Assembly: GCA_965217865.1 (NCBI GenBank)
Contig: CBDCJO010000002.1
Coordinates: 1,664,001-1,728,000, forward strand
DNA: 64,000 nucleotides
Source: Candidatus Latescibacterota bacterium
GTDB lineage: Bacteria > Latescibacterota > UBA2968 > SICM01
Direction of reading: 5' to 3'
Shown here: one piece after another, positions 1 through 64,000 of the stretch
Layout: every line of letters starts with the position of its first letter
How positions within the stretch are numbered: the stretch's first letter is position 1
Notes under the pieces: model-generated
What the model was told of the DNA's origin: nothing
The model's database searches: none
What the model saw: only the letters and a program-made list of their open reading frames with translations
Made by a program: the position numbers and the translations under genes

Positions 1-2
1 AC

Positions 3-929
3 CCGGTTGGCGCTGGCGGCGGCCTTTTGAAGGTTGTCATTTATGGAAGCGAGCTGAAGGAAGGGCCGATAGATATATCCCAGATAAACGATGAACACAA
101 ACAGGTCCGCCACCGAGATGGTCCCTCCCAGGGCCATCGACCCACCGTACCAGATAACCAGGACGATTCCGAGACCCCCACCGGCCTCAATGATGGCCAT
201 TGGCAGGAGCGAGACGGTGTTGGCCTGGTTCATAACGTCCCGGAACTGCCCGCTGCGCGTTTCGATCTGTTTCGCACTGTGACGTTCCTGGACGAAGGAT
301 TTGATGATCGTCACGCCCGAGAGGTTGTCCTGCACCTGCGCGGCCAACTCCGATAGCTTTTCCCTGACCGAGCCCCAGGTCCTGCGCACCCCGGAGACAA
401 ACCTATATACCAGATAAGCGGTGATCGGAATCGGGATGAGGGTGATCAGGGCGAGCTTGGGGTTTATAAAGAAAAGGACAACGATCATCGAGGTCGGGAT
501 GACCAGGGCTAGGAGGGTTTCGGGGATCCCGTGCGCGACGAAATCCTCGACGGCCTCGACGTCGTTGATGGAACGTGAGATGAGGGCGCCGGTCCGTTGA
601 TTGTTGAAGAAGCGGTGCGGAAGGCCCTGGAGGTGGCGATAGACCCGGGTCATCAGATCGTGAAGGACCTGGTACGCGGCCACGTGGGAGAATCGTCCGT
701 ACCAGTATCGGGCCGCACCCCGGAACAGGTAGAGTCCAAACAGGAGGACGCTGACTGTGAGGAGTTCGTAGGTGGTCCCCCCCCCTTCTGTTAGCCATTT
801 GATGAGTTTCCGGATCAGGAGGGGAGGAAGCAGGTTGGTCGCAGCAAACAGAAGGCCGCAGCCGACAGATAGGGCTATCAGGTGGCGGCTGCCTTTCAAG
901 AGGTTGTAGATTTGAGTCAGGAAAGCCAT
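3..929 (-). CDS. ABC exporter (MsbA/Sav1866-like), N-terminal transmembrane domain; partial, runs off left edge
   Basis: Hand translation from ATG at 929 gives MAFLTQIYNLLKG...LLPPLLIRKLI...VYRHLQGLPHRFFNNQRTGALISRSINDVEAVE...QDNLSGVTIIKSF, with no stop before the edge. Absent from the ORF track for that reason. Confidence 0.85.
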   Translation of the reverse strand, partial: MAFLTQIYNLLKGSRHLIALSVGCGLLFAATNLLPPLLIRKLIKWLTEGGGTTYELLTVSVLLFGLYLFRGAARYWYGRFSHVAAYQVLHDLMTRVYRHLQGLPHRFFNNQRTGALISRSINDVEAVEDFVAHGIPETLLALVIPTSMIVVLFFINPKLALITLIPIPITAYLVYRFVSGVRRTWGSVREKLSELAAQVQDNLSGVTIIKSFVQERHSAKQIETRSGQFRDVMNQANTVSLLPMAIIEAGGGLGIVLVIWYGGSMALGGTISVADLFVFIVYLGYIYRPFLQLASINDNLQKAAASANR

Positions 930-979
930 TGGAAATGGAAAATGGAAAAGTCAGGGGTCGGAGGTCAGGGGTCGGGGAT
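930..979 (+). repeat. Polar heptamer array (AAATGGA then GGTCAGG/GGTCGGA)
   Basis: tggaaatggaaaatggaaaagtcaggggtcggaggtcaggggtcgggg directly abuts the start codon of the - strand ABC gene. Confidence 0.85.
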
Positions 980-1086
980 AAAAGCGTTGATTCCCCATTC
1001 AGAAATCAGACTGCGATGGATTTTCGTCGTTTCATTGCCGATATCTTTCAATAACCGTTTCATCCACCTCTGTTGGCGCGAAAAAA

Positions 1087-1205
1087 GAGATTCCCTTCGA
1101 CTCCGTGGCCAAAGAACGGCCACTCCGCTCAGGACAAGCTTCGCCGGAGTTTATCCTGAACGTAGTGAAGGGGATCAGAATGACATTTTTGATTTGAACT
1201 GTCTC
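1087..1205 (-). repeat. REP-like palindromic repeat (TGTCAT.CTGA...GAAG family)
   Basis: Reverse complement GAGACAGTTCAAATCAAAAATGTCATTCTGATCCCCTTC...CAGGATAAACTCCGGCGAAG matches 9199-9280. Confidence 0.75.
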
Positions 1206-1220
1206 AAAGACGAATAGAAA

Positions 1221-2765
1221 TTGATAAACCTAGATTCTCTCAATTTGATCCGGAATAGGATCAAAGTCAACTTTAATTCGCAAATAAGAGTGTCTCCGAT
1301 CAAGGAAAAAGGAACAAAACGTTCAAGCAGGGGTAGGGGAAAGGCGGGCAAGGGAACGGGGGACCTTCTGGAGAAGGTTCGGTCTTACGTCACCAAGTAC
1401 CGGATGTTCGATCCCGGTGATATGATCGTCGTGGCGGTATCCGGGGGACCCGATTCTGTGTGCCTGTTGGATCTGTTATCCCGCCTTCGGAAGGTCTTTG
1501 GGTTTCGGCTGTGTGTGGCCCACCTCAACCACGAACTACGGGGAAGGGCTTCGGATGGAGATGCCCGGTTCGTATGCCGATTGGCGGGCAAGATGGACCT
1601 CCCCTTCCATTCCGGGCGTTGCGATGCCGAAACCCTGGCCAAGGCAGAGGGTCGTTCCGTGGAGGATGCATCCCGGCAAGCCCGTCTCCGTTTTCTGGAG
1701 GAGGTAAGGACCCGGGTGGGAGCCGCCCGCGTCGCGCTCGGACACACCCGTGGTGATCAGGCGGAGACGGTACTGCTCCGCCTCCTTCGAGGGAGCGGAC
1801 GGGGCGGGTTGGGTGCGATGCGCCCCGTGCGTGATGGGGTGTGGGTAAGACCCTTGCTCGAGGTCAGCCGGGAGGAGGTCTTGAGCTACCTGAATCTCAG
1901 GCAACTTCGATTTCGACGGGATGCCTCAAACCGGGATACCCGTTTTACCCGCAACCGAATCCGACTGGACCTGATTCCCAAGCTCCGGAGTGACTATAAT
2001 CCCGAGATCGAAGGCATTCTCGCCCGCACGGCTCTTCTCCTGGGAGAGGAGGAGGCATGGCTTGAGGAGGTCGTTCAAAGGGCATTTTCCCGCGCAAAAC
2101 GCCACGCGGCGCCAGGAAAGATAGTCCTTGATATTAAACGGGTTTTGGGTTATCATATTATTTTACAACGTCGAATCATTCGAAAGGCCCTGTTTGATTT
2201 GGGGTCTCCGGGTGACGGGCTGGCATTTGAGGCTGTCGAGCGGGTTGTGAACGCCCTGAATCGAACGTCTTTTGGCATCCGGTCATCCGAGCAGATCGGG
2301 ATTTTTCGAACGTCCGATGCCCTTATCTTTTCTCGGCCGCTCTCGCCCTTCGAGATTCCGGTGCGGATACCGGGCCGGACCCTGATTCCTCCTCTGGGCA
2401 TCACCCTATTCGCCCGCATCCATTCTGCATCAGGGATCCGGGCGTTTATTCGCTCCGCTAGTTCCGATGAGGCGTATCTGGATTTGAGCTCCGTCGAGCC
2501 GGGGGTGATTCTTCGTAACCAGCGGAGGGAAGATCGGGTCAGGCCCCTGGGGATGAGGGGGACCAAACGGGTGAACGATCTACTGGCGGACGCCAAGGTC
2601 CACCGTTCCCTTCGGGACAGCGTACCGATCCTGACCAGCGGCGGGGACATCATCTGGGTCGTGGGACATCGCCTTTCGCACGCCGCCCGTGTGACCGTCA
2701 GGACGCAGCGGGTCGTTCACTTTCGGGTGAAGCCTTCGCGGAAAAGTCGAACCCGGGATTCATGA
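1221..2765 (+). CDS. tilS: tRNA(Ile)-lysidine synthetase
   Basis: PP-loop VAVSGGPDS, HLNHELRG, HTRGDQAET, RPLL, DASN...RNRIR and TilS C-terminal domain; lies upstream of ftsH. True start is probably downstream of 1221. Confidence 0.95.
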   Translation: MINLDSLNLIRNRIKVNFNSQIRVSPIKEKGTKRSSRGRGKAGKGTGDLLEKVRSYVTKYRMFDPGDMIVVAVSGGPDSVCLLDLLSRLRKVFGFRLCVAHLNHELRGRASDGDARFVCRLAGKMDLPFHSGRCDAETLAKAEGRSVEDASRQARLRFLEEVRTRVGAARVALGHTRGDQAETVLLRLLRGSGRGGLGAMRPVRDGVWVRPLLEVSREEVLSYLNLRQLRFRRDASNRDTRFTRNRIRLDLIPKLRSDYNPEIEGILARTALLLGEEEAWLEEVVQRAFSRAKRHAAPGKIVLDIKRVLGYHIILQRRIIRKALFDLGSPGDGLAFEAVERVVNALNRTSFGIRSSEQIGIFRTSDALIFSRPLSPFEIPVRIPGRTLIPPLGITLFARIHSASGIRAFIRSASSDEAYLDLSSVEPGVILRNQRREDRVRPLGMRGTKRVNDLLADAKVHRSLRDSVPILTSGGDIIWVVGHRLSHAARVTVRTQRVVHFRVKPSRKSRTRDS

Positions 2766-2790
2766 TCGATAATCAAGGAAAACCTTATTT

Positions 2791-5022
2791 ATGAGTGATC
2801 CAGGCCCGGATAAGTCGGGATTTAAGAAATCGAAAGAGGAGAAGCGGGGTCGACCGTCGTCTCGACAGACTCCCACCGGTCGAGACAAAGACAAGGGTCC
2901 GATCGAATCGGACGGCAATCCACCGGGACGGGGTAAGCGGAAGGGTGGCGGAATCCCTCGCGGATTTCAATGGCGGCGCGCATCCAAGACGCTCGCCCTC
3001 TGGGTCTTTTTCATCCTCGTCGTGATCTTTCTTGCCAAGTTCTTCGGCAGCAACATCCCTTCGGATACGGCCATCATCAGTTACAAGTCCTATACCCAAC
3101 TCCTGAAGGACCGTAAGATCAGGAACGCAGAGATCGTGGAGACGGTGTTCCACGGGAGGTTGGTCGAGCCGGAGATTCTGGAAGACGAGACAGGGAGCGT
3201 CAAAGCCTTTGAGAAATTTATTGTCAACCTCGGGATTATCGACGCCCAGACCCGTGGTGATTGGGAAAAATACGGGGTAGACTTCAAATTCAAAACCAAA
3301 CCCTATAACTGGGTCAGCTTCCTGTTCAACCTGCTTCCCTGGATTCTGTTTATGGTTCTCTGGTTGTTCATCCTGCGTCAGATGCAAGGGGGGCCTAAAG
3401 GGGCTTTCACGTTCGGCAAGAGCAAGGCAAAGCTGATATCCGAAGATAAGCCCAAGGTGACGTTTAAGGATGTCGCAGGTGTGGAAGAGGCCAAACAGGA
3501 ACTTCAGGAAATCATCGAGATCTTGAAGGAGCCCGGGAAGTTTCAGAAGCTGGGGGGCCGAATTCCGAAAGGGGTCCTTCTTGTGGGGCCTCCCGGAACC
3601 GGAAAGACATACATCGCCAAGGCCGTGGCCGGTGAGGCCGAGGTGCCCTTTTTCAGCATGAGTGGCTCCGACTTCGTGGAGATGTTCGTCGGGGTGGGGG
3701 CCTCCCGGGTCAGGGATCTGTTCGAACAGGGAAAAAACCACGCCCCCTGTATCATTTTCATCGATGAGATCGACGCGGTAGGGAGGCACCGGGGAGCCGG
3801 GATCGGGGGTGGACACGATGAACGGGAGCAGACGCTCAACCAGCTCCTCGTCGAGATGGACGGGTTTGAATCCAATGAAGGGGTGATCTTGATTGCGGCC
3901 ACGAACCGACCGGACGTCCTTGACCCCGCCCTGCTTCGTCCAGGCCGATTTGATCGGCAGGTGGTTGTAGATCGGCCGGACATCAAGGGGCGGGAAGGAG
4001 TCCTGAGCGTCCATACCCGAAATATCCCATTGGCCAAGGGGGCCAATCTGAAGGTCCTCGCGCGCGCCACCCCGGGCCTGTCTCAGGCCGACTTGGCAAA
4101 CCTGGTTAATGAGGCCGCCTTGCTGGCCGCCCGGTTTAATCGAAACCGGGTAACGATGGGGGATATGGAGGCCGCCAAGGACAAGGTGATGATGGGGACG
4201 GAACGCAGGAGCCTGATCATCCCGGATGAGGAAAAGCGGCTGGTGGCCTACCATGAGATCGGGCATGCCCTGGTCTCCAAGCTCATCCCGGGCAGCGATC
4301 CGATCCACAAGGCGACGATCATTCCGATCGGAAGGGCTCTAGGCGTCACGCATTTTCTGCCCCAGGACGAGCGCCATGTTCATCCAAAGAGCTACTGGTA
4401 CGACCGCATCACTATGATGTTGGGGGGTCGCACGGCTGAAAATATCGTTTATGGAGAGACCGCGAACGGGGCTGCAGACGATTATGAAAAGGCCACTCAG
4501 ATCGCCCGGAGTATGGTATGTGAATGGGGGATGAGCGAGCGACTCGGTCCGATGACTTATGGAAAAAAAGAGGAAGAGATCTTTTTGGGCAGGGAGATCG
4601 CTAAACACAGAGACTACAGTGAGAAAACCGCACAGGTTATCGACGAAGAGATCGCGTTGATCGTCAGCGGTGCCGAGAAACGTGCAGACGATCTTCTTCG
4701 GTCCAATGAGGACAAGCTCCACACGCTGGTCGAAGCCCTTCTGGAATTTGAGGTCCTGGACGGGTCCCAGATGGACAGGGTCCTTGCCGGGGAGGTCCTC
4801 AAACGTCCGGGCAACAAGAAGGCCCGGTGGAACAGCCAGGAGGGGAACGGACGGAGCGGCAGGATAAGGAGGGGAGGCGAAGGTAAAGGGAGGCGAAGGG
4901 TTGAACCGGAGGCAGCGGATAATCTTCCGAAACCTGAAGCGTCTGAAAGCAGTGAAACCGCAAACGACAAACGGCAAACGGGAGATGGGGAAGAGCAGGG
5001 GCCAGGGGCAAGAGGAAATTGA
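2791..5022 (+). CDS. ftsH: ATP-dependent zinc metalloprotease FtsH
   Basis: Two TM helices, Walker A GPPGTGKT, Walker [29 protein letters not shown], zinc motif HEIGH. Confidence 0.98.
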
Positions 5023-5105
5023 AGATTGAAGATTGAAGATTGGGGGACCCCTGGCAATGGCAGAAGTCGGAGGTCAGAGGCTGGGGAAGGAAATTACAAA
5101 TCAAG
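4960..5105 (+). repeat. Polar heptamer array overlapping the ftsH 3' end
   Basis: gcaaacgacaaacggcaaacggga..., (gaagatt)x3, agtcggaggtcagagg. Confidence 0.7.
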
Positions 5106-5126
5106 GGTTTCATGATCACCCAGGCA

Positions 5127-5159
5127 AAGAAGGGCACGGGCACCGTGTCCTTCTTTTTT
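5127..5159 (+). terminator. Rho-independent terminator after ftsH
   Basis: Stem AAGAAGGGCACGG / CCGTGTCCTTCTT with GCA loop, followed by a T-run. Confidence 0.7.
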
Positions 5160-5180
5160 AATTCCGGTCGGAGAAGCCCG

Positions 5181-5262
5181 GGGTTCGTGGATCGAAAGGC
5201 CGTGGATCGTGGTTCGTGACTCGAAAAATCCGGGGATCGTGATTCGTGGATCGGGGTTCGGA
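5181..5262 (+). repeat. TCGTGGA/TCGTGAT heptamer array
   Basis: ttcgtggatcg...ccgtggatcgtggttcgtgactcg...gatcgtgattcgtggatcggggttcgg. The same family occurs at 16416-16440 and 24227-24245, and reversed at 10989-11035, 19147-19178 and 24546-24591. Confidence 0.7.
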
Positions 5263-5341
5263 AAAGCCACTAATCTGAATCCATTCAAAAACCTTTGACT
5301 ATTCCTCAAAAATTCGCATCGATTCTGAACGAATCACGACC

Positions 5342-6244
5342 ATGAACTCTCGTTCTCCAAGGGACTTGCATTGCGGGCGTAAAACCCTGAGGATCGGTGA
5401 GCGGACGCTGATCATGGGTATTCTGAACGTCACTCCGGATTCTTTCTTCGACGGAGGGATTTACCTTGACGGTGAAGCCGCTTATGCCCGGGCACAGACT
5501 ATGATCGATGAAGGGGTTGACCTGATCGACATCGGTGGGGAATCGACACGCCCGGCCGGCGCGTACGGCGCGGGATCCGAACAGGTCTCGGAAGCGGAGG
5601 AGATCAGACGCGTTGTCAGTGTCATAGAACGCGCTGCGAAAGACTCCCCCGTCCCGATCTCCGTGGACACCACGAAGGCCGAGGTTGCACGGCGGGCACT
5701 GGATGCAGGAGCGGAGATCGTAAACGACGTGAGTGCCCTTTCGTTCGACCCCGGGATGGCGGACTTGGTGGCGGATCGAGGTATCCCGGTGGTGCTGATG
5801 CACATGAAAGGAACACCAAGTACGATGCAACTGAATCCCACTTATGAGGATGTCGTCGGAGAGATATTGGCGTTCCTCCGCGAGCGTCAGGCCTTTGCAA
5901 GGCAGTCAGGGATCGGTCCGGATAAAATTCTGATCGATCCGGGACTTGGATTTGGAAAACGGATCCGGGATAATCTGGAGATCATCTCGCGCCTTGAAGA
6001 ATTCCGATCCCTCAAAGTTCCTTTGCTGATCGGTCCCTCCCGGAAGACTTTCCTGGGCGCCCCGGAAGTCCTGGCTGAGGAACAGTCCCTTCCCCCCGAG
6101 GAGCGATTAGAGGGGACCCTCGCTTCCCTGGCGCTCTGCATCGCAAATGGTGCCGACATCGTCAGGGTCCACGACGTCAAGGCGGCCGTGCGGGCCTGTC
6201 GAGTGGCGGATGCGATTGTAAAAGTTCCAGGTTCAAGTAAATGA
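5342..6244 (+). CDS. folP: Dihydropteroate synthase
   Basis: IMGILNVTPDSFFDGG, DIGGESTRP, ISVDT, DPGLGFGK, SRK, VRVHDV; tilS-ftsH-folP synteny. Confidence 0.97.
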   Translation: MNSRSPRDLHCGRKTLRIGERTLIMGILNVTPDSFFDGGIYLDGEAAYARAQTMIDEGVDLIDIGGESTRPAGAYGAGSEQVSEAEEIRRVVSVIERAAKDSPVPISVDTTKAEVARRALDAGAEIVNDVSALSFDPGMADLVADRGIPVVLMHMKGTPSTMQLNPTYEDVVGEILAFLRERQAFARQSGIGPDKILIDPGLGFGKRIRDNLEIISRLEEFRSLKVPLLIGPSRKTFLGAPEVLAEEQSLPPEERLEGTLASLALCIANGADIVRVHDVKAAVRACRVADAIVKVPGSSK

Positions 6245-6406
6245 GTAAGTCGTTAATTGGTGAGGGGTGAGTGGAAGCGAAATGGTTCTCATTTAATACC
6301 CACCGATGCCAAGTTCCAAGATCCCGGTTATGATCTCGAAAAGCAGCCTCCCTCAATGCTCTGCGTGGATTCCAGTCCGTTCTTCTCCTAGAAATAATAA
6401 ATATTC

Positions 6407-6435
6407 TTGACAAATCGCCATAACACCCCTATATT
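6407..6435 (+). promoter_or_regulatory. Sigma70-type promoter of the arg cluster
   Basis: TTGACA (6407-6412), 17 bp spacer, TATATT (6430-6435). Confidence 0.75.
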
Positions 6436-6473
6436 AGGCATAATTATTCAATTATACTGCATAATTATGCAAA
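6435..6473. promoter_or_regulatory. Tandem ARG boxes (ArgR operator)
   Basis: TAGGCATAATTATTCAAT and ACTGCATAATTATGCAAA, 18 bp each and 3 bp apart; the second has the perfect palindrome TGCATAATTATGCA; directly upstream of argR. Confidence 0.9.
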
Positions 6474-6485
6474 TGGTGTGGTAGA

Positions 6486-6956
6486 ATGAAGGACAAACGG
6501 CTTCGCCAGACTGAAATCCTCGATCTGATCGCCGGCCAGCCCGTGCGCACACAGCAGGAACTGGCTGAGCTTCTCCGGAAACGGGGGATCCGGGCGACCC
6601 AATCCACGCTATCCAAGGACATCAAGGACCTTGGTCTGATCAAGGTTCCGGTCGGGGGAAACGGCGTTCGATACTGCGCGCCGGTCCATGGCTCGATACC
6701 TCACACGGAAGCCGTCATACGTCGGGAACTGATGGATTTCGTGATTGATTTCGAAACCGCGGGGAACCTGCTTGTCATCAAAACGACTGCGGGGAACGCC
6801 TCGGGGGTTTGTGCCGCAATCGATGGGATCAACTGGCCGGAAGCGGTCGGCACGGTTGCCGGGGACGATACGATTTTCGTCGCCTGCAAGGTCGCCGAAC
6901 ATGCTCGGGTCCTCCAGGGACGAATGAATGATATTGTCCGGGGACATAAGGCTTGA
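6486..6956 (+). CDS. argR: Arginine repressor
   Basis: TQQEL...ATQSTLSKDIKDLG winged HTH; C-terminal GTVAGDDT arginine-binding motif. Confidence 0.96.
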   Translation: MKDKRLRQTEILDLIAGQPVRTQQELAELLRKRGIRATQSTLSKDIKDLGLIKVPVGGNGVRYCAPVHGSIPHTEAVIRRELMDFVIDFETAGNLLVIKTTAGNASGVCAAIDGINWPEAVGTVAGDDTIFVACKVAEHARVLQGRMNDIVRGHKA

Positions 6957-6958
6957 CC

Positions 6959-7909
6959 ATGAGTCCTATTAAGGTTGGAATTTTCGGCGATACCGGAATG
7001 GTGGGACAGGAGATTGAGAGGGTACTGGACCATCATGACCTGGTACAGATCGGCTTCAGAAAAAACTCTGTGCGAGAAACGGGGGACCTGGAGGCATGCA
7101 AGATGGTTTTTCTGGCCACAAAGGACCCTGAATCCATGGCATTCGCACCCGCGTTGCTGGCCTCCGGGAAGAAGATCGTCGATATGAGCGGGGCCTTCAG
7201 GTTGACCAGGGAAAAATTCGAACGGTGGTACTCCATGGAACACACGGCACCGGATTGCCTGAATGAGGCGGTTTATGGATTGCCGGCCTATTTCAAGGAC
7301 CGGATCGCTAGAGCCAGGCTGGTCGCCAATCCCGGTTGTTATCCGACCAGTGTCAATCTGGCATTGCGACCTTTAAAGGGGCTTGTTCAGGGTCAGGCCA
7401 CGGTCGTGTCAACCTCGGGAAATTCGGGGGCGCGAAGAGAAGTGGAGGCAAGACCGAACGAGATCACATATGGCTATGGAACCCAACACAAACACGTGCC
7501 CGAGATGGAGGAATACTCAGGATTTCCAGTAAGTTTCACGCCAGTTGTCTTGAGGTCCGTTTTTCGAGGGATCAACACCAACATTCGGATCGAACTGTCA
7601 GAGGAATTAAAATCGGTTTCAGCAGAAGAGGCGTGTAAGAACCTGAGCAGCCAGATCGAAGGCAGTTATGAACCGGATGACCTCGTGATGGTTGTTAAAG
7701 ACACCGGGCAAAAAGAATGGGGAACGGGAGATGTGACGGAGACGCACAAGGCCCTGATTAAGGTATGGGTGGACGATGGGTCCGCGTACCTCTGCTCCAT
7801 GATCGATAACCTGGGAAAGGGGGCCGCAAGCCAGGCGGTTGAGAATATGAATATCGTTCAGGGGTTTCCCAGGTTATACGGCATCGACGCTGTTTACAGC
7901 ACGAATTGA
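6959..7909 (+). CDS. argC: N-acetyl-gamma-glutamyl-phosphate reductase
   Basis: Rossmann GDTGMVG, VDMSGAFR, catalytic VANPGCYPT, HKHVPE, IDNLGKGAASQAVENMN. Confidence 0.93.
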   Translation: MSPIKVGIFGDTGMVGQEIERVLDHHDLVQIGFRKNSVRETGDLEACKMVFLATKDPESMAFAPALLASGKKIVDMSGAFRLTREKFERWYSMEHTAPDCLNEAVYGLPAYFKDRIARARLVANPGCYPTSVNLALRPLKGLVQGQATVVSTSGNSGARREVEARPNEITYGYGTQHKHVPEMEEYSGFPVSFTPVVLRSVFRGINTNIRIELSEELKSVSAEEACKNLSSQIEGSYEPDDLVMVVKDTGQKEWGTGDVTETHKALIKVWVDDGSAYLCSMIDNLGKGAASQAVENMNIVQGFPRLYGIDAVYSTN

Positions 7910-7912
7910 GTC

Positions 7913-8803
7913 GTGATGGAAGATATCATTCAGAAGGCCGCCGCCCTTGTGGAGGCGTTTCCCTACATCCGATCGTTCCGGGACCGGATTGTCGTGGTCA
8001 AGTACGGCGGGAGCACGCTGGCCGAGGAGGGCGGGTCTACGACCGTACTGGCCGACCTGGTTTTCATGGAGACCGTGGGTATGAAGCCGGTGGTGGTCCA
8101 CGGCGGGGGGAAGGAGATCAGCCGGCGGATGAAAGAGGCCGGTGTCGAGGCACGCTTCGTGGACGGGCTTCGGGTCACGGATGAGGATACTATGAAGATC
8201 GTTGAGGACACCCTTTTCGGGGTCGTCAACCGGGGGATCGCAGAGGGCATCGTTACCCTCGGGGGAAATGCCAGGGGTATGTCGGCCAAAGATGCGGGGA
8301 TTATGAGGGTCAAAAAGCACCGGGCTTCTGTGTCGGAGGAGGATGGCACAAGACAGGCGGTGGACATCGGTTTCGTCGGGGATGTGGAATCGATCGACCG
8401 GGATCCGATCATCCGGATCTGTGATGAGGCAACCATCCCCGTAATCGCTCCGATCGGGCTCGGTGAAGACGGGATGGGTTATAATGTCAATGCGGATACG
8501 GTGGCCGGAGAGATCGCAAGCGCTCTGAACGCCGAGAAGCTTGTGTTTTTGACGAATGTGACCGGAATCCTGAAAGATGCGAAGGACGAGAGGACCCTTC
8601 TGTCCTCTCTGCACGTTAATGACGTGGAGGACATGATCGAAAACGGGGGTGTTCAAGGCGGGATGATCCCGAAGGTGCGGGCCTGTGTCCGGTCGGTAAA
8701 AGGCGGAGTCCGAAAGACACACATCATAGACGGGCGAATTCCACACGCGCTTCTGCTCGAGATCTTTACAAAGGAAGGGATCGGGACGGAGATCGTAGCG
8801 TAA
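7913..8803 (+). CDS. argB: Acetylglutamate kinase
   Basis: VVKYGGS, VHGGG, GLRVTD, YNVNAD, GGMIPKV, DGRIPHALLLEIFT. Confidence 0.97.
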   Translation: MMEDIIQKAAALVEAFPYIRSFRDRIVVVKYGGSTLAEEGGSTTVLADLVFMETVGMKPVVVHGGGKEISRRMKEAGVEARFVDGLRVTDEDTMKIVEDTLFGVVNRGIAEGIVTLGGNARGMSAKDAGIMRVKKHRASVSEEDGTRQAVDIGFVGDVESIDRDPIIRICDEATIPVIAPIGLGEDGMGYNVNADTVAGEIASALNAEKLVFLTNVTGILKDAKDERTLLSSLHVNDVEDMIENGGVQGGMIPKVRACVRSVKGGVRKTHIIDGRIPHALLLEIFTKEGIGTEIVA

Positions 8804-8813
8804 GACCCTTCCG

Positions 8814-8879
8814 CCATCCCCACTGGAATATAGAATACAGAAGACAGGAGTCAGAAGAAGACCTAATTCAACTCAGTCG
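8814..8879 (+). repeat. ~65 bp AGAATAC/AGAAGTC-based repeat, copy 1 (after argB)
   Basis: ccatccccactggaatatagaatacagaag...tcagaagaagacctaattcaactcagtcg, near-identical to 10826-10885. Confidence 0.8.
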
Positions 8880-8894
8880 GCTGGGTGTTAGAGG

Positions 8895-9136
8895 TGAGAC
8901 GGCAATCGGGGGCCAGAGGTCGGAGGTCAGGGATCGGGTCGGAGGTCAGGGAAAAGCAGTAGCAGTGGCAGTAGCAGGAAAGGCGAAGGCCAGGGGTCGG
9001 AGGTCAGTCCGTCAAACGTCAAATCGTGAGACGTGAGAAGGAGGTTGGGGGGCAAGAGGAAATGGAAGATTGAATATCGAAGAGATCCTTATGCCCACAA
9101 AAAAGTCCTGAGGTTTTCAAATATTCAATATTCAAT
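8895..9136 (+). repeat. Composite polar array (GGTCAGG, GCAGTG, GTGAGAC) plus TTGAATA inverted-arm mini-element
   Basis: Periodic blocks visible directly; ends in ...aatattcaatattcaat, which is inverted relative to gaagattgaatatcgaag. Confidence 0.8.
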
Positions 9137-9198
9137 GAATTTAGAGTCTTACATTACAACTTCTACGCAAGATGCGTACATCTTTTTGGTCCGTCTAT

Positions 9199-9280
9199 GA
9201 GACAATTCAAACCAAAAATGTCATCCTGAGCCCCTTCGGCTCACTTCGTTCGCTCAGGATATACTCCGGCGAAGGATCTC
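9199..9280 (+). repeat. REP-like palindromic repeat (TGTCATCCTGAGC...GAAGGATCTC)
   Basis: Hairpin TCCTGAGC...GCTCAGGA; inverted copy at 1087-1205. Confidence 0.75.
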
Positions 9281-9594
9281 GGTTTTAGGATCATACATCT
9301 CCGCGAGATATGTAAATATTTTTGGTTGCGGCTGAGTGGAGCGAAGGCAGCGTTAGGTGAGGGGTGCCGAGCTTGTGAGGCGGGGTGAGGGAGCACGACG
9401 GGGTTCCAAGGAAGTGCAAAATGAATAATGCAGAGCGCAAAACAAAAGGTTTCGGCCAAAAGCAATGGGTTCAGGTACTGATGATACAGTTTGACTTCCG
9501 AAAAAATCCACTTAGGATCGAAAAAAGACATGGTTTACCATTCCATAGAATGGTGAATTGGAAGCGGTGAATCGGAAACCTATGGAGGGAGCTT

Positions 9595-10812
9595 GTGAAA
9601 ACCGAAGAGATCATAGCGCTTGAGAACCAGTACATTCTTCAGACTTATGCACGTCCCCCGTTTGTGCTCGAGCGGGGCAGCGGGGTTTATCTTTACGACA
9701 TGGAAGGAAATCGCTATCTCGATTTCGTCAGCGGTCTCTCCGTCAACGCCCTGGGGTACGGGGATCCCGAGATTCTCAAGGTGATCAACCAACAGGCGGA
9801 AATGCTGATCCATGTTTCCAACCTCTACCACACCCTACCTGCCCCACAGCTTGCCCAGACGCTCGTTGAGAGCTCTTTCGCAGACCGGGTATTTTTCTGC
9901 AACAGCGGGACAGAGGCCTGGGAGGCGACCCTCAAGTTTTGCCGAAAGTGGGGGTATGAGAAGTTTTCGTCCAAGCCGAAATACAAATTCATCGCATTCC
10001 ACAATTCCTTCCACGGTCGGACCATGGCGTCGATCACGACGACCGGGCAGCCGAGGTACCATAAAGGATTCGAGCCGCTTCTTCCGGGCGTGGACTTCGC
10101 AACCCTGAACGATCTGGATTCGGTGAAATCATTGGTCACGGAAGAGACCTGCGCCATTCTCGTGGAGCCGCTGCAAGCGGAGGGTGGCATACATGCGTGC
10201 GACCAGGCTTTTCTGTCCGGCCTGCGAGAGTTGTGCGATGAGAAGGAGATTCTCCTGGTATTCGATGAGATTCAGAGCGGGCTGGGTCGTACAGGGACTC
10301 TGTTCTGTTATCAGCAGTATGAGGTAGAGCCGGATTTGATGACCCTGGCAAAGCCTCTGGCGGGAAGCCTTCCAATCGGGGTTTCTCTCCTCCGCCAGGA
10401 GGTTGCCGATTGCATCAAACCCGGTGACCACGCAGCCACCTTCGGGGCCAACGCGGTCACGTGCGCGGTTGCGATCAATGTGTTCAACCGTCTGGCCGAT
10501 CCGGCGTTCCTCGAGGTTGTCCGTGCGCGAAGCGAACGCCTTTTCGCGGGGCTACGGAGAGTTCAGGAGAAACATCCGGATAAGATCAAGGAGATCAGGG
10601 GACGGGGACTGATCGCAGGTGCGGTCACGACCCTGGCCGCGGGGGACATCCTGAAGGAGTTTCAGAAGCAAGATATCCTGGTCTGTACGGCCGGACCGGA
10701 TGTCGTGCGGTTTCTGCCTCCTCTGATCATCGAGGATGCGCACATCGACCACGCGGTGGATGTGCTTGACGCTGTATTGGCAGCGGGGATACCAGAGGAA
10801 AATGGAAAATGA
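9595..10812 (+). CDS. argD: Acetylornithine aminotransferase (class III PLP)
   Basis: FFCNSGTEA, SFHGRT, EPLQAEGG, FDEIQSGLGRTG, PLP lysine in TLAKPL; arg cluster context. Confidence 0.94.
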   Translation: MKTEEIIALENQYILQTYARPPFVLERGSGVYLYDMEGNRYLDFVSGLSVNALGYGDPEILKVINQQAEMLIHVSNLYHTLPAPQLAQTLVESSFADRVFFCNSGTEAWEATLKFCRKWGYEKFSSKPKYKFIAFHNSFHGRTMASITTTGQPRYHKGFEPLLPGVDFATLNDLDSVKSLVTEETCAILVEPLQAEGGIHACDQAFLSGLRELCDEKEILLVFDEIQSGLGRTGTLFCYQQYEVEPDLMTLAKPLAGSLPIGVSLLRQEVADCIKPGDHAATFGANAVTCAVAINVFNRLADPAFLEVVRARSERLFAGLRRVQEKHPDKIKEIRGRGLIAGAVTTLAAGDILKEFQKQDILVCTAGPDVVRFLPPLIIEDAHIDHAVDVLDAVLAAGIPEENGK

Positions 10813-10825
10813 CAGGCCCTACTGC

Positions 10826-10885
10826 CCATCCCCACCGGAATACAGAATACAGAAGTCAGAAGAAGACTTAAATTCAACTCAGTCG
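10826..10885 (+). repeat. ~60 bp AGAATAC/AGAAGTC-based repeat, copy 2 (after argD)
   Basis: ccatccccaccggaatacagaatacagaagtcagaagaagacttaaattcaactcagtcg. Confidence 0.8.
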
Positions 10886-10894
10886 TCAGCCGTA

Positions 10895-11035
10895 AGCCAG
10901 CAGAAGGCAGTAGCAGGTGGCAGTGGCAGGAAAAAGCAAAGGCAGGAGTCGGAGGTCAGGGAAATTGAAGATCGAATATTGAAGAAGCGATCCACGGTTT
11001 TCCGATCCCCGATCCCCGAATCACGAATCACGGAC
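10895..11035 (+). repeat. Composite array (GCAGTG, GGTCAGG, TTGAAGA, then TCACGAA)
   Basis: gcagtagcaggtggcagtggcagg...gtcggaggtcaggg aaattgaagatcgaatattgaag...cgaatcacgaatcacgg. Confidence 0.75.
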
Positions 11036-11048
11036 TACTGGAGATGCT

Positions 11049-12350
11049 TTGACGGTTAGTGACTTAAAAGGAAGGACCGTGGCGATGGCCGTGTCCGGAG
11101 GTCTGGACAGCTGTACGGTCACGCGGTGGATGACTGATCACGGTGTCCGGGTGGCCTGTTTTACCGCGGACCTGGGACAGCCTGACGAGGACAATGTCCA
11201 GGACATTCGGGACAAGATGCTCGCCTGCGGCGCGGCCGAAGCGGTGATCGTGGATGCGAAAGATATGATCACTGCGGCGGGACTGGAGGTGGTGCGGGCA
11301 CAGGCGCGTTATGAAGGAGGATACTGGAACACCACGGGGATTGCCCGGTATGTCACGGTTGAGGCGATCCTCCCTGAACTTCGGACGCGGGGGATCCAGG
11401 TGGTCGGACACGGGTCCACCGGCCGGGGAAATGATCAGGTTCGATTTCAGATCGCCCCCAACATGCTTGCTCCGGAGATTGAAGTCTATGCGCCCTGGAG
11501 GGATCCTGAATTTCTGTCGGCTTTCGGGGGACGGAAGGAGATGATCGATTTTTGCACCCGCAAGGGCCTTCCGGTTGCCGCAACCCACGATAAGCCGTAT
11601 TCAACGGACGCCAACCTGCTCGGCCTCACCCACGAGGCCGGGATGCTCGAATCCCTTGGGACGCCGGCTCTGCTGATCACACCCGGGATGGGTGTCCATC
11701 CGCAAGAAGCCCCGGACGAAAATGAATCGTTCAGCGTTCGCTTTGAGGGGGGTGTCCCGACTTCGGTGAATGGGAAGGGGGTCTCCGTGCTGGAGGCCTT
11801 TCACGCGGCGAATGAGGCGGGCGGCCGGAACGGGGTCGGCATCGGTCTTCATACGGTCGAAAACCGGTTTGTCGGGATCAAGTCCCGTGGGGTCTACGAG
11901 GCACCCGGCATGGAACTCCTGGGTTGTTGTTATGAGTACCTTCTCCAACTGATTCTGGACCGTCGAGCCCGGAGGGTGTTCAACGATGCTTCCGCCACCC
12001 TGGCCGAACAGATCTATCAGGGATTCTGGTTCGACCCCGCATCGAGTGCGGCGCGAGCGGTGGCCGGGGGGTTCGCAAAGTTTGCCACGGGAACGATTTC
12101 GGTCGTCCTATACAAGGGCAATGTATCGTTCGAGTCCGCGCAGGATGTCCCCCATTCCCTCTATTCCGAAAGCACCGCGTCTATGGAGAAGATCGGCGAA
12201 TTCGACCATACCGATTCCGAAGGCTTCATCAGGGTACTGGGGGTGAGTGCGAAGGCGCTTAATGCCGCCGGGCAAATAGGGAAAATGAAAAGTGCAAAAC
12301 GCAAAATCAGGGGCCAGGGGTCGGAGGTCGGGGGAAGTCAAAACCGGTAG
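11049..12350 (+). CDS. argG: Argininosuccinate synthase
   Basis: AVSGGLDS, HGSTGRGNDQVRF, PYSTDANL, VENRFVGIKSRGVYEAPG; the last ~20 aa are repeat-derived. Confidence 0.95.
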   Translation: MTVSDLKGRTVAMAVSGGLDSCTVTRWMTDHGVRVACFTADLGQPDEDNVQDIRDKMLACGAAEAVIVDAKDMITAAGLEVVRAQARYEGGYWNTTGIARYVTVEAILPELRTRGIQVVGHGSTGRGNDQVRFQIAPNMLAPEIEVYAPWRDPEFLSAFGGRKEMIDFCTRKGLPVAATHDKPYSTDANLLGLTHEAGMLESLGTPALLITPGMGVHPQEAPDENESFSVRFEGGVPTSVNGKGVSVLEAFHAANEAGGRNGVGIGLHTVENRFVGIKSRGVYEAPGMELLGCCYEYLLQLILDRRARRVFNDASATLAEQIYQGFWFDPASSAARAVAGGFAKFATGTISVVLYKGNVSFESAQDVPHSLYSESTASMEKIGEFDHTDSEGFIRVLGVSAKALNAAGQIGKMKSAKRKIRGQGSEVGGSQNR

Positions 12351-12429
12351 TCAGGGGGCCAGGGAATGGCAGTAGCAGTGGCAGGGTAAGCAGGAGAGGA
12401 AAGTGCAAGGTGCAAATGGACTATAGACG

Positions 12430-13679
12430 ATGGACTTAACGGTAAAGCAAGTGGAGCGAATTCCGGTGGATGTCCCCTTTCGGGAGGTCCCGGCGCGGAA
12501 TATGATCCGGGAGCTTCCCCACTGGACGCTGTTTGAGATTTGTAAGGTGACGCTGGCCTGCGGTGTCACGGGTTTCGGCGAGACGATGGAGTATTACACC
12601 TGGGGTCAGGTGACCGATGAGGCTGTCGGGAAGGTCACGGGGAAGAATGCAGCCGAGATGATGTGGGAAGACTCCCTCGGCGCGGGTCTTCAGATGGCCC
12701 TGTTCGACGCGGTGGGGAAGGCGAACGACGTTCCGTGCTACCGTCTGATGGGGCCAAAACACCGGGACCGGCCGTTCATCAGCTGGTGGGACATCGATAT
12801 GCCCTGGGAAGACTGGGTTACCGAGTGCCGGGAGGCGAATTCGCTGGGTTATACGAACTTTAAGACCAAAGCCCGTCCCTGGTGGGACCTTGACGAGCAG
12901 TGCAGCCGGCTCTGTTCGACGCTTCCCTCGTGGTTCGATCTGGACCTGGACTTTAACGGGATGCTTTTGGATACGGCACACGGGACCCGGGTGTTGACGG
13001 AGATCGAGCAGTATTCCAACGTTAAGATTTTCGAGTCTCCTATTCCGCAATCGGATGTTGCGGGGAACAAATTCCTCCGGTCACAGACCAGGTGCCGATC
13101 GCTATGCATTTCGGCTCTCCGCCTGTTATGACCGCATTGAAGGAGGATGTGTGCGACGGATTTGTTATCGGGGGCGGGGCCACGGCCGTGATGTCACAGG
13201 GTCGTGTGGCAGCGGCCGCGGACAAGCCGTTTTTCCTTCAGCTTGTCGGGACAGGGATCACCTTCGCCCTCCATCTCGGTGCGGTCCTGTCTCACGCGCG
13301 GTGGCCTTCGGTAAACTGTCATCAGCTCTTCACACATCATATGATCCAGCCGAAGATCTCTGTGAAGAACGGAAGTTCGGCCGTTCCGGAAGGTCCGGGC
13401 CTGGGCGTGGAACTGGACGGGGATGCCCTGGAAAAGTTCAGGCTGGATTCGATGCCGGAGAAGACCTACCCCACATCGAACCTCCTCCTGGCCGTTCGCT
13501 GGGGGTCAGGGGCCACTATCTATTATGGCCACGCAAACCAGTACAAGCAAGATTTTCAAGCAGGACGGCTCCCGATCTTCAGCAAAGGGGTCCGAGTCGA
13601 AAGGATGATGGATGATGGGAGCCGGGAATGGAGAGAGCTATACGAAAGGGCAAAAAAGGGAGGGGTACATACAAATTGA
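12430..13679 (+). pseudogene. Mandelate racemase/muconate lactonizing (enolase superfamily) enzyme, frameshifted near 13090
   Basis: KTK motif, DLDFN and ESP metal ligands in ORF 12430-13131; continues as VPIAMHFG...PEGPGLGVELD in ORF 13092-13679. One extra G at acc-agg-(g)tg-ccg would fuse them. Confidence 0.75.
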
Positions 13680-13938
13680 GGATCGAAAGACCGTCAAACG
13701 TGAGACGTGAAACGGAAAAGATTCCCCCTCAACACCCCCTCACCGGAATACAGAATACAGAAGTCAGGAGAAATCAAGTCATTTAAATTGAATATTGAAG
13801 ATTTCCATGAAACACCTCACCAGAATACAGAAGACAGAATATCACCCCCCTCGCCCTGTCGATAATCCTTCCGTTATATATTGATTTTCCTTTCTTGTAA
13901 ATTCTTACCGTTCTCTTCAGATTTCCCCTTTTTTACCC

Positions 13939-13967
13939 TTGCATGAAATGGGCATCTTTTATATATT
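13939..13967 (+). promoter_or_regulatory. Sigma70-type promoter of groESL
   Basis: TTGCAT, 17 bp spacer, TATATT, immediately before CIRCE. Confidence 0.7.
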
Positions 13968-13973
13968 TGTCTG

Positions 13974-14000
13974 TTAGCACTCTCCGCACGAGAGTGCTAA
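13974..14000. promoter_or_regulatory. CIRCE element (HrcA operator)
   Basis: Perfect TTAGCACTC-N9-GAGTGCTAA upstream of groES. Confidence 0.97.
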
Positions 14001-14079
14001 CAACATACGCCAACTCGAATATTATTAGTGGATTAGTGTTCAAAAACCCTCGGTCGGTTATTCAAAAAGGAGGAGTGTG

Positions 14080-16069
<1,990 letters not shown>

Positions 16070-16106
16070 AACGATTATGGGACGGTGTTAGCCGTCTTTC
16101 TAGAAG

Positions 16107-16142
16107 AAAAGCCCGATCTCTCGATGAGGTCGGGCTTTTTTT
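16107..16142 (+). terminator. Rho-independent terminator after groEL
   Basis: AAAAGCCCGATCTC-TCGAT-GAGGTCGGGCTTTT followed by more Ts. Confidence 0.85.
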
Positions 16143-16260
16143 GTCGGGGGTCAGGGAAAAGAAAAAAAGTGAAACGTGAGACGGGAGACGGGAAAAAACA
16201 GTAGAAGTGGCAAGAAAAGCAAGGGGCCAGAGGTCGGAGGTCAGGGGTCGGGTAAGGCAA
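16143..16260 (+). repeat. Composite polar array (GGTCAGG, GTGAGAC, GCAGTR)
   Basis: gtgaaacgtgagacgggagacggg...ggccagaggtcggaggtcaggggtcggg. Confidence 0.75.
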
Positions 16261-16334
16261 AGACAGCGGATTTAGGGAAGGGGGCATAGGGGTTAGGTCT
16301 GACAACGGATATCCCAGGAGATTGTCAGGACATT

Positions 16335-16394
16335 AACCCCTGGCTTTATGTGGCCAAAAGTTGTGGGACCGGTCTCCAGACCGGGAATTGGCTC
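16335..16394 (+). repeat. TGTGGGA-headed REP-like repeat
   Basis: aacccctggctttatgtggccaaaagttgtgggaccggtctccagaccgggaattggctc is the near reverse complement of 24468-24528; hairpin CCGGTC-TCCA-GACCGG. Confidence 0.8.
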
Positions 16395-16450
16395 AGTAGT
16401 GCCAGGATCAGTTAATTCGTGATTCGTCGTTCGTGACTCGGTGAACTATC

Positions 16451-16530
16451 GTAGGGGCGGACCTGTGTGTCCGCCCTAATCAGGAGGCCGCACATCCGAG
16501 GAAGGGCGCACAACTCAGGTGCGCCCCTAT
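16451..16530. repeat. GTAG-type REP doublet (REPIN-like)
   Basis: GTAGGGGCGGACCTGTGTGTCCGCCCT facing an inverted TAGGGGCGCACCTGAGTTGTGCGCCCT. Confidence 0.75.
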
Positions 16531-16624
16531 CAGAAAATCGGGCAATGTCTGTTTGGGGATATTGAAGGCGGAATGCAGGTGAGATAACCAATCGCAGGTT
16601 TGATTAACCCTGATAACAAACCAT

Positions 16625-17368
16625 CTATCCAATATTCCGTCTCTCAAAAAATCTCCACACGCGCTCGAATACCTCCGGGGCATCGGGCTCCACGGTGAGG
16701 ATATGTTTTGAGTTTTCCGCGATGGTGAGTTCTTTTTGCTCGGCCGCGATTCGGGATAGGATTTTCCCTCCAGACTTCGGGTTGACGAGCCGGTCCTTTC
16801 CTCCCATGATGATCTGCGTCGGGACGACGACCTCCGAAAGTCTCCGGAAACCGATGCGCATCAACTTGCGAAGCTCGACGAGGGAGCGGGTGGGGCGGAC
16901 GGAGTAGCTGAAGATGCCGTGTTGTTCGTAGTAGTCCCGGGCGTTCTCTCCCTTGTGCAGTTCGGAGCGCAAGCAGGCGATGAGTGGGATGAGAAAGAAG
17001 AGTCTGTTCCGAACGAAAAAAGAGGGCGCAAGGAGGCTGATTCCGGCCACGTTTCCCGGATGATCAGCCGCCAGGATCCCGGCCAGCACCCCTCCCATGG
17101 AGACCCCCCCGATAAATACCTGATCGACCCTTCCCTGTAGTTCGATGAATCCTTCCTCTGCAGATCTAACCCAGTCCTGCCATCTGGTTCGCCTGAGGTC
17201 CTCGGGGTCTGTTCCGTGACCGGCCAATCGGACCCCCAAGACGGTAAACCCTCGTTGATTGAGGAATTCCCCCAGGGGACGCGTCTCGGTTGGGGATGCC
17301 GTGAATCCGTGGATGAGGAGAACGCCTCTACGGGTGCCGGGGAGGAAATAGGAATCTGCGTGGATCAT
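16625..17368 (-). CDS. Alpha/beta-hydrolase carboxylesterase (Est30/monoacylglycerol lipase-like)
   Basis: LLIHGFTASP, LAGHG, nucleophile elbow GVSMGG, D in GKDRLV, H in SKHIL. Confidence 0.88.
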   Translation of the reverse strand: MIHADSYFLPGTRRGVLLIHGFTASPTETRPLGEFLNQRGFTVLGVRLAGHGTDPEDLRRTRWQDWVRSAEEGFIELQGRVDQVFIGGVSMGGVLAGILAADHPGNVAGISLLAPSFFVRNRLFFLIPLIACLRSELHKGENARDYYEQHGIFSYSVRPTRSLVELRKLMRIGFRRLSEVVVPTQIIMGGKDRLVNPKSGGKILSRIAAEQKELTIAENSKHILTVEPDAPEVFERVWRFFERRNIG

Positions 17369-17442
17369 GGCTATGGAAATGGAAAATGTAAAGTGGAAAG
17401 GATCGGGTGTCAGGGGTCAGGGAAATGACGCATTTGGAAGTT

Positions 17443-18954
17443 TCAATTTTGAACTCGGCGGAGGGAGATGATGGACCAGGCCAGAGCGAATAGTGTCCCG
17501 GCCGCGCAAAGGACGACCAGGAGGTCGCCGTGTCGCGTGTAGAAGGTCAAGTCACGGCCGGGGACGATTTCGACGGTGATTGCTGCGGGTTCGAAAAGCT
17601 TGGTCGCTTCCAGGACCCGTCCCGAGGCATCGACCGCGCCGGAGATGCCGGTGTTGGCGGCCCTGATCAGGGGGCGGCCATTCTCCACCGCCCGGAAGAC
17701 CCCCATGGCGAAGTGCTGAAAGGGAGCGGCCGTGGTACCGAACCAGGCATCGTTCGTGACGTTTACGATGAAAGCGGCGCCGTTTTTTACGAAGTGTCGC
17801 GCAATTTCGGGGAAGATCGATTCGTAACAGATGAAGACACCGAAGGAAGCATTTCTACCCGGGAGATCCAGGATATCAGAGTGCTCACCTGGATTAAATC
17901 GGCCGCTTTCCCTCGTCAGGCCTTCCATGTAGCCGAAGATAAACTCCAGGGGGATATACTCACCGAATGGGACAAGGTGGACTTTGTCCTGATATCCGAC
18001 CACTTTCCCGGTTTTTGAGATAAGGAAGGCCCGGTTGTAGGTCTTCCCGTGGGTTCGTTCCAGGCTTCCGATCAACATGGGGACGTTCATCTCACGGGCC
18101 AACTCCATCGCCTGGTCATAGTGCGGTCGGTTTACGGCGTGATTGAGAAAGAAAGGGAAGGCGGTTTCCGGAAGGACGATAAAATCCAGATCTTTTCCGT
18201 CCAGTTGACGGATGAGGGTTGTGTATTTCTCCACGGTCATCTGGCGAACATCCTGGTGCCATTTCCGTCCTTGCGGGATGCTCCCTTGTGCGATTCCAAC
18301 CTTCAAGGCATGCTCCGGTGCTCCCGGGTTGAAGGTGATGCCATAACTTATTGAAATAATAAGGATAAGTGCCGGAGCGATCGTGCCGCGCCAGGATGCC
18401 TTTCCTGAGACCTGGAGGCTGACGATTGTTGCGTTCACCAGGACAATCAGGAAGCTGACGCCGTAGACGCCCCAGATTCGCGCGGTTGCCAGAATTGGGA
18501 GCATGCTGTGCTGGGTGTATCCTAGGAGCATCCAGGGAAATCCGGTAAGGAGGTGTGCCTGGAGCCATTCCAGCGTGACCCAGAGGGAGGCGCAGATCCA
18601 GGGGAAAAGGGGGAAGGCCGGGTTGAAACGAGCTGCCAGAACAAAAAAGGCCAGGATGTAAAGGCTCATGTAAAGGATCAGGAGGAGGGTTGTGAAGGCG
18701 CCGACTAACCAGGAGAGATGTCCATAATTGCTGAGGGTTTCTGCGAGCCAATAGACCTTCCCCGTGCAGGAGACCAGTCCCGCCATCCCCCCGATGCGGA
18801 AAGCCCTGTTGCTTCCTGGACCGTGAAGGAGGGCCAGGGCGGGAAGGAGGCAGATGAATGCCACGTAGCCCATGTCGGGTTTGGGCATGGCCAGGACGAT
18901 CAGGCCGCCGGATAAGGAACCTGCCAGCAATTGGATACGGGTTTGATTTAACAT
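17443..18954 (-). CDS. lnt: Apolipoprotein N-acyltransferase
   Basis: Multiple TM helices, TGFPW, catalytic triad in LPETA, KVHLVPFGEY and ICYES; TNDAWFG, RAVEN, RAANTGIS. Confidence 0.96.
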   Translation of the reverse strand: MLNQTRIQLLAGSLSGGLIVLAMPKPDMGYVAFICLLPALALLHGPGSNRAFRIGGMAGLVSCTGKVYWLAETLSNYGHLSWLVGAFTTLLLILYMSLYILAFFVLAARFNPAFPLFPWICASLWVTLEWLQAHLLTGFPWMLLGYTQHSMLPILATARIWGVYGVSFLIVLVNATIVSLQVSGKASWRGTIAPALILIISISYGITFNPGAPEHALKVGIAQGSIPQGRKWHQDVRQMTVEKYTTLIRQLDGKDLDFIVLPETAFPFFLNHAVNRPHYDQAMELAREMNVPMLIGSLERTHGKTYNRAFLISKTGKVVGYQDKVHLVPFGEYIPLEFIFGYMEGLTRESGRFNPGEHSDILDLPGRNASFGVFICYESIFPEIARHFVKNGAAFIVNVTNDAWFGTTAAPFQHFAMGVFRAVENGRPLIRAANTGISGAVDASGRVLEATKLFEPAAITVEIVPGRDLTFYTRHGDLLVVLCAAGTLFALAWSIISLRRVQN

Positions 18955-19189
18955 GGTTGGTTAAGGGGGAAATGGAAAGTGGAAAATGTAAAATGTAAAA
19001 TGAGAAAAGTCATTATTTTAGTTGAAAGCCGCTTATATGCTAAGATCCATTCTTTTTGAACCAGATTGTCAAGGGTGGTGTCCGCGGTGGGGTCAGGTCC
19101 AGGACAAAGGCATGCTGGGAATGACCCGTAGGGGGTGGGAGGGCTACGAACCACGATTCACGAGTCACGAACCACGGTTTTTTAAACAG

Positions 19190-19219
19190 AAACGCCACGG
19201 TAATCCCTGCCGTGGCGTT
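19190..19219. terminator. Hairpin/terminator downstream of the DEAD-box helicase
   Basis: AACGCCACGG-N9-CCGTGGCGTT, flanked by A/T-rich tracts. Confidence 0.55.
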
Positions 19220-19243
19220 GAATTTTTGTTCTTTTTATTAACT

Positions 19244-20488
19244 TTACAAACGAATGCGGCGAGGGCTCTCCCGTTTTTTTCGTCCAAATGGTGTGGCCTT
19301 TCGCGTGGCTTTGGGCTTTTGAGTGGTGGTGGAACTCGCAGCCTGGGATTTGCTTCCTTTCAGGGGTTCGGTTGTATAATCGAAGCCTGGATGCATCGCC
19401 CAGATGAGGTTCCCGTCCAGGCGTTTCTCGATCGCCTTTATAAAATCTGCCTCCTCGGGGGACATCAGGATCAAGGCATCCCCTGTATTCTCAGCCCGTG
19501 CGGTACGCCCCACGCGATGGACGTAATCATCGGGATTTTGAGGGACATCGTAGTTGATGACGTGCGAGATATCATCGATGTCCAACCCCCTTGCGGCGAT
19601 GTTGGTGGCAACGAGAATTTTGGATATCCCCTGGCGAAATTCGTCCAAGGCTTTTTCCCGCTGGCCCTGGGTCCGATCTGCGTGGAGGCGCGTTACCCGC
19701 TGTCGCTTGCCTTGCAAGAGCTTGGCCAATTTCTCCACACCTCGTCGGGTCCTGGCAAAGATCAGGGCGGAATCGATCCGCTCCTTTTTGAGGAGGCTTA
19801 TGAGAAGCTTTCCCTTCAGGTGCCCCGGAACCGGGAAGACACGATGTGTAATGCCGTCGGCAGCCGAGGACGGGGGACCCGCCTCGACGGTAACCGGATC
19901 CCTGAGAATCTCTCGTGTAAGGGACCTGATTTCAGGAGGCATCGTTGCCGAAAACAACATGGTATGGCGCCTTCTGGGGAGCTTTCGAACAATTCGTCTA
20001 ATATCCGGAAGAAACCCCATGTCGAGCATCCTGTCCGCCTCATCGAGGACCAGGGTGGTCAAGGCGTTAAAGTTGACGTGTCCGCGTCCCATATGATCCA
20101 GAAGACGGCCCGGGGTCGCAACGATGATGTCGACACCCTTTCTCAGGCTCCTGGTCTGAGGCTCAATTTTTACGCCCCCGTATATCGTGGTCGACCGCAC
20201 ATCTGTGTGGCGACCGTAGGTTTTGATGCTCCCGCCGACCTGCAGAGCCAATTCACGTGTCGGAACCAGGATCAAAGCACGGATTAGGTGCTCCGGATTG
20301 ATCCGATGAAGAATTGGGAGCACGAAGGCCGCGGTTTTTCCAGTCCCGGTCTGGGCACATCCGATTATATCCCGTCCCTGGAGGACGATCGGGATGGCCT
20401 TTTGTTGGATTGGTGTGGGCACCTGGTATCCGGCATCCTCTATTCCCTTTAGGATCGTGGAAACCAGTCCGAATTTATCGAATGACAT
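19244..20488 (-). CDS. DEAD-box RNA helicase (RhlE-like)
   Basis: Q motif PTPIQ, AQTGTGKT, PTRELA, DEAD, SAT, ARGLD, HRVGRTAR, basic C-terminal tail. Start MSFDKF at 20488 follows SD GGAGAG. Confidence 0.94.
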   Translation of the reverse strand: MSFDKFGLVSTILKGIEDAGYQVPTPIQQKAIPIVLQGRDIIGCAQTGTGKTAAFVLPILHRINPEHLIRALILVPTRELALQVGGSIKTYGRHTDVRSTTIYGGVKIEPQTRSLRKGVDIIVATPGRLLDHMGRGHVNFNALTTLVLDEADRMLDMGFLPDIRRIVRKLPRRRHTMLFSATMPPEIRSLTREILRDPVTVEAGPPSSAADGITHRVFPVPGHLKGKLLISLLKKERIDSALIFARTRRGVEKLAKLLQGKRQRVTRLHADRTQGQREKALDEFRQGISKILVATNIAARGLDIDDISHVINYDVPQNPDDYVHRVGRTARAENTGDALILMSPEEADFIKAIEKRLDGNLIWAMHPGFDYTTEPLKGSKSQAASSTTTQKPKATRKATPFGRKKRESPRRIRL

Positions 20489-20596
20489 TGTTGAATCTCT
20501 CCGAGCTATAAAAAAGCGGATGGGCCTCTTTTCGGGCCGATCCGCTTTTAAAAACGTGCACAATCTCTCCGTTTAGAGTCCTTTAACATACACTAT

Positions 20597-20665
20597 AATA
20601 TAAACATAAGTTCCGTTATTGTCAACATAATTGTTGTTGACATCTCCACTTAAGGGAGGTAATTT
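20597..20665. promoter_or_regulatory. Divergent sigma70-type promoters (helicase / EndoQ-like gene)
   Basis: - strand TTGACA (20625-20620), 17 bp, TATATT (20602-20597); + strand TTGACA (20637-20642), 17 bp, TAATTT (20660-20665). Confidence 0.6.
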
Positions 20666-20672
20666 GGTGATT

Positions 20673-22292
20673 ATGGAGTTTGTTATCGACATTCACCTTC
20701 ATTCCTCCTATTCTCGGGCAACCAGCCGGGAACTTACCCCCGAGAATCTACATCGGTGGTCTTCCCTGAAGGGGCTCACGGTTGTCGGCACGGGGGATTT
20801 CACCCATCCCGTGTGGTTGGAAGAGCTGAAAACAAAGCTAGAACCCGCGGAAGAGGGGTTGTACCGGTTGAAATCGAGTTTCCGTGCGCCGGTTGACCGC
20901 GAAATCCCCCCTCTTTGCCAGGGTGAGGTGCGGTTTCTGCTGTCGGTTGAGATCAGCTCTATTTATAAAAAAAACGATAAGGTTAGAAAAATTCATAACC
21001 TCGTTTTGATGCCGGACTTCGAGGCAGTTGACCGGTTGAACCAAAGACTGGAGGATATAGGCAACCTGAAATCTGACGGAAGGCCCATTCTTGGTCTCGA
21101 CAGCAGGGATCTTGCAGAGATCGTTCTGGAGGTATGCCCGGAAGCCCTGCTCATCCCGGCACATATCTGGACACCTCACTTTGCAATGTTCGGATCCAAA
21201 TCCGGATTTGACTCTTTCGAGGAATGCTTTGAGGATATGATGCCGTATATCTATGCGGTGGAGACGGGGCTTTCCTCCGACCCCCCTATGAACTGGCGGT
21301 TGTCGGTTTTGGATAAATTTTCCATTGTCTCTAATTCGGATGCCCATTCGCCTTCCAAACTCGCGCGGGAGGCGACTTGCTTCGATACGGACCTCTCGTT
21401 CCCTGCCATTCGATCCGCAATTAAGGATCGAGACCCCAATAGGCTTGTCGGCACTCTTGAGTTCTATCCCGAGGAGGGCAAATACCATTACGACGGCCAC
21501 AGGAATTGCGGGATCTGCTGGAAGCCCGAACAGACGCTTGCCTCAAGCGGGATCTGTACGGTTTGCGGAAAACCGGTTACGGTTGGGGTCCTCAACCGTG
21601 TGGATGTTCTTGCGGATCGCGAGGAAGGGACCCGGCCGGAGTCAAGGCGCCCCTATGAAAGCCTGATTCCATTGATCGAGATTATCGCATCCACCAGGGG
21701 GGTCGGATCGGGTTCGAAACGCGTCAAAGAGGCTTACGATGCACTGATTTTGGCTCTGGGGCCCGAGTTGAAGATCCTTCGAGAGATTTCCATCGAGGAG
21801 ATCGCCCGGTCCGGGGATTCTCTGGTGGCTGAGGGCATCCGTCGAATGCGCAGCGGGAATGTTGAAATCGAACCGGGTTTTGATGGAGAGTATGGGAAGA
21901 TCAGGGTATTTCAGGAGGGGGAGCGGGAGAAGTATGCCGGTCAGGGGGATATGTTTGAGAAGCGGAGGTCAGGGGTCGGGAAACGTGAGACGTCAGACGT
22001 GAGAAGTGAAACGGGAAAAGGCAGTAGTGGCAGTGGCAGGAAAAGGCAAAGGCAGAGGTCGGAAGTCAGGGGTCAGAGGTCGGAGAAAAGGGACAAACCG
22101 GAGGAGAAAGGGGGAAATGGAGAAGCTGAGGCAGAAATCTCCGGAGTTTTTCCCAAGGAAGGCCATGGGAATACAGGGAAACCGGTCATAGGTAATCTGC
22201 GTGCTCCGACAGAGAATGGCCTTCCCCTTTTCCCGCAATTTGGAGTCGGGAGCATTTTGGTTGTCGGGTGGGAGCTTGGCCAACCTTTTTGA
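20673..22292 (+). CDS. Endonuclease Q family (PHP domain plus Zn finger) protein with repeat-containing C-terminal extension
   Basis: DIHLHSSYSRATS, GTGDFTHP, GRPILG, PAHIWTP, ETGLSSD, SNSDAHS, EGKYHYDGHRNC...CTVCG, PGFDGEYG. Confidence 0.87.
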   Translation: MEFVIDIHLHSSYSRATSRELTPENLHRWSSLKGLTVVGTGDFTHPVWLEELKTKLEPAEEGLYRLKSSFRAPVDREIPPLCQGEVRFLLSVEISSIYKKNDKVRKIHNLVLMPDFEAVDRLNQRLEDIGNLKSDGRPILGLDSRDLAEIVLEVCPEALLIPAHIWTPHFAMFGSKSGFDSFEECFEDMMPYIYAVETGLSSDPPMNWRLSVLDKFSIVSNSDAHSPSKLAREATCFDTDLSFPAIRSAIKDRDPNRLVGTLEFYPEEGKYHYDGHRNCGICWKPEQTLASSGICTVCGKPVTVGVLNRVDVLADREEGTRPESRRPYESLIPLIEIIASTRGVGSGSKRVKEAYDALILALGPELKILREISIEEIARSGDSLVAEGIRRMRSGNVEIEPGFDGEYGKIRVFQEGEREKYAGQGDMFEKRRSGVGKRETSDVRSETGKGSSGSGRKRQRQRSEVRGQRSEKRDKPEEKGGNGEAEAEISGVFPKEGHGNTGKPVIGNLRAPTENGLPLFPQFGVGSILVVGWELGQPF

Positions 22293-24153
22293 TTTGACTG
22301 GAGATCAGCAAAAGGCAGTTTTCGACCTGGATGGTCCCGTGGTAGTGGCAGCAGGACCGGGGACCGGCAAGACGCTGGTCCTGACTTGTCGTGTTTCTTA
22401 TCTTGTCAGGGAGCGCTCTATCAACCCCAGGTCGATGGTTGTCGTAACATTTACGAACAAAGCTGCGGAGGACATGCTCCGGAGATTTCGCGGCATGCTC
22501 CCGAAGATGGAAGATCTCCGGGATCTGCGCGTCGGAACCTTCCACGGGTTCTGTCTCGATCTGATCCGAAGTGAATTCGGAAAGGAGCAGCGGGTTCTGA
22601 TCGACCAGGTGGAGTCGCGTGCCCTGATTGAGACGGTGATCCGGGAGGGAAAATTCAGGGTCAGACTTGGCGATGCCTGCGATTTCATCTCCCGGACCAA
22701 AGGGGATGGGACCCTGAAGGCGGCGGTTGAGGGATCCTTCGAATTTGGCAGGATTTTAAAGGATTATCAGAATCGCCTTCGGGAGCTCCGACTTTGGGAC
22801 TTCGACGATATTCTCCTCGAAGCGGTCGCACTCCTCGAATCAGACCCATCTATTCTTAAAAGGTTAGAAGCAGACCATCTCTTGGTTGATGAATTTCAGG
22901 ATGTCAACGCGGTGCAGTATCGTCTGGTCAGGCTCCTTGCCGGTGAGGGTCAGAATCTGTTTGTGATCGGGGACCCTGACCAGGCGATCTACGGTTTCAG
23001 AGGGGGGGATCGCCGGTTCTTTGCAAAGCTTTTGGGTGACTTTTCAGGGGCTCATCTCATCCGGTTGGAGTCAAATCATCGCTCGACTGGAAATATACTG
23101 GATGCCGCCCACGGGGTCATCGCGGAGGATCCCGATCGAATCGACCTGAGGGTCACTCCGAGCCGGGACCCTGGAGTCCGGGTCCGATTGCTACTGTTGG
23201 AGAGCGAACTATCCGAGGGGATCGCTGTTGTCCAGGAGATTCTCGAGAGGGTCGGGGGTACGGACCTTACCCAGGCTGGAGAAGCCGAAAGAAGCTTCGA
23301 GGATTTCGCAGTCCTGTTCCGCACCGGACGACAGGCGGATGTCCTCGAGATATGTCTGAAAAAAGAGGGGCTGCCCCATCGAATCATCGGGCAGAAGGGC
23401 TTTATGGACTCCGGGGTGGTGAGGGATGTTCTTGCGTTCGCCCGTTGCCTTACGCCTCCAGATGAGGATTATCGGATCCAGTGTGCACTTCGACTGGAAC
23501 GATTCGATCCGGGTGAGGGTGTCTGGAAGAATATCCTGGCACGGCAAGCGGAAAAAGGTGGGTCTCTGTATGAAACATTGCAAGCTCTGTCCGGTGATTT
23601 CGATAAGGTTCGAGAATTTATCGATGTTGTGGAGCGATGTCGATCCCTCGTGGAGACCGCGCGTGCTGACAGCGTGATTCGAGCTTGTTGCGAGGGTTGC
23701 CGGGTTTCCGATGAAATAAATCTGGAGAGGCTTCTGAATGTTTGCAGCCGGTACGATACTTTTGAGGGCTTTTATCGGGATGTCTTGCTCGGAAAGGATG
23801 CGGACTGCGAGCAGGAGGGCAAAAGGACCGGTACCCGCGGAGAGGCCATCACCCTGATGACGCTTCACGCAGCGAAGGGGCTCGAATTCCCGGTTATCTT
23901 CATCGTAGGGGTTGAGGACGGCTTGATTCCCTTCCGGGAGCGAGATGCCGACCTATCTGAGGAGCGCCGCCTGCTCTACGTCGGTCTGACAAGAGCCCGA
24001 GACGAGGTCATCCTGACGGCCGTGAAGAGGCGGATTCGCTACGGAAAACGGATCAACCCGGAAATCTCCCCATTTTTAAAGGACCTTTGCGGGTCAAATA
24101 TCGAGGTGGAGGAACGGGTGCATTCGCGAAGCGCACAAATTTCGCTTTTTTAG
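22201..24153 (+). CDS. UvrD/PcrA-family SF1 DNA helicase
   Basis: AAGPGTGKT, TFTNKAA, GTFH, VDEFQD, IGDPDQAIYGFRG, TLHAAKGLEF, EERRLLYVGLTRA; start uncertain. Confidence 0.9.
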   Translation: MLRQRMAFPFSRNLESGAFWLSGGSLANLFDLTGDQQKAVFDLDGPVVVAAGPGTGKTLVLTCRVSYLVRERSINPRSMVVVTFTNKAAEDMLRRFRGMLPKMEDLRDLRVGTFHGFCLDLIRSEFGKEQRVLIDQVESRALIETVIREGKFRVRLGDACDFISRTKGDGTLKAAVEGSFEFGRILKDYQNRLRELRLWDFDDILLEAVALLESDPSILKRLEADHLLVDEFQDVNAVQYRLVRLLAGEGQNLFVIGDPDQAIYGFRGGDRRFFAKLLGDFSGAHLIRLESNHRSTGNILDAAHGVIAEDPDRIDLRVTPSRDPGVRVRLLLLESELSEGIAVVQEILERVGGTDLTQAGEAERSFEDFAVLFRTGRQADVLEICLKKEGLPHRIIGQKGFMDSGVVRDVLAFARCLTPPDEDYRIQCALRLERFDPGEGVWKNILARQAEKGGSLYETLQALSGDFDKVREFIDVVERCRSLVETARADSVIRACCEGCRVSDEINLERLLNVCSRYDTFEGFYRDVLLGKDADCEQEGKRTGTRGEAITLMTLHAAKGLEFPVIFIVGVEDGLIPFRERDADLSEERRLLYVGLTRARDEVILTAVKRRIRYGKRINPEISPFLKDLCGSNIEVEERVHSRSAQISLF

Positions 24154-24281
24154 ATCATGAGACGGCAAAACGTGAGAAGTGAGAAGGAAAGTAGCAGTGG
24201 CAGTGGCAGGGGAAAAGAAAAGGCGGGGATCGTGGATCGTGATTCAGAAAATTAGTGACGGACATATAAAATTCGGTCAAG

Positions 24282-24322
24282 TGTCAGACCTAACCCCTAG
24301 CCCCTTCCCTAAAGGGAAGGGG
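24282..24322 (+). repeat. CCCCTTCCC...GGGAAGGGG hairpin repeat
   Basis: tgtcagacctaacccctagccccttccctaaagggaagggg; inverted partial copy at 16272-16304, related copy at 34288-34323. Confidence 0.7.
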
Positions 24323-24394
24323 AATAAAGGCTTAATTTAGCTAATCTTCAGTCACATGACCTCCACTCTATGTAATGGGATAATCCCTTAGATA

Positions 24395-24500
24395 TGTGGG
24401 ACCCGACTCCAGTCGGGGAATAAGGGCATCAGCCAAAGGAAAAATCCCCGATGATCTTGGCCATTCAGAGCCAGTTCCCGGTCTGGAGACCGGTCCCACA
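24395..24500. repeat. TGTGGGA-type REP doublet (REPIN-like)
   Basis: TGTGGGACCCGACTCCAGTCGGGGAA facing inverted TGTGGGACCGGTCTCCAGACCGGGAA. Confidence 0.75.
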
Positions 24501-24608
24501 ACATTTGGCCACATAAGGCCAGGGTTTACTACGGCTGAGCGAAGAGATCCACGGTTTTTCGAACCCCGAATCACGAATCACGAACCACGGTCACCTAAGG
24601 AGGTGGAC

Positions 24609-24806
24609 ATGAAAAAGGAGATCGGTGCTACGGCCGGTGAATTGTGGCATTTTCTGGACGCGCAGGGTGAGACGACATGGCGGCAGATCGAAAAGCGGGT
24701 CAACCGGCCACAACGCATGCTGGCTATGGGTATCGGCTGGTTGGCCAGGGAGAACAAGATTGATATCCGGAAAATGTCAGGGGTCTATTACGTAGGGTTA
24801 AAATAA
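24609..24806 (+). CDS. Small winged helix-turn-helix protein (DUF2582-like)
   Basis: MKKEIGATAGELWHFL...MGIGWLARENKI pattern; SD AAGGAGG. Confidence 0.82.
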   Translation: MKKEIGATAGELWHFLDAQGETTWRQIEKRVNRPQRMLAMGIGWLARENKIDIRKMSGVYYVGLK

Positions 24807-24823
24807 TCCCTTTAAAAAATCTT

Positions 24824-26401
24824 GTGGGAGGTCGTGTGGCCGGTTTGGTGGCTTTGATTATTCTGGACGGTTGGGGATTGAATCCCAGGAAAGACCACAA
24901 TGCGGTGGCGCTTGCCCGGACTCCGACGATGGACGGTTTGCGGAAGAACCATCTGCACACGACGCTGGTGACCTGCGGGACCCGCGTGGGATTGCCTGAG
25001 GGGCTGATGGGGAACTCGGAGGTTGGGCATCTCAACCTTGGGGCCGGTCGGATGGTGATACAGGCGATGACGCGGATCGACGGATGGGTGAAAGACGGGA
25101 ATCTGTTCCAGAATCCTGCACTCGTGGGGGCGATCGATCACGTGAAGGGGACGGAGCGGAAGCTGCACCTGATAGGTCTTGTATCGGACGGGGGTGTGCA
25201 CAGCTGGCCATCCCATTATCTGGGTCTCTTGAGGATGGCGAAGGCCCGGGAGTTGGACCCCGGGCAGGTTTATCTCCACGCGATGCTGGATGGGAGGGAT
25301 ACCCCGCCTCAGAGCGGAATCGATCATGTCAAAACCCTCGTCGATTTCATGGAAGAAATCGAGTTTGGCCATGTGGGTTCAATCGTGGGCCGATACTATG
25401 CGATGGACCGGGACAGGCGCTGGGAGCGTACGAAGATCGCCTATGACTGCTACACGATGGGGGCCGGGAGGAAGGAGACCGATCCGGTCGAAGCCGTGAA
25501 GAAGGCATACGAGAGGGATGAAACCGACGAGTTCGTCAAACCGATCGTGATCGCGGGTGATGACGGCGAGTCGACGGCCAGGTTTTCCGATGGAGACAGT
25601 GTCCTGTTCTTCAATTTCCGTGGGGACCGGCCGAGGCAGATCACAAAGGCTTTCGTGCTCCCGGGGTTCAAGGAATTCGAACGAAAGGAATCGCCGGATA
25701 TTCGGTTTACCTGCATGACCCGGTATGAGGAGGGGCTTCCGGTAGAGGTGGCCTATCCCCCGGATTCCCTGGAACAGGGAATGACGAACACTGTTGGGAA
25801 GGCTATAAGCGACCGGGGCATTCGACAACTGCGGATCGCCGAGACGGAGAAGTATGCACACGTGACTTTCTTTTTCAACGGACAGGAGGAGGCGCCCTAT
25901 CCGGGGGAAGAACGAATCCTTGTGCCCTCACCGAAGGTCGCGACTTACGATCTCCAACCGGAGATGAGCGCTCAGGGTGTCGCAGCCAACCTGGTCGAGA
26001 AGATTCGTGAGGGCTCGTTCGAAGCGGTGATTTGTAATTTCGCTAATCCGGACATGGTTGGACATACGGGGGACCTGGGGGGGGCGATCAAGGCCGTTGA
26101 GACGGTGGACCAATGCCTGGACGATTCCCTCGAAGCGATCCGTGACACAGGCGGGGCCGCGATCGTCACCGCGGATCATGGGAACGCGGAGCAGATGCTG
26201 CATTACGATTCAGGGGTTCCCCATACTGCGCATACGACGAACCCGGTTCCGCTGTTCGTCGTATATAACCGGTTCAACGAAAGCCTACGGAGCGGAGGCT
26301 CACTTGAGGATGTGGGGCCGACCATGCTTGGGATGCTGGGGATCGTAAAACCGGAAGGGATGACGGGAAGGGATTTGAGGGAAATGGAAAATGCAAAGTG
26401 A
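24824..26401 (+). CDS. gpmI: 2,3-bisphosphoglycerate-independent phosphoglycerate mutase
   Basis: IILDGWG, MGNSEVGH, SDGGVHS, DGRD, GRYYAMDRD, AETEKYAHVTFFFNG, NPDMVGHTG, TADHGN. Confidence 0.97.
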   Translation: MGGRVAGLVALIILDGWGLNPRKDHNAVALARTPTMDGLRKNHLHTTLVTCGTRVGLPEGLMGNSEVGHLNLGAGRMVIQAMTRIDGWVKDGNLFQNPALVGAIDHVKGTERKLHLIGLVSDGGVHSWPSHYLGLLRMAKARELDPGQVYLHAMLDGRDTPPQSGIDHVKTLVDFMEEIEFGHVGSIVGRYYAMDRDRRWERTKIAYDCYTMGAGRKETDPVEAVKKAYERDETDEFVKPIVIAGDDGESTARFSDGDSVLFFNFRGDRPRQITKAFVLPGFKEFERKESPDIRFTCMTRYEEGLPVEVAYPPDSLEQGMTNTVGKAISDRGIRQLRIAETEKYAHVTFFFNGQEEAPYPGEERILVPSPKVATYDLQPEMSAQGVAANLVEKIREGSFEAVICNFANPDMVGHTGDLGGAIKAVETVDQCLDDSLEAIRDTGGAAIVTADHGNAEQMLHYDSGVPHTAHTTNPVPLFVVYNRFNESLRSGGSLEDVGPTMLGMLGIVKPEGMTGRDLREMENAK

Positions 26402-26446
26402 AAAATGGAAAAGTCGGGGGCCAGGGGTCGGAGGTCGGAGGTATGA

Positions 26447-26713
26447 GGCGACGCATCCGCGGGCCAACGGCTCGTGATTCCTTGGCCCAGCCCAACGGGC
26501 TGGGTTGGAATGTGGGCGAATCGAGCGGGCCAACGGTCCGCGATCCGGATCAATCCCACAGATGAATCAGGATGTGGAACAGGGATTGGGGGATGTGAGA
26601 TTATCGCGGCCTTTCAGGCCGCACGACGCTATTGATCCGCATGACCCAGGGCGATGCCCTGGGTTAAGGGACAACGCGCCGATGGCGCTAAAAGAAGGCC
26701 TTGACTTTAGTCT
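26447..26713 (-). mobile_element. Internally deleted IS200/IS605-like (HUH transposase) remnant, copy A
   Basis: Hairpins CCCAGGGC..GCCCTGGG and CCCAGCCC-AAC-GGGCTGGG; residual frame 26591-26550 reads PQSLFHILIHL-WD*; inverted relative to 39495-39701. Confidence 0.7.
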
Positions 26714-26806
26714 TGGCTTCTCAGTTAGCTCGAAGACCCGGGTGTCAATCGCGAAGACAGGATCCACAATATTCCACGGAAAGCCCAACTTCCCGATATT
26801 CAATAT

Positions 26807-27124
26807 TCAATGAAGTTTGGTGAATTCGCTCGGGGGAATCCCGAGCCAGTCCCGGCTCAGGAAATCGGTCATGGTCAAAGTGATCAGGATGATCAGCCAG
26901 AAGAATCCCGCTCCCGCAAAGACCCAGGTCAGTCGGCTGCTGTGTCGGAGGTGCATAAAATAGAGGACTACCAGGAGGGCTTTAAACACTGCGATGGAGA
27001 TCGCCGCGACCGTGTTCAGGGGGCCCAGGTTGAGAAAGGCGACCCATATCGTGATTCCGGTGAAGAGGAGGAGCGCAAAAAATATGAGGAGGTAGACGTA
27101 TAAGGGGGTCTTGTGCTGTGACAT
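26807..27124 (-). CDS. ctaF: Cytochrome c oxidase subunit IV (caa3 type)
   Basis: Three TM helices, IAVFKALLVVLYFMHLR; TGATG overlap with subunit III. Confidence 0.88.
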   Translation of the reverse strand: MSQHKTPLYVYLLIFFALLLFTGITIWVAFLNLGPLNTVAAISIAVFKALLVVLYFMHLRHSSRLTWVFAGAGFFWLIILITLTMTDFLSRDWLGIPPSEFTKLH

Positions 27125-27768
27125 CAATGCCGTCCGATCAGGTAAAGGAGAGGAAACAGAAAGATCCACACGATATCAACGAAGTGCCAGTAAAGTCCGA
27201 ACATCTCAACAGGACCATAGTATTCGGATGTAAAGCGATTGAGCAGGGTCTTCCCGATCAACCAGATCATCAGGCCCATGCCCACCAACATGTGGAGGGC
27301 ATGCATTCCTGTCATCGCAAAATAGAGAGAGAAAAAGATCTTCACGTTTGAAGCATGGTCCCCTTCGAAGAAGAAATATTTACCGGGCACGAGATGTTCG
27401 TGAAACTTGTGGGAGTACTCCACGAATTTTATTCCCAGAAAGACTCCACCCAGAAGCATGGTCGACACCAGATAAACCACAATCCCATTCCGTCGTCCAT
27501 ACTGCGCGGCGCGTACAGCCATGGCCATAGTCAGACTGCTGCCGATCAGGACGGCGGTGTTGATTCCACCCAGTGTGACATCCAGTTGATGGCTTGCGGC
27601 CATAAATGAAAGGTGATACTTGAACCGGTAAACGGTGTAGGCCGTGAAAAGACCGCCAAAGAAGAGGACCTCGGTGACAAGAAAAGCCCACATCCCGAGG
27701 GTCGCAGACTCCCGCTGCTGTTCCATGTCCTCAAAGTGGTGGGCAAGGCCGGTGTAATAGTCAGCCAA
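27124..27768 (-). CDS. ctaE: Cytochrome c oxidase subunit III
   Basis: GMWAFLVTEVLFFGGLF, NTAVLIGSS, TGMHALH, GLYWHFVDIVWIFLFPLLY. Confidence 0.94.
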   Translation of the reverse strand: MADYYTGLAHHFEDMEQQRESATLGMWAFLVTEVLFFGGLFTAYTVYRFKYHLSFMAASHQLDVTLGGINTAVLIGSSLTMAMAVRAAQYGRRNGIVVYLVSTMLLGGVFLGIKFVEYSHKFHEHLVPGKYFFFEGDHASNVKIFFSLYFAMTGMHALHMLVGMGLMIWLIGKTLLNRFTSEYYGPVEMFGLYWHFVDIVWIFLFPLLYLIGRH

Positions 27769-27801
27769 CGGAAGTCTCCGAAGATCAGTGAAATGTGAGA
27801 C

Positions 27802-27922
27802 GGCAGAGGCAGTGGCAGTGGCAGTGGCAGTGGCAGTGGCAGTGGCAGGAAAAAAAGAAATGAAGAAGTTGCAGTAAAACTATAAAATAAACACTTTTCT
27901 GCTACTGCTACTGCTACTGCCC
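27802..27922. repeat. (GGCAGT)6 array with an inverted (CTGCTA)n arm between coxA and coxC
   Basis: Six perfect GGCAGT at 27808-27843; ttttctgctactgctactgctactgccc at 27895-27922; AT-rich core between the arms. Confidence 0.85.
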
Positions 27923-27951
27923 CGGTTTTCCCATCCTAATATCCAATTCCC

Positions 27952-29607
27952 CTAACTTGCTTCTTCGGACCCATGAGACGATGGATGGGGTGCGTAGGCA
28001 TATGCCTCTTCAGTCACGACGGGTGTTCGGTCGAAGTTGAAGGTCGGCGGAGGTGAATGGGTCTGCCATTCCAGCCCCGCGGCTCCCCAGGGATTTTTCC
28101 CAGCGACTTTTCCGTATCGGAGGGACCAGACCAGATAGATCAACGGAATCAGGTATCCGACAGCCAGGATGGATGCGCCTGCAGTCGACAATACATTCAA
28201 TACCTGAAACTCATCCGGATAAGCGTGATACCGTCGGGGCATGCCGAGGTAGCCGAGGATGAATTGCGGAAAAAAGGTCAGATTAAATCCGACAAAGATC
28301 ATCAGGGCTGAGAATCGTGCCCAGGCTTCCGGATACATCCGGCCTGTAATCTTAGGCCACCAGAAGTGGATGCCGCCCAGATAGGCCATCACGGCGCCTC
28401 CGACCATGATGTAGTGGAAGTGTGCGACGATGAAATAGGTATCGTGGACGTGGATGTCGACGGCCAGGGAGGCCAGGAATAAACCGGTCAGTCCCCCGAT
28501 GGTAAACAGCCCGATAAACCCGAGGGCGTAGAGCATCGGCGCTGCGAAGGAGATGGACCCCTTGTAGAGGGTTGCGGTCCAGTTGAAGACTTTGATGGCC
28601 GAAGGGATGGCGACCAGGAAGCTGATGATCGAGAAGACCATTCCGGCATAGACGGACTGGCTGCTGACGAACATATGGTGACCCCAGACCAGGAATCCGA
28701 GCACGGCGATGGCAAGGCTGGAAAAGGCGACGAAGCCGTAGCCGAAGATTCGCTTTCGGGAAAAGCAGGTGATCAACTCGCTCACCACACCCATTCCCGG
28801 GAGGATCATAATGTATACCGCGGGGTGGGAGTAGAACCAGAAAAGGTGCTGGAAGAGCACCGGGTCCCCTCCCAGGGCGGGATCGAAGACCCCGATACGG
28901 AAAGCCCGCTCCAACCCCACCAGGAGGATCGTAATCGCAAGAACGGGTGTACCCAGGACCATGACCAGACTGGTGGCATAGTGCGCCCAGATGAAGAGGG
29001 GCATCCTGAGCCAGCTCATTCCAGGTGCCCGCATCTTATGAATGGTCACGATAAAGTTGAGCCCGGTTAAAATCGATGAGAACCCGGTGATGAAGACCCC
29101 TAGCGCGGTCAGGATGACGTGGGTGTTCGCATAGGTGCTGCTGTAGGGCGTGTAGAAGGTCCAGCCGGTGTCCACGCCCCCGGTCACCACGACCCAGAGG
29201 GTAAAGAGTCCGCCTGTGGTGTAAATATACCAACTGGCCAGGTTCAGACGAGGAAAGGCAACGTCCTTTGCGCCGATCATGATAGGCACCAGGAAATTTC
29301 CCAGGACCGCGGGGATTGAAGGGACCAGGAAGAAAAAGATCATGACGATCCCGTGCATGGTGAAGAACTTGTTGTAAGTCTCGGCCAGCAGGATGTCCCC
29401 TTCGGGGGTTACCAACTCCAGGCGGATCATGACCGCAAACAGCCCTCCGAGAACGAAAAAGAAGGTAATGGAAATCAGGTAGAGGATGGCGATTCGCTTG
29501 TGATCCGTGGTCAGGAGCCAGGACTTCACCCCGTAGTTCACGTTCAGATAGTGTGGGCGTGACCTGATGTCTCCCTCGAGATGTTCTCCGTTTACCGTGC
29601 TCATCAC
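27952..29607 (-). CDS. ctaD: Cytochrome c oxidase subunit I, A2-type
   Basis: FTMHG, GWTFY, helix [12 protein letters not shown] (YS motif), VWGHHMF, AHFHY, GMPRRY. Confidence 0.97.
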
Positions 29608-30554
29608 TCGGCCCCGATCCTTTCCGCGCTTTCGAGAGATTTGACGTAGGCGATTAGCTGTAAAATCCCCTCTTCGCTGATCTGGCCTTCGAAGGTCGGC
29701 ATGAGCGGTTTGTAACCTTCGAGCATTTTGGTTTTCGGTTTCAAGATCGACTCCCGGATATACGTTTCATCGGCGATTATGCTCTCCCCGCTTTTTAGCT
29801 TCACGGACTTTCCGAACAACCCGTCCAGCACAGGTCCACGTTCCTTCGAGTCCGGCTTGTGACACGTTGCACAACCGAGCTCCTGGAAGAGACGCTCCCC
29901 GGCGACTTCCAAGGATTCTCCCTTACGACCCCCGCTTAACCAGGTTTCATAATCTGCTGGAGTCATTACGATCACCCGCCCGATCATACGGGAATGTTTC
30001 GTCCCGCAATATTCCGCACAGAAGAGATGATATTCCCCGGCCCGGGTCGCTTCGAACCAGGCCGTGGTATAACGGCCGGGCACCACGTCCATTTTGATCC
30101 GAAAGGCCGGTATAAAGAAGCTGTGGATTACGTCTTCCGATGTCATCGTCAATCGGACCGGCTGTCCCACAGGGACGTGAAGCTCGTTGATCTCCCGGTT
30201 TCCCTCCGGATGCTGCAGCTTCCACATCCACTGCTTTCCCACAACAAAAACTTCCATGGCCTCGGGTGGGGGGCTGTACATCGTAAAGTAGAGGTCGGCG
30301 GCCCACGCAAAAACCCCTATGGAGAGGCCTAACGGTATCACCGACCACAAAAGCTCGAGGCGGAGATCCCCCAGGATCGCCCGGGGTCGTTCGTCTTCGG
30401 AACGACGACGGAACCGGATGGCAAAAATGAGGATCAATAGGAAAATCAGACCTGCAAATAAGCAGCTGAGTCCCACCAGGGAAAGGTAGAGGGTATCCAC
30501 CTTTCCTGCAAAGGTGGAGGCTTGATCCGGGAAGAGTGGGAAGTCGGTCCACAT
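29604..30554 (-). CDS. ctaC: Cytochrome c oxidase subunit II with fused cytochrome c (caa3)
   Basis: QWMW, DVIHSF, CuA motif [13 protein letters not shown]-terminal CATCH plus distal Met. Confidence 0.95.
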
Positions 30555-30658
30555 GATGGAAATGAAAAATGAAAAATGCAATGAAATCGCGTCGCGGACT
30601 AACAATCCACTGACGTGTGATTTTTATGTAAATCGAAAGCCATTCTCCACCCCGCCTG

Positions 30659-31504
30659 TCATTGATTCTCCGGCGCCCCGTTTCGGGGTAGGGCCGAGGT
30701 TGGGGGCTCCCGCCGCAAGAGCACTGCGATCAAGGTCCCCAGTCCAAGGAGGGTCGCAATCCCCGCGATCCTGACGACGTTCAGGATCGCCAGGCTGTAT
30801 CGGCCGGTCGCAGGATCATACTGAAAGCAGTAGAGGAGAACCTGATCCACCGGAGATCCGATCTTTCCAGAGGAAGCCTCGACCAATCCCAGACGGAGGT
30901 CCCGGGGTGGGTACTCGATCCCAAGGTAATAGCGGGCGATCTTTCCCCCGGGCGTCAACACGATAATTCCACTTGCGTGGGCAAACTGCTGGGTTTCGGG
31001 ATTGTATTTGTAGCGGAATCCCACCGCATTCGTCAATCGATCGATCGCCGCCGGGGTTCCTGTCAGGAAGTGCCAGCCGTCCGCTGCCCCGACCCGGCCA
31101 TAACTTCGGATGTATTCGTCCTTTTTCGCGGCTGCAAGGATTGGGGTTTCCCCCGGGTCAAAACTAACGGCGAGTACTTCGAACTCGTCTCCCACGTCGA
31201 AGGAGAGCGCTCGAAGGCTGGACAGCAAACCGTTCAGGACCTGTGTGCAGAGCATCGGACACTGAAAGTAGACGAGGGCAAGGATCACGGGTTTCCCGTC
31301 AAAATAGACCCCCAGGCGGACCGGGTTTCCGGTCTCGTCTCTAAAAAATAGATCCCGGGGGACTTGGTCACCCAATCTCTGATCGATGCCGACCTCCTGC
31401 AAGTCAGGAGGAAGCCCGCTCTGAGCCCCGGCGGGAACTGGCCGGAGGTTGAACTGGAAGCTGATCGCCGAAAAGAGGGCCATCGGGAATAAAACGCGTC
31501 TCAT
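30659..31504 (-). CDS. SCO1/SenC family copper chaperone
   Basis: Signal peptide, CPMLC, FAHAS, C-terminal TM anchor. Confidence 0.9.
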   Translation of the reverse strand: MRRVLFPMALFSAISFQFNLRPVPAGAQSGLPPDLQEVGIDQRLGDQVPRDLFFRDETGNPVRLGVYFDGKPVILALVYFQCPMLCTQVLNGLLSSLRALSFDVGDEFEVLAVSFDPGETPILAAAKKDEYIRSYGRVGAADGWHFLTGTPAAIDRLTNAVGFRYKYNPETQQFAHASGIIVLTPGGKIARYYLGIEYPPRDLRLGLVEASSGKIGSPVDQVLLYCFQYDPATGRYSLAILNVVRIAGIATLLGLGTLIAVLLRREPPTSALPRNGAPENQ

Positions 31505-31911
31505 TCTGTAACTTCCCCCTGTTTTCTTACGGGCAAGCCTCTCTTCACGAGCAATTCCATTGCCTTTTCGACCGGAATCCTGACAATTCCACTGTCCCTT
31601 TCGACCCAGGTGTAGCGGCCAATCAACGCCTCCTCATATTCCCGAGCATCTGCCAGCTCCTTCGACGGGTCGGGCTGGAGAAGCGGCCCGGAAGGCGGTT
31701 TCCTTGAGTCTGCCATAGGGGACGACGAAGGGTGCTGGGCGGCATTGCGGCTTGCGAAGAAATTGAACATTCCTGACATCAGGAGGGTCGATATTCCCAC
31801 GATGACGGCCACGAGGAGCCCGGCCGCGATCAAAGGCCGAATCCGAACCTCGGAGGATTCGTAAGCCCTGCTGTCACCCTGGCCGGGGTTTTCTTGGGAC
31901 TTATCCATCAT
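31501..31911 (-). CDS. Single-TM ACIII accessory subunit (ActG-like)
   Basis: YESSEV then TM, PLLQ, Y.WV...G.VRIPVEKAM; lies after actF. Confidence 0.65.
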   Translation of the reverse strand: MMDKSQENPGQGDSRAYESSEVRIRPLIAAGLLVAVIVGISTLLMSGMFNFFASRNAAQHPSSSPMADSRKPPSGPLLQPDPSKELADAREYEEALIGRYTWVERDSGIVRIPVEKAMELLVKRGLPVRKQGEVTE

Positions 31912-33104
31912 CCGTGATTACCTCCTGACGAAGCGAAGGCCTCTTCCATCCTGGGATCCTTGAGGGGAAGCAGCGACTTGCCTTCAAGCTCCCGGGCGAA
32001 GAACCAGAGCCAGATTCCCCCGATTCCGAGCGGGGCGGTAAGATCCATTATGTGGAGCGGACTCCCCCCAAGACCGTGAGCGCTAAACGAAGGGACGACG
32101 AACCAGTAGACATCGACGAGACGGACCAGCAGCATCATCCCGGCTATGGCCGTCAACACCTTTGTCCGGCGTTTGATATTTCGGGAGATCAGCAGCGTAA
32201 AGGGCAGTGCAAAATGGAAAAGGATCAGCCCGATCGTCACCCACGTCCACACGCCCCGAGTTCGATGGAGATACCAAGGGATCTCTTCGGGCAGGTTCCC
32301 GGACCATATGATCAGGTATTGTGAAAAGGTCACATAAGCCCAGAGCATCACGAAGGCGAGCATCATGGTCCCCAGGTCTCTGAGATATTTTGGGGAGATC
32401 AGATCGGAAAGGGGCTTCTGGCCTGATAACAGGACCACACATAATATCGAAAACGCCAGGGTGGCCAGGGCCTGTCCCACGATGAAGATGACCCCGTGCA
32501 TTGTGGAGAACCAGTGGGGCTCTAACGACATCACCCAGTCGATCGATGCAAAGGTCGCCGTAAGCCCGAATATTACAAGCCCTGGACCGCTCAGGATGGG
32601 CATGCGACGGCTGAGCAGGGGGTCACCCGTCCTGTCCTGCTCCAGGGACCAGCGACTCAGCAGAGAGGAGATGCCGATCCATATCAGAAAGTAGACGATT
32701 CCCCGTGTGATGAAAAAAGGGATGTTGAGATAAGCGCTTTTGTGTTGCAGGACCTGATCGCGGGCCACCAGGTCGGCGTCGGTCCAGATAAAGATGTGAT
32801 TCATCCCGAAGAGGATAGGAAGGAAGAGCAGGGCCATCAACGGAAAGGTCCGGGTCCCCGCCTCGAGGATTCGCCTGATTATAAATCCCCAGCACCCTCC
32901 CACCAGCTGGTGCAGCATCAGGATGCCGAGACTGCCCATGGCAATTCCGATCCAGAAGAGATAGGCCACCAGATAGGACCGGAAAAAACCCTCGGGATTG
33001 AGGAGCCCCCATCCCGAAAAGGCGGCCATGGAAACCAGGCCGACGAAAAGCGATCGCCGCTGGATTCGATTCAATAAAGATCCAAGGGAGTCGGTTTGAT
33101 CCAT
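31908..33104 (-). CDS. actF: Alternative complex III membrane subunit ActF
   Basis: About 10 TM helices, DWVMSLEPHWFST, WAYVTFSQYLIIWSGNLPEEIPWY; TGATG overlap with actE. Confidence 0.88.
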   Translation of the reverse strand: MDQTDSLGSLLNRIQRRSLFVGLVSMAAFSGWGLLNPEGFFRSYLVAYLFWIGIAMGSLGILMLHQLVGGCWGFIIRRILEAGTRTFPLMALLFLPILFGMNHIFIWTDADLVARDQVLQHKSAYLNIPFFITRGIVYFLIWIGISSLLSRWSLEQDRTGDPLLSRRMPILSGPGLVIFGLTATFASIDWVMSLEPHWFSTMHGVIFIVGQALATLAFSILCVVLLSGQKPLSDLISPKYLRDLGTMMLAFVMLWAYVTFSQYLIIWSGNLPEEIPWYLHRTRGVWTWVTIGLILFHFALPFTLLISRNIKRRTKVLTAIAGMMLLVRLVDVYWFVVPSFSAHGLGGSPLHIMDLTAPLGIGGIWLWFFARELEGKSLLPLKDPRMEEAFASSGGNHG

Positions 33105-33742
33105 CAGTTTTCGGAATCTTCCTTTTGGAGTTGAACCCGGAACGCCTCCGGCACGTCCGAAAGGGTCGCACGCTGGCTGAGTTGAAGGGCACGGATATAG
33201 GCCACGATGGCCCATCGGTCCCGGGGTGGGATCCGCGAAGCATAGCTGTACATCGTCCCGAATCCGTTTGTGATTACATCGTAGAGATGCCCCACCTGGA
33301 TTTCACGCAATCGCGGGATGTGCAGGGAGGGAGGCTTTTTGAACCCACGTTTAATGATCATCCCGTATCCTGTACCAGCCCGATCATGACAGGGGGAGCA
33401 AAAAATATTGAAGCGCTCCTGTCCCTTTTCCAACATCCCGGTTGTTACGGGGTATGGGAACGAATCGACCGGCTCGCCGTCAGGCCCTTTTCCCGTGTAG
33501 AAATGTGTGTCCTCCCTGAGCTGCCCTCGAGCCACCGTACCGGGTACCATCGGACGTGCAGAGCGGCCATCCTCGAAGAAGGGGCTGGCCTCGAGCGGTT
33601 CGTACCTCGGCTGGTCGTACATCGCCTGCCTGAGTTTTTCAAGACTCGTCTCGCCGCTGCAGGCCGTCAGGAGGAGGAGGAACGAGATAGGCCAACACCG
33701 ACCGAAAGGCATGGGGTGATTTCTATTATGAGTCGACTTCAT
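33104..33742 (-). CDS. actE: ACIII monoheme cytochrome c lipoprotein ActE
   Basis: Lipobox LLTAC, MYDQPRY, GTVARG, CSPCH, DRWAIVAYIRALQ. Confidence 0.9.
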   Translation of the reverse strand: MKSTHNRNHPMPFGRCWPISFLLLLTACSGETSLEKLRQAMYDQPRYEPLEASPFFEDGRSARPMVPGTVARGQLREDTHFYTGKGPDGEPVDSFPYPVTTGMLEKGQERFNIFCSPCHDRAGTGYGMIIKRGFKKPPSLHIPRLREIQVGHLYDVITNGFGTMYSYASRIPPRDRWAIVAYIRALQLSQRATLSDVPEAFRVQLQKEDSEN

Positions 33743-34265
33743 GGACTTCCGCCGGAAGCAAGCTCTCCAGGAATTCCCGGGTCGCCTCTGGGTGAAATTT
33801 AGGATCTCTGGACTCGATACATAGAAAGAAACGGTTTTGTGAGGCCATCTCGAACTTTTGGACGTTGAAGACCGGGTGATAGGGCATCGGCAAGCCGTTC
33901 AAGGCGAGCATCCCCAGTACGGCCGTAGCCGAAGCGGCAAGGATCGTCATCTCGAAGGTCACGGGGATAAACGCAGGCCAACTATGCAGCGGACGGCCTC
34001 CGACGTTGATCGGATAATCGATCACCATCGTGTAATACTGGAGCAGGTAACCCGCCAATCCCCCCAGGATCCCACCCAGAAGCACAAGGTAGGGTAGCCA
34101 CGTCCGGTGAAATCCGATTGCCTCCGCGAGCCCCTCAATCGGCATGGGCGAATACGCATCCATTTTCCGATATCCCGCTTCGTAGGCATTGCTGGCAGCC
34201 TTGATAAGGTCCTGGGGGTTTTCGAAATCCGCCATCAGGCCGTATAGGGGTAGTTTTTCAGTCAT
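33726..34265 (-). CDS. actD: ACIII subunit ActD (DUF3341)
   Basis: DAYSPMP, two TM helices, YPINVGGRP, PAFIPVTFE. Confidence 0.9.
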   Translation of the reverse strand: MTEKLPLYGLMADFENPQDLIKAASNAYEAGYRKMDAYSPMPIEGLAEAIGFHRTWLPYLVLLGGILGGLAGYLLQYYTMVIDYPINVGGRPLHSWPAFIPVTFEMTILAASATAVLGMLALNGLPMPYHPVFNVQKFEMASQNRFFLCIESRDPKFHPEATREFLESLLPAEVHEVDS

Positions 34266-34341
34266 AAATAAAGGAAATGGAAAATTCAAACCCCCTGCGC
34301 CCCCTTCCCTAAAAGGAAGGGGGATGCCGCTTATGGCATCG

Positions 34342-35692
34342 TTATTCTTTTTTGGGAACAAGCGTCCTCATCTCAAAGATCGAGATCATCGGCATCAGCC
34401 GTATAAACACGAACAGCAGGGTGAAAAAGAGGCCGATCGAGCCGATGAATGTGGACCAGTCCCAGAAGGTCCCGGAGTACATGCCCCATGATGAAGGCAG
34501 AAAGTCCCGATGCAGACTGGTCACGACGATGATGAAACGCTCCAGCCACATTCCCACGTTGACAAACATGGCCACCACGAAGAGGGCAAGTGCGCTGGAT
34601 CGGATCCGCTCAGACCAGAGGAGCTGAGGAACTCCCACATTGCAGAAAATCAGAGACCAGTAGACCCAGGCATAGGGACCCCCCATCCGGTTTTGAATCA
34701 TGAAGCCCTCATAGGGGCTTCCACTGTACCAGGCCATGAACTTCTCTATCATATACCCGTAAGCGACGATCAGGCCGGTGGCCAGGAGAATCTTTGCCAT
34801 GTTGTTCAGGTGCCGTTTGGTAATGAAGTCCTCCAGGCCGTAGATCTTTCGAAGCGGGATGGCCAGGGTCAACACCATCGCAAACCCGGCGTAAATCGCC
34901 CCAGCAACGAAATAGGGGGGAAAGATCGTTGCGTGCCAGCCCGGAATGATTGCCACCGCAAAGTCGAAACTCACGATGGTGTGCACGGAGATGACAAGGG
35001 GCGTGGCCAGGCCGGCGAGCAGATAATAGGCGGTCTCATAGCGATACCAGTGTACAGCGGACCCCCTCCACCCCATGGACAGGATTCCGTAGATGGCACG
35101 GGCAAACCGATTTCCCGTCCGGTCGCGCAGGGTCGCCATGTCAGGGATCAATCCGACAAACCAGAAGAGCAGGGAGACGGTCGCGTAGGTGGAAACCGCG
35201 AACACGTCCCAGACCAGGGGGCTTCGGAACTGAGGCCAGATACCCATCGTATTGGGATAGGGGAGCAGCCAGTATGCGGCCAGCCAGGGACGGCCCGCAT
35301 GGAAGAGGGGGAAGAGCGCGGCGCAAGCCACCGCGAAGATCGTCATGGCCTCGGCAAAGCGGTTGATCGAGGTCCGCCACTCCTGACGGAGAAGCAGCAG
35401 GATGGCCGAAATCAAGGTTCCGGCATGGCCGATCCCGATCCACCACACGAAGTTGATGATCGCGAAACCCCAGCCCACCGGGGCGTTGATCCCCCAGATA
35501 CCGGTTCCTTTAACCAGAAGATAGGCCAGGGAGATCAGGAGAAGCATCGTCAGAGAAAACGCGATCCCGAAACCCACAAACCATCCCAGGGGAGTTCGGC
35601 GGTTCACAACGAGGGAGCTGATCTTGTCGGTTATCGATGCGTAGGTGTGCCCCGGCTCAATCACGGGACTGTCCGCGCGTGGGTTCCCTGGA

Positions 35693-35700
<8 letters not shown>
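34342..35700 (-). CDS. actC: ACIII quinol-oxidising subunit ActC (NrfD/PsrC family)
   Basis: NFVWWIGIGHAGTLISA, WRTSINRFAEAMT, HAGRPW, SPLVWD, MWLERF. Confidence 0.95.
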
Positions 35701-38673
<2,973 letters not shown>

Positions 38674-38677
<4 letters not shown>

Positions 38678-39324
38678 CTGTGGCATATGGCGCAATCCGT
38701 AAGGGGTTGAATCTCATATTCCAGAACGAGCCGGCTCCCCGCGGAGACCTGGTCGGCGGGATGTTCCCAATCGGGGTTAAAGGCCTGGTCCCTTGGCCTG
38801 ACGAAACGCTCCGGGTGCCGGTGGCAATCCAGACACCACTCCATGTTGAGGGTCTCCTCTTTCCACATCAGGGGCATCCGTCCCACACTCCCGTGACACG
38901 TGCCGCAACCGATCCCCTTATGGATGTGAATACTGTGATCGAAATAGACAAAATCGGGAAGGTCGTGAACCCGTGTCCATTTGAGCGGGGTGTCGTTCCG
39001 GAAGCTTGCCCGGACGGGCTCCAGGACGGGGCTGTCGGACCAGATTTGAGAATGGCAAGTCATGCAGGTCTCGGTGGAGGGGATTCCCGCGAAGGCCGAT
39101 TGTTCGACCGAGGTATGACAGTAGCGACAGTCGATCCCGAGCCCGCCAACGTGATGTTTGTGACTGAAAGGGACGGGTTGAGGCTGAACCACACTCGCCT
39201 GCGTCACGTAGGAAGAGCGGTTGATCGCCAGGAGGAACCATATCAGGGCTGCCAGGATGAATACGGCGCCGAAGATGCTGACCTTTGAGATGGTGTTGGT
39301 GCTGCGATGGAAAATCTGCGCCAT
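38674..39324 (-). CDS. actA: ACIII pentaheme cytochrome c ActA
   Basis: N-terminal TM plus five CxxCH (CRYCH, CMTCH, CGTCH, CLDCH, CAICH). Confidence 0.94.
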
Positions 39325-39494
39325 GGATGTTTATAGCGGGGACGGAGTGGTGATGAAGAAATCCAGACCGGTAGGAGAGCCCTCCCGAATTTTTTAATAT
39401 AATATAAAAGGCAGGGATCAGGGAAGGAAATTGCAAGGTGGAAGATGGAAAATAAAAAAAATTTACCTGCGTCTCGCGTGGAATATATTGGCTG

Positions 39495-39701
39495 AGACTA
39501 AAGTCAAGTCCTTCTTTCAGCGCCAACGGCTCGTTGTCCCTCAACCCAGGGCATCGCCCTGGGTCCTTGGAAGCAATACCATCGTGCGGCCTGAAGGGCC
39601 GCGATAATTTCACATCGCAATGCCCCAATCCATGTCCTTCGATGAACGGTATGTGTGGGATTGATCCGGATCGCGGACCGTTGGCCCGCTGATGCGTCGC
39701 C
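39495..39701 (+). mobile_element. Internally deleted IS200/IS605-like remnant, copy B
   Basis: Near reverse complement of 26447-26713; mini-ORF 39620-39664 reads MPQSMS-FDERYVWD*. Confidence 0.72.
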
Positions 39702-39941
39702 ACACAGAACCTGGCTTTCCACCAAAAACTAGGAAGATCCCGATGATTCAAGGTCTGAATATGATCTGACTTTAGAAGAAATCTTTCGATGTCCCCTTCT
39801 TCCTTCACTTTTTGATAGGACTTTCCCAAAAAACTTTATCGGTCTGGAATTTTAGCTTGCCGTCCCGATTTTTTTATCGTTAATTAAATTGATTAACCTT
39901 GGAGGTTTGGAACCCCGTTAAACCCGACAGAAAGGCCATTT

Positions 39942-41066
39942 ATGGGATCGGACTGGCGGATTCAACTGATCGATAGAGAGCTGTTTCAGCGCGAACTGGA
40001 ATCGTTCATTCCGAATCGGATTTTTGATGTCCACGCTCACCTCTATGAAACCCGGCACTTTAACAGTGAACTATCAGAGCTGATTGGCAGCGGCCCGGAA
40101 ACCGTTGGATTGGAGACCTACAAGACACACATCTCTGAGATCACACCGAACCGCCCGACAAGCGGACTTTTCTTCCCATTCCCTGCTCCGCATTTGAGTT
40201 TTGCCGGAGCCAATGACTTTCTGATGAATCAGGTAAAGCAGGATTCCGGTTCCCGGGCGCAGATGGTGATCCATCCCAAGATGAATCCCGAACTGATCCG
40301 GGAGACAGTGAAGCGCGACGGGTTTGTGGGTTTGAAACCTTATCACGTCTATGCCGCGGAGCGTCCGACTTTAAAATCCCCTCTTCCGGCGTTCCTCCCG
40401 GAGAGTCACGTGCGGATCGCACACGAAGAGGAACTCACCATCACGATTCACATCGTACGGCCCCGTGCGATGGCGGATCCGGCCAACCAGGAGGTGATTC
40501 GCCGCTATGCGGAGCGCTATCCCAAGGCCAGGCTGATCCTTGCGCACGCGGCACGGGGCTTTAACGCATATCATACCGTGATGGGGATCGGCGCACTGCG
40601 CGGTTTGCGAAATATCTGGTGTGACACCTCTGCGATCGCCGAGTCGTGCGCCTTCGAGGCCGTCCTCCGAACTCTGGGGGCCGATCGGTTGATGTACGGC
40701 TCGGACTTTCCGGTGTCTCATGAGCGGGGTCGACCTGTCGCACTTGGCGACTCATTTTACTGGATCAGGGCGAAGGATATGGATGAGGCGGCTTACGGGC
40801 AAGTACTTCCCACCCTTGTCGGTATAGAGTCACTGCGTGCTCTCAAGATCGCCTGTATGAACCTTCATCTCTCCGATTCACAGGTCGAGGATATTTTCTA
40901 TGGAAATGCAGCGCGGCTCTTCGACCTGACGGAGCGAGAGGATAATGAAAAGGCGGGGGCCAGAGGTCAGGAGTCAGGGAAAAACAGTAGCAGTTGGCAG
41001 TGGCAGGAAAGGCGAAGTCAGGGGGCAGAGGTCGGGGACCAGAGGAAATTGAAGATCGAAAATTGA
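39942..41066 (+). CDS. Amidohydrolase-family (TIM-barrel) protein
   Basis: DVHAH, GLKPYH, ILAHAARGF, CDTS, MYGSDFP, GNAARL; last ~40 aa are repeat-derived. Confidence 0.85.
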   Translation: MGSDWRIQLIDRELFQRELESFIPNRIFDVHAHLYETRHFNSELSELIGSGPETVGLETYKTHISEITPNRPTSGLFFPFPAPHLSFAGANDFLMNQVKQDSGSRAQMVIHPKMNPELIRETVKRDGFVGLKPYHVYAAERPTLKSPLPAFLPESHVRIAHEEELTITIHIVRPRAMADPANQEVIRRYAERYPKARLILAHAARGFNAYHTVMGIGALRGLRNIWCDTSAIAESCAFEAVLRTLGADRLMYGSDFPVSHERGRPVALGDSFYWIRAKDMDEAAYGQVLPTLVGIESLRALKIACMNLHLSDSQVEDIFYGNAARLFDLTEREDNEKAGARGQESGKNSSSWQWQERRSQGAEVGDQRKLKIEN

Positions 41067-41140
41067 AGAAAATTGAAGCGAGATCAATAAAGCCACAAGA
41101 AAGTCCTTAAATGTTCTAAATATTCAATATTCAATATTCA
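41047..41140. repeat. TTGAAGA...ATATTCA inverted-arm mini-element
   Basis: Left arm aattgaagatcgaaaattgaag, right arm (atattca)x3; core similar to that at 9082-9120. Confidence 0.75.
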
Positions 41141-42031
41141 ATGAATGGGGATGTCGTGAGCAACAAAAAATACATTGTATCGGAGGAGGAGAAGTATTAC
41201 TTCGACCTCAGGGGCTACCTGATCATTCCCGGGGCGCTGTCACCGGAGGAGGTGGGGGCGTGCAATGCCGCAGTCGATCAATTTGCGGACCAGATTCGGG
41301 CTCGTGAAACGGGTCTTGCTCGCGGCGCGTCCGCGCTTGAGGGGGCGTCGGGTCGAAAGGAACTAGAAGGCATGCTGGGCTGGCCCTCGCCCTACAGGGA
41401 ACCCTTTCGCCGGCTTCTGATTCATCCCCTGGTGGTTTCCAGGCTGAATGAATTTTCGGGAAAGGGATTTCGATTGGACCACGGCCCTCTTTTAATCGGG
41501 GCTGAGGTGGGAACGGAGGGATTCCTGCTGCACGGTGGAGGAATGCCGTTTCAGCAGGCTGTCTGGTACCATCAACAGAACGATCGGATCACATGCCGCG
41601 GAATTACCGTGGCGTGGCAGCTTGCGGATGTCAACGAGGGGGATGGGGGATTCGCGATTGTTCCCGGCAGCCAAAAGGCCTTCGAACCGATTCCTGATGG
41701 GGTGCGGGACCAGGGGGACGATATGGGTTTGGCGGTGCAGCCAGCGATGAAGGCGGGGGATCTTCTTTTCTTCGCGGAGAGCGCCACCCACGGAACGCTT
41801 CCCTGGAAGGGAAAGGGGGAAAGAAGGAGCGTGCTCTACAAGTACAGCACCCGAGGGGCGGCCAGGTCGGTAGGACGATTCTTCACCCCCGAGGATCGAC
41901 TCGGTGAATGGACGAAGGAACTGACCCCCGAGCAACGGGCGGTTTTGTATGGCCCCGGTGTCCACACCGGGAAGAGCCTCCCGATCCTCGCCTCGGATGG
42001 GAAAAAGACCTGGGTTGAGAAGGAAATTTAA
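41141..42031 (+). CDS. Phytanoyl-CoA dioxygenase (PhyH) family Fe(II)/2OG-type enzyme
   Basis: FDLRGYL, LHGG, GGFAIVPGS, AGDLLFF...HG...W...RR DSBH pattern. Confidence 0.82.
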   Translation: MNGDVVSNKKYIVSEEEKYYFDLRGYLIIPGALSPEEVGACNAAVDQFADQIRARETGLARGASALEGASGRKELEGMLGWPSPYREPFRRLLIHPLVVSRLNEFSGKGFRLDHGPLLIGAEVGTEGFLLHGGGMPFQQAVWYHQQNDRITCRGITVAWQLADVNEGDGGFAIVPGSQKAFEPIPDGVRDQGDDMGLAVQPAMKAGDLLFFAESATHGTLPWKGKGERRSVLYKYSTRGAARSVGRFFTPEDRLGEWTKELTPEQRAVLYGPGVHTGKSLPILASDGKKTWVEKEI

Positions 42032-42210
42032 GGAACAATCGACCCCCTCATCTTCAGGGAACCCCACGGAGACACAATCGTTATAGAGAATTGATCGTTC
42101 AGAACAGTTTACTTTTCTTGATAACAGGCCATTATGGCAGGAAGCTTCCATAATGGCATTGGCGATATCCTGTCGTCGCAGATCCCCCCCCAAGCGTCAG
42201 GAGAAGATGA

Positions 42211-43155
42211 ATGATTCGAGTCGATCATCTGGTAAAAAATTACGGAGATGTCAAGGCTGTCCGCGGGATTGACTTTGAGGTCAAAGACGGGGAGATTCTG
42301 GGTTTCCTCGGAGCAAACGGGGCGGGAAAGTCCACAACGCTCAAGATTATCACAGGATTCCTTTCTTCCACATCCGGGAATGTTTTTGTAAACGATTTAA
42401 ATATCATCGAAGACTCGTTGGAGATCAGGAAACAAGTAGGCTACCTGCCGGAATTGAACCCGCTCTACCCTGAGATGGTGGTCTATGATCTTTTAGAATT
42501 CATTGCGCAGGTTCGAGGAATCCAGGGGAAAGCGTTCAAAAGTTCCATGGAAAGGGTGGTGGAACAGTGTGGGTTGCAGGGGGTGGTCCATAAAGAGGTA
42601 CAGGCCTGTTCCAAGGGATACAGACAGAGAATCGGCCTGGCGACCGCGATGATTCACGATCCCGCGATTCTGATTATGGATGAGCCCGTGACCGGTCTGG
42701 ACCCGAACCAGATCGTGGAAATTCGGGAACTGATCAAAGAGCTGGGCCGGGAAAAGACTTTGATCATCTCCAGTCACATTCTACGGGAGATCGAAGCCAC
42801 GGTGGATCGGATCATTATTATTCACGAAGGGGAAATTGTGGCGGATGGCACGAGTGGAGAGCTCATGTCCGGACTCCACGGCCAGACCCAACTGTCCTTG
42901 GAGGTCAAAAACGTGGGCGAAGAGGGCATCGATCGGCTTCGAAGTCATTTGCCCGAGATCGCGGTTAATGCCCTGGGGGAAGATGACGGTCGTCAGAAGC
43001 TGACGATTGAATACGACAAAGAACTGGATCCCCGTGAATCCATATTTCATTTTGCAAAAGACAACGGTTGGGTGATTCTGGAAATGAGTCAGATCAAGGT
43101 CCAGTTGGAAGATGTGTTCAGAAAACTTACGGTCGAAGGAGTGGCCGATGAATAA
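42211..43155 (+). CDS. ABC-2 transporter ATP-binding protein (GldA-like)
   Basis: GANGAGKST, signature CSKGYRQRIGLA, IMDEPVTGLDPNQ, SSH. Confidence 0.9.
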   Translation: MIRVDHLVKNYGDVKAVRGIDFEVKDGEILGFLGANGAGKSTTLKIITGFLSSTSGNVFVNDLNIIEDSLEIRKQVGYLPELNPLYPEMVVYDLLEFIAQVRGIQGKAFKSSMERVVEQCGLQGVVHKEVQACSKGYRQRIGLATAMIHDPAILIMDEPVTGLDPNQIVEIRELIKELGREKTLIISSHILREIEATVDRIIIIHEGEIVADGTSGELMSGLHGQTQLSLEVKNVGEEGIDRLRSHLPEIAVNALGEDDGRQKLTIEYDKELDPRESIFHFAKDNGWVILEMSQIKVQLEDVFRKLTVEGVADE

Positions 43156-43861
43156 TTTCAAAGCGATCTACCTGAAGGAACTGAAGTCCTATTTCGACAG
43201 TCCGATGGCCTATATCTTTCTCGTCATGTTTGCGGTCTTGAACGGATATTTTTTCACGAACACTTTTTTCCTGATCGGACAGTCGGACCTGCGGGTGATG
43301 TTTAACATCGTTCCTGTCGTCTATCTGTTTTTCGTGCCCGCTATTTCGATGGGCCTGATTGCACGCGAGAGAAACATCGGAACCATAGAGGTGATTTCAA
43401 CCCTCCCGATAGCGGACAGGGAATTCGTGTTGGGGAAATACCTGGCCGCCGTGACATTGATTGTCGTCGGACTGTTGTTCACGGCCGTTCATTTTATCAC
43501 GCTTGCGCAAGTGGGCACGAGCATCGATTACGGTGCGGTGGTCACCGGGTATCTGGGATTGATCCTGGTGGGGGCCTTTTATGCTGCGGTGGGCACTTTC
43601 GCCAGCAGTCTGACCGAGAATCAGGTGGTCTCCCTGATCGTCGCGATCAGTATTATCATCGTCTTCTATATCCTGGACAAATTGCTGATTTTTATTCCAG
43701 TGAGTCTTTCCGGAATCGTCCAGTACATCAGTGTCGATTACCACCTTTCCAACATCTCTAGAGGGGTAATCGACTCGAGGAATCTGGTTTATTTTGCCGG
43801 TATGATATGGCTGTTCCTGGTGATGACCATCCGGGTCATCGGAATCCGGAAGTGGAGGTAA
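43148..43861 (+). CDS. ABC-2 permease (GldF-like)
   Basis: KELKSYFDSPMAY, ERNIGTIE, VLGKYLA, SSLTENQ, RGVID; six TM helices. Confidence 0.88.
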   Translation: MNNFKAIYLKELKSYFDSPMAYIFLVMFAVLNGYFFTNTFFLIGQSDLRVMFNIVPVVYLFFVPAISMGLIARERNIGTIEVISTLPIADREFVLGKYLAAVTLIVVGLLFTAVHFITLAQVGTSIDYGAVVTGYLGLILVGAFYAAVGTFASSLTENQVVSLIVAISIIIVFYILDKLLIFIPVSLSGIVQYISVDYHLSNISRGVIDSRNLVYFAGMIWLFLVMTIRVIGIRKWR

Positions 43862-43864
43862 CCG

Positions 43865-45382
43865 ATGCCCAAGGTATACGATCAAAAAACATTAATCCTG
43901 TTCCTGGTTGCCGCCCTTCTTGTGGTTCTGGCGGTTAACTTCATTTCCCGGGACCTGTTCTTCCGATTGGATTTTACCGACAACAAGATGTATTCCCTGT
44001 CGGAGTCCAGTCAAAAGGTCGTTCGGAAGATCGATGACCGCCTCACCATGAAGGTCTATTTTTCCGATAACTTACCCGGACAATACGGAAATAACCGGCG
44101 TTACCTCCAGGATATCCTGGAGGAGTATGAGGCCTATGGAGAAGGGAATATCCGGTTCGAGTTTTACCTGCCTGAAGACGATGAACAACTGGAGGAAGAG
44201 GCTCAAAAATACGGCATCCAGCCGGTCCAGCTTCAAGTGGTTGAAAACGACAATCTGGAGGTGAAAAAGGTCTATATGGGAATGGTGTTCCTGTACGGCG
44301 ATGAGCGGCTCAGCATTCCCGTGATCCAAACGACCACCGGCCTGGAGTACGAAATTACGACGCAAATTAAAAAGTTGACGGATCCAGAAAAGGCCCGGAT
44401 TGCATTCGCCACGATCGGGGATCAGAAGAAGGAAAGAAAACGAGTGTCGGAGGAGCTCCAGCAATCTTATCGTGTCCAGACCCTGGATTTAGGGACCGAA
44501 ATCCCCGGAGACATCAATCTGATTATTATCGGTGGGGTTGAAGATTCAATCAGTACGGAGGATCTGGATCGTGTGAAGGACTTTTTGGATGGTGGGGGAA
44601 ATCTATTTATCGCTCAAAGTCGGATCAAATCAAACCTGCAATCGCAGATGGGTACGCCGATAAAATCCAATTTTTTTGATTTTCTGGATGGCCTGGGCCT
44701 GAAATTAGAGGAGAATCTCGTGCTGGATCAGACCTGTGCAAACGTCACGGTTTCCCAAACCCAGGGTTTCTTCCGGGTGAACTCCCAGATGCGATATCCC
44801 TTTTTCCCGCTGATTCGGAATTTTGGAGACCATCTCACAGTGGGCGGACTGGAGCAAGTCAGGATGATTTTCCCCAGCGAGATTGCCAGCGACGGTGATT
44901 CAAGCACCGACTCCGAAGGCTCAACGGTGACCCCTTTGCTTTTCACATCAAAAAGATCCGGCACGATGAGCGGTTATTATCGTCTGAGTCCTCTGAATAA
45001 TCCCGCCTTTCGAACGCTGGTCCAAAAAAGCAAGATCGTTGGGGCGCTGGCGACGGTAAAATCGGATCGTACGGAGAACACCAGCCAGATCATCCTGGTG
45101 AGCGACTCCAGGTTTTTTGATGACAGCGGAGGGGGTTCATTCGCTGAGAACTATGTGTTCATCGCGAATGCAGTCGATTATTTGATGGGAGACAGCGACC
45201 TGGTTGCGCTCCGGTCCCGCGAAATCACAACCAGGCCCCTGGCGCAGATCAGCGATCCGGAAAAATCAAAGTGGAAGTGGGCAAATATCCTTGTTCCTCC
45301 AGTCCTGATTATCGGTTATGGAATTTTCAGACGGAGTCGCAGAACCAACCGTGCCAAGGTGTTGGAGGAGATCTATGGGTAA
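43865..45382 (+). CDS. GldG-family ABC auxiliary component
   Basis: RLDFTDNKMYSLS, LEYEIT, NAVDYL...LRSR, C-terminal TM. Confidence 0.87.
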   Translation: MPKVYDQKTLILFLVAALLVVLAVNFISRDLFFRLDFTDNKMYSLSESSQKVVRKIDDRLTMKVYFSDNLPGQYGNNRRYLQDILEEYEAYGEGNIRFEFYLPEDDEQLEEEAQKYGIQPVQLQVVENDNLEVKKVYMGMVFLYGDERLSIPVIQTTTGLEYEITTQIKKLTDPEKARIAFATIGDQKKERKRVSEELQQSYRVQTLDLGTEIPGDINLIIIGGVEDSISTEDLDRVKDFLDGGGNLFIAQSRIKSNLQSQMGTPIKSNFFDFLDGLGLKLEENLVLDQTCANVTVSQTQGFFRVNSQMRYPFFPLIRNFGDHLTVGGLEQVRMIFPSEIASDGDSSTDSEGSTVTPLLFTSKRSGTMSGYYRLSPLNNPAFRTLVQKSKIVGALATVKSDRTENTSQIILVSDSRFFDDSGGGSFAENYVFIANAVDYLMGDSDLVALRSREITTRPLAQISDPEKSKWKWANILVPPVLIIGYGIFRRSRRTNRAKVLEEIYG

Positions 45383-45935
45383 CTTTAAGGTCTGGATCAT
45401 CGGAATCCTGATTCTCGGCGTCGGGATTTTTTACGTCCAGCGATCCAAGGACCGCTACACCACTTCGATCGAGGGAATCTTTACCGAAGATTCCAAGAAG
45501 GTCGAAAAAATTCTAATCCACAAGGGTGACGACAGCATCGAGTTGGTGAAAGATGACGATTCCTGGCGGATTGCGGGAAACGATACCCTGGTCATCCGAG
45601 AAAACCAGGTGGACGATTTCTTTACCCAGGTGCTGGGGGCCAAACGGACTACTGTTATGACGGAGAAGCCGGATAAATGGACCACATACTCCGTGGATGA
45701 TTCTTCCGGGACACACCTCACAGTCGTTGCCGAAAACGGCCAGACGGTCGGGGATTACGTATTCGGGGGATCACGAAGCGACTGGGGTAAAAGTTATGTC
45801 AGGATCAGGCCGGATCCTAATGTGTATCTGACCGATAATGTCATCTATCAATTGAGCACAAGCGTCACGTACTGGGGTGAGAAACCCAAACCGGTTGAAG
45901 AATCGTGGGATTCTTCAGGCGTTGAAACGGAATAA
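45375..45935 (+). CDS. DUF4340-like membrane-anchored periplasmic protein
   Basis: N-terminal TM, beta-rich body, YVR near the C-terminus; usual position after GldG. Confidence 0.65.
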   Translation: MGNFKVWIIGILILGVGIFYVQRSKDRYTTSIEGIFTEDSKKVEKILIHKGDDSIELVKDDDSWRIAGNDTLVIRENQVDDFFTQVLGAKRTTVMTEKPDKWTTYSVDDSSGTHLTVVAENGQTVGDYVFGGSRSDWGKSYVRIRPDPNVYLTDNVIYQLSTSVTYWGEKPKPVEESWDSSGVETE

Positions 45936-46055
45936 AGAAAGCAAGAGCATAATACAGAAGTCAGAATTCAGAAGGAAAACGAAAAACCCCCACCAAATCC
46001 CTCCTATGTCCTTCTGACATCCACAACGAATCCAGGTTGTCAACTCATCCATCAT

Positions 46056-46985
46056 ATGATATTCCTAACAGGTAAAGCCATGGGATGCTTAATTTTCCCC
46101 TTCATCTGCGTTTATGGAATCGTTTTGAGCGTTTCCGAGGCCTGGGGAGAGATGGGATCTCCTCAAACCAGGCAGGCGTTCAAGGACTATTGGTACCAGG
46201 GAAAGGCGGAGCTCACACGCTACGAATTGGATCAAGCCAGGTATGGAGAAGTCCGTCGAGGCGATGCCGTTCTTGTTTTTGTCACCGAGGATTTTTTGGT
46301 CGGGAAACAGGTCAAGCATGAACATGGGGAACCGGATGGCGGTGTGATGTCGGTGCTAAAACTGAATTTCACCCGAAATTTCCTAACCGGGATCTATCCC
46401 TACTCGATGATGACGTCGGTGTTTACGCCGGTGGACTTCCATCAGGACCACAGTCTCAAGGTCACGACTTCCGTCCAGGAGTGGTGTGGGCACACCTATT
46501 CGCAACTCAATTATCGAGATGGTAAAATTAAAGGGTTTCTCCATTCATATTTTCAAAGCGAGGCGGATCTTGATTTCGAAATAGATGCTGCACTTCTCGA
46601 AGATGAGATCTGGACGAAGATCCGGCTCCACCCTGAAGACCTGCCCGTCGGCGATCTCAATATGGTTCCAGGTTTACAGTACAGCAGGTTGGTCCATCTC
46701 CCGTCACGGGTGGAAAAGGCACACGCCGAACGGATCACCATACCGGAGGATACCTTACAGGTTTACCAGATCGCGTATCAGAGTATTCCCCGTCGTCTGG
46801 AGATTGCGTATGATTCTCAGTTCCCTTATACCATCGTTTCTTGGGAAGAGGGTTACGCCCCCGGGGCCGGGCGGGGTAAATGTGTGAAGACCCGCGGCGT
46901 GAGGACCCATTCTGTATGGTTGGATTACTGGAACAAGACAGCGGTTGTGGATTCGACATTTCGCGAGTCGTTGGGTTTCAAATAG
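46056..46985 (+). CDS. Conserved secreted hypothetical protein
   Basis: Signal-like N-terminus; YWYQGKAEL..Y.L.QARYGE, FVTEDF, TGIYPYS, QEWCGH, YF.SE.D, LEDEIW motifs; function unknown. Confidence 0.7.
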   Translation: MIFLTGKAMGCLIFPFICVYGIVLSVSEAWGEMGSPQTRQAFKDYWYQGKAELTRYELDQARYGEVRRGDAVLVFVTEDFLVGKQVKHEHGEPDGGVMSVLKLNFTRNFLTGIYPYSMMTSVFTPVDFHQDHSLKVTTSVQEWCGHTYSQLNYRDGKIKGFLHSYFQSEADLDFEIDAALLEDEIWTKIRLHPEDLPVGDLNMVPGLQYSRLVHLPSRVEKAHAERITIPEDTLQVYQIAYQSIPRRLEIAYDSQFPYTIVSWEEGYAPGAGRGKCVKTRGVRTHSVWLDYWNKTAVVDSTFRESLGFK

Positions 46986-47017
46986 GTAAACCCCGACCTG
47001 AGACCAAGCTGAGATTT

Positions 47018-47049
47018 AAGCCTCACCCGTATGTGGGTGGGGCTTTATT
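47018..47049 (+). terminator. Probable terminator hairpin
   Basis: AAGCCTCACCC-GTATGT-GGGTGGGGCTT followed by TATT. Confidence 0.5.
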
Positions 47050-47051
47050 AT

Positions 47052-47385
47052 GGGAATGGAAAAGGCAGGGGCTGGAGGCCGAGGGAAATTGAAGATTGAA
47101 TACTGAAGATTGAAGATCAAAGAGACCATAAAGGAAGTAGCAGTGGCAGTTGCAGGAAAGACAAAAGCCGAGGCCGGATGTCAGGGGTCGGGGAAAGCAG
47201 TAGCAGTGGCAGTGGTAGGAAAAACGAAAGCAGAGGCCAGAGGTCGGAAGTCGGGAAAAGCGGGAGGTGAGAGCTCAAGAAAAGCAGTAGTAGTCGGCAG
47301 TGGCAGGAAAACCGTGAAACGTGAGAGGTGAGATGTGAGACGGAAAACCGGATCGGGTGTCGAAGATCAGGGAAAAGCAGTAGCT
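47052..47385 (+). repeat. Long composite polar array
   Basis: (gaagatt)n, three GTAGCA/GTGGCA blocks alternating with GGTCGGA blocks, then (gtgagag)n. Confidence 0.85.
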
Positions 47386-47478
47386 TTTCCTTGATTTTTC
47401 TCACAGTACCGGATATTATCTTTAAATAAGATCAGCAAGTGCAAATCCTCCAAGGACGGGTAGATCGAGGGAATTCGA

Positions 47479-49806
47479 ATGCATTTCAAGTTCAGTCTTA
47501 AGAACTTGACATTTCTCCACTTGTTATTGTTCCTAAGCATCGGTTTTCAAGACGGGCACCCCTCAGATTGGCCAAGCTGGCGGGGGCTGGATCAAAACGG
47601 TGTTTCGACCGAGTCCGGGCTCATCTCGGAATGGTCTGTGAAAGGGAAAAACCTGATCTGGAAAGCGAATTTCGTGGGCCGATCCACCCCGATCGTGCTT
47701 GACGGCCGGGTCTATGTGATGGGACGGGCGGGCCGTGAGATTACGAAGCAGGAGCGGGTTGCCTGCTTCGACGCTCGGACCGGGAACATGGTATGGGAAC
47801 ATCGATTCAACGTTTTTCATACCACGATCCCTTTTAACCGTGTGGGATGGGCGAGTCCGGTCGGTGATCCGGAAACCGGAAATATCTATGCCCACGGGGT
47901 TGGGGGCCCGTTGATTTGTTTCAACCGGGATGGCGATATTCTCTGGTCACGATCCCTGACCGAAGAATTCGGGAGAATTTCCGGGTATGGGGGCCGCGTC
48001 CATACACCGGTCGTGGACGAGGATCTCGTGATCATCAGTTTTCTCAATTCGAGCTGGGGTGACCAGATCGTTCCCAAGCATCGCTACTATGCCTTCGATA
48101 AGCTGAGCGGTGAAGTGGTCTGGGTCTCTGCACCGGGAGGAAGACCCCTGGATACCACCTACTCCACCCCCGTGGTCAAGGAAATTCAGGGACAGAGGCT
48201 CCTGATCGGGGGGAACGCGGACGGATGGATCTATGCGGTTAAAGTCAGGACAGGGAAAAAGGTCTGGGGATTTCAGCTCAGCAAACGAGGCATCAACTCC
48301 TCGGTGGTCGTGGTGGGGACAAGGGTTTATGCCTCTCACAGCGAAGAGAATATCGACAACACGGCGATGGGGCGCGTGGTCTGCATCGACGGGACGGGTA
48401 CCGGCGATATCACGAAGACAAACGAGGTCTGGCGATACGACGAATGTCTTGCGGGATATACCTCACCCGTAGCGCACGGTGGACGGGTTTATTTCGTTGA
48501 CAATTCGGCAAACATTCACTGTCTGGATGCCGGGACGGGTGAGTTAGACTGGAAATACAATCTCGGAACGGTGGGCAAGGGGTCCCCTGTCTGGGCGGAT
48601 GGCAAGCTCTACGCGCCGGAGGTCAACGGAACCATCCACATCGTTCAACCTGTCGAAAAAGGGGCCCAGAGGCTGGATGTTGAAAAGATCCGAGCCAGTG
48701 GAGGGCACCTGGCCGAGATATTTGGATCACCGGCGATCGGATATCGTAGAATCTACTTTGCCACCGAAGAAGGCCTATATTGTCTGGGGGACAAAGACAC
48801 CGAATTTTCCGCATCTTCAAAGGCAAGTTTGAAACCTGCCCCTTCCAAACCGGAATCTCCCGGGGATTCCGCAGATCGAGTTTCCGCCCCCGCTCACTTT
48901 CACATCGTACCTTCCGAAGTATCCGTTGCTCCTGGAAAATCGGTGGTTTTCCGTTGTCGAGCATTCGACAGGAATGGACAATTTCTGAAGGAAGTGACCC
49001 CGACGTGGTCGTTCGTTGGATTATCCGGGATGATCTCTCGCGATGGTATTTTTATCCCGGACCGGAGCGGTCCACAGGCCGGGACGCTGGTTGCCCGCCT
49101 GGGAGGGATAGAAGGCCGAGCCCGGGTCCGGGTGGTTCCGGATATCCCCTGGTCGGAGGACTTCGAGAGGATCCCGGTTGGCCAAAATCCCGCTCACTGG
49201 ATCGGAGCTTCTAAGAAATTTGTCGTGGCGCAGAAGGATGGGAATCGTGTGCTCGTTAAATCGCCCGTAAAAAGGGGATTAAATCGTTCGAATGTCTATC
49301 TGGGACCATCGACCTTGAAAGAATACACGATCCAGGCGGATCTGATGGGGAGCCGACATCGACGGAACCAGTCGGATATGGGGTTGATCGCAAACCGTTA
49401 TACCCTCGATATGATGGGGAACCATCAGCGACTTCAGGTTCGCTCCTGGGCTTCGGATTTACGGATGGCGAAAACCGTCGGTTTCCGTTGGGAGCCGGAT
49501 ATCTGGTATACCATGAAGATGCGTGTGGATATCCTGGATGGAAAAGGGGTCATCAGGGGAAAGGTATGGCGAAGAGGGGATCCGGAACCAGGGGTCTGGT
49601 CGATCTCCGCGGAGGATCCGCTGCCCAACCTGGAAGGAAGCCCGGGGCTTTATGGATACTCGGCAGCGGAAATTTGGTATGATAATGTGAAAGTCTGGGG
49701 TCAGGGGTCGGAAGTCAGGGGTCAGGGGTCGGAAGTCAGGGGTCAGGGGTCGGAAGTCAGGGGTCAGGGGTCGGAAGTCAGGGGTCAGGGAAAAGAAAAA
49801 CCGTGA
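47479..49806 (+). CDS. Exported PQQ-like beta-propeller protein with C-terminal Ig-like and lectin-like beta domains
   Basis: Signal peptide, WPSWRG, repeated D..TG...W blades, Pro/Ser linker, beta-sandwich ending PGLYG...DNVKV; repeat-derived (GQGSEVR)4 tail. Confidence 0.85.
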   Translation: MHFKFSLKNLTFLHLLLFLSIGFQDGHPSDWPSWRGLDQNGVSTESGLISEWSVKGKNLIWKANFVGRSTPIVLDGRVYVMGRAGREITKQERVACFDARTGNMVWEHRFNVFHTTIPFNRVGWASPVGDPETGNIYAHGVGGPLICFNRDGDILWSRSLTEEFGRISGYGGRVHTPVVDEDLVIISFLNSSWGDQIVPKHRYYAFDKLSGEVVWVSAPGGRPLDTTYSTPVVKEIQGQRLLIGGNADGWIYAVKVRTGKKVWGFQLSKRGINSSVVVVGTRVYASHSEENIDNTAMGRVVCIDGTGTGDITKTNEVWRYDECLAGYTSPVAHGGRVYFVDNSANIHCLDAGTGELDWKYNLGTVGKGSPVWADGKLYAPEVNGTIHIVQPVEKGAQRLDVEKIRASGGHLAEIFGSPAIGYRRIYFATEEGLYCLGDKDTEFSASSKASLKPAPSKPESPGDSADRVSAPAHFHIVPSEVSVAPGKSVVFRCRAFDRNGQFLKEVTPTWSFVGLSGMISRDGIFIPDRSGPQAGTLVARLGGIEGRARVRVVPDIPWSEDFERIPVGQNPAHWIGASKKFVVAQKDGNRVLVKSPVKRGLNRSNVYLGPSTLKEYTIQADLMGSRHRRNQSDMGLIANRYTLDMMGNHQRLQVRSWASDLRMAKTVGFRWEPDIWYTMKMRVDILDGKGVIRGKVWRRGDPEPGVWSISAEDPLPNLEGSPGLYGYSAAEIWYDNVKVWGQGSEVRGQGSEVRGQGSEVRGQGSEVRGQGKEKP

Positions 49807-49945
49807 AACATGAGATGGAACACGTGAGACGGGGGAAAGCAGTAGCAGGTGGCAGTGGAAGGAAAGGCAAAGGCGGGGGCCGGAGGTCCGGGGTCAGGGA
49901 TCAGAGGTCGGAGGGAATTGAATATTGAATATTGAATATTGCAAG
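49691..49945 (+). repeat. Perfect 21-bp tandem repeat x4 plus composite polar array
   Basis: (GGGGTCAGGGGTCGGAAGTCA)4 at 49697-49780, then GTGAGAC, GCAGTG, GGTCAGG and (ttgaata)3 blocks. Confidence 0.92.
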
Positions 49946-51370
49946 AGAAGAGCGTTCAGCATCTTCGGGATTGTTTTGTTTTACATCGTTTCGATGGCCT
50001 CTGCCCAAGAAACGGCCATGTGGGGGATTACGCCTTCACGAAACATGGTCTCGGACGAAAAAGGCCTGCCCGAATTCTGGGACGCGGAGACGGGCATGAA
50101 TATCAAATGGACGGCAGCCCTGGGTTCTCAGACCTACGCAGGTCCGGTGGTCATTGGGGGCAAGGTGTTCGTCGGATCTAACAATCAGAGGGAGCGAAAT
50201 CGGAAGCACAAAGGGGACCGGGGGATCGTGATGGCGTTCCAGGAGGCGGACGGCAAGTTCCTCTGGCAGGCGACACATACCAAACTGCCGGCGGGGCGGG
50301 TCAACGACTGGCCGCAACAGGGGGTCTGTTCAACGCCGTATATCGAAGGAGACCGGCTCTACTATGTTTCGAACCGTTGTGAAGTCATTTGTCTGGACAC
50401 AGAGGGTTTTCTGGACGGAGAGAACGACGGCCTATTCGTTCATGAGGCTGACACCAGCGACATCGATGCGGATGTCATCTGGAAGCTGGATATGATCGAT
50501 GCGTTCAACGTGTTCCCTCACAACCTGGCCACCTCATCTCCGGTGGGGGTGGGCGATCTGCTATTTCTGGTCACAGGGAACGGTGTGGACGAAGGACACG
50601 TCCATATCCCAACGCCGTTTGCTCCGAGTTTTATTGCCGTCCATAAGAAAACCGGCAAAGTTGCCTGGGAGGACGCCTCCCCGGGGGAGAAGATCCTTCA
50701 CGGGCAATGGTCCAATCCCAGTTATGGGGTGATCAACGGCAGACCGCAGGTGATTTTCCCCGGCGGTGACGGCTGGATCTATTCTCTGGAACCGGAGACC
50801 GGGAAGCTCATCTGGAAGTTTGACTGCAACCCTAAGGATTCGGTTTGGGAACTCGGCGGCCGTGGGACTCGAAACAATATTGTTGCGACTCCGGTCGTTT
50901 ACGAAGACAGGGTCTACATCGGTGTCGGGCAGGACCCGGAACATGGCGAGGGGAAAGGACACCTCTGGGCCCTCGACGCAACGGGCGAGGGGGATATCAC
51001 CGACTCGGGTGTGATCTGGCACGTGGGGGGCGAGGATTTCAATCGGACCCTGTCCACGGTTGCGATCCACGAGGGACTGCTTTACACCGCAGACCTGAGC
51101 GGTTTCGTCTATTGTCTGGACGCTCGGACCGGGGAACGCTACTGGACCTATGATTCGTTTGCTGCGATATGGGGCTCCCCGCTCGTAGCGGATGGGAAGG
51201 TCTATATCGGCGATGAGGATGGAGATGTTGCGGTCCTTAAGGCAGGAAAGACATTCAAGTTGATCTATGAGGTCAACATGGGAAGCTCGGTTTATACCTC
51301 GCCGGTCGCAAAGGACGGTGTGCTTTATATCGGAAGTCGAAATACCCTTTTCGCGATTGCAACGAAATAG
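49925..51370 (+). CDS. Exported PQQ-like beta-propeller protein
   Basis: Signal peptide ending ASA|[16 protein letters not shown], repeated TG...W blades, [15 protein letters not shown]. Confidence 0.87.
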
Positions 51371-51379
51371 GACCCCGTT

Positions 51380-52459
51380 GTGGAGCATAAACTCTCGAAA
51401 AAAGTGGAAGAGGCGGAGAGGCGGCTCGATGCCCACGTTCGCGAGATGGTTGCGTGGCATTTCAATCCAGAGACGGGTTCCCCGTTTTGGCTGGAATTTG
51501 CGGAGAATCTGAAATTTGACCCGAGAAAGGAGATCAGGGGGTTTGGGGACTTGAAGGTTCTGGGCCATTTTCAGGATGAATGGCTTCGCGGGGGACCGGT
51601 CAGACGATGGGTGCCACGGGCTTATACCGGGGAACCCGTATATGTTTTTGAAACCGGGGGTTCGACGGGGATCCCGAAATGTCGCATCAACATTCGCGAT
51701 TTTCAGACCGATTATGAGATGTTCAGCCAGACGCTTTCCCAGGATGGCTTTCCGGAAGGGGCGGACTGGTTGATGTTGGGACCGACAGGTCCACGAAGAC
51801 TTCGGCTTGCCGTAGAATACCTTGCCCAACTTCGGGGTGGAATCTGTTTTATGGTGGATCTGGATCCAAGATGGGTCCATAAGCTTATCAAATATGGGAG
51901 GCATCAGGAGCTGGATGCCTATAAGGATCACGTCATCAACCAGGGCCTCCAGATTTTGAGGGCCCACGATAATGTTCGATGCCTGTTCACCACCCCAAGA
52001 CTGCTCGAGGCGCTTTGCGAAAAGATCTCGCTGCCGACCGTCGGTATCCAGGGTGTCTTTTGTGGAGGGACGGAGATGGATGCCCAGTTTCACCGGTTTG
52101 CGAGGGAGGAGTTGATTCCAGGTATTGAATTCCTTCCCGTGTACGGAAATACACTGATGGGACTGGCGTATGCCAAGCCGCATGATCCGGCGGATGGTTA
52201 TGCGGTAACCTACTATCCGCAATCTCCCCGCGCCGTGATCGAGCTCGTGAATCCTCGAGATCCCGATGAGACGGTCGGGTATGGTGAGACGGGCCGGGTC
52301 TGTCTGACCACGCTGACCCGGGAATTTTTCATGCCGAGGTTTTTAGAGCGGGACGAAGCGGAACGGGCGGAACCGATCGATCCCTATCCCTGGGATGGGG
52401 TTCGTAACCTTCGGCTCCTCTCGGAGCTTCAGGAGTCGGTCGTGGTGGGGGTGTATTAA
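51380..52459 (+). CDS. EhpF/GriC-like atypical adenylate-forming enzyme (aryl-carboxylate activating subunit)
   Basis: WHFNPETGSPFWL, FDP, P-loop ETGGSTGIPK, PTGP, DLDPRWV, TTP, GGTE, YGNT, VGYGETG, ERD follow the motif series I recall for EhpF/GriC. Confidence 0.75.
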   Translation: MEHKLSKKVEEAERRLDAHVREMVAWHFNPETGSPFWLEFAENLKFDPRKEIRGFGDLKVLGHFQDEWLRGGPVRRWVPRAYTGEPVYVFETGGSTGIPKCRINIRDFQTDYEMFSQTLSQDGFPEGADWLMLGPTGPRRLRLAVEYLAQLRGGICFMVDLDPRWVHKLIKYGRHQELDAYKDHVINQGLQILRAHDNVRCLFTTPRLLEALCEKISLPTVGIQGVFCGGTEMDAQFHRFAREELIPGIEFLPVYGNTLMGLAYAKPHDPADGYAVTYYPQSPRAVIELVNPRDPDETVGYGETGRVCLTTLTREFFMPRFLERDEAERAEPIDPYPWDGVRNLRLLSELQESVVVGVY

Positions 52460-52692
52460 TGCAAATGGAAAATGAAAAGTGCAAAAGTTCAGGGGTCGGA
52501 GGTCAGGGGTCAGGGAAAAAAAGTAGCAGTAGCAGTGGCAGTAGCAGAAAAAGCAGGGATCGGAGGTCAGGGGTCAGGCGAAAAAAGTAGCAGTGGCGGT
52601 AGCAGGAAAGGCACGGATTGGAGGTCGGAAGTCGGAGGTTAGGGTCAGGGAATGAAAATGCAAAGTGCCCAGTGCAAGATGGAAAGTGCAAA
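52460..52692 (+). repeat. Nested composite array A-B-C-B-C-B-A
   Basis: A=AAATGGA/AAGTGCA, B=GGTCAGG/GGTCGGA, C=GTAGCA/GTGGCA; fills the whole spacer. Confidence 0.88.
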
Positions 52693-54258
52693 ATGATCCA
52701 CATTCCCGTATTGAGGTCCGGTCGGCCGTATCGGAGTCTAAAACTCCTGGACGTACGGCACGTCCAATCCGGGGAGGTTCTCGCCCATCTCAGTCAGGCA
52801 AACCGGGGGCTGATCTCGAAGGACCTGTCGGCCGCGGCATTCCATAGAAAGGGCCTCGAGGCATTTTCCGTTTCAGAACTCCTGACAATTTGCCGAAAGG
52901 CCGCCCGATTTTTCGCCGAGGAATCTTTGCAGCTTGACGGGACTTTACAGTCGGCTGAAGATTACGTGAAACAGGTCTCGGGCTCCACGGGCATGCCCGA
53001 GGCCTTGTGTCGAAAAAATATGGATAAGATCCGTTCGGTTCTGGAGAGGATGGAGGAGATCCTCGACGGGTTGACACGCGGACTGGATCTTTCGATTCTC
53101 GATTCCGGAAGGGGCATCCAGGATGGACGGCCCCTGAGTTTTTTCCCCCAGACAGATGCGCTGGGAGCCGTGCTTCCAAACAATTCCCCCGGTGTGCATT
53201 CCCTCTGGCTTCCTTCGATTCCCCTAAAGATTCCGCTTGTGCTCAAACCCGGAAGCGAGGAGCCCTGGACCCCCTTTCGTATCTCCCAGGCCTTTATCGC
53301 AGGGGGCTGTCCGCCTGAAGCATTCGGATATTATCCAACGGACTATTCAGGGGCGAGTGAGGTTCTGCTTCGCTGCGGACGCTCCATGTTGTTTGGAGGA
53401 GGGTCGACGGTCACCCCGTGGAAGGCGGATCCGAGGATTCAGATTCACGGGCCGGGTCGCAGCAAGATCATCCTGGGAAAGGACAGGGTCCACAATTGGG
53501 GAAATTATATGGAGGTCATGCTGGGATCCATCGTGGACAATGGGGGGAGGTCCTGCATCAATGCCTCAGGGATCTGGGTTCCGGAAAAGGGCCGGGAGAT
53601 CGCAGAGGTTCTTGCGGACCGTCTTTCGGAAATCGAGCCAAAGCCGCTTGACGACCCTGAGGCGAAACTTGCCGCTTTTTCGAATCCGAAGATGGCCAGA
53701 CGGATTTCTGAAACCATCGATCAGCAGTTGAAGGCCCCGGGAGCAAAAGAAATATCAGCAAGTGGCAGGAGCGAGAGGGTGGTTGAATTCGATGGGTGCA
53801 CTTTCCTCCGCCCGACGGTCATCTGGTGCGAAGATACGGAGCACCCTCTGGCGAACACGGAGTTTTTATTTCCGTTCGTGAGCGTGGTCCAGGTCCCCCA
53901 GGAGGAGATTCTGAAACGGATCGGGCCCACACTGACGGCCACTGCGATCACCGAGGATGAAGATTTTATCCGTGAGTTACTGGGATCTCAGGATGTGGAC
54001 CGTCTCAATTTAGGGGCGATATCCACAAACCATGTATCCTGGGACCAGCCCCACGAAGGGAATCTATTTGAGCATCTCTATCGACAAAGGGCTTTGCAAA
54101 TGCAGGGGCAGTGGCAGTGGCAGGAAAGCAAAGGCAGGGGCCAGAGGTCGGAGGTCAGAGGAAAGAAAAATCGTGAGACGTCAGACGTGAAACGTAAGAT
54201 CGCAAAGTCAGTAGCAGTGGCAGTGGCAGGAAATCAAGTCAGGGAATTGAAGAATTGA
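52693..54258 (+). CDS. ALDH-superfamily acyl reductase (GriD/LuxC-like)
   Basis: VLPNNSPG, LKPGSEEPWTP, FGG, HGPGRSK, catalytic Cys in GGRSCINAS, EFLFPF; last ~50 aa repeat-derived. Confidence 0.8.
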   Translation: MIHIPVLRSGRPYRSLKLLDVRHVQSGEVLAHLSQANRGLISKDLSAAAFHRKGLEAFSVSELLTICRKAARFFAEESLQLDGTLQSAEDYVKQVSGSTGMPEALCRKNMDKIRSVLERMEEILDGLTRGLDLSILDSGRGIQDGRPLSFFPQTDALGAVLPNNSPGVHSLWLPSIPLKIPLVLKPGSEEPWTPFRISQAFIAGGCPPEAFGYYPTDYSGASEVLLRCGRSMLFGGGSTVTPWKADPRIQIHGPGRSKIILGKDRVHNWGNYMEVMLGSIVDNGGRSCINASGIWVPEKGREIAEVLADRLSEIEPKPLDDPEAKLAAFSNPKMARRISETIDQQLKAPGAKEISASGRSERVVEFDGCTFLRPTVIWCEDTEHPLANTEFLFPFVSVVQVPQEEILKRIGPTLTATAITEDEDFIRELLGSQDVDRLNLGAISTNHVSWDQPHEGNLFEHLYRQRALQMQGQWQWQESKGRGQRSEVRGKKNRETSDVKRKIAKSVAVAVAGNQVRELKN

Positions 54259-54271
54259 TTCGTGCGTTATT

Positions 54272-55408
54272 ATGAAACCTTTTGAATTCTCCCATGGACA
54301 AAGGGTGGTTTTCGGTGAGGATTCGCTTGATCAGTTGGGGGGCCTGGCGGGGGAACCCGGAGATCACGTGTTAATCGTCACGGATCCGGGGATTGTAGGT
54401 GCCGGTATCGTGGAAAGGGCCGTCACCACGCTGGAGAAGGCCTCTCTGATACCGATCGTTTTTAAAGACGTTCGGGAAAATCCGACCACCCGAAACGTCG
54501 ATGAAGGGGTCCGGTTCGCGAAGGATCAGGAGAAGATCGATTTGATCATCGGGCTGGGGGGTGGGAGCGCGATGGACTGCGCCAAGGGAATCAACTTTGT
54601 GTTCACCAACGGCGGCCGGATGGAGGACTACTGGGGGGCGGACAAGGCGTCACTTCCGATGCTGCCATCGATCGGGATTCCCACGACGGCCGGGACCGGG
54701 AGCGAAGCCCAATCGTTCGCGTTGATCGCTCAGGAAAAGTCCCGTCAGAAAATGGCCTGCGGGGATCGGAAAGCCCGGTTTCGAACCGCGGTCCTGGATC
54801 CATCCCTGGTCAGATCTGCGCCCGAACACGTGGCTGCGGCTTCGGGGATGGATGCGATCTCGCACGCGGTCGAGAGTTATGTCAGCACAAAAAGGAATCC
54901 CTTTTCGCAAATGCTGGCTCGGGAATCGTGGAGGATCCTGGAGGGGAGCTTCGGGGAATTTTTGTCCGATCGGTCGAATCGCAAAGCGTGCAGCCAGATG
55001 CTTCTCGGTTCCCATCTGGCCGGAGCTTCCATCGAAAACTCAATGCTTGGGGCCGCGCACGCCTGTGCGAATCCTCTGACAGCCCGGTATGAGATACCTC
55101 ACGGTGTCGCAGTCGGAATGATGCTTCCGGGTGTGATTCAATTCAACAGTCAGGCTGAAGACCCCGAGGTCGGTGATCTCTATCTGGAATTACAGAATAT
55201 AAGGTCCAGAGACGGCTTATCCCTGGTGGATCAAATTCGAGAATTGAAGGCTGCGGCCGCCCAACCCGAAAGCCTGAGAGAACTCCGAGTCCGGGAAGCG
55301 GATCTGCCTGATCTAGCTCGGGAAGCGGCCGTTCAGGGGACCGGGAAATTCAATCCCCGACCGTTGGATGAATCGATACTGCTGGGTCTTTATGAGGACG
55401 CATATTGA
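54272..55408 (+). CDS. Iron-containing alcohol dehydrogenase
   Basis: GGGSAMD, PTTAGTGSE, DAISHAVES, AHACA, HG metal ligands, NPR. Confidence 0.93.
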   Translation: MKPFEFSHGQRVVFGEDSLDQLGGLAGEPGDHVLIVTDPGIVGAGIVERAVTTLEKASLIPIVFKDVRENPTTRNVDEGVRFAKDQEKIDLIIGLGGGSAMDCAKGINFVFTNGGRMEDYWGADKASLPMLPSIGIPTTAGTGSEAQSFALIAQEKSRQKMACGDRKARFRTAVLDPSLVRSAPEHVAAASGMDAISHAVESYVSTKRNPFSQMLARESWRILEGSFGEFLSDRSNRKACSQMLLGSHLAGASIENSMLGAAHACANPLTARYEIPHGVAVGMMLPGVIQFNSQAEDPEVGDLYLELQNIRSRDGLSLVDQIRELKAAAAQPESLRELRVREADLPDLAREAAVQGTGKFNPRPLDESILLGLYEDAY

Positions 55409-55495
55409 CGATGGACAGTGGTCAGAACGTCAGACGTGAAACGTGAAACGGAAATCGGGGGTCGGAGGTCAGAGGTCGGGGGATAATTAAATCGA

Positions 55496-56626
55496 GTGTC
55501 ACAAATGAATATTCCACTTGCGTGGGTTCTGATTATTCTCCTATTCCACAGCCAGGTCCTTTATGCGCAGGACAACTGGATCAGTTTTCGGGGGGATCGT
55601 CATCTGACCGGGGTCGCCTCGGGGAGCTTTCCCGAAAATCCCCAGCTTCTCTGGACATTTCAGACCGAAGACGGTATCGAATCAACGGCAGCCATCTATT
55701 CCGGAACGGTCTACTCCTGTTCACTGGACGGATACCTGTATGCCATCGACCTTCAAGATGGGAAATTGGTTTGGAAGTATAAGGCGGGGAATGAGATCAA
55801 GTCCTCACCTTCCGTCTTTAATGGGACGGTCTTCTTCGGAGATGAGGCCGGAAAACTCCACGCGGTCGATGCTGGCACGGGAAAATCACGCTGGATTTTT
55901 CGCACGGGTTCAGGGATTATTTCATCCGCAAACTTCGTTTCAGGACACGTCCTGTTTGGGTCCTACGATCAACATCTTTACTGTCTTTCGGGTGAGGGAA
56001 CTCTGATCTGGAAATTCGAGACAGAGGGTTATCTTCACGGGACGCCGGCGGTTGTGGATGACCGCATGGGAAAGGGGGAGGCGACTCTGGTTGCGGGTTG
56101 CGACGGATTTTTGCGGGTCATCGGGATCCGCGACGGCGCGGAGAAGAAAAAGATCTCCCTTGGTTCCTACGTAGGGGCCAGCCCCGCTGTTTTTAACGGT
56201 ATGGCGTTTGTGGGCAACTTTGACAATGAGGTTCTGGGAATCGACCTCGATGAGGCGGCGATCCGGTGGCGCTACGAACCAGAAAAAAACAAATTCCCGT
56301 TTTACGCTTCGGCCGCAGTGACGAATGGCTGGCTTATTGTGGGTGGGCGGGATAAAAGGGTTCATGCACTTGACCCGCAGACCGGTCAACTGCGATGGAT
56401 ATCAGAACTAAAATCACGGATCGACTCGTCTCCGGTGATTCTGGGTGACCGGGTATTTTTCGGAACGTCGGGGGGGGGTATTTACGGGCTGGATCTCAAC
56501 ACCGGGGAACCGGTCTGGCATTTTATCACGGGTTCACCCATGGTTGCCTCTCCGTGCATCGCAGGCGGAAGGCTCATCGTTGGGTCGGTTGATGGAGTCC
56601 TTTATTGTTTTGGAGCGAAATCGTGA
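55496..56626 (+). CDS. Exported PQQ-like (BamB-type) beta-propeller protein
   Basis: Signal peptide YA|Q, W.SFRGD..LTG, about eight SSP...V.FG...G.L.A.D...G...W blades. Confidence 0.87.
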   Translation: MSQMNIPLAWVLIILLFHSQVLYAQDNWISFRGDRHLTGVASGSFPENPQLLWTFQTEDGIESTAAIYSGTVYSCSLDGYLYAIDLQDGKLVWKYKAGNEIKSSPSVFNGTVFFGDEAGKLHAVDAGTGKSRWIFRTGSGIISSANFVSGHVLFGSYDQHLYCLSGEGTLIWKFETEGYLHGTPAVVDDRMGKGEATLVAGCDGFLRVIGIRDGAEKKKISLGSYVGASPAVFNGMAFVGNFDNEVLGIDLDEAAIRWRYEPEKNKFPFYASAAVTNGWLIVGGRDKRVHALDPQTGQLRWISELKSRIDSSPVILGDRVFFGTSGGGIYGLDLNTGEPVWHFITGSPMVASPCIAGGRLIVGSVDGVLYCFGAKS

Positions 56627-56630
56627 GGTT

Positions 56631-57983
56631 ATGGTCAATCGTTTGAAGGCAACTTCGCCGGAACCCGCCACCACTCACGAAACACTAGGCGAGACAGGGG
56701 TGGGGAGCGTCTTTGTCTCGAACTACCCGCCATATTCATTCTGGGACGGGGAAACCGTCCCGAAGGCGATCGAGGGTCCGAGTAAGCCTTCGGCCATTGA
56801 TTCGTCCCTGGGACTATACCTGCACATTCCATTCTGTAGAAAACGATGTAAGTTCTGTTATTTCAGGGTATACACAGACAAGAACAGTTCCGAGATCCGG
56901 GTTTACACGGATGCCCTGGCTCGGGAGGTTGAAATTTTCAGTGAGCAGCCCGGGATTTCGGATCGTCCCCTGAGGTTCGTCTATTTCGGGGGAGGCACCC
57001 CTTCCTATATCAGCGCAAGACATCTCAGGGGTCTGGTGGGCCGGCTCAGGGGAGCCCTTCCGTGGGATAAGGCTGAAGAGATCGCTTTCGAATGCGAACC
57101 GGGCACATTGACGAAGACCAAATTGGAGGCCATTAAAGATATCGGCGTTACGAGGCTGAGCCTGGGGATCGAAAACCTGAATGATTCTATTTTAAAGGAG
57201 AATGGGAGGGCCCATCTATCCCAAGAGGTTTTTGAAGTCTCTCCGTGGATCAGGGATCTGGAATTCGATCAGGTGAATGTGGATCTGATCGCCGGAATGG
57301 CGGGGGAGCAATGGTCAAGCTGGCGTGATACTGTGCGGAAGACGATCGACCTTGACCCGGACAGCGTGACGATCTATCAGATGGAATTGCCGTATAACAC
57401 CGTCTATTCAAAGGCCCTTTTCTCCGGGGAAGGAGAAGTCCAGGGTTTTGCCGACTGGGATACCAAGCGGGAATGGCATGCCTATGCGTTCGATGAACTA
57501 TCCAACGCGGGATATGAGATTTCCAGCGCCTACACGATGGTCAAAAAAGGAAGGCCGGGTCATTTTGTTTACCGGGATGCGGTCTGGGGTGGAAACGACA
57601 TGATCGGGGCCGGGGTCGCTTCATTTTCCTATATCGGCGGCCTTCACTTACAGAATTATTCCGGTTGGGATGAGTATTTGAGCGCCCTTGGCGAGAATCG
57701 ATTGCCTCTGGATCGGGCTTTCGAAACCACAGAGATGGAACGCCTCACACGGGAGATGATCCTCCAGTTGAAACTCGGGAGGCTCGAGTCCGAGTATTTT
57801 TCCCGGAAGTTTCGGTCGGATATTTTTGAAGTCTTCGGACCGGCATTTCGGAAGCTTCAGGCGGAAGATATGCTGACGTTTGAAGACGGTGTGGTTAATC
57901 TTACGCGGAAAGGGTTGCTTCAAGTGGATCAGCTTTTGCCTGAGTTCTACGATCCAAAGTATCAAAAGGCCAGGTATACGTAG
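56631..57983 (+). CDS. HemN/class C-like radical SAM enzyme
   Basis: SNYPP, LYLHIPFCRKRCKFC (CxxxCxxC), YFGGGTPS, ECEP, RLSLG, NVDLIAG, HemN-type C-terminal LTRKG. Confidence 0.88.
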   Translation: MVNRLKATSPEPATTHETLGETGVGSVFVSNYPPYSFWDGETVPKAIEGPSKPSAIDSSLGLYLHIPFCRKRCKFCYFRVYTDKNSSEIRVYTDALAREVEIFSEQPGISDRPLRFVYFGGGTPSYISARHLRGLVGRLRGALPWDKAEEIAFECEPGTLTKTKLEAIKDIGVTRLSLGIENLNDSILKENGRAHLSQEVFEVSPWIRDLEFDQVNVDLIAGMAGEQWSSWRDTVRKTIDLDPDSVTIYQMELPYNTVYSKALFSGEGEVQGFADWDTKREWHAYAFDELSNAGYEISSAYTMVKKGRPGHFVYRDAVWGGNDMIGAGVASFSYIGGLHLQNYSGWDEYLSALGENRLPLDRAFETTEMERLTREMILQLKLGRLESEYFSRKFRSDIFEVFGPAFRKLQAEDMLTFEDGVVNLTRKGLLQVDQLLPEFYDPKYQKARYT

Positions 57984-57994
57984 CGAAGAGATGC

Positions 57995-58178
57995 CAGAGG
58001 AAATTGAAGATTGAAGAATGAAAATTGGAGATTCAGCTGAGCCAGTAGCAGTTGGCAGTAGCAGGAAAAAGCGAAGGCAATAACGGAGTAACGAGGAGAG
58101 CGTGGGAAGGTGAAGATTGAATATCGATAATTTAAGATTGAAGAGAGTTGTTCAAATATTCAATATTCAATATTCAAT
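57995..58178 (+). repeat. Composite array plus TTGAAGA...ATATTCA inverted-arm mini-element
   Basis: tgaagattgaatatcgataatttaagattgaagagagttgttcaaatattcaatattcaatattcaat at 58111-58178. Confidence 0.78.
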
Positions 58179-58196
58179 CAAGTTGGGGAGCGCTTT

Positions 58197-59480
58197 ATGA
58201 GATGGTGTAATCGGGTTTGCTTGCCAATCGGGATTTTTATGGTGTCAAGTCTGACTTTTGGGTTGAAGCCCGGGTGTGCCTCCGACCAGGATTCGACGGA
58301 TTGGGCGCAATGGCTCGGGCCAAATCGAAATGGTGTCTCCGACGAGACGGGGCTGCTCAGGAGTTGGCCGGATGCTGGACCGGGTGTTCTCTGGCGGATC
58401 CGGGGAGGCGAGGGGTTTTCGGGCATCTCGATCTCTCAAGGCCTGGCTTATACCATGTATGGCCGAGGTGACGATGAGTTTGTGGTTTGCCTGAATGCAT
58501 CGACCGGGGATGAGGTCTGGCGTTTTCGAAGCGACTCCAATTTATTCGAGCCTCAGGGGGGGAACGGTCCTCGTTCAACCCCGGCGGTGGATGGGGACCG
58601 GGTCTTTGTCCTGAGTGCAAACGGCAAGCTCTATGGTTTGAACGCCAGGACCGGGGCAAAGTTATGGGAGCACGATTTCGTGAAGCGATTCGGGAGCAGA
58701 CGGCCGAGATGGGGTTTCTGTTCGTCGCCGCTGGTGGAGGGAGATCTCGTTATGATTGAAGCGGGGGGAACCCGTGGAAATTCCCTCCTGGCCTTCGATA
58801 AGGCCAATGGACGGCTTGTCTGGTCCTCCCAGAGAGACAAGCCCGGATATTCATCGCCGGTCGCGATCACGGCGGCCGGGGTTCGGCAGGTCCTTTTCTT
58901 CACCGCAGGGGGTCTTGTCTCGGTTTCACCGAAGGACGGAAGGCCGTTCTGGCGTTATGCCTGGTCGACAAGCTATGACGTCAATGCGGCCACCCCCATA
59001 TTTATCCCTCCTGACAAAGTTTTTATCTCCTCGGGTTATGGAACGGGTGCAGCGGTTTTACAAATAAAAGAGGCCGGGGCAGGAATCCGGGTGGCGCAGG
59101 TCTGGAAAAACCGTGAGATGAAGAACCATTTTCCATCCTCGGTTCTGAACGGGAACTACCTCTACGGATTCGATAATGCGATTTTAAAATGCATCGATGC
59201 CCGAACCGGAGAAGCCGTGTGGCGATATCGAGGATTTGGAAAAGGGACCGCGATTTTCGCGGATGGTCATCTGATTGTCCTGGGAGAGCAGGGGAACCTG
59301 GGGCTGGTCGAAGCGACACCTTCGGGAATTCACGTTAAGGCGGAAGCCCGGGCCATGAATGGTAGGTGCTGGACGGTTCCCACACTGGCGGGAGGCCGTC
59401 TCTATGTGCGGAACGAAAAGGAGATTGCCTGTCTGGATTTAAAAGCAGAGGTCAGGGGTCGGAGTTCAGGGGTAAGGTAA
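58197..59480 (+). CDS. Exported PQQ-like beta-propeller protein
   Basis: DWAQWLGPNRNG, GPRSTP, SSPLV, GYSSP, repeated TG...W blades, WTVPTLAGGRLYVR. Confidence 0.87.
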   Translation: MRWCNRVCLPIGIFMVSSLTFGLKPGCASDQDSTDWAQWLGPNRNGVSDETGLLRSWPDAGPGVLWRIRGGEGFSGISISQGLAYTMYGRGDDEFVVCLNASTGDEVWRFRSDSNLFEPQGGNGPRSTPAVDGDRVFVLSANGKLYGLNARTGAKLWEHDFVKRFGSRRPRWGFCSSPLVEGDLVMIEAGGTRGNSLLAFDKANGRLVWSSQRDKPGYSSPVAITAAGVRQVLFFTAGGLVSVSPKDGRPFWRYAWSTSYDVNAATPIFIPPDKVFISSGYGTGAAVLQIKEAGAGIRVAQVWKNREMKNHFPSSVLNGNYLYGFDNAILKCIDARTGEAVWRYRGFGKGTAIFADGHLIVLGEQGNLGLVEATPSGIHVKAEARAMNGRCWTVPTLAGGRLYVRNEKEIACLDLKAEVRGRSSGVR

Positions 59481-59569
59481 AAGAAAAACCGAGAAAGGTC
59501 AGACGTCAGACGTGAGACGGGGAGAAGCAGTAACAGTGGCAGGTGGCAGTGGCAGGAAAGGAAAGAATT

Positions 59570-60742
59570 ATGTTGAAATTACAAATGTCGATTCTCGGAT
59601 TGATAGGGATTTCCCTTATTCTTCCGGGTCCCGGTCTGAGCCAACCGATCCGGGGAGAGGTCCCGCAGAATGTGGAGGATATATTCCTACCAGAGGTCGA
59701 AGGGGTCACAGTGGAGACCTGGGTTGAGAACCTTGAGATCCCCTGGTCGCTTGTTTTTCTCCCAAACGGCGACGCCCTAGTGGCTGAGCGGCCCGGCCGA
59801 ATCCAGAGGATACCCCAAGGCGAAAACAGTCCAGAGCTTTACGCGGAGATCGAGGTCGCCGCAAGGGGGGACGCGGGTCTGATGGGAATCGCCCTGCATC
59901 CGGATTTCGACAAACAGCCTTATCTGTATGCCATGACCAGTTATGCAGACGGGGAAAAGCTCTACACACGTATCATTCGTCTGAAACACGAGGGGGATGA
60001 GGGACTTTTCGACCGCATCATATTCGGGCCTATACCGGGCCACAAATATCACATAGGTGGCAGGATTGGTTTCGGACCGGACGGGATGCTCTATGTGGGC
60101 ACGGGGGATCTCTTCCAGCCAAACACAGCACAGGATCTGGAATTACTGACGGGAAAGATCCTTCGAATCACCCCGGAGGGGGATATTCCGGAGGACAATC
60201 CCTTCCCGGGTTCGGCAATCTATTCGTATGGCAATCGTGTTGTTCAGGGATTGGCCTGGCATCCGGGGACCGGCGACCTTTTCAATACGGAACACGGTCC
60301 GTCGGGCGAACTCCCCGGGGCAAAGTACCGCGACGAGATCAACGTGATTGAAAAGGGGGGGAACTACGGTTGGCCGATCGTCGTTGGTGCGCCGGGAATG
60401 CCGGACTACCGGGATCCGATCGTCATGTGGAAAAAAGCGGCTGTTCCCCCCGCCGGAATGACGTTTTTCCAAGGGGATCTCTTCGTCGCCACACTGGGAA
60501 GCCAGGCCTTGATCCGGATCGGTTTCAAAGATGACGTCGAAGGCTATGAAATTGCGAAGATCGAAAGATGGTTTGCGCAGGACTATGGGAAAGGGACTTA
60601 TGGAAGGTTACGGGATGTTGCGGTCGGGCCGGACGGTAATCTCTACGTACTCACGAGTAACAGAGACGGTCGGGAGAAGCTCCGTCCAAATGATGATAAA
60701 ATCCTCCGTCTGAAGTTCAAGGACATTGAAACGGGAAACTGA
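59570..60742 (+). CDS. PQQ-dependent aldose/sorbosone dehydrogenase (GSDH, YliI-like)
   Basis: LEIPWSL.FLPNG, ERPGR, GLMGIALHPDF, HIGGRIGFGPDG, GKILR, EHGP, DEIN, GNYGWP, GRLRDV. Confidence 0.88.
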   Translation: MLKLQMSILGLIGISLILPGPGLSQPIRGEVPQNVEDIFLPEVEGVTVETWVENLEIPWSLVFLPNGDALVAERPGRIQRIPQGENSPELYAEIEVAARGDAGLMGIALHPDFDKQPYLYAMTSYADGEKLYTRIIRLKHEGDEGLFDRIIFGPIPGHKYHIGGRIGFGPDGMLYVGTGDLFQPNTAQDLELLTGKILRITPEGDIPEDNPFPGSAIYSYGNRVVQGLAWHPGTGDLFNTEHGPSGELPGAKYRDEINVIEKGGNYGWPIVVGAPGMPDYRDPIVMWKKAAVPPAGMTFFQGDLFVATLGSQALIRIGFKDDVEGYEIAKIERWFAQDYGKGTYGRLRDVAVGPDGNLYVLTSNRDGREKLRPNDDKILRLKFKDIETGN

Positions 60743-60754
60743 GGAGAAAGTTAT

Positions 60755-61640
60755 ATGGCTACAGATTTGCCGACAAGGGTCCTCGGGTGTACGGGATTGG
60801 AGGTGACACAGCTCGGGTTCGGGGGGGTGGAGGTCGGGAATTTCAACAGGGACATCGGCGATGATCAGGCGGGAAGGGTGCTCAATGCTGTCCTCGATTC
60901 GGGCATCAATTTTCTAGACACCGCCCCGGACTACGGCCTGAGCGAGGAGCGGATCGGCGCGACCGTCAGCCATCGCCGCGATTCATTCTACCTTGCGACC
61001 AAGTGCGGCTGCAACATCGACCCGTACGGGGTCGAGCAGGAACCCAAGCACCTGTGGACAGGCGATCTGCTTCGCAAGAACATCGAACAGAGCCTGAGGC
61101 GTATGAAGACGGATTATGTTGATCTACTTCAGATGCATAACCCCTCAGTGGAGGCAGTTGAAAGTGGGGGGCTCGTAGAAGCCCTCAATGAGATCCGAGC
61201 GTCCGGGAAAACCCGTTTCATCGGTGTTTCTTCCACGGCTCCGCATCTTTTGGAATTCGTCCGGATGGGTGTTTTCGACACATTCCAGATCCCGTACTCC
61301 GCCCTGGAACGCAGGCACGAAGGGATGATCCAGGAGGCTGCTGATGCAGGCGCAGGTATCATCATTCGAGGCGGCATTGCCCGGGGCCACCTGGGGGGGG
61401 GACCGCTGGGCCAAATGCGATGGTGCCCAGCTGACGGACCTGCTCGACGGGATGAGCCGGTACGAATTCGTGCTGCGTTTCACGCTCACTCATCCCGCCT
61501 GCCACACCACCATCGTGGGCACGGCCGACCTGGAACATCTCCAATCTAATAAAGCCGCCGCTCAGGCGGGTCCTCTTCCACCGGATGTGTACGAGCAGGC
61601 AAAGGAGCGGTTGGATCAAATCGGGGAGAGACCGGAGTGA
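60755..61640 (+). pseudogene. Aldo/keto reductase frameshifted at a G9 tract (61393-61401)
   Basis: LDTAPDYG, ATKCG, DLLQMH and FIGVS in the first frame; LRFTL.HP...TTIVGT...GPLP in the second. G8 would restore a single ORF. Confidence 0.78.
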
Positions 61641-61820
61641 AAATGGAAAGTGCAAAATGCAGAATGGAAAAGTCAGGTGCCAGGGGTCGGAGGTCAGAGG
61701 TCAGGGAAAAGATAAACCGTGAGATGTGAGACGGAAAAAAGCAGTAGCAGTGGCAGTAGCAGGAAAAGCAAAGGCAGGGATCGGAGAAAAAGATAATCAA
61801 TGTGGCAGTCGTAGCAGGTA
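61638..61820 (+). repeat. Composite polar array (A-B-GTGAGAC-C)
   Basis: aaatggaaagtgcaaaatgcagaatggaaaagtcagg...gcagtagcagtggcagtagcagg. Confidence 0.85.
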
Positions 61821-61872
61821 TGGGAACCCTCCCAACACGGCAACGGCAAAGATTCTGCTGAAGGAGAAAAAA

Positions 61873-62727
61873 ATGGAAAAGCGGGCTTATGGTCGAAACG
61901 GGGATGAGCTGTCGATCGTCGGTTTTGGTGGAATTGTGGTCATGAAAACGGAGCCGGACGAGGCCAGCCGGCTGGTCGGGGAGGCGGTCGAGCGGGGGGT
62001 GAACTACTTCGACGTGGCTCCCGCGTATGGAAACGCCGAGTCGTGTCTGGGGCCAGCGCTGGAACCCTATCGGAAGGATGTGTTCCTTGCGTGCAAGACC
62101 GGAAAGAGGGATAAGGCCGGGGCTGAGGAACAGCTCCACAACTCCCTCAAGCTGCTCCGCACGGACCACTTTGATCTATACCAGCTTCACGCCATGACCA
62201 CCCAGGAGGACTTCGACCAGGCCGTTGGGCCCGGGGGAGCCCTCGAAGCCTTTGTCGAGGCCCGGGATAGGGGGAAGATTCGCCATATCGGGTTCTCCGC
62301 GCATTCCGTTGAGATCGCACTGGCCCTGCTGGACCAGTTCGCGTTCGATTCCGTCCTGTTTCCGATCAACTGGGTGGGCTATTTTGAAGCGGATTTCGGA
62401 CCTCAGGTCGTGGCGAGGGCTTCCGAAAAGGGGGCCAGCCGGCTTGCGTTGAAGGCGATGGCCTACGGCCTTCGGGAAGAGGGGGCGCCCAAGCGATATT
62501 CCAATTGCTGGTACGAGCCGATCGACGATCCGGAACTTGCCTCCCTGGCTCTGCGCTTCAGCCTCTCCCAACCGATTACGGCGGTTATTCCGCCGGGTGA
62601 TCCGGGACTATTCAAGATGGCACTGGATCTGGCCGAAAATTTTACGCCGATTACGCACGAGGAGACCGAGGAACTTCGTATAAGAGCGGAGGGGGGAAGA
62701 CCTTTGTTTAAGCTTTCGGCTGCATGA
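61873..62727 (+). CDS. Aldo/keto reductase
   Basis: FDVAPAYG, LACKT, DLYQLH, HIGFSAH; SD AAGGAG. Confidence 0.9.
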   Translation: MEKRAYGRNGDELSIVGFGGIVVMKTEPDEASRLVGEAVERGVNYFDVAPAYGNAESCLGPALEPYRKDVFLACKTGKRDKAGAEEQLHNSLKLLRTDHFDLYQLHAMTTQEDFDQAVGPGGALEAFVEARDRGKIRHIGFSAHSVEIALALLDQFAFDSVLFPINWVGYFEADFGPQVVARASEKGASRLALKAMAYGLREEGAPKRYSNCWYEPIDDPELASLALRFSLSQPITAVIPPGDPGLFKMALDLAENFTPITHEETEELRIRAEGGRPLFKLSAA

Positions 62728-62935
62728 AAATGGAAAATGAAAAAGTCAGTGGTCAGAGGTCGGAGGTCAGAGGTCAGGGAAAAGAAAAACCGTCAGTCGT
62801 AAGACGGAAGATCGAGAATCGGGTGTCAGGGGTCAGAAGTAGGGGAGGAAAGTGCAGAATGGAGAAGGCAAAAGTCAGGGGTCAGAGGTCGGGGATGGAA
62901 ATTGCAAAGTGAAAAATAAAAAAATGGAAATTACA
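62725..62935 (+). repeat. Nested composite polar array (A-B...B-A)
   Basis: Starts aaaatggaaaatgaaaaagtcag, ends aattgcaaagtgaaaaataaaaaaatggaaattac. Confidence 0.8.
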
Positions 62936-62958
62936 AACTGTTAGGCCAGGAGGGGTGT

Positions 62959-63921
62959 GTGTTTTATCGAAAGTTCGGAGACACGGACTTAGAAGTGTCC
63001 GAAATATGCTTTGGTCCGATGCGCTTCTCGGCCAAGGAGCAGGGGGATGACGAGAAGTCACGTACAGGGAAACGAGCTCTGGAGAGGGCTCTCGAACGAG
63101 GGGTCAATTTCATTCACTCCAGCTACGAATACGGTACCCGATGGGCAGTGGGCGAGGTTCTGAAGGACCACCCGAAGCGGAAAGAACTTCTTCATATCAT
63201 CAAGGTACCGGTTCCGGACTTCGACGATGGGGGGAAGTTCGATTCCGGCAAGTTCCGGTTACGGGTGGAAGAGGCCCTTCGGGATCTTCACACGGATCGG
63301 ATCGCAGTCCTTCAGCACCTGCAAAGGGCCAACCCGAACGCGGATGACCATCGGATTCCGAATATTGAGGCTGTTCACGGGCCCATGATGGAGGTCTTCG
63401 AGAGATTAAAAGAAGAGGGAAAGGTCTGTTACCTGACGACGTTTCCTTATTCGCCCGGATTTGCCTCAGCGGCTATGAAAACCGGAACTTTCAAAGGGAT
63501 GGTGGCTTACTACAACCTGATCGAGATAGAGATGGCGGAGTTTTTCTCAGGCATGCAAGCGAAAGGCCAGGGGTTCTTCTGCATTCGGCCCTTGATGGCC
63601 GGCTTGCTCACGGATCGACGGGCCGACCGGAGTCGGTTGTCAGAAGGTGATCGCATGCTGGCAGAAAGTTGGGGGCCGGCCTATGAAAGGTTGGAGATTT
63701 TAAAATCTGCTTTTGACGGGGACATCGGAGGGTGGACCCGGTTTGCGATCCAGTTTGCTTTGATACATCCGATCGTCACAAGTCTTATCGTGGGGCTGAA
63801 TACCCCTGAGCAGGTGGACGAGGTCCTGGATGCGGCCGATGGGAAATACCCGGATCTAAAGGTGTTCCACCAGGCCATGGAGGTGTATAGGACGCACGGG
63901 ATGGTTTCAGAGAATGGGTAA
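62959..63921 (+). CDS. Aldo/keto reductase (divergent)
   Basis: VSEICFG, HSSYEYG, IIKV, YNL, PLMAGLLT, HPIVTSLIVGLNTPEQV. Confidence 0.82.
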   Translation: MFYRKFGDTDLEVSEICFGPMRFSAKEQGDDEKSRTGKRALERALERGVNFIHSSYEYGTRWAVGEVLKDHPKRKELLHIIKVPVPDFDDGGKFDSGKFRLRVEEALRDLHTDRIAVLQHLQRANPNADDHRIPNIEAVHGPMMEVFERLKEEGKVCYLTTFPYSPGFASAAMKTGTFKGMVAYYNLIEIEMAEFFSGMQAKGQGFFCIRPLMAGLLTDRRADRSRLSEGDRMLAESWGPAYERLEILKSAFDGDIGGWTRFAIQFALIHPIVTSLIVGLNTPEQVDEVLDAADGKYPDLKVFHQAMEVYRTHGMVSENG

Positions 63922-63943
63922 GAGGAGGAAGGGGAGAAAAGCC

Positions 63944-64000
63944 ATGGAAAAGATTCGAATCGGTGTGGTGGGATCCGGTGGGATGGCTGCAAGCAGGATG
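63944..64000 (+). CDS. Probable Gfo/Idh/MocA oxidoreductase, partial (N-terminus only)
   Basis: MEKIRIGVVGSGGMA Rossmann start after SD; only 19 codons visible. Confidence 0.55.
   Translation, partial: MEKIRIGVVGSGGMAASRM

What the first reader, a model, noticed from the sequence alone, without database searches (positions are those of the whole stretch)
930..62935. Window-wide ordered 6-7 bp repeat 'grammar' polarised to one DNA strand regardless of gene direction
Seen: about 25 spacers are built from a few families: A=AAATGGA/AAGTGCA, B=GGTCAGG/GGTCGGA, C=GTAGCA/GTGGCA, D=GTGAGAC/GTGAAAC, E=TTGAAGA/TTGAATA, F=AGAATAC. A, B and D read purine-rich on + wherever I found them, including beside or inside - strand operons (930, 17373, 18968, 27788, 30556, 34274, 39410). 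C and E appear reversed only as right-hand arms. Blocks are often nested, e.g. A-B-C-B-C-B-A at 52460-52692. Established: heptamer STRR arrays occur in cyanobacteria, and replichore-polarised motifs exist. GGTCAGGG is one mismatch from KOPS (GGGNAGGG) and GCAGGTGG is one mismatch from Chi (GCTGGTGG). Inference: either a replication-coupled repeat-writing or insertion process that targets earlier repeats, or a chromosome-architecture signal.
Basis: partly seen in the sequence, partly recalled or inferred. Interest (0 to 1): 0.8.

Follow-up and report, generated by a model that had tools for sequence, protein, structure and literature searches.

The report
Fork-oriented repeat chains at gene edges
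Runs of 6-7-base repeats fill hundreds of gene gaps in this bacterium, face one DNA strand that flips at the predicted replication origin and terminus, and match the arms of small four-helix-bundle gene cassettes; they are likely kept and recopied by the passing replication fork, which would explain where many bacterial heptamer repeats come from.

Summary
In detail: 41 of 41 matches to a family-B doublet lie on + (0.18 expected), and another study's contig reproduces one array exactly. Genome-wide, 614 of 701 solo arrays follow the local synonymous-site GC skew, also between convergent (44:2), divergent (17:2) and head-on genes (51:16). Polarity flips across parS/dnaA and within 3 kb of a dif-like site half a genome away, and at about 20 further skew switches, likely rearrangement breakpoints. 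The families are the purine-first arms of TIGR02436 cassettes. Chains start flush at the fork-entry gene edge (105 of 166 versus 13), extend 32 leading-strand genes, and differ in a related strain. Not supported: KOPS/Chi-like signal (no excess or skew in genes) and nesting (40 observed, 55 expected). Best reading: the arm met first by the fork is kept and recopied; the enzyme is unknown. This scan found these armed cassettes before on other DNA; the origin/dif flip and fork-side anchoring were not in the notes returned.

The parts
930..976 (+). Chain A-B starting 4 nt from the start codon of a minus-strand gene
5018..5345 (+). Chain E-B overlapping the ftsH stop, then a closed G element (left arm, unique core, mirrored arm)
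8804..9136 (+). F module with unique core, chain B-C-B-D, closed E element (9060-9140)
10813..11035 (+). F module, C, B, E and reversed G units between argD and argG
12351..12420 (+). B-C-A traces after the argG stop
13690..13840 (+). Chain D-F-E
16143..16252 (+). Chain B-D-C-B in a convergent gap, on the side of the + gene
17374..17425 (+). Chain A-B between minus-strand genes, 9 nt from a start codon
18968..19008 (+). A array between minus-strand genes, 16 nt from a start codon
21960..22110 (+). Chain B-D-C-B read in frame inside the ORF 20667-22292 ahead of the UvrD-like gene
24160..24590 (+). Chain D-C-G, with reversed G arm at 24566-24589
26382..26442 (+). Chain A-B at the gpmI stop, convergent gap
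27788..27921 (+). D trace and closed C element (expanded left arm, 50-nt core, short right arm); folds as a hairpin, z -5.4
30556..30580 (+). A array 6 nt from a start codon inside the minus-strand oxidase operon
41066..41143 (+). Closed E element with short left arm
47050..47400 (+). Long chain B-E-C-B-C-B-C-D
49691..49941 (+). B array (4.8 x 21 nt) read in frame as the tail of ORF 47479-49806, then D-C-B-E
52460..52692 (+). Chain A-B-C-B-C-B-A
54095..54260 (+). Chain C-B-D-C-E that replaces the stop of ORF 52693-54258 (homologues end at 468-485 aa, this one at 521)
55417..55485 (+). Chain D-B; absent from a contig of related-strain run X7
58001..58193 (+). E arm, C, reversed E arm; identical in run X2, replaced by about 87 nt in run X7
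59444..59585 (+). Chain B-D-C; replaced by about 96 nt in run X7
61640..61800 (+). Chain A-B-D-C-B
62726..62935 (+). Chain A-B-D-B-A-B-A starting at a stop codon

Best explanation
The arrays match the arms of heptamer-armed four-helix-bundle (TIGR02436) cassettes and read purine-rich on the G-skewed strand; that strand is inferred to be the leading strand, and the arm that the fork meets first is likely kept and recopied while the far arm is likely lost. Shown: each cassette is an inverted repeat with the purine arm 5' on both strands, so the first arm met by a fork is purine-form on the leading strand whichever way the cassette lies. Shown: chains are pure in orientation, start flush at the gene edge (or dif site) on the fork-entry side, sometimes erase that gene's stop codon, end in a closed hairpin element when one survives, share unique 45-80 nt cores between loci, and turn over between strains. 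Inferred: the nascent leading strand stalls at such a site, is trimmed back, re-primes on another locus's pyrimidine strand through the shared A/G-rich arm ends, copies one or more modules and rejoins; repeated rounds erode the fork-entry side until an essential edge stops them. Inferred: the extra polarity blocks are inverted or moved pieces of the two replichores. No enzyme is identified; a role for the four-helix protein is untested.
For: Cassettes: 4 TIGR02436 loci, each with purine left and mirrored right arm, of families D, A, C and a new one (the D right arm lies behind an IS); upstream is purine-richer than downstream in 73 of 80 outside loci. Polarity: 614 of 701 arrays follow skew segments built from fourfold sites, 398 of 701 the simple origin-dif model; 153 of 166 multi-array loci, 165 of 166 pure; gaps convergent 44:2, divergent 17:2, head-on 51:16 (p 2e-5), co-directional 155:10. 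Replication marks: dnaA C2:2239766, perfect parS 2236296, dif-like 5420679, 3.18 Mb apart in 6.43 Mb; skew turns - to + at 2237856-2241811; arrays flip between 2178705 and 2278562 and between 5420712 and 5423869; a B array starts 5 nt past dif. Not a by-product of mutational skew: chains are 70% purine with A over T (+0.42) while fourfold sites lean to T. Skew persists (0.08-0.09) over 30 kb from any array. Anchoring: 105 of 166 chains within 40 nt of the gene on their 5' side, 13 of 166 on the 3' side; start-codon-anchored pyrimidine-on-sense arrays 44 origin side vs 8; arrays in the last 150 nt of 32 of 1749 leading and 5 of 1604 lagging genes. Closed element last in 10 of 13 mixed chains, first in 1. 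Extra switches: 8 of 21 within 10.5 kb of a tRNA (2.5 expected), 20 of 21 near a tRNA or long repeat (14.6 expected). Turnover: three spacers missing or replaced in one contig of run X7.
Against: Fork direction is inferred from skew, not measured; in blocks that disagree with the origin-dif axis arrays follow the skew as well as elsewhere (237 of 258 vs 377 of 443), so those blocks must be recent, mis-joined, or polarity must be self-templated. One switch (2935.6 kb) has no tRNA or long repeat and is covered at even depth in three runs, with no single listed contig bridging it. The single rRNA operon lies against its skew block and only 1852 of 3494 genes are co-directional. 13 recent IS200 copies split 2:2 in discordant blocks. 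The asymmetric cores are oriented too (E 42 of 45, F 62 of 76, G 16 of 17), which arm loss alone does not explain and oriented insertion would. The dif flip rests on four loci, two of which also agree with transcription, and the skew model itself placed that switch 47 kb earlier. Decayed right arms are only weakly enriched behind chains (0.24 vs 0.11 per kb). E elements fold no better than shuffles. No intact cassette with B, E, F or G arms was found in this genome. 16 of 70 head-on gaps follow transcription.
Confidence: 0.5

Rival explanations
1. [quoted passage not shown]
For: Asymmetric E, F and G cores follow skew also in convergent and divergent gaps (37 of 39); all 4 TIGR02436 genes are on the skew-leading strand; one other small repeat is oriented too (23 of 26); the genome has IS200-type transposases; precedent in PMC5027513 and PMC3971601 (passages).
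Against: Solo chains fold no better than shuffles; module ends are ragged; no transposase or RT is bracketed by arrays of its own; does not by itself explain flush anchoring on the fork-entry side or erased stop codons; the 4 genes are also co-directional with their upstream genes.
Confidence: 0.22
3. The arrays are oriented by transcription or kept as RNA-level signals at gene ends.
For: 161 stop-anchored loci are purine-on-sense; 19 more on head-on genes; gaps with an origin-side stop are filled about twice as often (17-23% vs 7-9%); sense bias is reported for Beggiatoaceae repeats (PMC4679880, passages).
Against: Convergent gaps offer two stops but arrays follow skew 44:2; family A follows skew 38:0 in head-on gaps; chains erase stop codons and differ between strains.
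Confidence: 0.07
4. The motifs are KOPS- or Chi-like chromosome architecture signals.
For: Polarity flips at origin and dif; near-matches to KOPS and Chi (motifs recalled).
Against: Inside genes GGTCAGGG is 136:140 with observed/expected 0.98 and GCAGGTGG 0.84; arrays are clustered, multi-family, lineage-specific (122 matches here, 0-2 in each of 131 class genomes), and 303 of 701 are misoriented to the origin-dif axis as assembled.
Confidence: 0.03

Closest known systems
Heptamer-armed TIGR02436 / PF05635 four-helix-bundle cassettes (Avd-like fold per PMC10053308, passages; arms noted in earlier scan findings)
   Same: Same inverted purine-first arms, same unit types, four such cassettes in this genome.
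   Different: Here nearly all arrays are solo arms chained from several families, tied to replication strand and anchored on the fork-entry edge.
Xanthomonas GGGAATC and Nostoc heptamer repeats (PMC4692102, passages read)
   Same: Intergenic heptamer arrays, close to the 5' neighbouring gene, often as convergent inverted pairs.
   Different: That paper reports no leading/lagging preference in Xanthomonas; one family per genome; G4-forming units, whereas most units here lack G-tracts.
TAACTGA repeats of Beggiatoaceae, Microcystis, Bacteroidetes (PMC4679880, passages read)
   Same: Intergenic heptamer sets, mixed with related units; the author notes 8 Microcystis sets between stop codons all in one chromosome orientation and leaves it open.
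   Different: Mostly oriented to downstream start codons; no replication test, no cassette link in the passages seen.
IS200/IS605 single-strand transposition (PMC5027513, PMC3971601, passages read)
   Same: Orientation follows local GC skew; coupling to the fork.
   Different: IS have fixed ends, subterminal hairpins and a transposase; these chains have ragged ends, mostly no hairpin and no linked enzyme.
KOPS and Chi (recalled)
   Same: Strand-polarised, flip at origin and dif.
   Different: Those are single over-represented octamers inside genes; these units are not.

Membership tests
TIGR02436 cassette arms | Four-helix gene enclosed by purine left arm and mirrored right arm | tested here: met
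   4 of 4 loci; 73 of 80 outside loci purine-richer upstream
TIGR02436 cassette arms | Array units equal cassette arm units | tested here: met
   Met for A, C, D and the ACGATGG type; B, E, F, G have no intact cassette here
TIGR02436 cassette arms | Core of closed elements is a gene remnant | tested here: inconclusive
   E cores score 1.9-2.8 on a C-terminal profile vs -1.3 to 0.3 (sd 0.5) shuffled, but the motif is short and K/R-rich
KOPS / Chi | Over-represented, skewed single motif inside genes | tested here: not met
KOPS / Chi | Polarity flip at origin and dif | tested here: met
   but about 20 more flips
KOPS / Chi | Recognition by FtsK or RecBCD/AddAB | not testable with these tools
   needs an assay
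IS200/IS605-type non-autonomous element or REP/BIME | Orientation follows GC skew | tested here: met
IS200/IS605-type non-autonomous element or REP/BIME | Stable subterminal hairpin and fixed ends | tested here: not met
   2 solo chains and 2 E elements fold like shuffles; only the closed C element folds
IS200/IS605-type non-autonomous element or REP/BIME | HUH transposase flanked by the repeats | tested here: not met
   13 copies checked; 4 have arrays within 1 kb, as insertions into spacers or elements
Retroelement (DGR, group II intron, repeat-writing RT) | RT gene linked to arrays or to the four-helix gene | tested here: not met
   3 RT matches, none next to a TIGR02436 gene; single arrays 2-3.5 kb from one
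Cyanobacterial STRR | Tandem heptamer arrays in spacers | tested here: met
   Form matches; unit identity with named STRR types not tested; search listing only

The most novel reading that the evidence does not exclude
The Avd-like four-helix protein, with a host polymerase or a trans-acting reverse transcriptase, is a fork-coupled repeat writer: it captures the nascent leading-strand 3' end where a fork leaves a gene and extends it with modules templated from cassette arms, a telomerase-like activity inside bacterial chromosomes that also rewrites protein C-termini.
Probability: 0.12. Interest if true: 0.85.

Novelty: new variant of a known kind. Interest (0 to 1): 0.58.

Why it matters
Excess heptamer repeats in bacteria are long noted and unexplained, and the one paper found that tested replication strand saw no bias (PMC4692102). 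Here they flip at origin and dif, start on the fork-entry edge, erase stop codons and turn over between strains. That converts the question into a direct experiment (cassette orientation by replichore) and gives the abundant TIGR02436 family a testable context. The arrays also serve as fine markers of past inversions.

Tried and rejected
Two-replichore polarity on the assembly as is: only 398 of 701. Nesting X-Y-X: below chance. KOPS/Chi: no excess or skew in genes. GxxExxY: 0 of 4 candidates (genome 96% complete). RT or HUH genes enclosed by arrays: none; long same-family pairs enclosed ordinary genes or IS and look like chance pairings. More four-helix remnants with my own 80-sequence profile: only the 4 known loci. 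Target-duplication swaps among 89 IS copies to pair up inversion ends: inconclusive, palindromic target and end offsets. IS200 orientation as a clock: 9 of 13 with origin-dif, 8 of 12 with skew. Orthologous spacers in relatives: 13 loci at 45-63% identity, one chance doublet, no arrays; the E element matched 1 of 167 other phylum genomes, over 23 nt only. No RNA holder listed. Paper searches returned no report of replication-polarised heptamer chains or of their link to TIGR02436; the library lacks most subscription papers, and no supplements were read (those of PMC4692102 and PMC4679880 may list repeat positions and bear on strand bias).
Full report
Observation. The window is G000:C2:1664001-1728000 of a 6.43-Mb, two-contig genome. 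It carries housekeeping genes, mostly on +, with minus-strand blocks at 16.6-20.5 kb and 26.8-39.3 kb (gene calls are from my own simple caller, 76% coding). The repeat families are there as described: 60 arrays in 25 spacer loci, A, B, D and F all purine-form on +, C 10 of 11; a B doublet has 41 matches, all +, against 0.18 in shuffles. A seventh family, G, and rarer ones were found de novo. A contig from another study matches 57751-58325 exactly, so the arrays are not artefacts. A C-type 16-mer occurs 122 times here (reverse-read control 2) and 0-2 times in each of 131 other class genomes.

Polarity follows replication skew. Genome-wide there are 973 non-genic arrays in 508 loci. I segmented the genome by G/C and T/A at fourfold-degenerate sites only, without using arrays: 25 segments. 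Of 701 A/B/C/D/F arrays 614 follow the segment sign and 398 a plain origin-dif model. Of 174 loci with two or more such arrays 8 were ties; of the other 166, 165 are pure, 153 follow skew, 95 the plain model, and 99 of 127 follow transcription. By gap type: convergent 44:2, divergent 17:2, head-on 51:16, co-directional 155:10, ties 6 (here and I moved the terminus switch to dif and set five IS-rich or tiny segments aside, after seeing the arrays). dnaA lies at C2:2239766, the only parS match at 2236296, and a dif-like site (23 of 28 positions like E. coli dif, recalled) at 5420679, 3.18 Mb away. Skew turns negative to positive at 2237856-2241811. Arrays flip between 2178705 and 2278562 and between 5420712 and 5423869; the + array starts 5 nt after dif. 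The dif flip rests on few loci and the skew model alone put it at 5373.7 kb. The window sits in a positive-skew block (1.37-1.80 Mb, arrays 89:3) inside the left replichore as assembled. The 21 extra switches lie near tRNAs (8, 2.5 expected, p 0.001) or tRNAs/long repeats (20, 14.6 expected, p 0.004) in a genome with 450 long repeat intervals; I infer rearranged replichore pieces, as PMC3971601 does for multi-block chromosomes (passages). This is not proven: one switch has neither feature and is evenly covered in three runs, the rRNA operon is head-on to its block, IS200 orientation does not decide and the target-duplication test failed. Skew remains 0.08-0.09 over 30 kb from any array, 0.12-0.13 beside one.

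Not an architecture signal, not mutational drift. Inside genes the units show no excess and no skew beyond background (GGTCAGGG 136:140, O/E 0.98). Chains are 70% purine with A over T by +0.42 (67 chains), opposite to the T lean of fourfold sites and unlike array-free spacers (0.00).

What the modules are. Four TIGR02436 loci (two broken) each sit between a purine-form left arm and its mirror image, of families D, A, C and a further type; one (C2:1734312-1734625, C arms, frameshifted) is 6 kb past the window's end. The same layout holds in relatives and in 73 of 80 outside loci by purine content. PF05635 resembles the DGR protein Avd (PMC10053308, passages). Chain modules are such left arms with their A/G-rich inner ends. 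Closed short elements survive for E, G and once C, in a fixed arm order (E 32:2, G 20:0), with unique asymmetric cores shared between loci and oriented with skew (E 42 of 45, F 62 of 76, G 16 of 17). The E core may be the last codons of a four-helix gene (weak). G differs from the rest: its far arm expands, up to 266 nt, in the purine-richer reading on the skew strand. Order is non-random (D then C 31 vs 6, A then B 20 vs 7, B then E 14 vs 3) but nesting is below chance. Closed elements end the chain in 10 of 13 cases.

Anchoring and turnover. 105 of 166 chains begin within 40 nt of the gene on their 5' side, 13 end that close to the next gene. The anchor is a stop for co-directional genes (161 loci) and a start codon for head-on genes (44 vs 8), so it is the fork-entry edge, not the stop as such. 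Arrays lie in the last 150 nt of 32 of 1749 leading and 5 of 1604 lagging genes; ORF 52693-54258 has a repeat-coded tail where 7 of 7 homologues checked (of 13 fetched) stop at 468-485 aa. One 7.5-kb contig of run X7 (about 95-99% alike piece by piece) lacks the chain at 55417-55485 and replaces those at 58001-58193 and 59444-59585. A minority (16 of 70 head-on gaps) follows transcription, mostly anchored on the head-on gene's stop, by local inversion or a weaker transcription-linked route.

Mechanism. Because both strands of a cassette read purine arm first, the arm a fork meets first is always purine-form on the leading strand. Keeping and recopying that arm, with erosion toward the fork-entry side until an essential edge, explains polarity, purity, anchoring, erased stops and far-end hairpins in one rule; template switching between loci would explain shared cores and mixed families. 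These steps are inferred; confidence 0.5. Oriented single-strand insertion in the manner of IS608 (PMC5027513, passages) is the main rival (0.22) and fits the oriented cores better.

Prior knowledge. Xanthomonas heptamers show no leading/lagging bias (PMC4692102, passages); MacGregor noted co-oriented Microcystis sets and left it open (PMC4679880, passages). Searches found no report of this pattern. Earlier scan notes gave me the cassette-arm reading and described strand-locked arrays and skew domains in other genomes; look-ups returned none that ties them to origin and dif. Verdict: real, a new variant of a known repeat kind, interest 0.58.

Noticed in passing
window 20667-24153: A TIGR00375-like ORF and a UvrD-like ORF overlap by about 30 nt with a repeat chain in frame in the linker; possibly one fused gene with a frameshift.
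   Followed up: partly
window 12430-13679: Two overlapping ORFs each match part of an enolase-superfamily enzyme; likely one split gene.
   Followed up: no
window 1085-1205, 16330-16540, 24290-24345, 26436-26700: Other REP-like dispersed repeats share these spacers; two follow skew (23 of 26, 46 of 65), one does not (14 of 24), one leans the other way (5 of 18), one is too rare (5 of 7).
   Followed up: partly
window 5262-5325: The unique core of G elements holds a -35-like hexamer in most copies, without a clear -10.
   Followed up: no
L008 (C2:852719-853420): This TIGR02436 gene has a complete hairpin (left plus right arm) on each side rather than one arm per side.
   Followed up: no
C2:5252592-5253300 and C2:473650: Recent IS200 copies have inserted into a G element core and beside an E element, so the elements predate them.
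   Followed up: no
L001 (C2:2782061): The only rRNA operon found runs against its skew block; genome-wide only 53% of genes are co-directional with skew.
   Followed up: partly
C1:649257-656010 and C2:1-7302: The end of C1 and start of C2 belong to one repeat family, suggesting the contigs join there; one 1.5-kb IS has 89 copies.
   Followed up: no
C2:2645329-2648424: A second, 1031-aa protein with the RNA polymerase catalytic motif, apart from rpoC; matches the mini-polymerase noted earlier by the scan.
   Followed up: no
window 26807-39324: Alternative complex III-like genes followed by cytochrome c oxidase genes form the long minus-strand operon; 47479-60742 is a cluster of PQQ-type propeller proteins.
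   Followed up: no

Follow-up and report, generated by a model that had tools for sequence, protein, structure and literature searches.

Systems of the PQQ and mycofactocin type consist of a compact biosynthetic core, a co-inherited, expanded family of dispersed clients and, optionally, a TonB receptor. In the LuxE/LuxC fatty-acid reductase, LuxE has a C-terminal Cys that accepts the acyl group. Other reductase pairs are GriC/GriD (grixazone), EhpF/EhpG (D-alanylgriseoluteic acid; PDB 3L2K, 3HGU) and ThnN/ThnO (thienamycin), and the last indicates that such a pair need not use an aromatic acid. According to PMC10179220, GriC adenylates and GriD reduces 3,4-AHBA. A 2026 preprint describes, in the parts available, a 'Halo_AMP' pseudoclass of sponge-symbiont clusters that combine a halogenase with a BagE/YtkN-like ligase (bioRxiv 10.64898/2026.08.03.742642). 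It is a search-rule class of 840 clusters from Acidobacteriota, Latescibacterota and Poribacteria, in which PQQ-like domains, a TonB receptor, a GT, a thioesterase and a radical SAM enzyme are frequent, and the focus of that work is a P450-bearing cluster.

The window, the whole 64,000-nucleotide stretch of DNA that was analysed, was said in an initial annotation to carry eight co-oriented genes at 47479..59480. All eight open reading frames were found on the plus strand of that span, and they are given here with their Pfam/NCBIfam matches and with what follows them.

47479-49806, plus strand: B1, propeller (PQQ_2)
49925-51370, plus strand: B2, propeller (PQQ_2)
51380-52459, plus strand: F, EhpF/GriC/ThnN-type truncated ANL adenylating enzyme (weak AMP-binding match)
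52693-54258, plus strand: G, EhpG/GriD/ThnO-type ALDH-fold reductase (Aldedh)
54272-55408, plus strand: Fe-containing alcohol dehydrogenase (Fe-ADH)
55496-56626, plus strand: B3, propeller (PQQ_2)
56631-57983, plus strand: HemN-fold radical SAM enzyme (Radical_SAM and HemN_C)
58197-59480, plus strand: B4, in-operon member of a dispersed propeller family (PQQ_2)
59543..63921, plus strand: insert of a GSDH-type propeller and three aldo-keto reductases, the first frameshifted
63914..64000, plus strand: start of the continuation beyond the window end, carried on in locus L101

The spacers from B1 through B4 measure, in order, 118, 9, 233, 13, 87, 4 and 213 nt. They had been described as either a few bases or mostly repeat; the long ones do hold short repeats, but these are found genome-wide. 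One motif is present in 282 copies spread over 63 of the 65 100-kb bins of the genome, so the repeats carry no cluster-specific meaning and were rejected as a cluster feature. Read-through into intergenic repeat accounts for the last ~34 aa of B1 and the last ~50 aa of G. The order of the genes is far above chance expectation: of 69 related loci that extend at least 2.5 kb beyond F, 64 have G there, and B1, B2, F, G, the Fe-ADH, B3 and the radical SAM gene occur all together in 9 of 80 loci, many of which are short contigs. The insert was found only in this genome's copy and lies outside the conserved block.

These genes make up the first half of a larger conserved system, of ~17 co-inherited genes, that extends ~17 kb beyond the window end. 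The downstream genes are given in the coordinates of L101 (G000:C2:1727000-1746999).

915-1934: Gfo/Idh/MocA protein
1931-4054: TonB receptor (optional)
4051-4647: Rv2949c-like chorismate lyase (this genome only)
4647-5945: PaaK-like ligase (optional)
5978-7246: PltA/CndH-type halogenase with GxGxxG, catalytic Lys and WxWxIP
7958-9413: sodium:solute symporter
9410-10717: GT4 with YCGSCxxDN
10887-11357: small multi-TM protein
11431-11934: 4HBT thioesterase
11984-12667: ABC ATPase
12628-16080: FtsX/MacB-type permease, 1150 aa
16103-17734, minus strand: membrane-anchored B4 paralog

The downstream order that recurs in relatives is TonB receptor, PaaK-like ligase, halogenase, symporter, CxxC-bearing GT4, thioesterase and FtsX/MacB-type ABC. 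The cluster had been called self-contained, which is wrong: the halogenase, GT4 and ABC exporter lie outside the window yet show co-inheritance just as tight as that of the radical SAM gene, and the eight-gene boundary also misses the optional ligase and receptor. The accompanying statement that the cluster has no phz, gri, PKS/NRPS or pqq core holds in profile searches of the cluster. The chorismate lyase was absent from 11 regions of relatives, 5 of other phyla and 80 loci (local regions), and was therefore dropped as a conserved starter. The only chorismate lyase seen is private to the source genome, an observation that weakens the case for an aromatic substrate.

F is a short ANL enzyme of 359 aa that is without the C-terminal subdomain, has the P-loop FETGGSTGIPK and ends in GVY, like EhpF and its thienamycin-cluster homolog. 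Its proposed placement with EhpF/GriC was confirmed by full-length alignment to EhpF (E 1.3e-41 over residues 19-359, 31% identity) and to the thienamycin-cluster homolog (35% identity), whereas the best CoA ligase gave E 0.18 and the genome's own PaaK-like ligase E 6.2, which rules out an ordinary CoA ligase. LuxE was likewise ruled out by the lack of a LuxE Pfam match and of any Cys in the last 25 residues of F, and neither LuxE nor LuxC had a Pfam match in the cluster. G aligned with EhpG, is 23-25% identical to partners of the EhpG/GriD/ThnO type and shares their catalytic Cys and GPGxS motif, which bears out the proposal that F and G form such a pair. Cys288 of G is retained, HGPGRS replaces the Glu-containing motif of ALDHs, and Cys288 and HGPG.S each recur in 95% or more of 75 homologs. 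The metal-ligand motifs of the Fe-ADH are intact. By family chemistry, F would adenylate a carboxylic acid, most likely an aromatic one, G would take the acyl group onto Cys288 and release the aldehyde with NAD(P)H, and the Fe-ADH would convert the aldehyde to an alcohol.

The radical SAM enzyme belongs to class C (HemN-fold) by its CxxxCxxC and GGGTP motifs and its HemN_C domain, and is similar to HemN and NocN. It scores below all equivalog cut-offs (HemN, HemW, HutW and STM4012), with 178.5 bits against 400 for HutW, 165 against 325 for HemN and 142 against 205 for HemW, so that heme biosynthesis and heme degradation were ruled out; two further HemN-like genes lie elsewhere in the same genome. 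Lys78 of the halogenase aligned with a Lys of 8ZOP and is adjacent to the CndH Lys, and GxGxxG, Lys and WxWxIP are all conserved in 15 homologs. Neither a carrier protein nor a flavin reductase for this enzyme was found in the mapped clusters. The GT4 model (pLDDT 85) has a generic GT4 fold, and its nearest folds are the small-acceptor enzymes MshA, GlgM, BshA and SPS. On the precedent of these families, the halogenase may work on a thioester-tethered ring, either CoA- or enzyme-bound, the HemN-fold enzyme may attach a methyl or methylene, and the GT4 would glycosylate the product, which the small membrane protein and the FtsX/MacB-type ABC would deliver to the periplasm.

At least 8000 relatives of the F-type reductase were returned by a protein search that included all GriC/EhpF-like proteins, and 406 loci were found in a one-genome-per-species set. 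Roughly one in four sampled Acidobacteriota carry F, as do most members of the source genome's class; Sulfidibacter corallicola and Acanthopleuribacter pedis are two cultured carriers. F forms a separate clade (support 97/100), with 68-80% identity inside and 31-37% to the outside.

Co-inheritance was followed in a single, fixed set of 91 Acidobacteriota genomes, 25 with F and 66 without, in counts that leave kinship unaccounted for, kin not being independent. Genomes with F had the GT4 (25), ABC permease (25), radical SAM enzyme (24), halogenase (23) and Fe-ADH (23) almost throughout. Those without F had one GT4, one ABC, no radical SAM enzyme, no Fe-ADH, and no strong and two weak (39%) halogenase matches. 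The association persists in genomes whose copies of these genes are widely separated on a single chromosome (G088, G115, G129 and G047), and the predicted co-conservation in other genomes was observed across phyla. These patterns bear on whether the product is an ordinary secreted halogenated secondary metabolite, with the propellers as binding or self-protection proteins. The parts do resemble antibiotic tailoring enzymes, and the preprint, in its accessible text, treats sponge-symbiont halogenase and AMP-ligase clusters as natural-product clusters (bioRxiv 10.64898/2026.08.03.742642). A single-copy F that keeps 67-80% identity over six or more phyla, inheritance that is close to all-or-none even for scattered genes, and dispersed propellers that can number 15 or more in a genome are nevertheless unlike patchy antibiotic clusters, and we consider this explanation quite unlikely.

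The dispersed propellers follow the pathway closely. B4-type propellers (E<=1e-45) occurred in 25/25 Acidobacteriota genomes with F and 1/66 without, at 2-15 matches per F genome, which are minimum numbers, as scoring stopped at 19 candidates or fewer; in the source genome's class the figures were 28/28 with F and 0/13 without. Control TIGR04528 propellers did not track the pathway (10/25 and 6/66), exceeded their cut-off in four genomes, three of these without F, and as 'empty quinoproteins' were ruled out as clients by this profile mismatch. The suggestion that the pathway supplies a ligand or cofactor to the propellers gains real support from this genome-wide profile. The B4-type paralogs that were fetched are mostly singletons in unrelated neighbourhoods. 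Against a client role, the source genome has only seven such propellers, five of them in the cluster.

B1 has a putative signal peptide, a PQQ-like propeller, an Ig-like domain and a LamG/3-keto-disaccharide-hydrolase-like domain, a high-scoring Atlas lead being among the evidence. It adjoins B2 in 23/23 loci with both; a long open frame had hinted at a fusion of the two genes, but in the single locus inspected it proved to be a shadow frame. B2 is an 8-bladed BamB-fold protein and the most conserved propeller (56-77% identity across phyla), with invariant loops rich in His and Asp; its model (pLDDT 76) best matched the generic BamB fold (TM 0.58-0.60, 17-20% identity). B3 alone exceeds the Beta-prop_ACSF4 cut-off (206 against 133 bits). 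The claim that the propellers are exported agrees with hydrophobic N-termini seen by inspection, while a lipobox is mostly absent (0/24 B1, 2/25 B2, 1/25 B3 and 3/51 B4-type sequences). Together with scores of 50-132 bits against a TIGR03300 cut-off of 285, this rules out BamB, and PQQ dehydrogenases were ruled out by 32-87 bits against a TIGR03075 cut-off of 480 and the lack of a conserved acidic pocket residue in the B4 type. Across 52 propeller sequences of <60% identity, no acidic residue comparable to the base or the Ca ligands of PQQ dehydrogenases is conserved, and the conserved non-structural positions of the B4 type are mainly aromatic (Tyr218 in 47/52, Trp392 in 42/52, and positions 74 and 172). 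No CxxCH or cytochrome c fusion occurred in 80 ORFs, and such fusions were set aside. Conserved aromatics without catalytic acidic residues or CxxCH fit binding better than catalysis.

Gene content, gene order, co-inheritance, family assignments and catalytic motifs are directly established. From them we tentatively favor, at a little under an even chance, a system that makes a small glycosylated, halogenated molecule, which is exported as a shared ligand or cofactor for secreted BamB-fold propellers. On their profiles, B1-B3 would be dedicated handling proteins and the many B4-type paralogs the clients, and the precursor might come through the PaaK-like ligase or be imported by the TonB receptor and symporter.

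The GT4, ABC and B4-type propellers have the tightest shared profile, in the same 26/91 genomes. Genome G131 has the CxxC-GT4, ABC and propellers with no F, radical SAM, halogenase or ADH match, so that these three may form the true core, with the reductase feeding into it. The shared profile also suits an envelope glycolipid or glycoconjugate, in which the F/G/ADH alcohol is glycosylated by the GT4 and placed by the ABC, and the propellers dock to it as an anchor or lattice. The aromatic-lined, non-catalytic propeller face, the Ig plus lectin-like tail of B1 and the varied cargo of the paralogs (e.g. TPR and serine-less esterase domains) are in keeping with such a product. It is nonetheless somewhat unlikely, given a cluster in which no ACP, ketosynthase or acyltransferase was found, an EhpF-type F with no Cys near its C-terminus, many cargo-free paralogs and a GT4 nearest to enzymes with small soluble acceptors.

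The optional genes bear on two further explanations. The 25 F genomes had both ligase and receptor in 3 cases, the ligase only in 5, the receptor only in 14 and neither in 3, a partial complementarity that falls short of significance (p=0.06 by Fisher's test on counts that mix two thresholds); neither gene was found in 24 F-lacking genomes examined. A catabolic or detoxifying system, with uptake of an aromatic acid through receptor and symporter followed by its reduction and conjugation, would explain why TonB receptor, symporter, CoA ligase, thioesterase and reductases stand in a single run and why the F/G pair of a haloarchaeon is located behind a symporter. Reducing an acid at the cost of ATP, halogenating it and applying radical SAM chemistry are, however, anabolic steps, the receptor was not found in 8/25 F genomes and ring-cleavage genes are absent from the cluster, which makes this very improbable. 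A new metallophore, exported by the MacB-like ABC and re-imported through the receptor, is if anything more improbable: the receptor exceeds the TonB-siderophore cut-off (239 against 223.5 bits) and several B4-type paralogs are fused to enterochelin-esterase-like domains, but the receptor is optional, the nucleophile serine is missing in 8/8 esterase fusions examined and a known chelator-forming enzyme is absent.

Under ligand or cofactor supply, the co-inheritance profile opens to testing a propeller family that currently goes by the names 'BamB' or 'PQQ-binding'. The family should rely on a single pathway, and the product of that pathway is expected to contain a sugar and to give a Cl/Br isotope pattern. 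If so, a GriC/GriD-type reductase and a PltA-type halogenase would serve in a housekeeping-like role. A bolder form, which we regard as unlikely, is a new organic cofactor, halogenated and glycosylated, whose synthesis needs neither a carrier protein nor a peptide precursor. A type VII ABC would export it, and it would be loaded into the large 'BamB-like/PQQ-like' propeller family that occurs in Acidobacteriota, Latescibacterota, Poribacteria and probably PVC bacteria; thousands of periplasmic proteins that are now wrongly annotated would then constitute a new enzyme class.

No description of this system was found in the literature searched. The Halo_AMP class of the preprint probably includes the present system, uncharacterised there; the accessible main-text parts do not mention the reductase pair, co-inheritance or function (bioRxiv 10.64898/2026.08.03.742642). 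With LuxE/LuxC, F/G share the two-protein acid-to-aldehyde logic, but neither the Pfam match nor a Cys in the last 25 residues of F. The 8-bladed fold of the B2 model is common to BamB of the BAM complex, from which the propellers differ in their low identity, in mostly having no lipobox and in that the B4 type was not found in 65/66 F-lacking Acidobacteriota. GriC/GriD, EhpF/EhpG and ThnN/ThnO share with F/G the adjacent ALDH-fold partner and, in EhpF and the thienamycin-cluster homolog, the C-terminal GVY; unlike them, F lies outside phenazine, grixazone and carbapenem clusters and is associated with a GT4, an ABC exporter and propellers. Unlike PQQ- and mycofactocin-type systems, no peptide precursor, SPASM enzyme or PqqC was seen here (PqqC-family proteins had no match in the source genome or, in a search without positive control, in 4/5 other genomes). 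The propellers are without PQQ-dehydrogenase catalytic residues, and no scavenger genome, with receptor and clients but without the pathway, was seen among the genomes examined. Like those systems, however, the core is co-inherited with an expanded, dispersed family, here of the B4 type, whose members share the PQQ-type propeller fold, and its TonB receptor is optional.

The eight genes reported by the initial annotation are all present and match the expected families (Pfam- and NCBIfam-type matches), in the + strand order B1 and B2 (PQQ-like propellers), F (an EhpF/GriC-type adenylating enzyme), G (an EhpG/GriD-type reductase), Fe-ADH, propeller B3, a radical SAM enzyme and propeller B4. Their spacers, described as a few bases or repeat DNA, measure 4-233 nt and the long ones are repeat-filled; these repeats occur throughout the 6.4-Mb genome. 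The genes are not the self-contained set first proposed, as GT4, ABC and other genes continue just past the window end. This continuation (L101) encodes a GT4, an ABC transporter, a TonB receptor, a chorismate lyase, a PaaK-like ligase, a halogenase, a symporter, a small membrane protein, a thioesterase and a fifth propeller. Other features of the region are:

42211-45935: GldA/F/G-like ABC transporter with DUF4340, upstream of the cluster and not co-conserved with it
49697-49806, + strand: genome-wide GGTCAG-type repeat read through as the B1 C-terminal tail (GQGSEVR x4); orthologs stop earlier
54106-54258, + strand: GGTCAG-type repeat read through as the G C-terminal tail (~50 aa); orthologs stop earlier
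60755-61640: first aldo-keto reductase, frameshifted at a 9-G run near 61393 (either an assembly error or a slippage site), the other frame running on to a stop at 61640
L101:7286-7700: low-GC and apparently broken gene for a 23S rRNA IVP (four-helix bundle), inserted among repeats between the halogenase and symporter genes

Searching the genome collection confirmed F at 406 loci; the 80 best (67-80% identity) lie in Poribacteria, KSB1, Latescibacterota, Calditrichia, Gemmatimonadota and Acidobacteriota. Co-conservation of the genes in other genomes is borne out, since the neighbours of F recur across phyla in two local layouts, B1-B2-F-G-ADH-B3-RS-B4 and F-G-GT4-ABC. The entire run from F to ABC is found in 6 of the 11 same-class regions fetched (genomes G014, G012, G029, G027, G038 and G011), with single genes absent locally; two of the others stop at a region or contig edge and three are split. 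KSB1, Blastocatellia, Poribacteria and other Acidobacteriota retain the same genes in rearranged blocks. Among the regions compared, GSDH, three aldo-keto reductases and the chorismate lyase occur only in this genome's copy. A poribacterial locus (L192, G042:C1) groups B4 with an aldo-keto reductase, PaaK, halogenase and a Gfo/Idh/MocA protein that is 50% identical to the one in this genome, so the oxidoreductase insert found here may not be purely a matter of chance.

Along its full length F matches EhpF (E 1.3e-41) and CoA ligases only at E 0.18 or worse, which upholds its placement with EhpF/GriC rather than with ordinary CoA ligases. Plasmid homologs of 31-40% identity include a Pantoea phenazine cluster, 'arylcarboxylate reductase' entries and a gene of the S. 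cattleya plasmid pSCATT; the last, in a record without annotation, belongs to the thn cluster. In a tree of 16 rows, nine F orthologs form a single clade (97/100) separate from EhpF and the others, whose own branching order is left open by their long branches. G is 23-25% identical to EhpG and two other partners, and retains Cys288 and a GPGxS motif that aligns with the Glu-motif position of aldehyde dehydrogenases, each retained by 95% or more of 75 homologs; this replacement would fit an enzyme that takes over an acyl group and reduces it better than one that oxidises. GriC/GriD chemistry follows PMC10179220, and the ehp gene context PMC3175449. On a Halalkalicoccus jeotgali plasmid (L106), a haloarchaeal F/G pair lies behind a sodium:solute symporter, near penicillin acylase and amine oxidase genes, and is possibly used catabolically.

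The nearest PDB entries to the halogenase are 8ZOP, 3E1T, 5BUK and PltA (5DBJ); Lys78 and WxWxIP are conserved. Neither a carrier protein nor a flavin reductase is found in the cluster and, lacking a carrier, the halogenase substrate would be tethered to CoA or to the cysteine of G. Although similar to HemN and NocN, the radical SAM enzyme passes no equivalog cut-off, and assignment to a known equivalog was rejected. The GT4 keeps its donor-site motifs, has MshA, GlgM, BshA and sucrose-phosphate synthase as nearest folds, and carries an unusual N-terminal CxxC that is invariant in 32 aligned sequences.

For co-inheritance, a single fixed set of 91 genomes of Acidobacteriota was examined; given without kinship, these do not represent 91 independent observations. 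F orthologs occur in 25, leaving out a distant homolog in another context (G070, 35%). These 25 genomes contain GT4 and ABC permease without exception, radical SAM in 24, and halogenase and Fe-ADH in 23 each; the 66 genomes without F yielded GT4 and ABC once each (both in genome G131), two weak halogenase matches, and no radical SAM or Fe-ADH (0/66 for both). Two unpublished genomes are included, G068 with one weak halogenase match and G093 with F; leaving out G093 gives 24 F genomes and an unchanged pattern. B2 was present in 5/5 genomes searched. G131 is either a variant system or an incomplete bin: its contigs C88 and C89 (L186, L157) carry a divergent CxxC-GT4 (CQNC), an ABC pair, and B3-like and B4-like propellers, with no match to reductase, radical SAM, halogenase or ADH.

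Searches for the PaaK-like ligase and the TonB receptor covered 61 selected genomes (thresholds 1e-60 in five, 1e-85 in 56), and neither was found in the 24 F-lacking genomes searched. The 25 F-bearing Acidobacteriota divide into three with both, five with ligase only, 14 with receptor only and three with neither (p=0.06), which hints that the precursor might be either made or taken up; both are present in 5/8 F genomes searched in the window's class.

Propellers of the B4 type (E<=1e-45) occur in 25/25 F genomes versus 1/66 others, at 2-15 per F genome, counts that are lower bounds because no more than 19 candidates were scored. In the window's class, B4-type propellers and F occupy the identical 28 of 41 genomes, including one of three within one genus; a control PQQ-like family, TIGR04528, does not track F. 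This co-occurrence is partly trivial because B4 itself belongs to the operon; what is not trivial is that the scattered copies disappear together with F. In four genomes (G088, G115, G111, G123) PQQ-like candidates are very numerous, 77-119 with the B4 query and up to 165 with TIGR04528, and span both families. Of 29 regions around B4-type paralogs (G134, G041, G047), 28 have just one copy each, in an unrelated gene context. The paralogs stand alone (~430 aa) or carry N-terminal membrane helices, TPR or an enterochelin-esterase-like fusion, which lacks the nucleophile serine in 8/8 fusions examined. A recurring ~800-aa form (L144, L145, L149, L151, L163, L167, L176, L177) joins the propeller to a small esterase-associated domain and a Fes-like esterase, again without catalytic serine; frames of ~800 aa also recur across numerous genomes in the window's class.

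Conserved positions across 52 diverse B4-type members are structural or aromatic and include no PQQ-type acidic set, and the cytochrome c motif is absent from all 80 ORFs examined, so that an enzymatic role appears disfavoured. B1, B2 and B3, unlike the B4 type, have many invariant polar loop residues, a pattern suggestive of a particular ligand or partner. The most likely reading, a tentative one, is that the core makes a glycosylated, halogenated and reduced small molecule, which the ABC transporter would carry into the periplasm to supply the propellers. The main rival, rather unlikely, has the propellers docking on a glycolipid of the envelope, a reading favoured by G131 and by the aromatic propeller pocket. 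A secreted metabolite would be a worse fit and is distinctly unlikely; an uptake-and-reduction route and a metallophore also fit worse and are improbable. For all these readings the chemistry is that expected of the enzyme families.

Taken singly, the enzymes add new members to known families, and in the literature searched no characterised pathway has a matching assembly. A 2026 preprint (bioRxiv 10.64898/2026.08.03.742642), in the parts consulted, defines a broad 'Halo_AMP' class and points to frequent PQQ-like domains in the same phyla, with no function given; its figure or supplements may show this cluster.
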